Source of the DNA: Vitrella brassicaformis CCMP3155
Taxonomy: Eukaryota; Protista; Chromerida
Direction: 5' to 3'
Length of the DNA stretch: 64,000 bases
Assembly (NCBI GenBank): GCA_001179505.1
Contig: CDMY01000321.1
Span: 1 to 64,000, forward strand
Positions 1 to 64,000 of the stretch are shown in pieces. The translations under genes and the position numbers were made by a program. How positions within the stretch are numbered: the stretch's first letter is position 1; each line of letters begins with the position of its first letter. The notes below the pieces were generated by a model that was given only the letters and a program-made list of their open reading frames with translations, was not told the origin of the DNA and ran no database searches.

Positions 1-511
1 AGGCCGCCAAGACCATACCCTCAGAGAACACCGGCCACACGAGCGTGGAAGTGGCGCGGCTCATCAACAACAACGCCGATCGCGACGAGACGGACGGCTT
101 CGGCAGCATTGGGACCGGTCTGATTTTCGTGCTCTTCTGCAGTTTCTTCAGCATTGGGGTGCTCCATCTGTGCTGGTCGAAGCTCGGCAACAAGTCCTTC
201 TTCAACATCGGAGTCAAGCCCGAAGCGTTTCTGTCGCTCGAGCTACTGGCGCTGGTCGGCTATGTGCCCATGCTCGTACTGCAGGTCAGACGATGCAGAG
301 ACCGCACAAGACCCGTCATCCATCCATCCATCCATCCATCTGTTGCCTACTCTTTCTCCTTTAGCTTCTGACGGTCTTTATGAGCGGCGGCGATGGCGAG
401 GTGGCTGATGCGGTTCCCGCCGCGACCATGGCGGCCATTTTGCTGGCGGTCGTCAACATTGCTGGGGTGCTGATACGCTTCGTGCGGGGGCGGTGCGGCA
501 ATCGTGCGTGA
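1..511 (+). CDS. 3' part of a multi-pass membrane protein (partial, 2 exons visible)
   Basis: The open frame from the window start has hydrophobic segments (GLIFVLFCSFFSIGVLHL; LLALVGYVPMLVLQ). A GT..AG intron with (CCAT)n lies at ~286-364, followed by LLTVFMSG...MAAILLAVVNIAGVLIRF and TGA at 509-511. Confidence 0.6.
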
Positions 512-1846
512 GCATGACCATGCCGACCGACCGACCGACGTGAGTGAGCGAGCGAGTGCAGATAGTCTCTGTTGCGTTACGTGCATTCACTCACGAGTGT
601 GGGACTTTTTTTGCGACACGGATGCATCGTACCGTGGACGGACTGGTGTGTGTGTTTTGCTGAGAGTGTGAGAGGGAGGCTTCCAGAAAAGTTGATGAAT
701 TTTTCGAGCCCTGCCTCCCTCCCTGCCGGCCCTGCCTGCCTGCGTTTGTCTCCGACCCCGTCTGTGTGGCGTTTGTGCCTCTCGGTTGCATGGCATGCAG
801 TTGTTGTCATGCCCCCATAATCCACCTGGTTGATCCTTTTCCTTTCTTCGTTCGTTTGGCTGTGTGAGGTATCGATGTGTGTCTGTGTTTCTGTCTGTCT
901 GTCTGTCTGTCTGTGTTCCTGAGTGCGAGAGTGTGAGAGTGGGTGTGAGCGTGTGTGATCCGCGCGTTTTGGGATGATGATTATGGGTGGGGTGGGGGTC
1001 CCACGAACACGTGTATGCGATCTGACTTTAAAGGGACGGCTGCATGTCCGGATGTACTCCGTAATACACGATTTATAACGGTATGCTATGCTTGTTTGGA
1101 TGTTTTATCGCGTTAATGGCTCTCTCGCTCTGTCTGTCTGTCTGCCTGTCTGTCTGTCTGTCTGGTGGCACTGTCCGCTGTGTGTGTGCGCCATACGTTC
1201 CCGCGACCGGTGTGTGTGTGTGGAGGGGGGGACGTGTGTGTTGTTGTGCTGCATTGTGTTGGCTGCCATGTAGCTGTGGGTGCGGCGGCAGTGTCGTTCC
1301 GGTGACAGAACAGGGAGGGCAGGCCTAGCAGCAGCAGCAGCAGGGCGGGGAGGGGAAGGGAAGGGAAGGGTGCTGACGACAGGGGATCACGACAGTGACT
1401 GACTTGGGAGGGAGGTGATGACATGCAGTGCTGTCTGTGTCTGTCCGTCCGTCTGTCTGTCCGCCTGCGTTAGTCTCTTTTTGCATGAGCTCCTGTTGTG
1501 CAAGGGTGTACATCGCAGTGAAGAAAGAAAGTGTGGGGGGTTGGCTGGGTGCAGTGCTTGGTCGCGTCCTATGTCCTCTCCCTTTCCCTTCTTGCTTCTC
1601 CTCAGCTGAGTGTGTGGTCGTCATACGTATGTGTGTCCGTCCGTCCGTCCGTCCGTCAGTATGTTCACTATCTCGCTGTATGTCTTGTTGGCGGTTCTGG
1701 GTGTGTCTGTCTGTTTTTCTCTCTGTCTCTCTCGCTGCGTCTTCTCACTGATCTCCTAAGGGGCTCTCTCTCGAAGACAGAAAGAGGAGCAAGTAGCGCA
1801 TCGCTTGCATGTGTGTGTGGACGAGTGAGGGAAAGGTCTTGCACAG

Positions 1847-4162
1847 AACCATTTACAGCATTTGTAAACGGATTCATACGGAGGCTTTCGGCCTTCTTCA
1901 GTGCTGTCTGGGCGGCCATTTCATCGTTCATATGGCCCAACCTCAAACAACTGACCATTCCTCAGCTCATCAAGCACCTTTCGAGCCGGTTCTCCTTAAG
2001 CAAGATCAATGTCCTTGGGGAGCTTCAGCGACGGGTCGAGAAGGACGGCGAGGCGGCCCTCGACGCCATTAGTGATGTGTCGGTGCTCGTTGGTCTTCTC
2101 AGCAGCCATTGGCATTCGACAGCCATCGAGGCGGCCAAATTTCTGGCCGCCATGGCATCCATATCTGCTGACGCCGCCGTTGAGGCCGCTGTCGTGCCCG
2201 CACTCCAGCAGCTGCTCTCGTCCCCGCATCTCGATGTGCGCGTCTACGTGACGAGCGCCCTCTGCAGCATCGCAACCTCACGGCGGCAAAGGGTGGTGGT
2301 GGGCGTCAGCATGACCTCTCTGCTCGGCGTCATGGCCGACGGACTCAAAAGGGGCGATGCAGCCATCCAGCTGGAGGCCGCCACGGCAGTCCGCAAGCTG
2401 CATGTAATCGAAGGGCGGCCCATCCAGGAGGCCGTCGATGCGGCTGTCATTGAACCACTCGTGGGGTTGCTCAGTGACTCGAGCCGCCCGACCCTCCAAC
2501 GTGAAGCGGCGTGGGCGCTGACCAACATCGCGTCGGGCACATCAGAGCAGACCCAGGCCATCATTGATGCGGGTGGCATCCCGCCCCTCATCCAGCTGCT
2601 GTCGTCCCCTGACTATGGTGCGCGCCGCCAGGCCGTGTGGGCACTGGGCAACATCGCAGTCGGTGGGTCAGCTGCTTGTGATTTGGTGCTGGCAGCGGGC
2701 GTCATGGAGCCGCTGCTCAAGGTGCTTCGCAAGAGCACGAAGGTGTCAATGCTGCGCAGCGCCAGCCGGACGCTCGCGAACCTGTGCAGTAGACAGCCCC
2801 TGCCCCCCTTCGAGTTGGTGTCGCCAGCGGTGCCGGTGGTCGCAGAGCTCATCAAGAGGCCTGACCAGGACGCTAGGGTGCTCAGACAGGGGTGCCTCGC
2901 GCTGTCGTACTTGACTGAAGAGGGGAGCGATGAGGGCATCGAGGCGGTGGTCGGCAGTGGTGTATGCGGTCGTCTGGTAGAGCTGATGGGGGGGCATGAC
3001 AGCCACACGGTCCGGAGGCATGCACTATGTGCTTTCGGAAAGATCGTGGCGGGTACACAAACACACGGAAGGCTGGGTTGACGAGACAGATTTGGATGAC
3101 TTGTTGGTGGCTGTTCTGATGTTGGGGTGTCTGTGTGTGAGTGCTGTCAGGCAATGAAGTGCACACACAGGAGATGGTTGACTGCGGTGCCATTCCTTCC
3201 TTGAAGGCGTTGCTGTCGTCACCAAGGCGGAACGTCCGCAAGGAAGCATCGCGGGCGATCTCCAACATCATGGCTGGTGGGTGCTTGGGGCCACTGGAGG
3301 GCACACAAACAACACAGTGGGAACAATGGCGTCTCTTTGTCTGATTAGGTAATCGCGAGCAGCGTCAGGCGGTCATCGACTCTGGTGTGGTGCCGCAAGT
3401 GATCATCATGGCCACAACTGATGTGCCGAGCGTTCAGGAAGAGGCACTGTGCGTCATCATCAACGGAGTGGGACTAGGATCGCAGGCTCAGGTAGACGAG
3501 ATCCGATGCAGCTTACATTATCCTGCATTGCTGCTGTGTCCGTCTCGGCGTTGTGGTTCAGGTTGAGTATTTGGTTGGGTGTGGGTGTGTCGGGCCGCTG
3601 TGTGATCTGTTGGTAGACGGAACTGAGGTCGCCATACTCGGTGGGGCACTCGTTGCAATCCACAACTTCCTATGGTACCGTTTCTGTCACAACACGACAC
3701 ATTGATGCCGTGACAATGAATCGTCCCCGTGTGGGCGGTTCTGTTCTAAGCAGCACGGGTGAGGAGGTGCAGGCGCGCGACGGCCTCCCACAGAGCCCCT
3801 ACCGCAATCTGATACAAGAGGTGAGTCACACACAGGCGATAGAGAGAGCCGGAACCATCTGCTTGTCGGCCTGTCGTGTGTGCAGGCTGACGGTCAGAAC
3901 AGAACTTCGCAGCTGGCCCACCATCCCGACGGAGACATTCGGAATCGGGTCGGTCCGCGTGAAGGTAGGGTGTCTCTCTCCCCACACGTGTGATTTCTGT
4001 GCTGTGCTGTGCTGTGTTGTGCTGGTTCAGTCGAGGGCCATTCTCGCCACTCACTGGGACATCATGGTCGACATCGACAGTGACACCGACGCAGGCTCAG
4101 ATGGCACCGACAGCACCACCACTTGTAGTGACGAGACGCTATCAGAGGACAGCGTCGAGTGA
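1847..4162 (+). CDS. Importin-alpha-like armadillo-repeat protein (divergent, no IBB domain seen; 5' end unresolved)
   Basis: Contains EAAWALTNIASGTSEQTQAIIDAGGIPPLIQLLSSP, QAVWALGNIA and VRKEASRAISNIMAG|NREQRQAVIDSGVVP. Spliced exons at ~3151, 3349, 3563, 3719, 3886 and 4031 end in an acidic tail (DSDTDAGSDG...EDSVE*). Confidence 0.85.
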
Positions 4163-4480
4163 TGGAGACCGAAAGGGGTAGAGGGGAGAGGGATGTCTGT
4201 GCAGATGGTTGGCTGCCGGGCCGGGTGTATGGTGTATGGTGCTGTGATTTCTGCCGTGGGGAGGGAGACAGGGAGACACACAGACGGAATGACAGCTGTA
4301 CAGGTGGACGCATACAAAACGTACTACAAGTAACGGCATATCCTGGCTGCATCCGTACGTGGCTTCCCTCGGGAATCGATCCATTGCCACGTGTTGACAT
4401 ATCTATGCTGGCAAGCGACCATATATAAGAGTCACCACCCATGCTATGCGTCCGTCCTTCTCATGCATCTATTCGCTCAC

Positions 4481-6358
4481 TCACTGTCTCATTACTATGC
4501 TTTTCAGCACATCCATCGCCTTGGCTGCCTCCCGCACCCCACTCTCATACGCACCATGCACCGTCGCATAATGCCGCCTGTTGGTGGCCTCGCCAGCAAA
4601 CAACACTTTGTTCCCCCTCTCGCCCACCGCCCTGCCCAGCACGTCGCACACGCACCCGCCCTGCCCCTCCCATCTCACACTCAGATACGAGTAAGACCCG
4701 CGAAAGCACTCATCCTCACCCCACTGTGTGCACAGCAGGGACACACTCTTAGCTCCATCCCCTGGTGTCCACTCGTCGCCTGTGGCCTTGCTGAACGCCC
4801 TGCAGTACTCGTGCATGACGTCAGTCGGCTGTCGCACCGCTCTCTTTTCGAGCTGTGACGCACAAGGGCCGACCAGCCAGGATGTCATCAGCAGCGACGT
4901 CGAGGGCACGGCGGGCAGGATGGGGTCAAATGCATAGATGCCGGCCGTCCAGTCGTCACCTTGGGAGCCGCCATCAGCACGAGGCAATGGCCGTGTCCAG
5001 TTGATGCGCCGCGCGTGAGAGGGCGAGTGGCCATCGACGGAGGAAGGAGAGCAGCGGACGAATAGCTTGTCGACCACGCCGATCCCTCCCGCTTCGATGG
5101 CCCGCCGCTTCCACTCGGGCAAGGGCGGGTCGAAGAGCGAGCTGTGGGCGGCCTTGAGCACGCCCAGACCCACCGTCACAATCACCACACGGCACTTGAT
5201 GACCACACGGTGGCCCGCTTCTTCGTCTTGATCTCGCCCGTCGTCTGTCTGCTCTGTCGTCTCTCCCTCTCTCGGCACACACCAGTAAGGCGGCGATGGC
5301 TCACATTGCCTTAGCGCCTCAACGACACAGCCGCCGCCTTCATCGGCGTCATACCGGATGCGTGTTACCCCTGTGCCGAGTAACACATTGGATTGGTCGA
5401 TGTCGATGTCGTCGAAGATCCGCTGTGCGAGTGTCTGCATGCCGCCCCACACTCGCACGTTAGGCCCTGACAGATCCTCGAAGGTGGCGTAGTGGTGGGC
5501 GGATATGTCGGCGAGTGGGTTGCCCTCAATGGCCTCCTGCAGCCTCGAGAACCACCCAATCACGCCGGCGCTGGCAGGGTCCTTCTGCAAAATCTGACAT
5601 ACACACAGACAGACACCAATGCCGCATGAGCATATGCCGTGTCAGCCAGTTTTCCCTTCGCTTGCTTGTCTTCTCACCTCTTGATTGTATGTCTGAGCCG
5701 CATCCTCCAGGCTCAGGTCTGCCGGCAGGGCGGCAGCTCGCTTAGCGTCACTCGCCTCGTCGCTGAGCCGCTGCCACACCTTGTTCACCAACTCGACTCG
5801 CTGCAAATGACAAGACACACACGTATACACACACGAGTATGATATTCCATCAATGAATGCTCCTCACCTGATGTGGTTCCGCTTCGCCCTCCTCGTTGCG
5901 GAACTCTGCCTTGCCGTGCGCACGAAAGAAGCGGCCTGGACCGGCTGAACAAAAGGGCCATCCGCGTCAATGGATGGCGTTGCCCTCCCCATCCCGCCAA
6001 GCCTGCCTGTTACTGACCTGCAGCAGCGTTCCGAGCATTTGGCGGCTTGAGCAGGTCATATGTCTTTGCAAAGTCATACAGAGGGTTGCCTTCTGTGCCG
6101 TGCAGCCACTGAGCGCCGCACTCTAGCATCTCGCCTGCACACAGACGACCAGACCAGTGAGTGCTAGAGCGACGTGTGTGTGGATACATACTCTTCAGCA
6201 GCAGTACCTGTGTCGAGCTGCATGGTGCATGCCCGTCCTCCCACGCGTCCCTTGGCCTCGATGGCGATGACATTCACACCCTCACTCCGGAGATGCCGCA
6301 CAGCAGCTATGCCGGCGAAGCCGAGGCCAATCACACAGACATCGCACGAAAGATCCAT
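4481..6358 (-). CDS. Flavin-containing amine oxidase (polyamine/spermine oxidase-like)
   Basis: FAD motif VCVIGLGFAGIAA, EAKGRVGGR, LECGAQWLHG..NPLY, WGEDECFRGSYSY and C-terminal VLFAGEAT...TVHGAYESGVREA. Four exons join in frame. Confidence 0.92.
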
Positions 6359-6444
6359 GGATTTTAGAGCAGAACGCAGCATGCTTGCAGCCCAATGGGC
6401 GAGCAGATCTCCTTTCCGCGGTTTCAGCCGAATCTCCTTTCTGC

Positions 6445-6478
6445 TGCGAGCTCAGAAGTGAGACAGGAAAAGCTCGCA
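6445..6478. promoter_or_regulatory. TGCGAGCT (6445-6452) and its reverse complement AGCTCGCA (6471-6478) in the PAO/OPR divergent spacer
   Basis: Exact octamer, inverted pair, inside a 212-nt head-to-head spacer. Confidence 0.6.
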
Positions 6479-6570
6479 GAGGAAGAAGAAGGAGAAGGGG
6501 GAAAAAGGCGCAAGAATGGGACTTCCGAGGCGTCACTGACCTCCTCTTATCGGGATCTTTCTATGGCTGC

Positions 6571-9500
6571 ATGGGTGCCTTCTCGGTGTTCCCCCTCCTC
6601 TTCTTCCTCGCCCATGCCTTCAGATCTGAGGCCTTCACAATCATCAGGCCGCCTGCCGGCGCCGCACAGCTGCCTATGCGCGCCTCCTATTCGGCTGCAG
6701 CAGCCGCCACGGCTTCTCCCACAGTCAGCCTGCCGGAGGCCACCCGTCATCGCTGCAGCATGCAGAAGGTGACGTGGTGCCAGTGTCACACGTGGAGTGA
6801 CTTGATGCAGCTGCTCGAGGAGCACCGCCATCAGCTCTCGAGGATACCTTTACACTCGGCTGTTGAGGCGCTTCATCGGGCCGCGGAACTGGCGAATAGC
6901 CCTCGATCTGGTGTGCATGCAGCTGTGCTGGACGAGCTGAGATGGCGGGCAGAAGGAGGACTGAGGGAGGCGCCGAATGCTGAGATACTGGCCAAGGCGG
7001 TGTGGGCTTTTAATCGGCTGGGGTGGGACGTGAGCGGCCTCCTCACACTCGCGCAGGAGCCCAAGTGCGTGTCGACTCTCACCCACCGCTCAGCCGTCGA
7101 TTTGCTCACCGCTATGGCAGAAGCTCGTCGGAAGAGGCGGCCAGGGCCAGCCCCGCGGACATACCCCCTTCTGACGTATGTGGCATCTCACAGCAGCACA
7201 ATGGTCTCGATGCACGTGACCAAGGCAATGTGGGCGGTGAGTGAGCTGATGAGGGGGGCCGGGGGCGGCCAAGAGACGTACGCAGAGGTGCTCGCGTCGC
7301 TGGCCGATCGGATGGTTGTGCTGATTTCTCGAGACCAATGTCGCAGGCTGCCGCAGAGCGTGGCGACTGCACTTATGGCTCTTGGTGAGACAGAGAGGGG
7401 GACGACAGAGCACCAACAGGAGAGGCAATCATCTCGTGTGTTGTACTTGTCAGGTTCCTGTGGTGTCCTCCATGTGCCCCTGAGCCGCTCCATTCTGTCA
7501 CTCGTACGGCGCCGGAGGGTCATATCTTCCTTCGCCCAGAGAGACCTCCGCGAGACGGCCATTGGCATCGCCAAACTATCTGACCTCATCCCCCACCCCA
7601 GCGACCTGTGGCAGCCCATATTTCAGGCACTGCACAGCCTGATCGATGAGGTCAATGAGAGGCAGGACGGTGGTGTTGATGTGCGGACGATGGCCAATGT
7701 GGCGTGGGCGGCGTCTCATGTATATAGGAGGGGAGAGGGGACGGGGAGAGAGGCCGGCCGGGCGGTGGGGACGCTGATGCAGTGGCTGGTGGATGAGCTT
7801 GAGGGCGGGAGGAGCTTCAACGGGCAGGACCTGGCGCACTCTGCGATAGCCATTCGGTCAGTGCGACAGCACGCAACACGTGCACAGCCACCTCCCTTAT
7901 ATTTGCTTTTGGTTTGTCGGATTGCAGGTGGTTCCACGGTGACGATGCTTACCCATCCCTGGGCCTCATCGCTGACCGCGCTCTGCTCGCCATCGACAGG
8001 CTGTCGCCCCGCTCCCTCACCACCCTGGCCCGCATCCTGACGCTGCCCCACGGTCCCGCCGCCATGCCCCCTCCCTCATATTTCATGGCTATCGAGTGTT
8101 TCCAGAAGGCGGCACTGCAGCAGGTGGAAGACCACCTGATGGCCTTCGACAGCCGCGACATGGTTGCCTTGCTCAAGGCCCATGTGCCGGGCCGCCACAC
8201 TGAGAGGGCGTTGTTCCTCGTCAATGAGCACATGGGTGCGCGGCAGCAGACCTGGCTGAATCGATCGCTGCCCGGCCTGGTCAGGCTGGTGGCGAGTGTG
8301 GGTCAAGGGCGGTCGGAGGAGACACGACGGGCGGTGGACATGGTCAAGTGGAAGGTGGTGCACCACCTGGCCGAGCTGGATGTGCCGGTCTGCGTCCACC
8401 TGCTGAACGAGCTGTCGCATCTCTGGGGCTACGCCCATGCTGCGGACACATCAACGGACCGAGACGAGTATACCAGTGTCGCCCGTGGCTGCCCCCCAAA
8501 GCACGTCGTCGTCCATCTGCTGGCAATGAAGGTGGCCGAGGGCGCTGACCGCCTCACGACGCGAGAGCTCTCGCTGACGTTCGGCTCGGTGGCTCGGCTG
8601 CACTACGGCCATCCCGCGGTCACGCAGCCGCTGATGGTGGCCCTATCGTCCATCCTGGACCACACGCAGGAGGGCACATTTGACGATGCTGGCCTGGCTG
8701 GCGTGCTATGGGCTCTGGGACGCCTTCATTTCCACGATGACCGGCTGTTGCCGCAGTTGCTGACCCTTGTGCCTTCGGTGATGGCCATCTGCTGTCCACT
8801 GAGCGCTGTGTTGGCCCTTCACGGCCTCAGCGGTCTCCTCGACGACACGGCCGTCCAGGACGAGCAGGCACAGCTGGCGATCGACACGCTCATTTCTCGC
8901 CTGACGCCATCCGTCGAGTCTCTCGCCCCTGAGTGGATCTCGTCCATCATGTGGTCCCTAGGCCGATTGCACCACCACCCGAGCGGGGGGTTTCTCAGCG
9001 CCATCGAGAAGAGGACAGTCACCGAGATGGGCCAGTGGCCCCACCAGACCCTGGCATGTGTCGCATGGGGGTTCTCGCGGCTGCAGTGGGGGGACAAGGG
9101 AGAACTATGGCGCCTGCTAGTGCAGGAGGCGACAGGGAGAGTGGAGAGCATGAACGGGAGAGAAGTGGCCGACGTGGTGCAAGCTTTCGAGGCTGCTGAC
9201 GTGCTGACGGAGGACTTCACCCGGGCTGTCCGCGCATGGGTCCGGCGTCACGTCAGGGAGAGTGACAAAGAGGGCGGGTCGTCCCTGCCTGTGCGGCTCG
9301 GGGACCTCTGCAGCCTCCAGTCCGTCGTTGACATCGACGCGCTCCCCGGGCCGCTGGGTGGTGGCCTCTCTGTGTGGCGTCTGCCCTACAAGCACCTGCA
9401 TGACCCGAGCCTTCTGGACGACGAGTACCTGGTGTGGCTCGTGGGCCAGCTGCCCAGGTCTCCTCTGCGCAGGTGCTCAGAGCTGGGCGATCTGCTCGTC

Positions 9501-10398
9501 TGGGAGGTGGCTGCTAGGGCCGCGGAGTGGCCGCTGGAGCGGCTAAGGGAAGCACTGGAGCACCTCTACAAACTGCACGTGAGACCAAAGCAACAAGCAA
9601 ACAAAATCACATTGGCGCATGTCTTCCACGCACCAATTCACTCAGGTGTCTGACGACCGGCTGATCGAGCCTCTCCGCCAGTCCCTGTTGTCGCGGCTGC
9701 ATTGCGAGTCCATCCCCCTCCCAACACTCATGTCGATCGTCAGATCCCTCGCCGCACTCACACAGCGCACTGCCGATCGAGCAGCCCTGCACTCACCGCC
9801 ACCAGCCCCCATCCATGGTGGCCCGTCAGAGCGCCTCGGCCGCCCTCCCGTCGCAGCACACAACGAAACGGCTCAGAGCGCCCTGCACGATGCACTGGTG
9901 GAGAGGGTGGCTGACGAGATGGAGAGGGTGTCACCCTCCGAGGCCTCACGACTCCTGCTGGGTGTGTCCACCCTCGTCCATAGAGACCACCCTGACGACA
10001 GTGCGCTGCCGCCGATGTCTGAGGGCGAGAAGAGCACACAGCTGCCCACCAGGCTCCCCCGCAAGTTTGCGCTCCGGCTTCCAGCGGGGTCAAGCAGCGG
10101 GGACAGCAGTCAGCAGATTGAGAGAGGTCACCTAGCATCGTCGGTGCGGCGGTGGCTCGCACAGGAGAAGGTCGTGACGTCGCTGACATGGGAGGACCTG
10201 GCGAGCATCGGCACCGCCCTGAACCGGCTGCGTTGGCGCGATGACGTCATGTACGGTGTGCTGACAAACGAAGTGGCTCGTAGGCGGCTTGCTGTGGATA
10301 ACGATGGATCTGCCGATGGCCGGTGGGAGGCAATCATGAGTCTGGCGTGGTGGGGTGCGGGGGTCAAGGGCAGGAGGGAGGATTGTGCTGTCGTGTGA
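6571..10398 (+). CDS. Organelle (probably plastid)-targeted helical-repeat RNA-binding protein, OPR/HPR/FAST-like
   Basis: Signal peptide + AF motif (MGAFSVFPLLFFLAHAFRSEAF) and many degenerate repeats (LAKAVWAFNRLGW, MANVAWAASHV, LAGVLWALGRLHFHD, ISSIMWSLGRLHHHP, LACVAWGFSRLQW). ORFs 6385-8040, 7914-9653 and 9619-10398 are joined by GT-AG introns at ~7857-7928 and ~9579-9645. Confidence 0.75.
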
Positions 10399-10749
10399 TG
10401 TCATGTGAGGACTAGTGTCGAGCTGGCCAGGAGATATCTGAGAGCTGTCAAGGAAGAAGGGGCTGTCAGGCGACGGCCCTGCACCGCATTTTTGTACCAT
10501 GAGGGAGTGCGTGAGTGAGCGATGGAGTGAGTGAGTGAGTGAGTGCACTACTGTGCACGCGACTGACTAGATGCGGTTTTGACATGAGTCGCGATGGATG
10601 GAGGACACGCACCATGAAGCTCATTTTCGAGATGTCCCCTTCAGCCTATAACAATTGCAATGGCGTTGCCTGTCAGCCTGTCTAACTCGTGCACAACGAG
10701 CATCGTCTGATGCAATCCACGATCCCTCTGGTGAGTCTCACAGTGGGAA

Positions 10750-10806
10750 TCGCACTGATGCGCCCCTCGATCCAAGCCACCCCTACCAGCTCCGTTTATC
10801 GCTGTC
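10750..10806 (+). repeat. Imperfect direct repeat, copy A (upstream of alpha-kinase)
   Basis: tcgcactgatgc-gcccctcgat-ccaagccacccctaccagct-ccgtttatcgctgtc matches copy B at 14609-14662. Confidence 0.8.
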
Positions 10807-10953
10807 GATGCAGCTACAGGGCAAGTAGCTCAAAAGGCGCTTGTGAGTTGAGCCCACGGCAGTTTGGCGTGGAACTCCTCGGCCAGCATTGATAACGGCT
10901 AGAACCTGGCCAGTTGTTCCGTTGCACGCGCTACTTTCCATCCTCTTGTCTTC

Positions 10954-13881
10954 ATGTCCGATCCGCGCAGCGCCGGGACTGCCAGCTTTGGCGGCAGCGC
11001 TGGCGGCAGTGCCAGTCGAGATGACACAGTCAAGCGCCTCGTGCGTGCGTTGGAGGCGGAGAAAGCACGTGCTGCTGCGCTTGAGGCCACCAAGGGCATG
11101 ACTGTGCGGAGGCTCGAGAAAGAGAAGCACGACATGGAGAAGAAGCTCGAGAAGGAGCGGGCCACCAAGGCCATCCGTCGCGCTCGGGAGGCTGAGACCG
11201 AGCGCGAGACCGCTCGCAAGCGTGTGGGGGTAGGAACGCGACAGGCAACGGCCGGTCAGGCACTCGCCTACTTATCCCGCCCTGCCTGCTTGTCCCCTCG
11301 TGCAATTCAGAGCCTCGTGAAGCTTCAAGTGGAGGTTTGCACGTCGGTTGACGTTGTTATCATGATGGACCTGACGGGCTCCATGTCGGGCTGAATCCAG
11401 GCGGCCAAGGACTACGCCAGGGACATCATCAGCGAACTCAAGGCAAGCAAGCAAGAGAGAGGCCGTCACACGCACGAACGGCCTTGAGGCAACGAAACGC
11501 ATTATCTGCTTCTCCGCACGCAGAGGGAGTATCCGGAGATGGCGTTTCGGCTGGGCTTCGTTGGTTATCGCGACCACGGCGATGGGCCGCAGCGACTCGT
11601 CATCGGCAGCCTGACCTCCGACATCTCCTCCATCGAGGGCCTCATCGCCCGCCAGTCCGCTACCGGTGGTGCCGACGGCCCCGAGGATGTCGCTGGGGCG
11701 CTGAAGGCAGCAGGTGACATGCCCTGGAAGGCCGCGACGCGTCTGGTGATCCACATTGGTGATGCTCCTCCTCACGGCACGCAGTACTACTACAAGGGAA
11801 TGGGCGACGAGTAAGTCTGGTCGATCGATTCCACACCGATGGATGTGTGTCCGTGATATGTGTCCGGCTGCAGCTACCCTCGCGGTGACCCAAACGGCAT
11901 GGTGAGGGATGGAAACAAAGGGGGCTCATGAAACGTTTCTGTTGCTGCGCTGCGTGCAGAGGATTGAGGATTTGATGCGTGGCTTCTCGAGGGAGTTGTG
12001 CATCGACTATCGGTTCGTCAAGATCAACAACAGCACTGACCGCATGATCGAGGTGATGCGTGGCGCCTACAACGACCCCGCCACTCTGCGGGAGCTCAAG
12101 GTCATCCCATTGGGCAGCGACACCAGCGCCCTCAAAGCCTGCGTCGTCGGTCCGGTAAGCGAGAAACGATGTGTCGCCGACCGACGCGCGAAGATGCTCT
12201 GTGACGTGATTGAACTCCAGGTCAAGGAGTCCGTGGCGGCCACCTCCAAGCGGCTCACGCTCCGCACTGGCGCTCGCCCCGGCCGCGGGTCGGTATTCGC
12301 TGGACCTACCGAAGGCAAGCCACGATACTGCGTCCACGTATGAGTGTCGATATGGTGCGTATCGATCAGGTTGGCTGGAGTCGATTGCTGAGGAGAGCAG
12401 CAACGGTGCGGCGCCGAGGCGCGCTCAACGGACACGTATGCTGACAGCTGCATCGATTGACACGTGTGTAATGGATGGACGGATGGATGGATGTGTGGGT
12501 CAGGTGGAGAAGGCTACTCGATACATGTAGCTGCCACGCAGAGGTCGACCACTCGACAGACTGGAAGAACCCGCCCGTCATCATCGACAAGCAGGAGACC
12601 ACCGTCATCGTCCACGACAAGCCGTTCGCCAAGGGCGCCTTCCGATACGCCTTCTACATGGCTGAGGTGAAGGTGGACGGCCGCACTGGAGCCACTTTCG
12701 AGTTGAAAAAGGTGAGCAATCGACGCACATAGACGGGCGAATAGCGACGCGTGTGGCGTCACGGGTATGTGCCTGTAGGTGGCCAAGATTCCGATCGAGT
12801 TTGAGAGTGTGGAGGAGAGCAAGAAGCTTGCGCTGGCCGACATGGAGGCACAGGCCATTAGCAAGGGACTCGCCAAGATCTTCAACGCGACGCTGTACCC
12901 GAAGCGCATCCGTCGACTGGTCGACTTTCTCGACGTTGGTGGGCACTGACGCAACACAGGCACACAGACACATATCTAGGGTGCGTATCCGTCTGTGTGT
13001 GCAGACGTTTACCAGCTGCCTGGCCGGTCTGGTGAGGAGCAGTGGATGACAGTCGAGCCGCACATCGAGGGCACCTACGTTAAGTACAACAACAACATCG
13101 GCTGGGTCTCCAACGAGATCGGCGCCGACCTCGCACAAGCCTTCAGCCATTGGACGTTCGACTTCACCGGATGCTACCTCATGGTAAGAAAGGACAGCGA
13201 CCCGGGCCATTCCTCATGCAATGGTCGCTGTGTGGTGTAGGTGGTGGACTTGCAGGGCGTTCGCAAGATCTACACCGACCCCCAGATACACTGCAAGGTC
13301 AGCAATCAAGAGACAGACAGACAGACAGACAGTCATCCAGCACCCTCTGTGCACATCCCTTGCGTTGCAGGAGACCCGTCGCTTCGGTGTGGGCAACATG
13401 GGGGAGAGGGGCATGTCTGCCTTCTTCGCCTCCCACGAATGCAACGAGGTCTGCAAGCGGCTGGGTTTGCGCCACCCTGCCGATCCATCCCTCCATGGCC
13501 GGATTTCCCTGGCCCTCAAGAGCCACATTCCTGCGGTCATCGACGTGTCGGATGACCTGGCCCTGCGTGGCCGACACGTGAGGGACGCCCATCTGGAGAT
13601 CTCTTGCGAGTTGTGTGGCGCCGTCTTCGAGGTCAGCCAGCTGCTCTGCTCTGTCCCATCAATCGCATGTGTGTCACGAATCGCCGGCTTTTGGTGCATC
13701 TCATTGCCCGCAGGTGAACGGGCACCGCTACCTGAAGCTGCACAAGAAGAAGCGCGACATCTGCTGTCTCGACTGCGAGGCTCGCCCTGGCGAGACACTC
13801 GATGCGGAGTGCGACCGGTGCGGCAGGACCTTCGCCTTCGCGCCGTAAGCACGCTATCCCTGCACACAGACACAGACAACA

Positions 13882-13917
<36 letters not shown>

Positions 13918-14096
13918 CATAAAGGGCAGGTGTATCTGTTTGTGCAATCAGGTACTGGTATTTGATGCGTGGGGTGAAGGAGCCGACCACGTGCAGGGAG
14001 TGCAAGTGCAGGGAGTCGCATCACCCGCGAGAAGTCTACCAGGTGCACGACGTGGGTGTGTGCGACGCAATCCGCCTCGGGTGGGTACTTTGCTGA
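10954..14096 (+). CDS. Coiled-coil + vWA + alpha-kinase (eEF2K/VwkA-like) + Zn-ribbon protein; carries an in-frame TGA (possible pseudogene or sequence error)
   Basis: vWA: DVVIMMDLTGSMSG*IQAAK, LGFVGYRDH, GGADGPEDVAGAL, VIHIGDAPPHG. Kinase: PFAKGAFRYAF, VAK, EPHIEGTYVKYNNN, AQAFSHWTF, VVDLQG, YTDPQIH, FGVGNMG..GM.AFF.SHECNEVC. C-terminus: CDRCGRTFAFAPYWYLMRGVKEPTTCREC. Confidence 0.88.
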
Positions 14097-14608
14097 TGTT
14101 GGTGAGAGGCGGGGGGAGAGGGCGATCGGCAGACACACGAAGCTCTCTCTCGCGTGCGTGACTGCGTGACTGTGAATGTGCACAACGGTGCATGTTTGCG
14201 CTGACCTCTTTACATACAACAGAACCAGTGTATGTATGTGACGAAATAGCTTTTCACAGCTGTCAATTGTCGGCTGGCCCAACTTTTTCACTTGGGGCCG
14301 TTGGGGGCGACTGGAGGTCTGATGCGACTCGGTTGGGTACGTGTGCGAACTCTGTTCTGATCCGCGTAATAGCGATTTTGATTGCAGGGGTCTGGTGTGA
14401 GGCGGTGTTGCATGTCTGGGGTGTTTTATGCCGCTGTGCGAAGTCCATCGGTTGGTCAGCTGACGTGAGAAAAGGGGATTGAGGGCGGATGTGCGTGTAG
14501 CGATGTCTCAGTTAAGACACCCAGATGAGAATTACACAAGGACGTTGTGGATGCGTGCCAAACAGTCCATTCATCATACTGGTTCGCAGAAACCAAAAAG
14601 ATGGTCTC

Positions 14609-14662
14609 TCGCACTGATGCCTCCCAAGCCACCCCCACCAGCTAGCTCCATTTATCGCTGTC
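14609..14662 (+). repeat. Imperfect direct repeat, copy B (downstream of alpha-kinase; 3' flank of TRMT2A-like gene)
   Basis: tcgcactgatgc-ctc-ccaagccacccccaccagct-agct-ccatttatcgctgtc matches copy A. Confidence 0.8.
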
Positions 14663-14690
14663 CCTCCAATGAATGCATCACACACGTCGG

Positions 14691-17600
14691 TCAGTTCTCA
14701 TGTGTTGTCCCGGTCTTTGTTGTCATGTCTGCGAGTCTCTCGAAGGCCACGACGGCCTCGACGTGCATAGTGTGGGGAAACATATCCACTGCACACGCCC
14801 TGGACACAGACGGCCACACACACACACACACACCAATGATCAATCACCGCACTTCATTCACAGTGCTCGCGTCCCGGCTTACTTGGTTGGCACCCACAGG
14901 CTGCCCTCTTCGCCCTTGCCCGCGCTGGTTGAAGGGGAACACAACTCGATGACATTGGAGTTGAGCGACTCGGGATTGCAGGACACGTATACGAGCCGCC
15001 TGACCCTCTGGCACCCCTTGAGGGCGTTGAGCACCGTCGAGTGCAGCCCGGCCCTCGGCGGGTCGACCACCGCACACACGTCCATTCCCTCGACAGCGTC
15101 GCCGCCCATCTGCTCGATGACCTGGCCGATGACGTCCTCGGCCTTGCCAGCCACGAACCGCGCGTTGCTGATGCCGTTGGCCTGTGCGTTCTGGATGGCG
15201 TTCTGGACGGCCTCCTCGTTGCTCTCGATGCCCACCACCCGCACAGACGGGTGCTGCTTGGCCGCACACAGGCCGATGGTCCCGGTGCCGCAGCACACGT
15301 CAAGCAGGATGGTGGGCTTGTCGTCCGACAGACACAGCCAGTCGATCGCACGCTGAACGAGACAACAGACACAACAGGGGCGTCCGTCGTCATCTGTGTT
15401 GACAGGTCTGTGTACCGACCTGGTAGAGCAGTTCGCATGAGACGGTGTTGGTCTGGAAGAAGGCCAGAGGCGCCACACGGAATCGCAGGCCGAGGAGCCC
15501 CATGAGAATGTGGTCCTTGCCGTAGAGGCGCTCCATCTGGTCGGTCGGGCTGTCGGTGGCGTCGCTCACGGCCGAGCGGTACTGCAGGAAGAGCGACGTG
15601 ACGGGAATGTCGTCGTAGAGGAGGGGGCGTCTCGAGGGGTCCTGGCCGACCAAAGAGGCAACCAGCTGCGACTTGAGCGACGACAGGGCCGCTTCGTCAG
15701 CCGGGCGCAGCACCTGCAATCAATGAGGACGCCGCACATGGGCCGACGTGACATGTGTCTGTCGTGGGATGGTCCCACTGACCTGCACGACGACGAGCAT
15801 CTCCTGTGTCGCCTTGGACATGCGCACCATCAGCAGCCGCCACACCCCTGACCGGCCAACAATCATAGAGGCGTGAAATGGACTCCAAGCACTTCAAGCC
15901 AGTCGTCGTCTGCCGCTCTCACCAGTCCCTTGAGTGCGCTCGCAGATGGGGAATGGGTTGTCGAGCAGCTTCTGCACCCACGCAACGCACGAACAGGCAG
16001 CAATACGGCCTGATTGAGTGAAGTCCTGCTTCCACCCCTGTATATGTGTGTGTGTGTGTGTGTGTGGTTGCCCTGAATGCATGGCACAGCTCATTCATGG
16101 CAGTGGGGACGTGGATCGTGTCACCTGCCGACTCCACAATCGGTTGCTGCAGCCGGCCAGCCAGCCAGCCACCCACCCACCCACCCAACAGACAGGAGCG
16201 TCATACAGTAAGGTCTGTCTGTGCGCTGGGAGGTGTCCGTCCCTTACGTTGCCTCTGGAGGTGAGAACAAAGCCCACTTCGCTGTCGCCCTCGGGTGTCC
16301 GGCTGATGGTGAACTCACACTTGTTGCGGTACCCTGCACACACACACACACACACACACGCGCAGAGAGAGAGAATATGCAGACGACGACGCATCATGCC
16401 TCCATCTATTCCCTCGCACCTCGGCGGCCCTCAGGCGGGCACCCAATCGGTTCGGCAAGCTGACCACAGACACGAAACAGGGACATTAACACATGTGTGT
16501 ATCTCTCTTGTATTCCTCCTCTCTGACTCACAGGGCATCCGATCCACGCGGGGGCGTTGTCGGGCACGCACCACTGGGGAGCCGCCACGCCCACATTCTC
16601 ACAGTGGCGAAACGTGCCGCGGGTGAACTGACGCACACACGTCTGCACACACACACGCACAGACAGACAGACAGACAGACAGACAGGCACCGCACACACG
16701 ACAGCTGTGGATAGCCTGCTGGTCTGTCTGCGGTGTGCTGTGCTTGCTGCTCACGGACGGACCTTGACGTACTGGGCTTTCATAGTGACCTGGTCGGGGT
16801 AGGACCACTTGAACAGCGGGCTCACCTTCTCGTTCAGCGTCGCGCCGTTCCTCTCATTGCGGGCCCTGAGAGAACAACGCCACGCAATCGGCAATTGGCA
16901 CACACCAACCATCCCACAACGACACTTCGCCTGCCTCCTGCCATCTCTCTCATGTGTCTGCCCTGCCCACTTCTTGAGCAGGTCGATGAGGAGGGGGAGA
17001 GTGATCTGTACGCAGCACAGAAAGGAAAGAGCCGCTTCGCATGATCTGTGCTGGCGCGGAGGTGGTGCTTCTATCTGTTTCTTGCCTGAAAGCGCGATCG
17101 AAGGTTCTTGGCCGGTCGCTCGACGTCCTCAGCGTCCTCAGCAGCCGACGGCCGCTCGCCCTCGTCATCATCTACACAAACGATCGGCACACCGGCACAT
17201 CATTTGTTCATGCCCCCCACCACACACATCATCCATCGATCGGCTGACCCCTTCTTCTCTTATCGCCCCTCTCCTGCTCTTGTCGTCTGATGCGGCTGGC
17301 GGTGACCCCCTGGCTGCGAGATGTGGCCGCGGCGACGTGCACAGTGCTGCTCTTGCACGTCTGGCCGTCGACGTCCCGCTTGAACTGATCCAGGTCGGCC
17401 TGAGTGTGGAACTCACTGAACACAAGAGATTCAAGGGATGATGGTAAATAAAGCATGTTTGTCTGTTTGTTGCTGGTGTTGGTGCCTACACGAAAGCATA
17501 GCCCTTGCTGGGCCTCTTGCTCATCTGAGCCCACTCCACACTCGTCAGCTTCTGATGGCAAAACGACACACATACACACGAACGAACACACACATGCAAA

Positions 17601-17832
17601 CGGATTGAGTCATGAGTGGATTTCCAAAAGTGCGCGTGTGTACCCTGAGCCATGCTTCCAGCCTCCTCTGGTTGAGGGACCGAAGATCAGTGCCGGCTGA
17701 CAGGTGGATGCGGAGAGCCTGACCTTCTGCCTCCGAGGGCTGATCAGCGTCGTCGATGGCGTCCGCATCGCACTCATCGGCCGTCTCCCCTATCTCCTCA
17801 CTCTCCATTTCTACATCCCCTTCGTCAGCCAT
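14691..17832 (-). CDS. TRMT2A: tRNA (uracil-5-)-methyltransferase, TRMT2A/TrmA family, with N-terminal RRM
   Basis: RRM KGYAFVEF, VSPLFKWSYPDQ, YRNKCEFTI, VAPLAFFQTNT, LLDVCCGTGTIGL, VVDPPRAGL, LVYVSCNPES, AVDMFPHTMHVEAV; multi-exon. Confidence 0.93.
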
Positions 17833-17878
17833 TCCTCCCACCGGTTCCCCAGAGAGCGGTTTCACGGAACGTCCCCCC

Positions 17879-17893
17879 TGCGAGCTTAGCTCG
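17879..17893. promoter_or_regulatory. TGCGAGCT within the palindrome CGAGCT-T-AGCTCG, TRMT2A/orphan spacer
   Basis: Exact octamer at 17879-17886 in an 84-nt spacer. Confidence 0.6.
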
Positions 17894-17916
17894 GATCCGG
17901 AGCAGAACAATAAGCG

Positions 17917-18640
17917 ATGCTTGCGCGTAGGACAGACTACGATGAGACGCAGATAGTTGAGCAATGGCGACGACGAATCAGACAGGTGAATGTCAGCTAA
18001 CTGCAAAGGGGCCCGCGCCGGCACTGGAATGTCCTGTGAGTGTGTGCATGCAGGAGGAGGCGAATGCCCTGGCCCTGCTACAGCAGCCGGCGCAGAGAAG
18101 GCCCGTGACCGCCCGCTATGCTTCGCGACCAGTAGGACGCACAGACATCAGGTAAGTGAGAAGGGGGAAGAGATGCCACGATTCCCCCTTTACCTGCACC
18201 TCTCCCCCTGTGTGTGTGTGTGTGCACAGGGATGTCCTCTGTCACTCTGCATATGTCAAGCCCCAGATGCCAGCATTTGTTGAGCATCAGCATCAGTTCG
18301 ACGAAGAGGATGAAGAGGCAGCAGGGGCCAGCCGCACGCTGATGTCGGGTGAGGGCTCCAACGTCTCTGGAGCATTCGGCAACTCCTCCTGTGAGGGGCG
18401 GTTCAGTCGCGCATTGGTCAGGGCGGGCAAGGAAATCGAGAGAGAGCGGTTCAAGCGGAAGATGCTGGAGAGGGAAGTGGCAGAGGTGAGATGACAACGA
18501 ATGAAGTTTGATATAGGAGACGTCCCTCTGTGTGTGTCGGGGTATGGTGGATGGATGCGTTACAGTTGAGGGCGTTGGTGGAGCGGACATTGAAGGGCGG
18601 CTCCTACAGCCAGAAGAGGAGGCCCAAGACCGCTAAATAA
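17917..18640 (+). CDS. Hypothetical ~170-aa protein (4 exons)
   Basis: MLARRTDYDETQIVEQWRRRIRQ|EEANAL...TDIR|DVLCHS...EREVAE|LRALVE...KTAK*. All three GT-AG junctions keep frame. Confidence 0.65.
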
Positions 18641-19031
18641 GACATGACTGACTGAGGCAATGAGTCATGGACGATTTGGAGGCGTCTAGGTAGCCACAAA
18701 TACATACATAGAGGCATGGCTGTGCGGAGCCTGGACGTCTGTGCTGTGTGTGCGTGTGTCGAGTTTCTCCGTCCTTCGAAATGTGAGGGGCTTTCATACC
18801 CGCAGACAGACGCATTCGTGCACAGCGTCGGATCTCTCAACACACCTCATGGATACAGCCAGCCAGCAGTGAGTCCAGCGGGGGCACGTCACGCGTCTCT
18901 CCATGGCCGTGCATCGAACGACAAATATGCACACACCACACCACACCACCCTACGTATAGACCCAGCTGACCATCGCATAGATAGCGCTTCAGCTCTCAT
19001 CCTTGACCTGCCGGCCAGTCAATCAAATCAG

Positions 19032-22000
19032 TCACCCCGAGTCGCTCTTGTCATCCCCATTGTTGCCGTCCATCATTATGTTCGGAAAAAAGAAACCTCC
19101 CGCCTTTGGTGTCTCCATCGTCTTCCGAATGGCCTTCCTGCACAGGTCCACCACACACTGCTGGGTCTGCTTCAGCGTGAAAGGCTTGGGACACACCTGA
19201 GGACACACACAAACGTATTTCTTCATTCTCGTGAACTCGAGCCGGCAGGACCAGCCATCTATACGCCCCACCGTATCGAAGAGTGCTAAGTCGGCCGGCT
19301 TGATGGCCGACGTGTCCTGGGCTGACGATTGGACCACAAATAGAATGACCGGCGGAGTTGCCGGCCGATCGCTGTCAGCCAATCCCTGACCTGAGTGCAT
19401 AGAAAGGGCGTTGGATGCTCGTCTAGAAGATGTCTCTACATCTGTCTGTTGCCTTACTGAGCAGTGTAGTCACTGTCTCTGCTGTGAATGGCGCCAGCTC
19501 TGAGGGAACGCCATTCTCGATCATCCGCAGCGCCCTGGTGGCCTCGATACCGTCAAGATTGGGCATTTCGAGGTCCATCACCTACACACACATATGTGAC
19601 GTTTGCACAAAGTCTTTGCATGTCTCTGTGTTGTGCGTGCAGCAACTTACCACTAGAACAGGGATGGGAGGTGAGTCGAGGGAATCGTCATCATCACCAG
19701 AGGTCGCTTGTGCCTTTCTCGTTTTGGCGTATTCGTCGATGAGCGAGAAGACACACTGGATGGCCTCCACACCGTCACTCGCTGTCAGAATCCGCTTCTC
19801 ATCCTTCACCTGCACACACACGCACATGTGCGCACACATGCCTCTTCCGAATCGTCCGTCCTTTTCTGGCAGACCTGACTGACCAGTCTCTGTGCATTCT
19901 TCTGCAATACGAATCGATTCATGCCCTCGTCATCACAAGCCAGTATTCTCAATCTCGAAGCGAAATCGTCGGCCAGCGCAGCCCTCAGGGCCGAGTTCAT
20001 CGACATGGGCCCCTCGTCGTCTTCACTCCCCTCTCGCAGACACTCTCGCAAAACCCTTCCTAGGTCGCTTCCGCCCTTCTCCTTTTCCCTGTCTTTTTCT
20101 CTCTTCGTGTCGTCTTTTCTCGGAGCTTCATACTCGTCTGCAACCTTGTCCTCGACTGGAGAGGCTGCTGCCGGCGAAGGCTGCTCTTCGCGTGGATTTC
20201 TTTGCCCGATCTGGGGGGTAGGGGGTTCTGAGACTGGGGTTTGTTGCATCGGGAGGTTGGTGCTGTCGGAGGTGAAGCGGGCGCGGCAGGGGAAGGTGAG
20301 GATGAAGGTGGTGCCTTTGCCTATCCCCTCCGACTCTGCTCTTGCATCGCCGCCCATATCAAGCATGACGCCTCGCGTGACAAAGAGCCCGACACCTGCG
20401 AAGAGACACAGCACCCAGGGGGAGAGGAAGTACGGGTGTCAGAAGATTGAATGACATGAGTCTCCCACTGTTGTGTGTGTCAGATACCAGCGCCGAGGAG
20501 ACTGTCCGCGGCAGTGGCGTGGCTAAACTCATCAAAAACCGTGCTCACTCTCTCGGACGGTATGCCTTCAAAAGCCAGCACACGATGGCACCGCATCCTG
20601 TTTTCTTCCTTTCCTGGTTGCTGCACTCACCTCTCCCCGTGTCCTTGACTCTCCACCTGCCAGTAGTCATCCGGTGATTCCTCCCGAGAGGGAGCAGACA
20701 GCGATGGCGCCTCCTCATCCGTCCTATATTTCACTGCCCTCCCTCCCGCATCCGTCGACTTCTCTTTGATCGGTTCCTCTTCAATTACCTTGAGCTTGAC
20801 CGCACTGGACGATATGGGAATGGAGACATGCGGCGCCGAGTGGTCACTGAGGTCCACCTTATCCGACGCAACAGACTCTCCGGAAGGAAGTCTCTTGATG
20901 GTCGACCCGGTCAGCTTCTTGACGTTGTCCCTGAGCTGGATGCCGCTGTAGATGGACTCCGTGATGGGGGCGGACAGAAGAGACCATTGCCTCCGCTCGA
21001 GCCTCCGCTGGGGCGGGGGGCCTTGCAGTTGTGTGGCGGCAAAGTACACCGTGATCGATCCACCATCGCTTGTGAATTTGACAGCGTTGTGCAGCACGTT
21101 GTAGAGGGCGAATCCCAACCGAGGGCCGTCGACGTATGCCAACGTTGGCAGCGATTCTCTGCCCTCCACCTACCGAGACATGAGGAAGATGCAGGCGCAC
21201 AGGTGAGGTGAGGCGCGAGGGTTGCTTGCACGTCGCTACCTTGATGTCTAGGTGTTTCCTTCGTATTGCTGGCATTGATGACTTGACGACATTGTCCATA
21301 ACATCCCGAAGTGGCGTGCGCTGGAGGTGCAGCTCATGGCCCTCTCGGTGGCTGCTAATCTGCATATCAACCAACACATGGATTGTGTCAGGTCTCCCTC
21401 GTGCCTCACTGACCTGTAGGAGGTTATTTGCAAGGGCCAAGGTTGTTTGTGCCGATGTGAGTAGGACATCCAGGTACTCTTCTATCTCCTTCCTCTCCCT
21501 CTGGAAGCGCTCCTTGTCCTTGGAAAACAGGCTCACGAAGTCGTCGCGCACAAGCGAAGCGCAATTAATCACGCTGTTCATTGGCGTCCGGATGTCATGC
21601 GCAATGCGGCGGAAGACGGCTGTCTGCCGCTTAATCAGTTTCTTCACTTCTTCGGATTCATTCTTTATCGCCTCGTTGGTCTCGAGCACACACGCCCTCT
21701 CACTTTCCAAGTCGGCCACGTACTTGTCCAATTCTCCTCCTCTGTGGAAGGCCGCTCGCCTCTGGTACGCCGCATCCATGGTCGAGGCGAGGAGACACAC
21801 AGCGATGATGATCCAGCAGGCGACTTGGACCAGGTCCCGAAGCACCGTGACCTCGCCCATCGATACGTCTATGATGGCTCGGCCGACGATGGACACGACG
21901 GAGAAGGATAGAGCGCAGAAGGTGGCCTCCCGGATCGCCAGCCAGGATGCAAACAAATGTGTGAAGAAGAGCGTGTGGTTCTACACAGCATCGGAAGCCA

Positions 22001-22651
22001 TACATTTCTCCCTTTGCGGCTTCTGAAGCAAATGCTTACGAACGAGATGAAGAAGTCGGGCTCCTTGGCATCGGAAGCCTACAAATGTAATAAGATATCA
22101 AACACATTTGTATGGTTGGTTCCGCTCACAAGGGGAGCGGGAAAATTGTTTTGCACTGAAGGGGCGAGGAACAGCGATAGGGTTGTCATGCAGAAAGCCG
22201 CGTACTGAACGAGCCACTTGCGCCGATTCCAAAAGAGCAGGAAGGACATGACGAGCGCGAAATGAATAGCTCCAGCAACAGCGACCATTGCTTCCCCCGA
22301 CGCGCCGCTCCCTGCAACCTGACACACAACAAGCATCGTCCAAACGCATATATGTACCATTTTTGGATCCAAATACATAAAGGATAACTGCCAGGCATCC
22401 GAAGGGAACATACAGACTCAAGATGGTCTGGGCCACCCGCTTCCCTCGGGCCTCGCAATACAACCGCTCCTTCTCACTGGACAGACAGGCAGACAGACAT
22501 CAAACTACTCGTGCACGTAGGAATCTTACTGATCCTGGAAATGCGGCAGCAAGGCCTTGAAGTTGCTGCAGGGTCCCCGGGCCTCGATGAAGGTCCAGTG
22601 CCAACCAAAAAGACTGGAGATGCTGGGGCGCTTGGCATTGGCCGACGTCAT
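19032..22651 (-). CDS. Membrane hybrid sensor histidine kinase (about 6 TM + HisKA + HATPase + receiver)
   Basis: H-box RRIAHDIRTPMNSV, N-box LYNVLHNAVKFT, G1 VKDTGRG|IP (out of frame by 1 nt, see findings), G2 GAG|VGL, EGIGKGTTF, and receiver ILACDD...VMDLEMPNLDGIEAT...PKPF. Confidence 0.9.
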
Positions 22652-22714
22652 TTGTGTACTGCTGCAGCAGCAGTTTCAGAGAGCACCCAGGCGGCTGACG
22701 CAGCCCTGCAAAAT

Positions 22715-22722
22715 AGCTCGCA
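22715..22722. promoter_or_regulatory. AGCTCGCA centred between the histidine-kinase and receptor ATGs
   Basis: 64 nt from each predicted start codon; followed by the GC-box-like run ccccgccccgccccc. Confidence 0.6.
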
Positions 22723-22785
22723 GCCCCCGCCCCGCCCCCACCACCTTCCAGACACACATGCATGTCCTGGGAGACCGAATCCAGC

Positions 22786-25700
22786 ATGCGGATTCCCTGG
22801 TTTTGTTTCTTTGCGGCCTTGTCATGGCCGCCATGCGTGCATGCGCAGACGAACCTCACGCTCTTAGGCATCTTCTCTCACTCTGACCCTGGCGCACCAC
22901 CGCCATATCTGTGAGCAATACATGGACGAACAGATCACAAATGGTCGAGGACCCTAGGTCGAGGACTTGACTGCTGTTCACTTCGTCTCTTGTTTGCGCA
23001 GGCGTCATGAGCCAATCATATCAAAAGGTCAGCACGAGTCGCGGAGGTGAGTCCTGTTGTTTGTTGCATGTGGTGTCTGTTTGTTTTTTCCTGCAGCTCT
23101 CGATGAAGTCAACGCCGATCCCAGATATCTGCCAGGCCACACCTTGCAGATGCAGATCATCGAGCCACAGGAATGCACTACAGGTATGCACGCACAAACA
23201 CGCCCCGTCCATCTGTCGCCTGAGTCTATGTGCCTGTCTATCTGCCTGTCTGCATGGCCTGCAGACAACATCACGCGAAGCACACTCATGGCTTTACAGA
23301 ACAAGTGTGTAAGGCACACAGATAGGCAAGCAATCATGCACTTTTATGGCTGTCCCGGTGTCCATGGCAGCCAGGATATTGTGGGAATTTTCGGTGACAG
23401 CTGCCTGTAAGTGTGATAGGTGCACAGATGCATACCTCCATGAATAGATAAACGTCTGCGCTTGTCGGTATGTGCGTCTCCCTGTCTGTCTGCAGTATTG
23501 GATGCGAGACGCTCAGCGCCATTGCTGAGGGCTTCAATCGTCTGGCCAAGGTGTCAAAAGAAAGCACTACCTGTTCTTCCCCCGTCATGTTGTCTGGTCA
23601 AATCTGTTGGTTCATGCGGTGCAGTCGTACTATTGCCAGCGGCCGCCTGGGGCTGATTACCGTTTCATCGTTTCAACTCTCGGGCCATCTACACAAGTGA
23701 CTGAGTGGGGAATCGCTCATGCCTCCTGTGATGTCTCACCGAGAGTGCGCTGTGCAGTGGGTATCGGTGATGGGAGAGCTGGCAAAAGCTTTCAAATGGA
23801 ACCGCTTTTATCTTGTCACAGAGGTTTGGCCAGACAATGAGACAACTATGCACCCTCTCCACCTCTCCGTCTGCCTGTTGCTTCCCTCTCCCTCCCCAGA
23901 CCTATGATGACCCGTTGGTCGAGGCCATGCAGGCCGAGCTGCAACGAGTCGGCGTTGCGGAGCCCAATGCAAGAACATGGGTCTTCGAGACGCCAGGGGA
24001 GGCCTACGACCGCACACTGGCCGAGCTCCTCCAGCACCGCCCCCGGGTCATCGTGTATAACACCAAGGCGCCGATCGCCACTGGCATGACCTGCGCCTTC
24101 GCCCGTGCTGGCATCACGCACAAGAACAAGGACCCCGACAGTGTGCAGCAGCCGCCGGTGCTGATTGGCCTGCTCGACCGAGGCGATGACTTCAATGCGT
24201 CTCCCTGCACGAAGGAGGACCTTGAGCCGATCGTGTGGGGGGAGATGCACTTCTACGCACCCGTGTGGCCACACCTCTTTGCCGGGAGCATAAGCCATAC
24301 ATTCAGTGGCAAGGACTCCAGGACGGTGAGCAAATCAGAGGTCGAACAGACAAATGAAGAAGCAACACAAAGTTGCGGAGGATATGTGATCGTGGCTGCA
24401 GACCTTCAACGAATTCATGGGCTCGTGTTTTGCGTCTAGTCCCCCGGTGCCTTGTGACCCATTCAGGGCCAACTATGTCTACGACACGGTGTGGGAATGG
24501 GCCGTGTTGCTGCATGAGTGGTTCGACAGCGGCAACACACTCGCTGACCTGGTCCGTATGCACAGCCACCCGCTATGCACGCCATCTGTGTGCTCTTAAT
24601 CCATTCTTGCAGGAAAATCCCAACCGAACCACTCTCGATTGGTTCTGGCAGGAGAATCTGAACCTCGTGAGGGCGGGGAGAAATGGATATCCATCTATTG
24701 GTCCCTGGGACAAAATGTTTTTTGCAGAACTATGTCGGGTTCAGCCAGGCGGTCAGCTACCTGAGCAACGGCGATCGGGCGTCAGATGTCATTGTGTTTC
24801 AAACATTTGGAGCCGACCAGCAGGCGTCCGATTTCGACGCCTTTCCTTTCTTGATTGGTTCGTTCGCCACCGGGAGTTACATTTGGCCTCCGCCCAACTA
24901 TCTGGGACCAATCCAATGGCCAGACGGCACCTTCTACTGGGGCTTCAACAGTTCAGGCACACTCTTCAATTCTACCCCGCCCGTCTGCCCAGAGGGACAC
25001 TACGTCAACACAACTGTAAGCAAGCATCTGTGCATAATCCAGGCTCATAGAGACTCTTATTGTGTATGTGTGTGTGCAGGGTAGGTGTGTGCCGTGCCCT
25101 GTGGGGGAGGCTAACGACCAAGTTGACCAGTGGGAGTGCGAGCCGTGCCAAGACGGCTTCTACCAGAACAAGACAGGCCAAAGCGAATGCGACATCTGCC
25201 CGGTCAGTCAAACGATGAGTCGCCCAGGTGTCGACTGACTCCAGGTGGATCGCTGATTGTGTTCTGTAGACAGGACAGTTCTCAAAGCCGCATGCTGTCG
25301 ATTGCACACTCTGCGAGTGAGTGACGGAGGGACACAGAGACCGGTCTCTTGACTGGGCCATATGTGCTTGTGTAGGCCCGGCAGCTATCAGGATCTCGTT
25401 GCTCAGAGCGGTGACGCATTCGTACACACCGGGCACATACGCACACACACACACACACACACGCACAGAGGGAGAGAAAGATAGAGAGAGACATACAGGT
25501 GTTGTCGCATGAGTGCAGAGTGCAACATCTGCCCTGTCGGCAGCTTCAGCAACACGACCGGTGCGAAGGAGTGCATACTCTGCCCACCTGGCACGTATCA
25601 GCCAGACTTGAACAGCACACGATGCCTGGTGGGTCTAGACACGCATTGACGCACACATCATGATGTGTGTGACACACTATGGCGGCATGGCGGCATGGAT

Positions 25701-28700
25701 GGATGAATGGATGCATTTCAGTCCTGTCTGGCGACAAAGACCACTGCACGGATCGGCTCAAGAAGCATTGACGAACGCACGTGCGTCGAGGGCATGTTCC
25801 TCGACATCAAGAACGACCGATGCATAAGTGAGACACCGCTGTCTCTACCCACCTTGGGGACCATAGTCATGTCTCTCTTCCCTCTGCACAGGCTGTGACT
25901 CCAGCCGGTACACGGGCCTTGACTGTGTCGGCACTGGCGGCATGTACCAGCTGCCGTTGCTCCAACAGAACTATTGGGCCGAAATTGTTGAGGACAAATC
26001 GGATTTTAGCGACATTGAGGTCTATCGTTGCCTGGAGGTCGATGCGTGCCCTGGTCCATAGGCACGTATCCAAACATAGGCACACATGTACAGATCCGGT
26101 GTGCGTGCACGTGGGAGTCCTGACCCGGACCTGGTGGACACGCTGCCGATGTGCGGAGAGGGCCGGGAAGGGAGAGCATGCTCGTAAACTGCAGTCGCAC
26201 ACACATACACTGCCTGGGTGTCTAAGTGTGAAGGGTGTGTGGATGCATTCATGGGTTCCTTTCAGAGTGTGCAAGGAGGGCTACTACAAGAGCGGCGGCA
26301 AATGCATCGACTGTGGCTCGGACGCGCAGAGCGTCGTGCCCTTCGTCTTCACCATCATAATCCTCTTCCTCCTTGGCCTGCTCTTCCACGTGTTCGTCAA
26401 CGCTCCGCAGAGCAGGAAGATCGCCGTCACCCTCAACATCTCACTCACACTCGGAATGCTCATCAACTTCATGCAAAACCTCACGTACGCACAACGCTGT
26501 TGCCTTCACACAACGGGCACCAGGTCGTGTTGTGCTGGTGATTCTTTGGTGCAGCATCGTCGGTGCGGCCATGCACCAAACCAATCACTCACTGATTGTT
26601 TGTCTGAGGCTTCCTGCCTTCCCTGTCCTATGCCAGGGACGTTCAACATCAAATTCCCGTCGTATATGAAAGGGCTCTTCAAAGTGTCCTCGATTTTCCT
26701 GTTCGACATCCACTTCGTCCGAATCGGTGTGTGTATGGGGGACCGACCATCCATTCGTGCCCTGGTCCATGTGCGTATGTGTGTGGTGAAGGCTGCGTGG
26801 TTGGCCGGACGCCTCTCGCGAGCTATGTCACGAGGCAGCTGGTGCCGATCGTCCTGGCCATCATATTCTACTCGCTGTGGGGTCTCTTCTGGTGCCTCAA
26901 GCAGATGAGACTCTTCCCAGGCAGGCCGTAACCGCACCCACACGTGCATTCACCTCAGCTCATGCATGTCTCATGCCCTGTGTGTGCACAGGAGCAGATT
27001 ATGAGATCCCGAGGGAGCGCAGCCGTAGATCGTCGCTCACAAGGGTCATGTTTCGAGTGGCTCACGGGAAGGTAGGCAGACAAGCGAGAAGCACACACTC
27101 ACGCCCCCTGCGTTCATCCCTTATGCATCCAGGACGTCTCTCGGCGTATCCACAGAGCGCCCGATAGCGACGCCAAGCCCCAGCACAAGGTGAGCAGCAC
27201 CACAGAGGACGCCAACAACAATAACAACAACAACAACGACGACGACGAGCTGCCAGATGAGGCCTTCCCCACCGGCGGCGAGCTCGCAGAGGAGCCGGCG
27301 GACCAGCAGGAGGCCCGGCGCCGTGTGTCCAACATGGATGTGCTGTCACCCAGCATGAGGGAGCGCACTCATCACATGTTGAAGGATGTCGCTGAGGAGG
27401 AGAAAGAGAAGGAAGACAAGATCATGATAACGGCGGCGTTTGCGGGGTCAAGGAACCCGTTTGTGAGGTGGGTGGAGACGCTCGTCGCGGCCGACATCTT
27501 TAACTTTGACAAATATTGCAACAGGTGTCACGAGGGAGGGAGTAGGGGAGAAAGCTGGCTGTCTTCTTGTCATGTGTGTGAGTGGTGTGAGTGCAGTCTG
27601 GGTATGGCTATTCAAATCCTCTACATCTCGTTTGTCAACAATGCATGTGCCGCATTCCAGGTACACACACAGAGAGTTGGATGGATGGATGGATGCGTGT
27701 GTGCAGTGTTTTGACCATCCGAACGGCAAGAGCACGTTGCTCGAGTATCCTGAGATCCTCTGCGACAGCCAGGAGTGGCGCTCTCAGTTCCTCCCAATCG
27801 GCGTGCTCGTGATGATCATCTACGTGGTACCAATGCACTCCATAGACAGCCAACACAGACAGGCAGACAGAGAGCCAGACAGGCAGACAGACGGATGGCG
27901 ATCCATCCATCTATGCCCATGTCGGGGTGTCCGTCTGTCTGTGCAGGGTGGCGTGTATGCCTTCTTCTCCTACATCAGTATTGTGGCTCCCTGGTATTAC
28001 GAGTACGTTTCATTCAAGGAACGATTCCAATTCCTATTCTTCCGGTGAGTGAGTCAGTCAGTCAGTCACAGAGAGGGAGGAAAGGACCGCAACCTACCTA
28101 GTGTTGCTGTCTGTGTCTGTGTTCGCTTGTTTGCGTGCAGATTTCGGCCTGATGTCTACTGGTAAGCAGCCCTCGTGTCTCGTACAAGAATCCCCTTTGC
28201 GATGTCCTGTCTGTCGGTGTGGCCCGCAATCAGGTGGGGAGTGATCTTGCTGGCTCGCAACGGGCTGCTGGCGACTGTCACGGGTACGCAGATTTGCGCG
28301 ACTATCCCACCAATGAGCTCACATGGTCTGGGTCTTTGCATTTCTGCGTGTGCAGCCATGTCGCCGAATGACGGCCAGTAAGGGACATTTGCGTGACGAT
28401 GGTCGATCGGATAATGTTGCACACCTGGCTGATGCGATTTGTGTGTGTGTGTGTGTGTGTGGTCAGTCTCCAGACTCTAATAACGGTGACACCATGGCAA
28501 ATGTCACCTTGTCACGTCTGCTGACCTGCACGTTGTTCATGCAGATTTTCATCATCATGGTGTCCCTTACTCTCCAGGTGAGCGGGGGGCACACATGAAA
28601 GGCACGACCATCGATGGCCACCGTCAGTCATTGCCTGCAGATCTTCTACTGGCCCTGGCTTTCAAATGAGAACAACTGTACACAACACAATCCCAATCAC

Positions 28701-30152
28701 AGACAGACAACGGCTGCTCTCACTCGATGGTCTGTGTTGTGTTTGTAGTCCTTGATGTGTCCTTGCTGCTGGCCTTATGCGTCATGTGTGTGAGCGGCTC
28801 GTTCTTCATCCCTCGCACAGACAAGAACGAGGACGTCTTCGCGGGCACACTTATGGGCACTGTCGTCATCAGCTTCACACTCGTCCTGGCCAGCATCATA
28901 CTGCCCATCGTCTTCTCGTCGAGTGCTCGCCTGAAAAAGATCGAAGAAATGAAGCTCAAGAAGCTGGCGATCGACTCCAAGATCGTGAGCAGGCTGGAAT
29001 TGGAGAAGTGCGACTGCCGGATGCCAGCTCTGTCTGTCTGTAATCAGGTGGGGTATTGCCTGTACAACACGCCTGCCAACCTGCTGGTGACCAGGCAGAC
29101 GGCCATCCTCACACAACACAACATGTGCTGCTTAGATACACACGTGTGTGCGTGTCGTTGTTTGTGCATGCAGGAGGGGGACCTGGATACGGTGACGGCC
29201 CTCGATCGGCGAAAACTGAGACAGACAGTCGATATGCTCAAAGTGAGAGTTACAGGCTGGCCAGATAGGCTCGCACTCATGCACGCTTGTCGATTGTTGT
29301 GGTGCGTGTCTCGATGCAGCTGGAGGCCATCGACAAGCCTCTCTACCTGAGAGGCCTGCACAAAGTCCTCGAAAAAGACGGTTTGTGCTCAACCATCAGA
29401 GAGACAGCTACATGCGCCTACCTGCTCCCGCCTCCGTGTGTGTGTGTGTGTGTGTGTAGCCGGCGGGCTCGTGCCGGACTCGCTCTACGAAGGCGAGTAC
29501 GACATCAGCATGAAGAGATCAGGGTGAGCAAAGGAAAAGGCCGTCTGCATTTGTATATGATGGATGCCTCCTGCCGCAGTCGGCTAACGCGAGCGCACAT
29601 GGTGAGCCAGAGGACGGGCCTCGGTCCTCTAAGCGTCATGAGTAGCTCCGAATCTGTCGACCGCAAAGGCAAGGGCGGCGGTGACGGGGCCGACAGGGGC
29701 GGCAGGGTGAGACGGCCGTCAGTCGTCCAGTCTATAAGCCCCACAATGCACTCGCCAGATCAATCACCCGTCCGCAAGCCGCCGCCACCGCAGCACCAGA
29801 CGAGGTAGGCACCTACGAACACGCCACAGCAGTCAAATCACATGCAGCACTGATTTGTGTGATGTGCTGGTGTTGCGTTTCTCTCATGCATGAGTGCAGT
29901 CCTGGATTTGGTTCCATGGAGAGTTATGAGAGCGATGAGGGCAGCGTGGGGAATGACGACACCGGCGTGCAGCACCCCTTCGGCGCCAACCCCCAGCCGA
30001 CCATCGCGCAGCCGACCCCACAAGAGGCTGAGCAGCAGCAACACATCGAAATCGGGCCGATCGACGACGGCCATGGTGAGACACGCAACAACGTCGAAGG
30101 TGATGACGGCGCGCTGAGCCCCGCCCACCGGCAGCCTGTAACGGATTTGTAG
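22786..30152 (+). CDS. Large surface receptor-like protein: signal peptide, ANF/periplasmic-binding-type-1-like ectodomain, GCC2/GCC3 (ephrin-receptor-like) Cys repeats, ~8-9 TM domain, cytosolic tail
   Basis: Signal peptide MRIPWFCFFAALSWPPCVHA|Q; PIISKALDEVNADPRYLPGHTL; AELAKAFKWNRFYLV; repeats CVPCPVG, CEPCQDGFYQNKTGQSEC, CILCPPGTYQ; NYW..VYRC..CPG; CGEGREGRACSVCKEGYY; TM region with FKERFQFLFFRFRPDVYWWGVILLAR; more than 25 exons. Confidence 0.8.
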
Positions 30153-30514
30153 AGTGAGTATGCTCTCTGTGTGACTGTAAGGGTGTAATCTCTCTGTGTC
30201 CTTTGTGTGCTGTTTTTTGAGGTTTGAATGTAATTGCATACGTGTGGCTGTGTTTGGGGGTGTTTTCCTTCCCGTGCATGCGGTGCGAGTACAGGTGTTG
30301 GTTCGTGTCGACGAGTGAGTTGTAGGCATGCATATGTTTGTAGGTCACTCACACACACATGAGCACGACGCACACTCCAATTAATGGCGTGAATGCATAC
30401 ACAGATGTGTTGTCTCCACGCGCTCGCCCACGACACGCACAAAGCCCCACAGACACAAAGTCCGTGCCAAAAGCACCCAACGCGCAGAAATACGAAAAAC
30501 CGACAATACACACG

Positions 30515-31843
30515 TCACTCGCCCATTTGTTGCCCACCCATCTGCTCGCGGGCCGTCTGCATGATCTGGGCAATGGCGATCGACTCATCCAGCGGACACT
30601 CAGGCATCTCCAGCAGCCCCTCCTTGACACACTGGCCCACCCTCTCGGCCTCATAAGCCAGCCCCTCTGAATTCGCGAAGAAGAAACGAAAGTCCTCAGG
30701 TATGCCCCCCTCACCCGGTCGCCACGCGGGCAGCTCAAATGTATGATCGTCACGCACGGAGCCGCCGTCGGTGTAGAGAACACACGTGACGTGGGTGGGG
30801 CAGTGCATGATGCGGTGCACCTCGACATGTCCCTTGTCGCCAAGGATACGCGCCGTCTGCGAGCGGCGGCCGTCGGTGCCGAAGTGCAGCACAGCGAGAG
30901 TCCTCAGCCTGGCCGATGGGTCGCTCTTGTCATCGAAAGTCATGGAGATGCCCCCATTGAGGTCCACCTGCTCTACTGGGTCCATCACGCCCGCGGCAGC
31001 GATGGAGAGCGGCCGCCAGCTTTTGGCTGGAGTGCCCAGGAGATGCGTCGCATACTGCACCGTGTAGCAGCCTGATGCACACATATGCATGGTGGTAGAG
31101 AGATCTCACTCACAGTCCCCTGTGGCTGTCTGTGTGCGTTAGATAGACGGACCAATGTCGTAGATTGCCCCTCCTCCCAGCTCCTTGAGGCGCGTGCGGC
31201 TGTCTTGCGCGGCGAGGAAGCCGAAGTCGCAGTGGATGGCCGACACGCGGCCGATGGTACCCTCCGAAACGATCTCGTCGATCTTCTTAAATGCAGGAAA
31301 GTGACGTGTCCAGAAACCTGAAAGAAACCGCAGCGCACGCGCGGAATGTCAATCACGCTGCTGCGGAGCGATGTGCTCGGACCCACCTTCAGTCAGGAAG
31401 CTCTTGTTGTCCCGCGCGACCTTCACCATCTCTTTCACCTCCTCGACTGTCATGCCAAGCGGCTTCTCGCAGACGACATTGCGACCGTTGCGCAGCAGCT
31501 CACACACCACGTCCTTGTGCTTGGTGTTGATCAGCCCCACATAGCACACGTCCACAGCGAGCGACCTGTCCCGCGCCAGCTCATCATAGCTGCCGTATGC
31601 CTTCCCGATGCCGAAGCGTTTGGCGAATGCCTGGGCCTTGGGCAGCTCTCGTGCGGCCACGGCAACGGTCTCGGCATTGTCCACAAGCTTGAGGGCCGCA
31701 CAGAAATCAGAACAGATGTTGCCTGCAATGACATGACAAGAACGTTCGGAAAGAGCAACGAGGGTGCAGATCAGGTGGCGTTTCGTCTTTGTACCCGTTC
31801 CTATGACGGCCCATCGAACCTTTGAGCCATCTCCCGCACTCAT
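30515..31843 (-). CDS. Gfo/Idh/MocA oxidoreductase, dihydrodiol dehydrogenase (DHDH)-like
   Basis: VRWAVIGTG|NICSDF, VAVAAR, AYGSYDELA, VVCEKPL, FWTRHFPA, LGGGAIYDIG|CY, GLAYEAERVGQCVKEGLLEMPECPLDES. Confidence 0.9.
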
Positions 31844-31966
31844 TGCGGAAAGTCACTGGCGCACACGGGCTGTAACCAATTGGCGGCCGAAAACAGCAGG
31901 CGCCAGATCTCCGACAGATATCCTGCCGTGCGCGTTCCCACTCGCTGCTGCTCCTTGGTTGCTGCC

Positions 31967-31997
31967 TGCGAGCTGAGCTGTCCCCCCGGTGCGAGCT
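31967..31997. promoter_or_regulatory. Two TGCGAGCT copies in the DHDH/APE1 spacer
   Basis: Exact octamers at 31967-31974 and 31990-31997. Confidence 0.6.
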
Positions 31998-32030
31998 CAA
32001 GATTGGTACTGTTGGGATCTCGTCTGCAAA

Positions 32031-34046
32031 ATGAAGAGCGTGGCGCTTATCTTGATGCTGGCAGCCTCCGGGGATGCATTCCAGCTGCCGCATTCAAGAC
32101 CAGCCTCCCATCTTTCACGCGATGCTTCGCGCAGATCAGCCCTTTCCCTATCACGAGCAAGGCGGCCGCCGCCGCACACAGTGCGCATGATGGGCGAGGA
32201 CATGATATCGGGCGGCTTCAGCACCAAAGGCGAGCCGCCAATTCAGATCAGGGGCTTCTCCCTCGCGAAGGCGACTTTGCTGGCCGGTTCTGTGATCACT
32301 TTGGCGTCGTTTTGGGAGTTCTTCGGGCAGAAGGGCGGCAGTGGGCTGGGCAGCCTTGGGTTCATTTACGGTGTTCCGATATTGCTGATTGGGGTGGCAC
32401 TGCAGTATGCGGAGCTGGAGCCCTGCCCCGTGAGGACGACGTCAGAAGGTCAGTCGAGTTAGTCAGAGAGGGAGGAGGGACCGGTAGATCTCGTCGTCTG
32501 CGATGTGCCTGGGATACTTATTGTCTTGGTATGGCTGCAGCTGATCGGATGTTTGATGCGAAGGCCACTGAGACCATCAAGAAGATCAAGGAGGACGTGA
32601 CGCGGCACAGGTGAGATGCGTGGCTTGTTAAGGCGGCCAGGGTGGCTGGCGCTGACTGGTTGTGTGCGCCGTGGTTGATAGGTATGGTGACGATGCGCAT
32701 TTGGACACGACAGTGGAGTCTTTGGGTCTGTGGCCAAACCCTGAGAAGGAGCCGCCACAACTGCAATACATTCAGCAGGTAGGCAGGTAGGCAGGCCCGC
32801 TCATGCAGTCGCGGAAGGACAGGCAGGCCATGAGTCAGTCGCTCTTCCTGTGTGTGTGCCTGTGATGTGTGTGCCAGGGTGTGTCGCCCGACGGTGAGCT
32901 GGAGTTCATGATGGTGTGGAAGAGCGAAACCACGCCTTTCAGGATGTGGTGCGACGTCAACAGAGTCCTCAAGTGAGCCTTGCAGGGCAGGCAGGAGGAC
33001 GGACACAGAAGCACACGCTCGTAAGTAAGGATGGGTGTGGTGTGGATGCCCATCCGTCCCGTCTGCAGGTTTGACCGGTACTTCGGTCCGGGTGTGTGGG
33101 CGCAGACCGTCAAGGTGGACGGCCCCAATAGGCTGGTGGGCATCAAGCTCACCACAGGGGAGAGGAAGGCACCGCCAGTCGACCCACTCGCCGACGTCAC
33201 CGAACAGGGTGCGTATGCTGGCGGGGCGAGCCGAGAGGATGCTGTCAGCAGCACGGGTGTGAAGTCTTGTGTTGGTTTGTTTGCCTGTCTGCTCACAGAG
33301 ATCAAGGCGACTAAGCCCATCGTAGAAGTCGACGTGAGCCAAGGGCGAAAGAAGCAGAAGTCATGCCATCTGTCTATCTCCTGCGATGTGGATCCTGCTG
33401 CTGTGCTGCATGTGCTGCATGGATGATCAGGGCAAGGCGATAGTAGCCGACACGGAGGCACCGTACACGTTGTTCTACTTCCCTGAGGACCCCTTCTCGA
33501 GGAAAGTCATGGAGTTCATGGAGGCCAACAGCATCGACCAGTCAACCGTCGCCCTCAAAAACATTATGGTCGGTCAGCTGCGACGTGTGGCTGTGACCCA
33601 GTCAGTATACTATGCACCAGCTCTTGTCTGTGTTGGGTAAATTGTTCAGGAGTCGGACAAGCCTTATCGCAATCAACTGATGGCACTGGGCGGGTCAACA
33701 CAGGTGAGGTGGGTTTGGGCAGGTAGCTGATCTGATGGGTGGAGTGGATGGATCCAAGGATGGCTATGCGCATCTGCCTCTGTGCGATATCAGGTGCCCG
33801 CCCTTCAGACGAGTCCCGACAGCGTCATGTATGGCTCGGGGGACATCATCTCACACTTACAAGACAATCTCGTCAAGGCACCAACCACTAAGGAGGCAGA
33901 GGCGCCAAAAGAGAAGGGTACGTGCCTCACTGCGCCACATAGATGTCGGTGCACTCATCCCTCTCTCCCTTTGTCTGTCTGTCTGTCTGTCTGTCTCTGT
34001 GTGTGTGTGTGTGTGTGTGTGCGTAGTCGAGGCACAAGAGGTGTAG
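32031..34046 (+). CDS. APE1: Plastid-targeted APE1/Slr0575 (DUF2854) thylakoid protein fused to a C-terminal glutaredoxin/GST-N-like domain
   Basis: Leader MKSVALILMLAASGDAF; GFIYGVPILLIGVALQYAELEP; KIKEDVTRHR|YGDDAHLD; FDRYFGPGV; then YTLFYFPEDPFSRKV...LMALGGSTQ|VPAL...YGSGDIISHL. All junctions are in frame. Confidence 0.85.
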
Positions 34047-34626
34047 CCTGCCTGACGGTAAATGGTGATGTCCACGGTGATATTTTTCTGCCCTTCTGTC
34101 TATTGCTTTCGTCGCCGGCTGGGTGGTCGCCTGTGTGTGAGTTACTGGGTGACTGTGAATGTGTTTGCTCGTATGGTAGCCTTCCGAAGGAAGAGCAGCA
34201 CATCTAAGGGTGCTTGGATGGATGGATGGATAGATGAGCGAAAGACAATGGTTGATGGCGCGTCTTTCATGACGGACATGCATATTCTTGCAAGACGGTT
34301 TTCCCTAATGTCTACGTCGATCGAGGAAACTCCCATCGCCTGCCTTCAACTTTGGCGGGGAGGCTGATAACTTGTGATGGAACGGCAGCAGGAGGGGTAC
34401 AATTCATGTTGTTCAGACGCTTCATCGCCTCACGTCGTCCGACTCTCGGAATTGGCACCGCTTCGAAGGTCAGTGACTCGAGGGAGCCCTCGGCCATCGT
34501 TGTGGCCGGTCCTCCCCCTCTCTCACCAATCGCCGCCCCACCACATGGCCTTCGACGAGTGCGACGAACAGACGGAGTCTGCCAAAATAATAGTACAGCA
34601 CTCTCAGTCAAAGTAATAATACAGCG

Positions 34627-35660
34627 ATGAGGCCTCGGATCAGGGACCTCCTTCTTCTTGCCTGCCTCACCGTGCTCGGATGGCGCACGGGTGTCGGCCC
34701 TGGTGCGTTGAGTGCTCTCGGGGACTTCCGTAAGCAGACTGCCGCACACCGCCCTTGGCCTCCACATTTTCTTCTCTTCTGCTTCAGTGGGCCTCCCCAT
34801 CCCCTCAGCCATCACGGATGTTTGGGCCGCTCTTCACTCGCTGTACGGGCCCTCTTCGTCTGTGGGAGAGGACCCTAAAACCTCTGCTGTCAAGGGCTAT
34901 CTCACCGGCTCTGCAAGTCCGCTTCTCATGCCTCACACCGACGTCCCGCACAACGATTCCGTCACGACCCAACCTACCGATGTGCTGGACAAGCTCTTTG
35001 TCAACCATGATGAGATGCCGGCCCTGATGGCGACAATGCTGAAGGGGTTGATTGACACCACAAGGAAGAACATCAGGGCGGCAGGTACCTCACAGACCGA
35101 TCAGTGTCCACTCAGCCGCACATGGCTGCGACCCTCTCAGGTGTCACTGGCGGCAACATAACTTTGGATCATGAGGCCTCTCCTGTGCAGACGCCCTCAC
35201 CCCTCTTCGCCGTCGCCTGTGTTCGGCCACGCCGGTTGATGCGATTTGATGGCGGAACAGATGACAGACCGGCCCAAGATGTGACGGATGAGGAGGTGCT
35301 GGTGAAACTAACACGCTGGGCCGAAGAGCTACCGACACTCGTCGCGAATGACGGGGAAGACCTCTACCTTTTTGAGGTAACGCGGAGATGTCCAATCCAT
35401 GTGCCTCAAAAAGCGCCTGCCTTTCTCAGCGCACACAGGTCACCAAATTTATGGACGACATGCGATGTTCGCCAGAGTGGAGGTATCTGCAACAGCCCGG
35501 ACATCTGAAGAGGTTTCGGGTAAGCACCTCATGCTCAGTGTTTATCCGATCGGATCGTGATGGGCATGCGTCTGTGTATCGTCACATCAGCAACTCGGCC
35601 ACCTGAGTCCTGTCACGGAAGCACTGCTGGCGGGGAGTCCTGTCTTGGGAGTGCATGAAT
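34627..35660 (+). CDS. Hypothetical protein with N-terminal signal peptide (3' end uncertain)
   Basis: MRPRIRDLLLLACLTVLGW; successive exons (VGLPIPSA..., VTGGNITL..., VTKFMDDMR...) are bounded by GT/AG; no recognisable domain. Confidence 0.5.
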
Positions 35661-35850
35661 CGGTCGATGCATCCACACGACGATTTGTCTGTCACGTCTT
35701 TTGTACGTGCACATGCCGCGTACATGTATCGATCGTGTCCGTCAGTCGTTTGTATGTGTACACGCCGCGTACAATCCGACTATACATGTCGGTCAATCAT
35801 TGATTCGTCGACGTGAGTGCTTATCTGTTGAGTCAGTCGAGTTGTGCGTC

Positions 35851-36923
35851 ATGGTCAGACAACCCAATCCCGACACGCCAGTGTGTGTGACACCGGGCTG
35901 CAAGAGACGTGTCAAGGTTTACCCCCGAGGCAGGACACAACCCACCAAGTGCCCGATGTGCTTGTACGGCCAGTGCACGTCGCCCGGCTGTACCAACCCG
36001 GCCGCTTCGTTCAAGACCAAGGTCTGCCTCACGTGCGCCAAGAAACGCAAGAAGCAAGAGGAGAAGCAAGTCGACAAGCAGGAGGAGAAACCCAAGATGC
36101 GCGGCAAGACGAAAGGTACGCTGAAGAGACATAGAAACAAACACACAGACTGAAACACACGCACATTGCTTTGCTTTGCGTTGCCTTGCCTGGACGCGTG
36201 TGTGTCTCCAGTTCAGGCGTTCGTGGACGAGTACCCCTCCGTGTGTCAGGAGAAGTGCGATGAGATGGGCATCGTCGCAAGCTACGACAACATGCTCAAA
36301 GCCGCCCGTAAGTTCACAAAAGGCCAGGTTGCTGTCACTCGCTCGTCTTGATTCATGAGGACAGCAATGTGTCACTCATTCCTGGTGTCAGGTGCGTTGT
36401 TGAAGGGCGATCACACCGACGAGGGCGATGAGAGGGCCATGGCCGCCGGCCGCAAGGTCAGTGAAATCTGACGTCTGTCTAGTGGGAAGCACAGCGCTTA
36501 CCGATGTGTCTCTCAGGCCGCACTGTCCAAGATCACCAACGAACGAGAGAAGCAGGCCTACCGTGCCGCCAATCCCGACAAGGTGCTCATGTATCACAAC
36601 AACAGCGTCCACCACAATGCACTCAAACGCAAGCAAGAAATCGCCAACAAGAAGGTGGGCGCACACAAACACAGGGATGGGCGCCAAACACTCAGGTTGC
36701 CTGTATGTATGTGTGTGTGTGTGTGTGTCCGTCAGGTGTCTGAGTCGTCGCTCGAGGTGGATGGACTGGAGATCGTCGAGACGGGCGGCAAGAATGAGAA
36801 GGCCGGCGTCAAGAAACTCAAGTCGACGCACAATGAGGCAGAGGTTTGCCGGGGCAGGGATGAAAACACCATTTCTATATGGTTCGCTTTCTCATATTTA
36901 TATATGTGTGTCAGTTGACATGA
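35851..36923 (+). CDS. Hypothetical basic, Cys-rich (CxxxGC x2) putative Zn-binding nuclear protein
   Basis: CVTPGCKRR..CPMC..CTSPGCTNP..CLTC followed by KKRKK; six exons join in frame to LT*. Confidence 0.65.
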
Positions 36924-37313
36924 GCACGCAACAAGCCGACAGACACACATACATCGCAGAAAGAACGAGAGACAGTCAGTGACAAGACGGGACGGACGAG
37001 TCGGAAAGACGCCGGCACAGAACTGCATGCGACCTTTTAGTCAACCACACATCCACACCACGTTCAGAAATCAGCCATGAATCCGAACACACACAGACAG
37101 GTGTATACACCTGCATACCGAAGCCATTGCGATCGAGGCCCGACAGATCCAACAAGTCTCTTAAAACGTGGCAGCCGTCGATCTGCATGGCATACACACA
37201 AACACATCCACACGAAACAGCGCGGGAAGCGCACTACAGACGCAAGGGCCTCACCTCGCCATACAAACGCAACAACGGTACAATCATCGACATTGACAAG
37301 ACTATACGTGGCC

Positions 37314-38703
37314 TTATCTGAGTCTCGTGTTCCCGGGTGTGTACGTCTTGATGATCAGCTGTTCCGTCTTGCCAGGCGTCGATCCACGCCGCTTGGGGGC
37401 GTCAGCACGGCACCTGTCCTCCACCTCTCTCTCCCTCGCCGACCTCTGCCCGGCCCCTCTCTCCCGCGCTGCGTGTCTCGCGTCTTCCACCGCCCTCTCT
37501 ATCCGTCTCTGCTCGTCCCAGGGGCCGAGACGCCTTCTCAACGACTCAAGACGGATTGAGGAGGTGAGCCTCTCCGAATGAGCCGATGTGCGTCGGATGG
37601 CATCTTGCCAAGCGTCAAGCCCCCATCGGGAGAGAGAGACCCTCTGCTTGTCTCGGGATGAGACCTCCACCGGGAGGCCGAGCCTCGTGCGGACGTGGGG
37701 GGAGGTCGGCTGGTAGCTCTGCTCGTTGAGGCAGACGGGAAGGGCGGAGTCGTCGGCACGGTCGACTCGCTTGACATACATGCCCATTCGGCTCCTTCGC
37801 CTTCTCGACCTCTCCCTTTCGCTGCGGAGGCTCTCTGCCACCGATCGAGCGGTCGATGGCCGGCCGCTTCGAGACATGTTGTCATGGAGCTGTGCAGCCA
37901 GCTGGTCGAGGGACGCTTCGTCTTGAGGAACCCAGACATGGGCATGCAGCGAATGCCTCCGGCTGGTCCGCCCAGGCACTAGGCCCTCACTGACGGCCAC
38001 GCTGCGCTGCGAGGGAGACAGCAGCAGCGTTCTCGATGGCACGGATGACATGGCACCGGAGGCGCACGATTGGGCCATGTGTGAGAGGGAAGAGGAGGGC
38101 CGGGAATCGGTGGCTTGAGGGCGGACGAACAGCAGCGTCTTGGACGACGCTGTGTGAGCTGTCGACGGGCGTGTCGTGCTTCTGGAGTGGCTCATCAGAC
38201 GCACGGCTTCACCTCTGGCCACGGGGCTCAGCATGTCGACGCGCGCTACATCGAACAAACGCAGACACCGGGCCTTCTTGACGCTGAAAAGAGAGGACCA
38301 AACAGAACATGGAACAAGCAAACGCTTCCCACCCTCCCCATCTGTCTCCCCACCTGCAAAGGATGTTGTCTTTTCCCAGCTCTCTCCTGAACACACTCCT
38401 CCTCTCCACCCTCTCCCTCTGAGTCATCCGGGGCCCAGTGGACGCACCAGAAAACGACGATGCCGACGAGCATCTGCTGTGAGAGGCAGGCGCATAGCTC
38501 CGCAATGTAGCCGCCGAGGCGGGCCGGCTGAGTGACGGCGTCTCCTTTTTTGGCTGACTCGGAGTGGGGGTGAGGTTGAAGCTGATTCTCTTGTCCCCCT
38601 TGCTGGAGGAGGAGAGGGGAACGGTCGCCATTGGATGAGATCCCGTTCTTTCGGGTTCGGGGAATTCCGAAGAGATCGACATGGGGGTGATACAGTCTCG
38701 CAA
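37314..38703 (-). CDS. Hypothetical Ser/Arg-rich low-complexity protein (ends uncertain)
   Basis: Two long overlapping ORFs (38209-38703, 37314-38396) are separated by a GT-AG intron; RPSTA/RPASA repeats. A possible further 3' exon lies near 37120-37190. Confidence 0.55.
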
Positions 38704-39229
38704 ATTGTCCTTCCCGTTTTTCCTTGTCTCGGTTTGTTCACATCATACAGAAGGATGGACGTCTCGACACACACACGCCACACACACGTGCCTGCATGAG
38801 GCAGTCGGCGTCGATCTGTCCGGGTCGATTCACACACTGACTGACATAGTACAGCAACCCAGACAACAGCAGTGCCGAGCCTCCTACATACCTACGATGG
38901 CCACACGCATAGACGGACATCACCAGACACGTACGTACAGCACACGAGGGGACCCCTCAAGATGCAACCACACACGTCCCCCACAACACGACAAATATCG
39001 ACAGATCAGATCGACAGATCAGAAGCGTACGGGCCTTCATGCACCGCATCTGTACAGGAGGAGTGGGTGCTGCCGCTGCGACAGGCACAGAGTGTTGCTA
39101 TCGCGAAAAAGTAGCGGCTGTCATGTGATGGCGAAAAAACAGGTGCCGCCCTTGACTGTCAGTTCGCGGTGGTGACGATGAACTCCGCAGTCTATAGAGA
39201 GAAACGTCGTCCCCACAGCAGTCGGAGTG

Positions 39230-40105
39230 TCACGTCTTCTCCGCTCCTTCCCGCGGCAGTCCGAAAAGCTCCTCAAGCGACAGCTCTGCCCTGTCCGCCG
39301 GTGGAGGGGTCAGATCTGCGCCGTGACGGTCGAGCACAACAGGAGTCGGCTCGTCGGTGGAGGGCTCTTTCGCACCTGCACAGGACCACAGAACACAAAC
39401 CTATCGCCACTGGACTGAGCTGTTGGCATTACGTGTGGCACGTAAGTACCGGCATCAAGGAGCCTCTGCACTGTGGCATCAATCAGGTTCATCAGCGGTC
39501 GTCGGTACTCATAGAAATCGACACCCAGCTCCCTCTCCAGCGCCAGCCGAACCTCCCTCGCCGTCACATCCAGGCTGTGCTCACGCAGGTAGGCCTCAAT
39601 CCGTCCACACAGTTCCGGCCTCAAGCCTCCCCAGAGATACGAATGGGCGTCGTCGTCCATTCTCGCAGTATCCGGCAGGTAATCAGGAAGCGAGAGGGAG
39701 AGGGGAGGAGGGAAGAGGTCATCTGGTCCTGGACCCTCGCTGCCGTACACGCTGGCAAACTGACACTCAGGAGCTGCCTCAGCGTAGGATTCAGCCACAC
39801 CTGATGACAGAAAGACAAACAGGCGCGGTTGCACCCGTCGGTCCTTCCCGCCCTTCCTGTTTTTCCCTACGTTTCTCAGGATGCAGAGCGGCAGCAAGCA
39901 CGTCCAATCGCGCCGCCGGTGACAGCCTCTCGTACTCCTCCATTGAGCGCAGTAGGCTTTCCAGCGACTCATGCCTCTCGTCGATGCGAAGGGCGCAGGT
40001 GAGCAGAACTGCGCGCCGTGCGGGAGGCAGCGTGGTGTAGTCGGCGCTGGAGAAGCCAACAGAAGCAAGAGCTGCATCCAGTGCCTCAAGAGGGTCAGAT
40101 GTCAT
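39230..40105 (-). CDS. DEK C-terminal (DEK_C)-like domain protein
   Basis: ELCGRIEAYLREHSLDVTAREVRLALERELGVDFYEYRRPLMNLIDATV fits the DEK_C pattern; three exons, stop at 39230. Confidence 0.7.
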
Positions 40106-40239
40106 CGTCGGTGACTGCTGGGTCGGTCAAAGGGCCATCATCAGGCCGTGTGCCATGTGTCAGTCATTGATTCGGTCACAGCTTTGGCTCACCACCAATA
40201 CCCTGCAGCGGTTTGGTGGAGCACCCTACCACCAAACCC

Positions 40240-40247
40240 TGCGAGCT
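40240..40247. promoter_or_regulatory. TGCGAGCT in the DEK_C/ABHD spacer
   Basis: Exact octamer starting 30 nt upstream of the predicted ABHD ATG. Confidence 0.55.
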
Positions 40248-40269
40248 CATTGATCAGTGGCGGTCTTGG

Positions 40270-42219
40270 ATGAATCGGCTTTTCCGGTTTTCAAGCAGCG
40301 CCCATACTCGCGGCCATCATCCTGTTGCTCTCTTGCTGCCCTCATTTCTTGCTGGGATCGCCACCTTCGCTCCGCCAAGTCCTTCCCTGCTAAGGGCCGC
40401 CGCTGAGCCAATGTGGGTGCCCACAAGCGCTCGAAGATTGGACGAAACAGAGAAGCGAGTGCTTGACGAGTCTGTTCATGGACAAGGTCAGGAGGAGAGG
40501 ATTTCATGGGTGCTGCGCTGGCAAGCAGCGATGCTGTCTTCTGTGCGTGTGTGTGCAGGCCACGTGACTTATTTGAGGAAACCGACAGCCATTGTCCACC
40601 GCGGCGAAGATCACCACATCCATACTGTCACATACTCAGCGGGCAAGCCCAGTGACAGTCCTCCGCCTGACTCGCCTGCCAGTGGCTCAGAGAGCACCAG
40701 CAGCTCCTCGGAGGGCAGGGCCAGCTTCCCTGTTGTCTTCTGCCACGGCTATGGAGGCGGCTGCGGCTCCTTCGCGAGAGTTATGGCCAAGATGGTGCGC
40801 GACCATTCGCACCTGACATGCCATGCCATCGACTGGCTGGGCTTCGGGCGATCCTCACGGCCTTCCTTCCGCTTCGACAAGGACAAACCGCTCGACTGTG
40901 CGGCGGAGTTCGTCGGTCAGTGAGTGCATCCATCACGCCGTCTTTTTCGTTGGATGCTCACTCACTTCATGCGCTGGTGTTGGTGCTGCTGGTGTGTTGC
41001 TGTATGTATCAGAGTCTCTGGAGGCCTGGCGGAGAGAGAAGGCAATCGACAAGATGGTCTTGTGCGGTCATTCGATGGGGGGCTATCTCGCGGCAGGTAG
41101 GAGCAAGAAACCGACGCTGACTGACGATCCTATCGGCGATCAGCGATCAGTGTTCTGAGTTGAATTAATGTGTGTGTCTTTGTCTCTTTGTGTCTTGGCT
41201 TGATAGTGTACGCGTCGCGGTACCCACATCGTGTCCACAAGCTCATCCTCGCCTCGACAGTTGGTGTGTAAGACAGGCAGGGCAGGCACCAACAGCACCG
41301 AGGGGACTCACTGATGTATGTAAGGCTGACGATGGGATGGGATGCTCCTGTCTGTCCATCTGTGTGTGCAGGCATCCAGAAGAAGCCGGAAGAGCTGCGG
41401 GATGGCTTCGCCGGCGCGCCTTGGTACGTCCGCACTCTCGTGGGGACGGTCAGGGGCCTGTGGGACATGGATGTGACGCCACTGGCTCTCCTCCGCGGTA
41501 TTGGCCCCATCGGACCGGGGCTGCTGAGGGGGGCGTTGTCAAAGCGGATAGGGGAGCACATCTACCCGAACGGCGAGATACAAGACTATGGTGGGCACCA
41601 TAGACAGACTGGAAGGGAGAGGTGTGTTCGGTGTGGTCAGCCTGCCTGCCGTGTTGTGTCCCTTGCGACTGCAGTGTATCACGTGAATGCGAACGCTGCT
41701 TCAGCCGACACCGCAATCACCACTCTGTTCGAACCCACAGTGTTTGCAAGGTGAGTGAGTGAACATCGAGGGAGGCATACACTCCGGACGGACCTTCTCG
41801 TACGTGTCCGCGCATGGGCTGTCTGTCTTTGTGCATGTGGTGTGCGTGTGGCAGAGAGCCTCTGTTTGATCGTGTGCGTCAGCTGCCGATGCCGACGCTC
41901 TTCCTCTACGGTGAGTGAGCCGACCGTCGTGTCCACACAAAATACATACATACATGCTGACGGCCGGTCACTCTTGTTTGTGCATTCGTTCCACTCACTC
42001 AGGCGAGCGTGATTGGGTGGATGCCTCTACTGGCCATCAGCTCAAAGCCATGAATCCGCAGGTAGGTCGGCAGCGCTGCGCTGCCTGCATATTGTGATTG
42101 ATGTCTGTCTTTGCTTTCAGACGTTCGACGTTCAACTGCTGCCCGACTGCGCGCATCAGATCACGGTCGAGAACTCCCATTCGTTCGCTGAGGCTGTTGG
42201 GGAGTTTTGCTGTCGATAG
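40270..42219 (+). CDS. Alpha/beta hydrolase, ABHD4/ABHD5/Cld1-like
   Basis: VFCHGYGGG, AIDWLGFGRSSRP, ESLEAWR, LCGHSMGGYLAA|YASRYPHRVHKLILAS, YG|ERDWVD, AHQITVEN. Confidence 0.9.
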
Positions 42220-42913
42220 TGGAGAAGACATATATCGGGAGGCGCAGCCTCAGGGAGTGACGCTCCATGAATGGTTGTGCATGACGATGTGAAATAGATA
42301 GATGTGGATGGCGCGACCAAGTCGACGCCTCAGGGACACGTGTTACTTCCTGGGACAGCAGATCTTGTGTGTGAGTCTCTGCCCTGTAGATAGATAGATG
42401 GACTGAATTCGCCTGTGCAGACTATCTAGACTGAATCCTCACAGATAGACTGACTCTCAGATCATGTGTGCAGACGGACAGGGAAGGCACCATGGCCACT
42501 CGTGCGGTTCGTTGTTCAAAGCGAGACGAAGAGCCCAGAATGCCCGAGCCGTGCCGCCGTGCCGCAAAAGCACGAAGAGGATCCGCTGAGAGATCCGCGC
42601 CTGCACTGGCAGTGGTTGTCAATCAGTGCAGCCCCCACCTCCCGCCCCCATCGTTCGGGCATCTTTTCCGGGAAGAGGAGTCCTTTTGCAGGTGGCTTTC
42701 GGCATCTGCTAGTTGGGCCCTCACCCATTTGCAAAGGAAAGACCGCCTGCTTCTTCCGTGGAGTCCGTCCCCCTGTCTCAGCGCTATCTCGGTCCTCTGT
42801 CTTGTCTTGCCTGGGCGCTTCCCTTCCTTTGCAGTCCTCCGTTCTCTGTGCAACTCTCCGCAGCTACGCAACGCTCGTTAAGCCTTTCAAGTCCCTGAGG
42901 TTCAACGGAGAAG

Positions 42914-44437
42914 ATGGCGATACCCACCCCGATATTCGCCGCAGACACGTGCCGCTCCGGCAGCAGTGCCGAGGAGCACCTGCTGCAGACGGTCATCTGC
43001 TGCCTGCTGGTGTTTCTGCCCTTCCTCATGCCCAAATCGGCTGTCGACCGGCTTTTCCAGATGCCCGCCATCGGAATGGCCTGGCTGACCTTTATCTACG
43101 GATTCGCTGATGGGTTCTGCAATGATCTCGTTGGCTTCTGCTCTGCGGCCAGGCGACTCATGGCACCCACTGGCAAGGCCAAGAAACACAAAGCCTCGCG
43201 AAAGGGCAAGAACGCGACGAAGAACCCTCCCTCCGCCACGACGTCGAGCCAAGGTCGCCCCACAGAGATCAAAGCGGGCTCATTCACTCTCATCTCAGCT
43301 GTTTCTGGCATCCTCCGAGCGCCTCTGGCTGCTCTGTACGTCTTCCGACTTCCCTTCGTCGGCCTGTATGCCCTCGTCTCTCGTCGTGCCGCCAAGCCAG
43401 CAACTTCCCCCCCTGAGTCGACAGCATCGCTCGCCAGCCGTCCCGGAGACGACAACACGACCACACGCGGCGGCAAGGGCAGGGCCCGCAGCAGCAAGAA
43501 GCAGGCAAGCCGAGTTCCCAAGGCCGCCAGCCCCCCCGTGAGCGGCGGCAAAGACACCAAGAAGGATCAAGGGGCGAAGAAGGTCAAGGCCAAGACACCG
43601 GAGGAGAAGAAAGAGCTGGCCCCTGTGGGTGAGGACAAGGGCTGGCAGAAAGTGGGCGGCAACCACAAGGTCAAGAACACTCGACCCGAGCTGGCCACCC
43701 GCAGCAAGGCCACGACAGCCACGGCGACCGAGCGGCCGTCCAACAGGTCGTCGGAAAGCCAGACGGAGAGCTCATTCGGCGGCCTCTCACCGCCCGAGAA
43801 GCACGCCACCCCGGGCAAAGACACCGCCGCCATGTCTCCCCCCCTGCCAGGCCCCCGCACCCAAGGCAACGAAGCGAACGGGAAAGAGGCCAAATCGGGC
43901 AAGGCTGTGGCCAAACAGGATGGACCCATCAAGGAGGGCATGAAAGCGGGCAGCCAGCCGCAGCCGCAGCCGCAGCAGCAGCAGCAGCAGTCGGGGAAGC
44001 CCCCCGTGGCTGCCGCTGTGGGTTCCCCTGGGCGTGTGGCGTATGACCTGCATAAGGTGTGTGTAGGTGCTGGTGAGTATGAGTTCCCGCGGCGGGGGGG
44101 CGGGATCACCGCCGAGACGATTCAGAATATTCGCGCGAGTATCGCTATGAAGGCTGACCTCAAGGACCTGCTGATCAAGGCCGAAGCTGCCGAATACGAG
44201 GCATCGCTCGGTCAGGCGAAGCACGCACGACACGACACGAGACGAGGCATGTCTCTCTCTCTCTCTCTCTCTCTGTGGCTGTGTTCCGCAGTGCGTGAGA
44301 AGCTAACGTATGAAGGCATTGTCCAGGGTTTGGTGAGTGAGCAGAAGCTGAAGGACCTGGCCATCCCCCTGGGGCCCCGCAAGCGCATCCTCTACTTCGC
44401 CGGCGTCATCCCCGGCAACACCATGTTCCGCCGATGA
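42914..44437 (+). CDS. Membrane-anchored low-complexity protein with C-terminal SAM domain
   Basis: N-terminal hydrophobic helices, a long K/S/P-rich linker with polyQ, and LKDLLIKAEAAEYEAS...LVSEQKLKDLAIPLGPRKRIL (SAM signature). Confidence 0.7.
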   Translation: MAIPTPIFAADTCRSGSSAEEHLLQTVICCLLVFLPFLMPKSAVDRLFQMPAIGMAWLTFIYGFADGFCNDLVGFCSAARRLMAPTGKAKKHKASRKGKNATKNPPSATTSSQGRPTEIKAGSFTLISAVSGILRAPLAALYVFRLPFVGLYALVSRRAAKPATSPPESTASLASRPGDDNTTTRGGKGRARSSKKQASRVPKAASPPVSGGKDTKKDQGAKKVKAKTPEEKKELAPVGEDKGWQKVGGNHKVKNTRPELATRSKATTATATERPSNRSSESQTESSFGGLSPPEKHATPGKDTAAMSPPLPGPRTQGNEANGKEAKSGKAVAKQDGPIKEGMKAGSQPQPQPQQQQQQSGKPPVAAAVGSPGRVAYDLHKVCVGAGEYEFPRRGGGITAETIQNIRASIAMKADLKDLLIKAEAAEYEASLGQAKHARHDTRRGMSLSLSLSLWLCSAVREKLTYEGIVQGLVSEQKLKDLAIPLGPRKRILYFAGVIPGNTMFRR

Positions 44438-44885
44438 ACACATACATCAAAACTCACAGACACACACAGAAAGGCACACTATATCGACGTGGATTGAGGT
44501 GGTGTGTGAACGACAAGTGTGAGAGGAGGTAGTTGTACCATAGATGGCGACGGTGTTTCAAGGGAGGGAGAGTGCGTTGGTTGAGAGAGAGAGAGAGCTG
44601 TCGATCGGGGACGTCGTCTGTCGTCTCGTGGGGGTGTACCAGCAGTGGGTGCCAGTGGATGGATGGATGGAGCGGCCGTCACACACGCCTGGATGGATGG
44701 ATGGCTGGACGAGAAACAGACACGAACGATGACGGATGGATGGATCGACGGACATACTTTTTCAACGAACATTCCTTCCTTCCTTCAACAATTGCAATGA
44801 ATGTCCTTCCTTCCTCACACACACACACACACACCGATCGTCTCGACATCGGTCGATGCCGCACACACACGAATATATGTCCAAT

Positions 44886-45766
44886 CTACAGCACGTGCCG
44901 CCCGTAGCCCATGCCCTCTATTTCCAGCTCCCCCTGCCTCACACGCGGCGGCGTCACGCCCCCAGCCACACTCCGCACATGACGCATTGCGTTGTACACT
45001 CCCTCATCCCGGTTCCTGCTGCGGCCCGTCGACTGCGCCCTCGGAGGAGGGGCTGACGGCTGTGGCTCGTCGAGGGGGGGCGAGGGCTCCTCTGAGTCGA
45101 GCGACTGGCGGGGGAGGTCGTAGTCTAGGTCGTTGAGTTGCGCCTGTGGGCTGTCCGTCGTGTACTTGTGCAGCTGGCCTTGGCAGCGGATGAGCTGCCG
45201 CCGGAGGTGGTTCGACAGATCCATCAGCTCCACACGCTCGTCCTGCATCCATCGAGGCAATTTTGCTTGCGCAGATGTGTGGTATCTCTGTCTGTGTGGG
45301 CACCTACCTGCAGGTGTGAGATCTGTTGGGTCAGGTGGTGGACTTTCTTCCGCAGCCCCTCGCAAGCCTGAGTCAGCTCCACACACGGCGCCTCCTGCAC
45401 ACATACACAACAAACAAAACACACACGCCAAGCCCGCTTCGTGGGTCTCTCTGCATGGCTACTAGGCCATTCGGTCATTTGCTCACCGCCTGCTGTGGCT
45501 GCTCTGCAACAGTCGGCCCCTCAGCGTCGCGACGCATCGCGGCAATGGCGGCGCGCAGACGGTCGTTCTGATGCTCCTGAGTCGACCGATCCAAGCACGA
45601 AACACGAAGGGGAGAAGTCATCCAGACCAGGAAGCGCATGTGTGTGTGTGTGTGTGTGTGTACCAGGTCTTTGAGTCGTGTGTGGAGGGCATCGGTGGTG
45701 TTGTCACGCTCATCGGCAGCCGGGGTCAGCCCGCCGGACTGCATAAGAAGGCATGGATTGATGGCG

Positions 45767-45797
<31 letters not shown>

Positions 45798-48473
45798 ACA
45801 CACCGTTGATCCATCCATCCATCCAATCGATTCCGTCCATCGACGCACCATCATGTGTCCGGGCGAAAGGATTGGCGATATCGGCCCCATGTCGCCCGGG
45901 AACAGCGGCACGTGACCCCTGCCGTCAGCAGCACCAGGGGCAGCACCAGCAGGGGGAGGCGGCACCCGTGTGGTCGCTGCCGCTGACGAAGGGTGGGTGG
46001 CGCCCGCCAGCTGGGTCTGCAGGCAAAGACAAAGAGCATCGATGTGTGTGTTTTCTGTCTCCTCTCTCTCTCTCGCCTCGTACCCTGAGCTGTTTGATTT
46101 GGTCTTTGGCCTCCTCTAGCTCGGCCAGCAGACGTGGCGGAGCCTCACACACGGGCCTGACAACCGCCCCACACATTTCTGCGCCCATTGCCGCCCCGTC
46201 TCGCGCACCTGCTCAGCTCCAGCAATGGAAAGGCCCCGTCTCTCTGCATCCTGCCTGCTCGAGTGGGCGAGCCCGGCGGGAGCGATGCCGCCCTCTTGTC
46301 GCCCCCGGGCCCATCTGCCACGGCGCCGTGTGTGCGATCGTTCCCCTCTGCTCGTGGCACGGTGGTGTGGAGGGTGTGTGCGAGCCGCTGCTGCGCCTGC
46401 TGGTGCAGGAAGAGGATCTCCTGCCGCCGCACGTCGGCGTCGCGCCGGGCAGACTCCAGCTGCTCCCTCACTCGCTGCAGCTCGATCGACGCCAGCTGCA
46501 CAAGGGATACAACACACACAGAGGCGGGCAGACAGAGAGATGTGTGCCGTCCGTCCGTCTGTCTGTCTGTCTGTGTCGTAAGTGCTGTGCCTGGCTGACG
46601 GCTGACCTGCATGTCTTGTTTGAGTGCCGGTATGACTCTACGCTCGAGGCACCCTAGCTTCTCCGCCAAGTCGCCCGCCTCAATGCCCTGCCATTCATGA
46701 TGGGATCGATCGATGCACCATACCGACAAATGGCGCATGGCATTTTTCTCTCCCCCCCCGACCTTGATACGCGCCTCTTCGCGAGCGGTCAGCAGTTCCC
46801 TCTCGTAGCCCTCCTTGGCCGCACACAACTCCTGCACACATGTACGTGTCACGCACACAAAATGGCGTTTTGTGGCTTGGTGCGATCGATAGCTGGCTGC
46901 CCGGCTGGCTGGCTGACCTTGTCTTTCCACTGTAGCTGGTTACGGAGAGACCCCACCTCAGTCTGATCATATGGATAGGGCACCAAAAGACACAAAACCA
47001 GACTCACTTACGAACGTACTCATTGCCGGCCTGTTGATGCGTGCACTGCATACCCGGAGCTGCTGGACGATTGTTTCCTTCTCCTGCTCCAACTGAGAAG
47101 TGACGGCCAGCAGCTTCCGTGCGGCTTCATCTCGGGCGCTGTTAGCTCGCTCCTCGGCCTCCTCACCGAGCCGCTGCACCTGCCGCTGATGCGCCATGGT
47201 CAACTCTCGCACCTGAAGTTGCCATGAATCGGCAGGCATATGGATGAATGGCTGGATGGATGTCCCATTAACCTGTTTGGCGTGGTCCTGGCAGAGCTGC
47301 TGGATGCGCTCATGCACATCGCCTGCAGCGCCTCTCAACGTGACGGCATGCTCGTCACGCAGGCGAATCAGCTCCGCGGCATGCGACTCACGCACCTCTG
47401 CACACACACAGGCGTCCGCACATCCATCCATGCAGTCATCCGCTCTCGCAGATAGATAGATGAGTACCTGCAAGCGTCTGCTCCATCTGGTTGCTCTTCT
47501 GCTGCAGCGACTGGAGCTGCTCCGTCAGCTGCTGCTGGGTGGCTCGCGCGTCGCCCAATGCCCTCTCCAGCAAGTGGCACTGCTCCTCTGCCTTCTGCCG
47601 CTTGACAGAGGTGGTCTCCAGCTCTTCTGTGAGGGAGGCGATGCGACTGGCGCCTGCATGCGATCATGTCATGCACCCACCGATCAAACAAAGAAACACA
47701 CATTGATGCACTCGTGCAGGAGGGGTGAGGGAGGGAGGGCGGGCCATTAATGCAGTGGGGCAGCTCACTGACTCACTCTCTTGTTGTTTGTTTTCGAGCG
47801 TGAGGATGGTGTTGAGGTGCTGCTGGCGGTCTCGGTCCTTGTCCTTGACGACCCCCTCCATCTTCTGCTCATAGAAGGCCCCGAGCTCCCGCTGCCGCTG
47901 CTCCATGGCCGCCTCCTTCTCGCGCATCGACCGCTGGCACCCACTCACAGCCGCCTCCATGTCGGCCTGCCTGCGCTTCAGCTCCGCCTCGTACTCGCCC
48001 TGGGCCGTCTGCAGCACCTTGCGCACCTCGTCTATCTTGCTCTGGTGGTAGGTCGACTCGTCCACCCGGCGGCTGAGCTCGTCCTGCAGCTTGGTCTCCA
48101 GCGATGCCACCTGGCTGTGCAAATCCCGGACCTCCTGCTCCTTGGCGCCCAGCTCGTTGAGGAGCTCGCTGGTCTTGGTGTCATAGCCCTCGAGCTCAGC
48201 GTCGCGCTGCCGCAGGAGCTCCAGGTTGTAGTGGAAGTCGTCCTCGAGACGCGCGAAGTTCTTTTGCACTGTGGCGAGCTCCGTTTGGTGGGCCGCCAGC
48301 TGGGCCTTCTTGCGATCAAGCATGGACTCGAGCTCCGCCAGCTGCTGCTGGTACAGCTGGGCCATCTCAGCCTCCTTGGCCTTGAAAATTTGGCGGAACC
48401 GGGACGTCGTCATCGTTGTCGAGTCTTGACGCGTGAGCAGCGACGGGTCGGCCTCACCTGCGGTGCCCTCCAT
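44886..48473 (-). CDS. CCDC57-like coiled-coil (centriolar) protein
   Basis: LEDDFHYNLELLRQRDAELEGYD matches the CCDC57 N-terminal motif; long heptad-rich exons run to 44886. Confidence 0.75.
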
Positions 48474-48502
48474 GATTCTATTGCCCAGAATAGTCCTCGA
48501 GT

Positions 48503-48522
48503 TGCGAGCTCCACTGCGAGCT
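48503..48522. promoter_or_regulatory. Tandem TGCGAGCT copies in the CCDC57/ADPRM spacer
   Basis: Exact octamers at 48503-48510 and 48515-48522 in an 87-nt spacer. Confidence 0.6.
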
Positions 48523-48560
48523 TAGACAAGGGAGATGGCGATGATCTCCAACGCATTTTG

Positions 48561-50380
48561 ATGGGATCCAAGGCATCCACAGCGACGTGTTTGCCTTTCC
48601 TGGGTTTCTTCCACCGGGCCTCATCTGTCGCCACTTCCTTCGCCCAGCCGGCGATGCTGCAGATGCCTCCGAAGAGGAGCTCGTTCGCGCTTGGAATCAT
48701 CGCTGATGTCCAGTATGCCGATCACGACGACGGCTGGTATGCCGAGAAAGCAAGATGGAGGCAGTCAGGGGCATGACACTCCATCTCACATCTGTGGACT
48801 GCTGTGCTGTATGTGTAGGGACTTTGTGAGTGTTGTGACACAGAACAGAGAGGGGCGGGGCTCATGTTACCGCATGGCGATTCACCATCTGCTGTGTTGT
48901 GTTGTGTGGTGTATGTTGTGTGCAGGCCAGGACGCGCAAGAGATACTACCGCCAGTCGCTGAAACTGCTCCAGAAGGCCGTCGACGAGTGGAACAAACGC
49001 TCTCTCGACGGCGTCATACAGGTGCGGACAGACAGACAGACAGACAGGCAGGCAGACAGGCAGACGGACAGGCCGCATGCAGAGTGTGTTCACGAGAAGT
49101 TGTGAGTGTGTGCGCGCGTGTTGTGTTTGGTCAGCTGGGTGACTTGATTGACGGCAAGAACAAGGGCCTCAAACAGGTGGCTGGGGAGGAGCATCCCTCC
49201 GAGAGGGCCCTGCGGCTGGTGATGGAGCAGCTCAACCGCCTCACATGCCCTCTCTACTCTCTGCTGGGCAATCACGAATTCTACGTAAGCAGAAAAATCG
49301 TGTGTGTGCGTGTGTGTGTGTTCATTTCTGTCTCTTGCTGCTCATTCGGTCAGAACTTGCCTCGTCAGGAGTGGGTGAAGCGTCTGCTCAGCAACGTGGC
49401 ACTCGACGGCGACCCTGACCGAGCCTACTACCAAGTGCAAATCGCCGATGGATGGTCAGTTTGGTTGACACACACAACTGTCTAACCGCGCTGGCTGATG
49501 GGTGTGTGTGTGTTGGTTTGTGCAATGCAGGCGTCTGGTGGTATTGGACTCGTATGAGGTGTCTTCCTGCGGCTGGGATGAGGGCCACCCCCGACACGCC
49601 GAGGCCATGGAGTGGCTCAAGAAGCACAACCACAACATACGCGACGCCAAAAGAGACTGGTGAGTCAGTCAGTGGTTGTGTGAGACGCCGGCAGAGAGAT
49701 TCATGTGTGACATCTCTGTCTGTCTGTCAGGTTGGCTGGGATGAGGGGTCAGGCGAAGCGATGGGTGCATTATAACGGCGGCGTTACACAGCAGCAGCTG
49801 CAGTGGCTCAGAGATATCCTCACAAAGGCCGACAAGGCAGACGAGAAGGTGCAGTGCGTGAGCCGTCGATGCCCGCCCGCACCGTCCGCTCGTCTATCTC
49901 TGGGCCCCCGGATCGCTGCGTCTGTCTGTGTGAGTCTTCCTTCGTCAGGTGCTGCTGTTCAGCCACATCCCCATCTACCCGCCCTCGACAAAGGACACCA
50001 CCATCCTGTGGAACTACCAAGACGCCATGAAGGTCCTCCACGAGACCCAATGCGTCGTCGCCTGCTTCTACGGTCAGCCAGTCAGTCAGTCAACAGCCGC
50101 AGAAGCAATCAGCATGCTGCTGATTCGCTGACCCCTTTCTTCGTTCTCTGTCTTTCGTATTCCAGGCCACGATCACGACGGCGGCGAGGCCGTCGACTCC
50201 CATGGCATCCACCACATCACGCTCGCGTCGCCGCTCGAGTGCCTGCCGTCCGAGAACGCCTGGGGCATCCTCCGCGGCGATAGCGATGGTGGTCTGGTGC
50301 TCGAGGGGCACGGCAAGGTGCCCTCGCTGACGATTTCGGTGAGGGAAAACAAGATTGAGAAGGCGGTCAAGGGGGGATGA
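48561..50380 (+). CDS. ADPRM: Mn-dependent ADP-ribose/CDP-alcohol diphosphatase (metallophosphoesterase)
   Basis: GIIADVQYAD, RYYRQSL, LGDLIDG, LLGNHEFY, VVLDSY, YNGGV..QQLQWL, FSHIPI, WNY, GHDHDGG, LASPLE. Confidence 0.92.
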
Positions 50381-51247
50381 GAGGCGTGATCCGATGCGTG
50401 CACATCATGTTGATGATGGGGCGGGGCGGTTGGTCCAGTCGTTTATTGATCAATCAACGCATCCACGACGTGGATGACGGACGGATTGAGGCAGACTGCC
50501 TGACGGACGGCTGCACGGGCTGGCGGTGTACAGCGGCACTCGGTGTGCTTGTACAGCTGGATGGGGATGGTGCTCGTTTCGTGTGGTGGGGCGGCTTAGG
50601 CGGTAAGGCCTGGCGGGGCGATGTGACATAGCTATCCATAGGGCCGTGTGTGTACGTTCATGTGGTTGCTGTGCTGGGAGGGGACTCACTCATTCACTCT
50701 CCCCAAAGCAAGCAACAAGCATTCTTCTGTCTGTCTGTGTCGGTCTGTCTGTCTGTCTGTCAGAATCCAATCCACCCCCACCATCCATCACATGTATGTT
50801 GTGTAAAAGCCCTCAATTGGTCACTCACTGTACAAGACAGACAGACAGACAGACAGCTATGAAGGTAGGTAGGTAGGTAGCTGGCACACACCTAGTGGGA
50901 AGGAAGGGACAAACAGCGGGTCGGCACATCGGTACGTACGTCCACCTAGGTACCTGTCTACCCGAGCTGGCTGGACTGACTGGTCCACACCGATAAACCC
51001 TCTCTCTCTCTCTCTTTCTCGCCCTCTCCGCCCATCCAAGCGAGCAGCACGGTAGGTACCCTGACGCACTCAAGTCACACTGCAACAAAACGGCACTCAC
51101 CCCGCCCCGCCCGACCCACACCCGCAATCACACACACTTTCACAACGTGGGGTAAAAATCCCAGTAGAGCAGCCAGCCGGCCAGCCCGCCGGCCACGTCC
51201 GGCTATATGTACACTCACCCACTCCCTCTCGGCTCTCCCGTATTCAC

Positions 51248-53130
51248 TCACTCAGTCACTCCCCTGTCTGTCTGTGTGGCGCTCGCCACAGGTTCCCCTA
51301 CTGCTACACGAGCGGCACTGGCGCCTCTCTTCTCGTCCTGAGGCTGGTGGCCGTTGGGCCGCTCGGTTGTCGGTGGCTTCTGTTGGTCGATGGGCGCAAC
51401 AAGCGACCCCGTGTGTGCGTCGGCAGCAGGGACAGTGGTGTTTGCTGCTGCTGCTGCTGCTGCTGTTGTTGTCGCGCTTGTGTTTGGCTTCTGAGCGCGG
51501 CTGTGAGACTCGATGAACTCATCCCACCTGGCCACACACACAGCAGAGAGAAATCAAACACATGGGTGGGTGAGTGGCACGCTGCGCTGCTCGTGTGTAC
51601 CGACCGACCGTTTGGCGGCCTCCTTGGAGAAGGTCCGCCAGGATGCCTGTGCTTGGGTGGCGCTGTGGGCGAGCGCCGTGCGGGCATCCTTTTGAACTGA
51701 ACAGACAGACAGACAGACAAACCAACAGCAGACCAATCAGTGAGTGAGTGAGCAGTGGTGTGTGCGCGCGTGCGTATGTGTGTGGGTGCTCACCCGTCCC
51801 ATCTGCAAGTTTCTTCCATGTGGTCTGGACGTTCTGCGATATCTGGTGCCGCTCGTCGAAGGCCTGCAGCTTGTCCAGCATCTTGTGCTGACGCGACAGA
51901 CAGGCATCACACAAAAAGCGTATGTCACGTATGGTATGCGTGTGCCACGAAAAAAGCGGGCTAACCTGTTTGTCCAAGTCTTCGAAGCGCTTGAAGGCGC
52001 GCTCATACACTTTCCACGCCTGATGAATATGACCACAGCATACACACGCAGAGAGAGAGAGAGGGATCGATCTTTACACCCATTCTCGCAAAGGCCGCGC
52101 GCCGGCATGTGCGTGCACACACTCACCCTGAATTTCATCTTGAGGTCTTCCACGAGATATCTCCACTGGTAGAAGGCCAACACGAACAGACGGCCCGTCG
52201 CGCGCACCCAACGCGACACCCTGCACACACACGTCCCCCAACAAGAAGACAAAGAGGTGTGCTGACGTGTGTTGTCTGCCCCAACAAAATCTCTACTTCG
52301 GACCTGCCAGGTTTGTCATAGTTGTTGATCGCCCACACCAACCCGATCGCCGCACCCAGCCAGCCCCGCTGCAGCAGCTGGACCCACACACGGACAACAC
52401 GTGGATGTGACGGTGCAGGTGTGTAAATCGGTTCTCTTACCCCCTTTGATACAATAAGTCCGAGCAGTGCCCCCGCCACACTGCATGCTGCCAGCAGCTG
52501 CTCCTCGTACGGAATCGACAGCTAAACGAGCGAGCCATCAATGAGTGAGTGCACTGCCAACATTTGGCTGGTAGATAGATCGTGGAATGGGTGTGTGTTT
52601 GCTGACCAGCTGTAGCAGCTCAGGCGGGACGACTCGCTGACGCATGCTGCTGTCCATTGTAGCGCCGCCCTTCCCACCACTGCACTCGGCACACACTCAG
52701 ACAGAGAAACAAAGATACATGGGAAGGTCGTTAGGGTGTGGTGTGCCCACGCGGCCGCCCACCTGCTCTCTGCGGCCACAGCTGCCTTGGTTGCGATGGC
52801 GAGCAGCTTCTGCTGCTGCACTTGCTGCTCCTTGAGCTGTCGCTCCAGCTCCTCTATACGCACCCTCAGCTTTCCCGCCTCGCTCTCAGGTTCAGAAGCG
52901 GCGTGCCGGCCTCCTTTCTTGGACATCATGACGTGCACCATCGGCCGCCGGCTGATCCACGGCAGGGGTCTGCATGGCTGGAAGGCTGGCGAGTGGTGCA
53001 GGGGGGCTGTGCTGGCGAGTGAGAGGCACATGAGCAACAGCACAGTGCTGATGAAGCGAGTGCCGCAAGGGGATGAACAAAACGGCGGATCTTCTTCGCG
53101 CGAGGCGTCCTTCGCCTGTCCTGAACCCAT
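51248..53130 (-). CDS. Hypothetical, probably plastid-targeted membrane protein with coiled coil
   Basis: Hydrophobic leader (FISTVLLLMCLSLASTA...PAF), R/S-rich transit-like stretch, coiled coil (LRVRIEELERQLKEQQ), TM-like AACSVAGALLGLIV and GWLGAAIGLVWAI; ~8 exons join in frame. Confidence 0.6.
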
Positions 53131-53182
53131 CGTACATCACATTAGGGACTACTGCTGACGACTTTTCTGTCCTGTTTTTCTA

Positions 53183-53190
53183 AGCTCGCA
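53183..53190. promoter_or_regulatory. AGCTCGCA in the orphan/secreted-protein spacer
   Basis: Exact reverse-complement octamer in a 101-nt spacer. Confidence 0.55.
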
Positions 53191-53231
53191 TAGGCTTGGG
53201 GCTCCCTGAAACCGCTGCTGCTTGGGGTGGG

Positions 53232-53898
53232 ATGAAGTTGATGTTTGCGCTTCGAATCGCTGCCCTGGTTTTGGCCATCTGTGTCACGGTGGCGTCAGCA
53301 AGCGGGGGGACCGTCGGCAAACGCGAAAAAGGTATGTATACGGTATCTATCCAGGGGCATCCGATGGGCGGATGATGGATGGATGGATGGGCACGTTGGT
53401 CTGCAGGTATGCTGGCGGGTGCGTCTGGCCTCCAGTATCGGCTGTCGCTCGTGCAGCAGCAGGTGCGGCAGGCCAACAACATGATGGAAGCGGCGAATAC
53501 GATTAGCAAGGTGGCGGCTGAGATGGCCAAGACCGCCCATACACAGCTGATGGATCTCATCACCAAGGGCACGGATAGAGGTACGGACCAATGGATGGAT
53601 GGATGGATGGATGGAGCATCTTTGTGTCTGTCAGCCTCTGGCGCAGGCTGTTATGCCAACAACTACATGTGCCCGGAGGATGACCCCGAGAGTGTTGGGC
53701 AGCCGTGCGGCTCAATCACCGCGGACGACGGAACGACCCTCAACTGCCGCTGCATACCTGGACACTGCACGGTGAGGGCGGCACAGCACACACACATGCA
53801 GGCTTGCTCTGCATCTGGCGTGTGTGCAGACCGAGGGATTCTATAAAATGTACGAGCGCACCATGCCGCACTTGACAGAGAGCTTGAAACGGACCTAG
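53232..53898 (+). CDS. Small secreted protein with a helical segment and a 6-Cys domain
   Basis: Signal peptide MKLMFALRIAALVLAICVTVASA; four exons in frame; C-YANNYM-C...C...C-R-C-IPGH-C; stop at 53896-53898. Confidence 0.7.
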
Positions 53899-54412
53899 TT
53901 ATACTCTCGTCGGAGGCGCGCACACACACCTCTACACACACACCGACACACAGCCACTGGCAGGTTGGTAGGGGCCGGGGGCTCGGGGGGTGGAATGGGT
54001 TGGCTGGGTCTCTGGTGCACAGGGGCGAGTGGCTGGCTGGGGTGGTGAATGGGTGGCGTTTGTCGACTGACTGATGGATTGACTGACTGCATACATACAT
54101 TGGGATGATCAAGTAAATATGTGCAGGTTGGGTGCCCAGGTGTCAGTCTTAACGAAGAGTCCAGCCGTCACACACACACACACACACACACACATCCATC
54201 CATCCATCCATGTGTGCATACGCAGAGACCCGCCCACAAAAAGGAGGGCGAAGAGGGCCCACTCTACACGCATGTCCTATCTATCCACCAGCGCCCTTTC
54301 AGTCAGCTCAGCCACCCTGTTGTAACCGTGCATCAGCTGGCAGGAAAGCCAAACCAGCAAGAGCATTACGAGATACATAACGAGATAGAGAAGCCCCCTT
54401 TGCCGCCTTTGC

Positions 54413-55139
54413 TCAATCGCCCGACCGCTCACTCGTTGAAGTCGGCCGTGAAGAAGAGCTGGAGTCGGCGGACCTCTCGGCCAGTGCCTGCCGTTTCTGA
54501 TCGAACTCCCTCTCCCAGTTTTGGCCGTCAAAGTGTTCCACAACGATCTTGTCAATGGTGGAGGGGTCCAGACACCTGGGGTTCACACCTGATGAATGCG
54601 ATCGATGCGATTGACGGAAAGGCGGAAAGAGAAATTAAGCAGCTCGGATTGTGGGTGCATTGCTTACCGTATCCGTCTGGGTTCGACCTCGGTATATAGA
54701 AGGACTGTACGCCACAGACTTTGCAGAACAGGTGCTGCGCCTGCATCGAGTTGAATCGGTAGCACGTCAGCATCTCCTCACCCTACACCCATGGCCATGC
54801 ACACGGACAGAGGGACTTATTGCATGTGTGTCGGCCGGCAGCCCTGACTGACCTGTAGGAGCTTGAATCTGGCTTTTGGAACGATGAAGTGCAGGTTGCT
54901 CTTGATGGCACAGATGGAACAGCTGCACACACACACACACACACCACACACAAGACGCACACACACACACATTAAGCCAAGCCATTCAAGCGCCGCGTTT
55001 CGAGCAGTCGCTTGGTCGTTCATCATCTCTCTGACTTGCAATCGATGACGTTGAGCACGGCAGGCGCCTGCACCTCAAACCTGACGGCCAGACAATGGCA
55101 GCTGCCTCGATGAAGAACCAGCGGCATTTGTGACGACAT
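54413..55139 (-). CDS. GFA / CENP-V family Zn-binding protein
   Basis: HRGSCHCLAVRFEV, IDC|NCSICA, HFIVPKARFKLL, YRFNSMQAQHLFCKVCGVQSFYIPRSNPDGY|GVNPRCLD, FDGQNWE. Confidence 0.92.
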
Positions 55140-55485
55140 CGCATAGGGAGTGTCAATCTCGACTCCTGGCGGCCCAGTGGACATCACTGAACAATGTCAA
55201 GGGGCTTGGGATGAGTTCGGCGCCTCCAGGCCTGCAAGCTCAATTGTGAAGAGCCAACTCGGATCGCCTTCTGAGAAATCAGCTCTTTGAAGGCTTGTGG
55301 CGGTGTTGAACGGCCTGAGAAGGCCGCAAGGAGTCTGTCGATATCGTTGATCTACCTCTCAAAGCATTGGTACGTCATTGGCGATGCATTCACAACCAAG
55401 GCGCCGTCCGTGAGAGCTGCATCCCTCATCCATCCCATTCCACAGCTTTCTCGGCAACAAGTGGTGCGGATGATCTGTCGCTGCG

Positions 55486-58400
55486 ATGAGTGAACGCCTC
55501 TCAATGTTGTCTCGAAGGGTGCGACAGCGGCTCTCCCGACCACCACCATTATCTGCGGCCTTCAGCTGCCCTCCCACGCATTCATCATTCCCGCCGCCCG
55601 TCCACTCATCGCGAGTGCATCATCATCGCTTCGTTGCAACGCTCCCTGAACAGAGCACTCAGTGGCAGGACCCCCACGGGTTCCCCGATGGTGCCTTCTG
55701 GTCGATAGATCCCCGCTACCACGTGGAGCAGGGCAGCAAGGAGTACGTCAGGCCGCCCACCGCCAACCAGCCCAGCAAGCCACAGAGCAAGAGGCCCCTT
55801 TCTCCTGGCGAGTGGGAGAGGACGGTGTGGGGCGGGAGGCCGGCGGAGGAGCTGCCTGAGGACGGGCCGATTGACGTCTGGGATGTGGGTGTTGACGGCA
55901 TGTCGTTCGAGAAGCTGTGGGAGCTTTTCTGTGACATGATCGGGCCGCAAGAGGTTTACCTGGAGAGAACCAGGATGGCTGACCCCTCAGACCTAAGTCA
56001 AGACACGGCCACTGAAGAGGGAGGAGGCGATACAGCAAAGGCTACTGCCACTATCTACCTTCCTGTGATGAGCCAAGAGGTCGTCAGCACTGCTCGGGCC
56101 GTGTGGCCGGCCGAGCCAGCCCCTGACCTCTCCGTCAAAGTCAAACCTTCATTGGTGGCCCTCTGCTTCCCTCCCATCCTCTTCCTGCGCTACGGCGGCA
56201 ATGGGGTGATCGCCGTGGACCTTTCAGCTCCCTCGATGAGGAGTGACGGCCAGAATGTGTCGCTGTTCAACAACCTTCTGCAGCCGCACATCAAAGGGCT
56301 GCAGCTGGGGGATCTGACCAACGTCATGGCGGCCTTGGGCGCCCTGGCTGTGCCCCGGGTGTTCAAGAGGGCCGACAGCATGAGGGACCTCGAGACCATC
56401 AAGATGGAAAAGCTGGCCGACGCCATGCTCGCAAGGTGTGTGTCACCGTTTGTGGAGCGGCTGCTGCAAGCGGGGTCGGTCAACAAGCAGACTGGCGAGC
56501 TCGAGTCGCTGGTGCTTGGCCTCTCGCTCTCTGGCATGATCCGCATGTACGAGGGGATCGTTCAGAGCGGTTATGCCGTCCACTTTGCGGCGAGGTGGCG
56601 GGACGTGCAGGCGATGATTTGCTCGCAGATGCGGACCCACTGCGACCGACTGCCCCTCTATCGCATTGCGGCCCTGTTCCAGAGTGCAGCCACCTTTGCG
56701 CGTGTCGATCGGCCGCTGGTGCTGGCCTTCACCGACTACGTGTGCGGCATCGTGGACGGTCTGCGGCCGAACGTCATGACGGCGTTCGTCCTGACTGTCG
56801 GGTCGTCTCGTGACGCGTTGGACGAGTTCTGGATGTTCCTCATGGCCAAGAGGGTGCAGGACAAGGGAGAGGTACAGACACATGCATGCAGAGACAGACG
56901 CGGGACGGGAGGGCTGCGTTCCTCGATGAGTGATTATTGGGTCTGTTTGTTGTGACATGTGATGGCTGATGGCCATGCATGGCTGATGACTCAGGCGTAT
57001 TCGCCAGCGCAGCTGACGCCCATTCTCAAGACCTATGCCGACGCCGGGCTGGAGGTACCAACAACACACAACACACAACACAGAACACACAACACACAGA
57101 ACCGCCTCTACATAGCTGTATGCGTCTGATGTGGCTAGGATGAGGAGTTTTACACGCGGATGGCGAGTGTCGTCAAGGGCAAGTTCTACGAATTCACACC
57201 CGTGCAGCTCATGAGGATGATTTCCGCCATGGAACGGGTCGGTAGCTGGGGGGGTGGTTGGCGGTCTGGCCAGACACAAGCAAACACCACACCACACGCC
57301 ACGATGATGCACACAATCAGTCCGCCCGCTGTATCTGCCTCTTTCCAGGTCCGTTATCGCGACGAGGACCTCTTGAAGGCTTCCCTGCAGAGCCTTGACA
57401 AGTTCTTCGCCCACTGGCTGTCGACCGACAGGGACGTCAAGAACAAGCCACCGAGAATCAGGCGACTCAGATCATGTGCGCAACCCACAGACGTCAGCTC
57501 GGTAATGCAATGGACCGGGAAATGAGTGTGCGGTTTTTCTCGCGCAGGTCTGGTGGCCAACACCCCATGGCAGCCCGTCACGGCTCTGCAGGACGGCATG
57601 ACAGAAGATGATACTGACATTGATGAGCCGGCAGCCGTCAAGAAGTCCGATCCGACAGAGGCGGTGGTGATGGCCGACACGCGAGGCCTCATCGAGCGGG
57701 CCAGGGCGGAAAACGCCGACTTCATGACGGCTGGCGGGGAGCACTCGGAGGAGTTCTACGCCCTGCCGGACCAGCTCTCGGCGGTGGACCTCTGCAACCT
57801 GGTGAGGGCTGCCGGCCAGCTGGACTATCGCGTCATCGATGAGCCGGTCCACTGCTGGAGGGCTGTTGCGCTGGCCTTGAGGTCAACGTCTCTCAACGTC
57901 TTCAGGGATTCCACTCTCGCCTCCAGCCTGATCATTCTACAGGTGGGGAGGGCAGCCAGCCGGCCAGACAGAAATCTAGAAATCGTGATGGAATGGAAAA
58001 CTGTCTGTCTGTCTGTTTGCTTGGCGGTGTGTAGGGTGAGGCGGCCCGCGAGATCCTGCCTGCCTGGCTGGATCTGGTGCTCAAGCAGAAAACGCGAGAC
58101 ACACGAAGGGAGCGGACAGCAGCCAGGAGGTCAAAAGGGCCTTTCACTCACGACAGGCGATGCATCCTGGTACACGTGTCATGTGTTTCTGCAGGCAAGT
58201 AGTGCTGCAGCAGGCTGTGCGATACGGCCTGATCGAGCCCCTTGAGCCACGTGTGCAGCAAACACTCGATGAGATCGCTCCCCAAGAAGAGGTCACAAAA
58301 GCACCGACAGAAGAAGGCCTCCCACATCCGTTTTGCTCTGGTTCCTTCAGATGGACTCAATCATGGGACCCTCTGACCGTGGGGCTCCCCTGGAGTCGTC

Positions 58401-58830
58401 GTCGATGCACCTGGAGGTCGCGGCGTGCCTGTCGGCGCTCGACGTGTTCCACGAGAAGGAGATCCCCGTCACCCCCTACACCATGGACATCATCATCCCC
58501 TCCTCCCACGAGCTCGAGACCAAGGTGGCATACCTGCCGCTCCGCTCTCTGCAGCCGGCAGGGCCCACACAGCCGATCTCTATTGCCAGCCTGATGGACC
58601 TCGTGCACAGCGTGCCGCACTCAGTGAGGTCGCAATCGCTGGTCGGGAGGGCCGCGGCGGGGGCTGACAGGGCTGGGGGTGCGCGTGTGAGTGTGCCAAG
58701 AAACGGCAGTCTGGGTGCGGGTGTGAGTCCTGGCGCAAGTGACTTCGATCGCGGCAATCAAAGTGACTTTGTGCAGTGGAGTGGCTATGTGGAGCCTCAC
58801 GCACTGGGCGTGACGACTACTGAGGGGTAG
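55486..58830 (+). CDS. Mitochondrion-targeted-like helical-repeat (FAST/RAP-type) RNA-binding protein
   Basis: R/S-rich N-terminus; repeats LGDLTNVMAAL, YSPAQLTPILKTYA, FTPVQLMRMISAM, LSAVDLCNLVRAAGQLDY; C-terminal HLEVAACLSALDVFHEKEIPVTPYTMDIII (start of a RAP fold). Confidence 0.7.
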
Positions 58831-59223
58831 GGTGCGAGTGTTTAGATGTGGTGGGACCTGCTAAGAGGTCACCTTTCAGTGTGTGTCGGTGCATGTGTCG
58901 ACGAATGTGGTTGTAGACAGGGAATCGATTATGATGATCATCGAAAGGAAGGTCAATTGACAGTACGATGGATGCACCGACCAGTCCATCCCCACAGCAA
59001 CCACTAGTTAGACAACACCACCCCGACGCACACACGCTGCAGAAAAGATCATCCGCTCTCCCCTTTAACCTCCCTCCCTCTCTCCCTCTTTGCCGGCTAT
59101 AAGACAGGCAGACGCTGCTCAGCCTCTGTGTGCTAGGGTATTCATTATAGCTATGTGTGTGACAAGACTGACCGAACAGTCGCACAGTCTGTCTGCCAGT
59201 CAGCTGGATCAACCGACCGACAG

Positions 59224-59932
59224 TCACTTGACGAGTCCTGCGAGCAATCAATAAGTGGCCATACATACCATCCACACTCACCCACGCATGACACACACCC
59301 GACGCACGTGAACGATGCCCGGCTTCCTTCCTTCCTGCGCTCTTGTTGCCCATCCTTCCTTACCAAGTCCGGTGCCCCTGTCAGCATCCCCGTGCATCTC
59401 CTCGTTGAGCCGCATCATCCGCAGGAACTCCTCCTCGTGCTTTCGACGCTCCTCATCCACTTCCCCCTCCCCCTCCCCCGCCCCGTTCTCCTGGTCCTTG
59501 GTGTTCTTCTTGGCCTTCTTGGCCGCCCTCTCCTTCCCCTCCTTGGCGGCTGGCGCCTCACCAGCCTTCACAAACCCCTGCAGCGGTGCACTTGAGACCG
59601 CCTTGGGCTTGGCCGAGTTGCTGTTGGGTTCGGCGGTGGAGGGTGCGGATTTCTTCTGTCCTTGCATGCTGAGGAACTGCTCTCATCGGAAAGGGCAAGC
59701 CACGCTCATCATCACACCCGGCGGGCGCATCTGATCATCCGCTGTCTGTCTGTTTATATAGCGCCTGCATCCTTACCATCTCGAGGAATGAGCCGTCGTT
59801 CTTGAACTTGTTGGCGGCAGCCGCAGCAGGACCACTCGTCGAGGCGGTCTTGTCGCCGTTCTCCTCAGTCCGCTTGTCCAGCTCCTCCGCTTTTCGCTTC
59901 CTGCTGTCGTCAGGCAATTCAAGGTCGGCCAT
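59224..59932 (-). CDS. TRIR/C19orf43-like small nuclear protein
   Basis: NKFKNDGSFLEM|FLSM motif and spliced C-terminus DADRGTGL|GLVK*, resembling the family's NDGSFLE and terminal LVK motifs. Confidence 0.75.
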
Positions 59933-60144
59933 CGCAATGCCACCTTGCCCGTTCAAAAGGCGCCGATCGTCTCCCCTTCTCTGTCACAACACCTAAGCAC
60001 CTGCTCCTGCTCTTCACCCAGTCGGCAGCTCAGGGAGAAGAGCGGTTTCAGGAAGCACGTTTCAGGGAGCACCCTAGACCCTTCTCCGCTGTGAGCTGTG
60101 TGGTTTCTGCATTCCCCGACAAAAAGGCCGTCATTCGTCTGCAA

Positions 60145-61637
60145 ATGAAGCGCATCGTCTTGCTATCACTTGCATCTGCAGCAATAGCTGCTGCTTTTCA
60201 CCTTCCATCCGGTGATCTGCACCTCTCAAGGCCGAGCAGGACTCAGGCGGCGAGTCTGAGGCGCCATGCAGCCGCGAGGACCAGTCTTGTCATGAAGCTG
60301 GCGGGCTCCAGCGCCCTCATTGTGCAGAACAAGGGCGGCGGCCACGGCGAGTTGGGGTTCCATCTGGCCAAGCAGCTGCGGGCAGCCGGGTGCACAGTGA
60401 CGCTGCTCAACGACGGGCAGCCGACGGCCAAGCCGCCCTTCGACCACTACAATGAGTTGGAGCAGGAGTATGTGGACATCGTGTGGACAGATGTTAAGGC
60501 GCAGAGGGACCTCTCTTCGGTGCTCAAGGGCAAGACGTTCGACCTGGTCTTCGACAACTGGTCCAAGGACGAGGGCACGGTGCGGCCCATCGCCGAGTTT
60601 GCGAAGAAGAACAACGTCAAGCACTACATGTACGTGTCTTCCGGCGGCATGTACCAGCCCACAGGGGATGAGTTCCCCATCCTTGAGAAGACCAAGGTCA
60701 AGGACGACTCGGGGCAGCGTCAGGTGGAGAAGACGCTCGAGGCGATGAAGGTGCCGTGGACGTCCTTCAGGCCGCAGTACATCTACGGGCCGTACACCAA
60801 CAAGAGGGACTACCTTGACTTCTTCTTCGACCGCGTCACACACGGCCTGCCCATACCCATCCCCTACGAAGGAGCCACACTCACCACACTCACCAACGCA
60901 GAGGTCAAAGGCAAACACACACCGACAGAGGGAGGGAACTGGGTGGTGTGCTCTGATGGCTTATGTGGTGTTTTTCGCTGTGTCTGTGCGTGTGCGTGTG
61001 TGTGTATGTGTGTATGTGTGTAGGACGTGGCGTCGATGTTGATATCTGCCGTCGGGAAGCAGTACGCCATCGGAGAGGTCTTCAACTGCGCCAGCGACAG
61101 GTATATGACACCACACCCACCAGCAGGGCACAGGGTTTCCCATGTTGTTCTGATTGTGTATGTGGGTGCTCAGGTACATCAGCTATGAGGGCATCGTCAG
61201 GATGGTGGCCAAGACAGTCGGCAAGGTGAGAACCACACACACGCACACGCAGAGACAGACAGAGATCGCTTCACTTTTCCATGTTTGTTTGTCTGTGTCA
61301 CTCAGGATCCATCTGAAGCGGTCAAGAGCATCGTGTACTACGACCCCAAGAGGGCCGCCCTGCCCAAGGGCGCCTTCCCCTTCCGCAACACACACTTCTG
61401 CGTCAACCCCGAGAAGGCCAAGCTCCTCCTGGATTGGAGGCCCCAACACAGGCTCGAAGACGACCTCAAATGGTCAGAGTGGCTTGCTCCACACACCGAC
61501 CTCAGCCTGGCGTCACGTGCGTGTGTGTGTTTGCGTGCGTGGTGTGCAGGTATTTCGCCGCGTACAGGTCTCTGGGCAAGCTGGCTGGCCAAGTGGACAC
61601 AAGTGCAGATGCCAAGGCGATCGCCGCTCGCGCGTGA
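60145..61637 (+). CDS. CSP41A: Plastid stem-loop RNA-binding NAD-epimerase/SDR-fold protein, CSP41a-like
   Basis: Leader MKRIVLLSLASAAIAAAF; LIVQNKGGGHGELGFHLAKQL..GCTVT..KPPF (CSP41a pattern), YVSSGGMY, FRPQYIYGP, RDYLDFFFDRV, FPFRNTHF. Confidence 0.88.
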
Positions 61638-62061
61638 TGTGAAGAGAGATACTTTCAGACAGACAGACAGCTGTGGGTGTTTCTGACACGATTTTCAACC
61701 GTTGGTTGAGTGACATTTTGCTGTTGCCCTTTCTGCCGCCCTTTCTCGCCTGCTACTTACACGTGAGCGCATGTGCATGGGTGACATTTTGATGGATGGT
61801 TAATACGCCGAGTGCTGAGGGAAGTGAATCGATCTCGGTGCCTGCTGACACCTGTTGTCGATTCCCAATGAGCTTCGTATCGCGCCAGACATGCACTGTG
61901 TCAGCACACACAGGACAAAACAGCGCTCTTCGCACCTCACGCACACTCGCAGAGCCGACAGGAAGATAGACAGACAGATAGATACACGGACAGAAAACGC
62001 ACACACACAAAACACGGAAAAAGCGACGACTTCCACCACATACAACCTTTTAACCATTCAC

Positions 62062-62673
62062 TCATTCGGTCTTGCCCCTGCCCCCCGGCCACACCACCCT
62101 CCCCACAACGTCATACTTTGACTCGAACTTGGTCTCCCAGTCGGCCAGTACCTGCTTCTCGCTCGCCGCCAAGTCATCCCAGTCGGTCCGGTTCATCTCG
62201 GACGCCTCGAACGACATGCGCGCCAGGGCGCGGGAGGCGTCCTTGCCGGCGAAGCAGTTGTAGCCCGCACCGGGGCCGTAGAAATCACGGCCGCTGGGGT
62301 GGCTCGTCATGTCAAACACCTTCCCTGTCACACACACATGGGAAGCACAGACACATACACAGGGAGGACAGGACAGATCCATCTATTCATCCATGTGTGT
62401 CTGCTCACCTCTGACTGCAATGTAGATGGGCCGCCCGTCCCTCCCGTCATACTGCGAGAGCTCCTCGAGGCTGAAATCCTTCGGACACGGATCTGGCTTG
62501 GGCGGCTTGACGAAGGGCCTCTCCTCCTTCCCTATCGATGGCTCCATGCCAGCAAAGCCCGCTCCTTTGCCCTTCATGTAGAGGAAGATGGCGAGGCAGG
62601 CGGCGCCGCCCACCGCTGCTGCGCCGAGGAAAGCAACGCTCGGTGATTGCAGCCACTCCAGCAACTCATCCAT
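62062..62673 (-). CDS. Membrane-associated progesterone receptor (MAPR/PGRMC/Dap1)-type cytochrome b5-like heme/steroid-binding protein
   Basis: N-terminal TM; [20 protein letters not shown]|[42 protein letters not shown]. Confidence 0.93.
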
Positions 62674-62724
62674 TGCGATGAAAAGGTGCCGACGAGCGGC
62701 GACGAAGCGCCGCAGTGTTGGTTG

Positions 62725-62732
62725 TGCGAGCT
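62725..62732. promoter_or_regulatory. TGCGAGCT in the MAPR/Zn-finger spacer
   Basis: Exact octamer starting 52 nt from the MAPR start codon. Confidence 0.55.
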
Positions 62733-62954
62733 GGTGTTTCCAACAGGGTTTGGGTTGCAGGGTTTGGGTCTCATACAAACGAGGAAAGGAGAGTCACGGG
62801 AGCTCACCTCACACACACTGTAGGTCTTTTTTCACCGTCCGGCTCCCTCTCCTGAAGACAGGTAAGACGAGAAGCAGGCAAACACGATACAGTGGACGAG
62901 TGGATTGGATGGTGTCCTCTGTGTGTGTGCAGGGAATAGGGTTACTTCGTGCAG

Positions 62955-64000
62955 ATGAAGCAGCAGTGCAGTGTCTGCCACCGCTTTCTGTCGCCATCTG
63001 ACTTTGGGAAGGCATGGACGGGTACCGACGGCTCGATCTGCCGACGCTGCAGCCGGGTTATGACCTGCCGCTCGTGCCATGAGTGGCTCCCTCTGTCCCA
63101 ATTCGCTAGTAAAGAGCGCGCCAGAAGAAGCCCGCAGTGTGTTGCGTGCCACGATAGCGTCGAAAGTCGTGGCGGCACGGAGGACCTCGACTTGAGTCTG
63201 CGGACCCACCTGCGGCATCGGTTTGCTGCGGCGTGTGCGTTGGGTCAGCATGGGGTGGCCAAGGGAAAGGAGATCCCTACGCTGCCCAAAGAGGTCGTAG
63301 ACAAGGTGACATGAGAAGCTGTTTGTGCTGCAGGTGTTGGTCTCTCACTACTGGTGTTGCTGTGTGTTTTCGTTCAGGTGGTTGGTTTTGTGTATACGCC
63401 CTGGATCATCGAGTGCCTCGATTGGATCCACTGTAAGTGAACACACACCTCACACCGTGGGGCCCGGCCAGACATCCCTCGGACCGTCGTTTTGCTCTTT
63501 CCTTCAGGTACCCTGTGCAGCGACCAGTTCACCATCCACCAGACCTCCCTGGCTGACCACTTGGCGTCTAAGAAGCACACAGACCTGCTCGCGGCCGTGG
63601 CGAGCGGCAGCAAGGTGCCCATATGGCGGTGCTCTGCCGACCTCATGAGGCGGTTGCGAGATGGGCTGGGGCTGACGGGGCGCTTCTGCGGGCCTGACCA
63701 GGTAGAAACCGCCCTGGCGCTGAGGTCGGTAGCTGCCACCAGGATCCCCAGGCACTTCTTCCCCAATGGTGAGTACGAGAGATACACCACACCACACCGA
63801 CGAACCGCAACACGCTCGTGTGTACTCATGAGATGTGGCGTCTTGTGTGCTGTGTTGTGTGAGTGCAGCTGCACGGCGGAAGGATTGGTGCACGGCCGAG
63901 CAGTACGCCGTGGCGTTGAGCGCCTTTGAGACGTCAAAGGAGGCCAAGGCGCGGCGGGCGATGGAGGAGAAGGGATCAGTTAAGACGAGACGGTGGCAGC
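62955..64000 (+). CDS. Multi-zinc-finger protein (partial; runs off window end)
   Basis: CSVC..F..CRRC, CRSC..F..CVAC, then IPTLPKEVVDK|V, then WIH|CTLC...HLASKKH (matrin/U1-type C2H2). A 5'-UTR intron lies at ~62862-62931. Confidence 0.65.

What the first reader, a model, noticed from the sequence alone, without database searches (positions are those of the whole stretch)
6445..62732. Recurrent octamer TGCGAGCT marks nearly every divergent (head-to-head) promoter
Seen: exact TGCGAGCT or AGCTCGCA at 6445, 6471, 17879, 22715, 31967, 31990, 40240, 48503, 48515, 53183 and 62725. That is 11 copies in 8 of the 10 head-to-head spacers. The remaining two spacers carry 1-mismatch copies (TGCAAGCT at 55233, TGTGAGCT at 60090). 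The spacers total ~1.8 kb, where ~0.06 exact copies are expected under uniform base composition. By eye I found only one exact copy elsewhere (27281, coding). It occurs in both orientations, often doubled (tandem, inverted or palindromic), typically ~30-130 nt from a start codon, and I did not find it just upstream of the tandemly oriented genes. Inference: a core or proximal element specifying bidirectional transcription, bound by an unidentified factor (an ApiAP2-family protein is a natural candidate in an alveolate). I do not recognise it as a described motif.
Basis: partly seen in the sequence, partly recalled or inferred. Interest (0 to 1): 0.85.

Follow-up and report, generated by a model that had tools for sequence, protein, structure and literature searches.

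The report
Start-site DNA word between back-to-back genes
In the alga Vitrella brassicaformis, a free-living relative of malaria parasites, the eight-letter word TGCGAGCT sits in the tiny gaps between back-to-back genes exactly where their messenger RNAs begin, often preceded at a fixed distance by a second conserved word, so it is most likely an undescribed signal that tells the cell where to start reading both genes.

Summary
TGCGAGCT/AGCTCGCA occurs 12 times in the window against 3.5 expected. Eleven copies lie in 8 of the 10 head-to-head gene gaps, and one is coding.

The window is Vitrella brassicaformis contig CDMY01000321.1, positions 1-64000. Adding 7.6 kb of the same contig and an independent 22-kb locus, 10 of 12 head-to-head gaps carry an exact copy, against 2 of 17 tandem or tail-to-tail gaps.

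- **Ordered module.** The octamer (M1) is often the last part of GCGGTTTCA(GG) (M2), GAGCACCC (M3), then TGYGAGCT. M2 starts 23-32 nt upstream of M1 in five cases and 48 nt in one. There are 6 such modules against 0.06 expected.
- **RNA starts.** Spliced RNA contigs end at or beside M1 in both directions. Two independent assemblies start at its first base (60089/60091), one starts inside it on the other strand (62728), and the others start 4-28 nt away. None crosses it.

M1 is best read as a bidirectional start-site (initiator-like) core-promoter element, with M2/M3 in a TATA-like position. The binding factor is unknown, and ApiAP2 is untested. I found no description in the literature searched.

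This scan has already flagged the same octamer on many other pieces of this genome.

The parts
6418..6426 (+). M2, GCGGTTTCA; starts 27 nt upstream of M1 at 6445
6445..6452 (+). M1, TGCGAGCT, in the head-to-head gap 6359-6570 (amine oxidase on the minus strand, 1206-aa gene on the plus strand)
6471..6478 (-). M1, an inverted second copy in the same gap
17856..17864 (+). M2, GCGGTTTCA; starts 23 nt upstream of M1
17879..17886 (+). M1, between the tRNA U5-methyltransferase gene (minus strand, ATG about 17832) and a plus-strand gene (ATG about 17964)
22670..22688 (+). M2-like plus M3, GCAGTTTCAGAGAGCACCC
22715..22722 (-). M1, here inverted relative to M2/M3; lies upstream of the histidine-kinase gene (minus strand)
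31967..31974 (+). M1, first copy of a direct doublet; gap between GFO_IDH_MocA (minus strand) and the DUF2854 gene (plus strand)
31990..31997 (+). M1, second copy of the doublet; 33 nt before the ATG at 32030
40208..40226 (+). M2 (GCGGTTT) plus M3 (GAGCACCC)
40240..40247 (+). M1, 23 nt before the alpha/beta-hydrolase ATG at 40270
48503..48510 (+). M1, first copy of a direct doublet; the RNA contig of the minus-strand gene ends at 48499
48515..48522 (+). M1, second copy of the doublet; RNA contigs of the plus-strand Metallophos gene begin at 48537 and 48545
53183..53190 (-). M1; RNA contigs of the minus-strand gene end at 53167-53169
53198..53215 (-). M2 (GCGGTTTCA) plus M3-like (GGGAGCCCC) upstream of M1 on the minus strand
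55233..55240 (+). TGCAAGCT, a one-mismatch candidate M1 in the head-to-head gap 55185-55503; unverified
60042..60074 (+). M2 (GCGGTTTCA), a duplicated GTTTCAGG, and M3 (GAGCACCC)
60090..60097 (+). M1 variant TGTGAGCT; two independent spliced RNA contigs start at 60091 and 60089
62725..62732 (+). M1; the RNA contig of the cytochrome b5 gene (minus strand) starts inside it, at 62728

Best explanation
TGCGAGCT (M1) is an initiator-like core-promoter element of the very short bidirectional promoters of Vitrella brassicaformis. RNA polymerase II transcripts of both divergent genes start at or within about 30 nt of it and run away from it, giving 5' UTRs of roughly 20-160 nt.

In about half of the promoters M1 is the downstream member of an oriented module, GCGGTTTCA(GG) (M2), GAGCACCC(TA) (M3), then TGYGAGCT. 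M2 starts about 25 nt upstream of M1 (23-32 nt in five cases, 48 nt in one). That is the position a TATA/BRE element holds relative to an initiator. M2/M3 therefore probably help place or orient the pre-initiation complex for the gene on the M1 side.

Shown here: the location, the enrichment, the order and spacing of the parts, and where assembled RNAs end. Inferred: that the element is recognised by a sequence-specific factor or by the basal machinery, and that it causes initiation.
For: **Enrichment.**
- 12 copies against 3.5 expected in the window.
- 13 of 16 exact copies in 93.9 kb lie in about 3 kb of head-to-head gaps.
- 10 of 12 head-to-head gaps carry an exact copy against 2 of 17 other intergenic gaps, Fisher p = 3e-4.
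- It is the top 8-mer in annotation-defined gaps, p = 9e-8.
- The only head-to-head gap of an unrelated contig also has it.

**Module.**
- 6 ordered M2-to-M1 pairs against 0.06 expected, p = 7e-11.
- GGTTTCA occurs only in head-to-head gaps in 71.6 kb.

**RNA 5' ends.**
- JGI contig L015 starts at 60091 and Logan contig L016 at 60089, the first bases of M1 at 60090.
- The other end of L015, at 62728, is inside M1 at 62725 and is the 5' end of the minus-strand cytochrome b5 RNA.
- At the 48.5-kb doublet the two divergent RNA contigs end at 48499 and 48537, only 37 nt apart, with both M1 copies between them.
- Other ends lie at 53167-53169, which is 14-16 nt from M1, and at L012 9592, which is 28 nt from M1.
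- No RNA contig crosses an M1, although L015 bridges a tail-to-tail gap.

**Other.** No Rfam family matches anywhere in the window.
Against: - RNA evidence comes from assembled contigs, whose ends only approximate true 5' ends. Four of the six ends lie 4-28 nt from M1, not on it.
- No M1 has both a sense and an antisense start mapped onto it.
- Two head-to-head gaps lack an exact copy.
- Tandem genes lack M1 altogether, so it is not a universal initiator.
- Exact copies also occur in a coding exon (27281), in a tail-to-tail gap (64326) and in a doubtful gap in L012 (21374). Their number matches chance expectation.
- M2/M3 are absent from about half of the M1 promoters and from the L012 promoter.
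- There is no functional, binding or cross-species evidence.
Confidence: 0.7

Rival explanations
1. M1 is not an initiator read by the basal machinery. It is the binding site of an abundant sequence-specific 'general regulatory' factor that opens chromatin. Transcription then starts at nearby pyrimidine-purine steps on either side. The vertebrate CGCG element TCTCGCGAGA, yeast Reb1/Abf1 and Drosophila Motif 1/M1BP work this way.
For: - Four of six RNA contig ends lie 4-28 nt outside M1. This resembles the 28- and 51-nt offsets reported for the CGCG element.
- M1 works in either orientation and is often doubled.
- It shares GCGAG with TCTCGCGAGA.
Against: - Two independent assemblies start on the first base of M1, and one starts inside it. 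No start sites were seen inside CGCG elements.
- The 37-nt separation of divergent RNA ends at 48.5 kb leaves no room for two separate pre-initiation complexes flanking a bound factor.
Confidence: 0.2
2. M1 acts at the RNA level. Because sense transcripts begin with (C)UGYGAGCU, the word would be a 5'-terminal mRNA motif, like the TOP motif, that controls translation or stability. It would not be a DNA promoter signal.
For: L015 and L016 carry the M1 variant as their first 8 nt.
Against: - Only one gene of each pair would carry the motif.
- The partner RNA starts with CGCA only.
- At two other sense-oriented sites the RNA contigs lack M1.
- The motif occurs in both orientations, and upstream DNA elements sit at a fixed distance from it. 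This points to a DNA-level function.
Confidence: 0.05
3. The pattern is a by-product of something else: chance, base composition of the gaps, or remnants of a repeated or mobile sequence that happens to sit between genes.
For: The word also occurs at about the chance rate outside promoters: 3 copies in about 91 kb.
Against: - None of 100 shuffles reaches the observed count.
- The excess over the non-promoter rate is about 130-fold.
- Flanks outside the three short blocks are not alike, so these are not copies of a repeat.
- Spacing between the blocks varies by a few nucleotides, as for binding sites.
Confidence: 0.03

Closest known systems
Initiator (Inr) elements, especially the Trichomonas vaginalis Inr bound by IBP39 (from my own knowledge, not checked here)
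   Same: A short word that overlaps the start site and is shared by most genes of a TATA-poor protist. It contains pyrimidine-purine steps (TG, CG) where the RNAs appear to begin.
   Different: - The sequence differs (TGCGAGCT against TCAYW or YYANWYY).
- M1 appears to serve both strands from one copy.
- It seems restricted to divergent gene pairs.
- Its binding protein is unknown.
Vertebrate CGCG element TCTCGCGAGA (PMC6192621)
   Same: [quoted passage not shown] It shares the GCGAG core with M1.
   Different: - The CGCG element is a 10-bp palindrome. Its starts lie about 28 and 51 nt outside it and never inside.
- M1 is a non-palindromic 8-mer with starts on or in it.
- CGCG marks a subset of housekeeping genes, whereas M1 marks most divergent pairs seen here.
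TATA box with Inr spacing, and the S. pombe HomolD box as a TATA substitute (from my own knowledge)
   Same: M2 starts about 25 nt upstream of the start-site element (23-32 nt in five cases, 48 nt in one), in one orientation. This matches the position of a TATA or HomolD element.
   Different: M2 (GCGGTTTCA) is G+C-rich and unrelated in sequence to either. Whether TBP or TFIIB touch it is unknown.
Toxoplasma gondii general promoter motif gCATGCa (PMC7854901)
   Same: A single short word present in a large share (44%) of the promoters of a related alveolate, with an unknown binding factor.
   Different: - gCATGCa peaks about 82 nt upstream of the start site in the nucleosome-free region.
- Toxoplasma 5' leaders are about 800 nt.
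- In Vitrella, M1 is at the start site and the two measured leaders are 55 nt.
Microsporidian CCC-like and AAATTT-like signals (PMC2803860)
   Same: Start-proximal words in a very compact genome with short 5' UTRs, useful for correcting start-codon annotation.
   Different: The sequences differ. In microsporidia the 5' UTRs are under 7 nt and no bidirectional use is described.

Membership tests
Initiator-type core promoter element | Overlaps the transcription start site | tested here: inconclusive
   RNA contig ends fall on or in M1 at two sites (60089/60091 and 62728). At four others they lie 4-28 nt away. Contig ends are only approximate 5' ends.
Initiator-type core promoter element | Pyrimidine-purine step at -1/+1 | tested here: met
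   L015 starts at G2 of TGTGAGCT, preceded by T. The antisense contig end at 62728 lies at the CG step.
Initiator-type core promoter element | Recognised by TFIID (TAF1/TAF2) or by a dedicated initiator-binding protein, and needed for accurate initiation | not testable with these tools
   Needs binding and mutational assays.
Bidirectional-promoter element of the CGCG (TCTCGCGAGA) type | Palindromic 10-mer | tested here: not met
   M1 is a non-palindromic 8-mer. Flanking positions are only weakly biased, with C at -1 in 8 of 12 copies and Y then A downstream. The 12-nt palindrome TGCGAGCTCGCA is not the usual form.
Bidirectional-promoter element of the CGCG (TCTCGCGAGA) type | Divergent start sites on both sides of the element | tested here: met
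   At 48.5 kb the RNA ends are 48499 on the minus strand and 48537 on the plus strand, flanking the M1 doublet. A sense start at 60090 and an antisense start at 62725 were also seen.
Bidirectional-promoter element of the CGCG (TCTCGCGAGA) type | Activity abolished by CpG methylation | not testable with these tools
   M1 contains one CpG. No methylation data were available.
ApiAP2 binding site | Matches the measured specificity of an AP2 domain, or is bound by one | not tested
   No Vitrella AP2 specificity data were available. The genome paper reports many apiAP2 genes in chromerids, but that is not evidence of binding.
TATA box (considered for M2) | TATAWAW-like sequence about 25-31 nt upstream of the start site | tested here: not met
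   The position fits: M2 starts 23-32 nt upstream of M1 in five cases and 48 nt in one. The sequence GCGGTTTCA does not. M2 may work like a TATA box but is not one.
Known RNA family or small RNA gene | Match to an Rfam covariance model | tested here: not met
   No match at gathering threshold anywhere in the window.

The most novel reading that the evidence does not exclude
One 8-bp word would serve as a shared, back-to-back initiator. Both mRNAs of a divergent pair would start inside the same octamer, a few bases apart on opposite strands, so a single pre-initiation site is used in either orientation. The GC-rich M2/M3 block at about -25 would replace the TATA box and bias the direction. On this reading, the genome's striking head-to-head gene order would be a consequence of this promoter type.
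Probability: 0.3. Interest if true: 0.75.

Novelty: new member of a known kind. Interest (0 to 1): 0.6.

Why it matters
- **Core promoters in this lineage.** Core promoters of apicomplexans and their relatives are poorly defined. Toxoplasma shows only a pyrimidine-purine start and an upstream gCATGCa. A sharply defined start-site word plus an upstream partner in the closest free-living relative gives a concrete handle on how transcription starts in this lineage and on what parasites may have lost.
- **Gene models.** The motif predicts start sites and can correct annotation. For example, RNA starting at M1 supports an ATG at 60145, which is 49 codons upstream of the annotated start of the epimerase gene and adds a signal-like leader.
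- **Genetic tools.** It offers compact bidirectional promoters of about 60-200 bp for genetic tools in chromerids.
- **Genome organisation.** It gives a testable explanation for the head-to-head gene excess reported without explanation in the genome paper.

Tried and rejected
**Searches that led nowhere**
- Chromera velia conservation could not be tested. Neither homologue search that returned hits listed a protein named as Chromera, and the third search returned nothing.
- The search of protein representatives did not return the Vitrella protein itself. One of its hits did lead, via the listing of cluster members, to a second Vitrella locus.
- Two metagenome scans were uninformative, because I could not confirm that Vitrella transcriptomes are in that collection. 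M2M3-N(4-20)-M1 gave 0 hits. The 19-mer GCGGTTTCAGGGAGCACCC gave 1 hit, inside a coding ORF of a 65% G+C contig that looks bacterial, so probably chance.
- Exact-ORF look-ups meant to fetch annotation for 16-50 kb returned only contigs colinear with the genome, probably DNA, or nothing. The middle of the window therefore rests on Pfam hits and a codon-score map.

**Readings considered and rejected**
- A small RNA gene: Rfam found nothing.
- A spliced-leader acceptor: RNA contigs carry no non-genomic 5' letters at the motif.
- A repeat or mobile element: the flanks are unlike each other.

**Sites not counted as evidence**
- The one-mismatch copy at 55233, because 54 such copies occur in 71.6 kb.
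- The L012 copy at 21374. It sits 2 nt from an annotated ATG in a 103-nt 'gap' that looks coding, so it is probably inside a split gene model.


Full report
**What the window is.** A 369-aa ORF at 4481-5590 on the minus strand is 100% identical to an amine-oxidase protein of Vitrella brassicaformis CCMP3155. Its contig, CDMY01000321.1 (122,686 bp), starts at window position 1, so window and contig coordinates are the same. The public gene calls cover 1-16,358 and 50,292-71,637. I joined the extra 7.6 kb beyond the window to it for counting.

**The observation.**
Dinucleotide-preserving shuffles give 3.50 +/- 2.07, and none of 100 reaches 12.
- The annotation confirms as head-to-head the gaps 6359-6570, 52927-53231, 55185-55503, 59933-60291 and 62674-63059.
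- From 51 to 66 kb the genes alternate strictly between the minus and plus strands.
- For the unannotated middle I used Pfam hits and a codon-score map. The Pfam hits are HisKA and HATPase on the minus strand at 19.8-22.0 kb; GFO_IDH_MocA on the minus strand and DUF2854 on the plus strand around 31.9 kb; an alpha/beta hydrolase on the plus strand from 40.27 kb; and Metallophos on the plus strand from 48.5 kb. The codon-score map was trained on transcript-supported coding sequence.
- This gives five further head-to-head gaps, at about 17.83-17.96, 22.64-22.76, 31.84-32.03, 40.09-40.27 and 48.47-48.53 kb. All five have the octamer, and there is no obvious sixth.

**Beyond the window.**
- The next head-to-head gap on the contig (65827-66024) has an exact copy at 65917. 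A tail-to-tail gap has one at 64326.
- An unrelated Vitrella locus, L012 (contig CDMY01001028.1, 22.2 kb), has two copies. I reached it through a histidine-kinase paralogue. One copy lies in its only head-to-head gap (9557). The other (21374) is 2 nt from an annotated ATG in a 103-nt 'gap' that looks like coding sequence.
- Overall, 10 of 12 head-to-head gaps carry an exact copy, against 1 of 7 tandem and 1 of 10 tail-to-tail gaps. Fisher p = 3e-4 for head-to-head against the rest.
- With gaps defined only from the annotation, so without looking at the motif, TGCGAGCT is still the most enriched 8-mer: 6 copies in 2.3 kb against 2 in 57.6 kb, p = 9e-8.
- The three copies outside promoters match chance expectation.
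- One-mismatch copies are common, 54 in 71.6 kb.

**A larger module.** k-mer enrichment in the gaps brought up a second, unrelated word, (GCAGCA)GCGGTTTCA(GG), here called M2. GGTTTCA occurs five times in 71.6 kb, always in head-to-head gaps. A third word, GAGCACCC(TA), is called M3.

The three words come in a fixed order on one strand: M2, then 2-16 nt, then M3, then 6-15 nt, then M1. Examples:

| M1 site | Sequence |
|---|---|
| 65917 | GCGGTTTCAGGGAGCACCCTACTTCTGCGAGCT |
| 53183 (minus strand) | GCGGTTTCAGGGAGCCCCAAGCCTATGCGAGCT |
| 40240 | GCGGTTTGGTGGAGCACCCTACCACCAAACCCTGCGAGCT |

- At 6445 and 17879, M2 and M1 occur without M3.
- At 60090 the full M2/M3 block precedes the 'variant' TGTGAGCT, which validates that spacer.
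- M2-to-M1 start distances are 27, 23, 32, 48, 25 and 25 nt. In the 48-nt case a duplicated GTTTCAGG sits at 31 nt.
- Six such ordered pairs are seen where 0.06 are expected, p = 7e-11.
- At 22715 the M2-like/M3 block is present but M1 is inverted.
- The doublet promoters (31967/31990 and 48503/48515), 62725 and the L012 promoter lack M2/M3.

**Where RNA starts.** No RNA run with raw reads was available, so only Logan contigs could be laid. Three of the four runs laid are clearly RNA, because their contigs skip GT..AG introns.

| M1 site | M1 orientation relative to the gene | RNA contig 5' end | Distance from M1 |
|---|---|---|---|
| 48503 (first of the doublet) | antisense; minus-strand gene | 48499 | 4 nt outside |
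| 48515 (second of the doublet) | sense; plus-strand Metallophos gene | 48537 and 48545 | 15 and 23 nt past its 3' end |
| 53183 | sense; minus-strand gene | 53167-53169 | 14-16 nt past its 3' end |
| 60090 (TGTGAGCT) | sense; plus-strand epimerase gene | 60091 (L015) and 60089 (L016) | on its first bases |
| 62725 | antisense; minus-strand cytochrome b5 gene | 62728 (L015) | inside it |
| L012 9557 | antisense; plus-strand histidine-kinase gene | 9592 (L013) | 28 nt outside |

- At the 48.5-kb doublet the two divergent RNAs are separated by only 37 nt, and that interval holds both M1 copies.
- The best evidence came from the cluster of the epimerase protein, which held a transcript-derived member. 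Two independent spliced assemblies encode it: L015 (JGI 3300017297) and L016 (Logan SRR646408).
- L015 runs through the epimerase gene, across the tail-to-tail gap and through the cytochrome b5 gene before ending at 62728. That RNA therefore begins CGCA.
- Both 5' UTRs measured this way are 55 nt.
- All six mapped RNA ends, at five promoters, lie within 28 nt of M1. No contig crosses an M1, whereas L015 readily bridges a convergent gap.

**Mechanism.** The simplest reading is that M1 marks the start site for both genes of a divergent pair.
- The sense RNA would begin at the TG step at the 5' edge of M1. The antisense RNA would begin at the CG step inside it. The transcripts then diverge back-to-back.
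- Contig ends 4-28 nt short are what 5'-truncated assemblies give, but they could also be real.
- With the start at M1, M2 occupies about -32 to -15 and M3 about -23 to -7. This is the region held by TATA and BRE elements in canonical promoters. I therefore infer that M2/M3 help to place or orient the initiation complex for the M1-side gene.
- The gene on the M2 side has its ATG only 15-110 nt from M2. A start at M1 would give it a 5' UTR of about 45-160 nt that contains M2/M3 in antisense. I could not test this.
- Which protein reads M1 is unknown.

**Rivals.**
- **General regulatory factor.** A site like the vertebrate CGCG element, with starts flanking it, fits the four offset ends. It does not fit the starts on and in M1, nor the 37-nt spacing.
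- **5'-terminal RNA motif.** This would serve only one gene of each pair and does not explain the upstream DNA partners.
- **Chance, composition or a repeat.** These are excluded.

**Tandem genes.** No exact M1 lies upstream of the annotated tandem genes at 2152, 10954 and 68351. None lies upstream of the strongly coding ORF at 42914, nor upstream of three tandem genes in L012. The sample is small and some 'tandem' starts are split gene models. For example, the two histidine-kinase models in L012 are one transcript.

**Known or new.**
- The octamer appears in 1,679 papers; the listed hits look like unrelated primer-type uses, and no paper pairs either orientation with Vitrella.
- The chromerid genome paper notes the head-to-head excess ('data not shown') but no motif.
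- Toxoplasma start-site mapping found a different word, gCATGCa, about 82 nt upstream, and 5' leaders of about 800 nt.
- The nearest functional analogues are initiator elements, the CGCG element and start-proximal signals of microsporidia.
- I file M1 as a new member of the class of core-promoter and start-site elements, not as a member of any named family.

**Earlier notes of this scan.** The scan has noted the same octamer in dozens of other windows of this genome. Several follow-ups reached the same general reading. None of the notes I could query mentions GGTTTCA or GAGCACCC or a test in Chromera.

**Limits.**
- RNA evidence is from contigs only.
- Annotation of 16-50 kb is my own reading.
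- The sample is 94 kb of a genome I take to be roughly 70 Mb (not checked here).
- There is no cross-species, binding or functional test.

Noticed in passing
window 60091-60292: The annotated epimerase/CSP41-like protein (331 aa, start at 60292) looks truncated at its N-terminus. Spliced RNA contigs start at 60089/60091 and keep the frame open through an ATG at 60145, 49 codons upstream. That ATG begins a hydrophobic, signal-like leader (MKRIVLLSLASAAIAAAF), as expected for a plastid-targeted protein.
   Followed up: partly
L012 10001-13639: Two adjacent NCBI gene models (HisKA, 430 aa; HATPase/receiver, 276 aa) are one transcript of more than 20 exons in JGI contig L013. An MMETSP protein of 726 aa is in the same 90% cluster. 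The histidine kinase is therefore split in the annotation.
   Followed up: partly
window 61638-62061: The convergent epimerase and cytochrome b5 genes are joined in single RNA contigs (L015, L016). Their 3' ends therefore overlap or abut.
   Followed up: no
contig 64326-64333 (L004 14035-14042), just beyond the window: An exact TGCGAGCT without M2/M3 lies in a tail-to-tail gap (64015-64501). It is either a chance copy or the start of an unannotated transcript.
   Followed up: no
window 51248-66024: Nine consecutive annotated genes alternate strictly between the minus and plus strands, forming four divergent pairs plus the minus-strand partner of a fifth. The gaps on the start side are 198-386 bp.
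   Followed up: partly
window-wide: On this contig, 9 of the 12 promoter copies of M1, and both variants, have TGCGAGCT on the plus strand. Five of the six M2-to-M1 modules also point the same way. This may be chance (about p = 0.1) or a larger-scale polarity.
   Followed up: no
window 6380-6386, 18046-18051, 22754-22762, 22836-22846: GCATGC or CATGCATG words, like the general Toxoplasma promoter motif gCATGCa, occur in or near some of the same gaps. They were not significantly enriched in this small sample.
   Followed up: no
window 62733-62770 and L012 9565-9573: M1 is directly followed by GGTGTTTCCA at 62733 and by GTTTCCCTG in L012. These are M2-like words in a different position and orientation from the usual module. 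At 62745-62770 there are also GGGTTTGGG repeats.
   Followed up: no
window 50743-50761, 51701-51719, 53373-53390: Short simple repeats inside introns or gaps recur throughout the genome and break both DNA and RNA assemblies. Many loose ends and false joints occur there.
   Followed up: no
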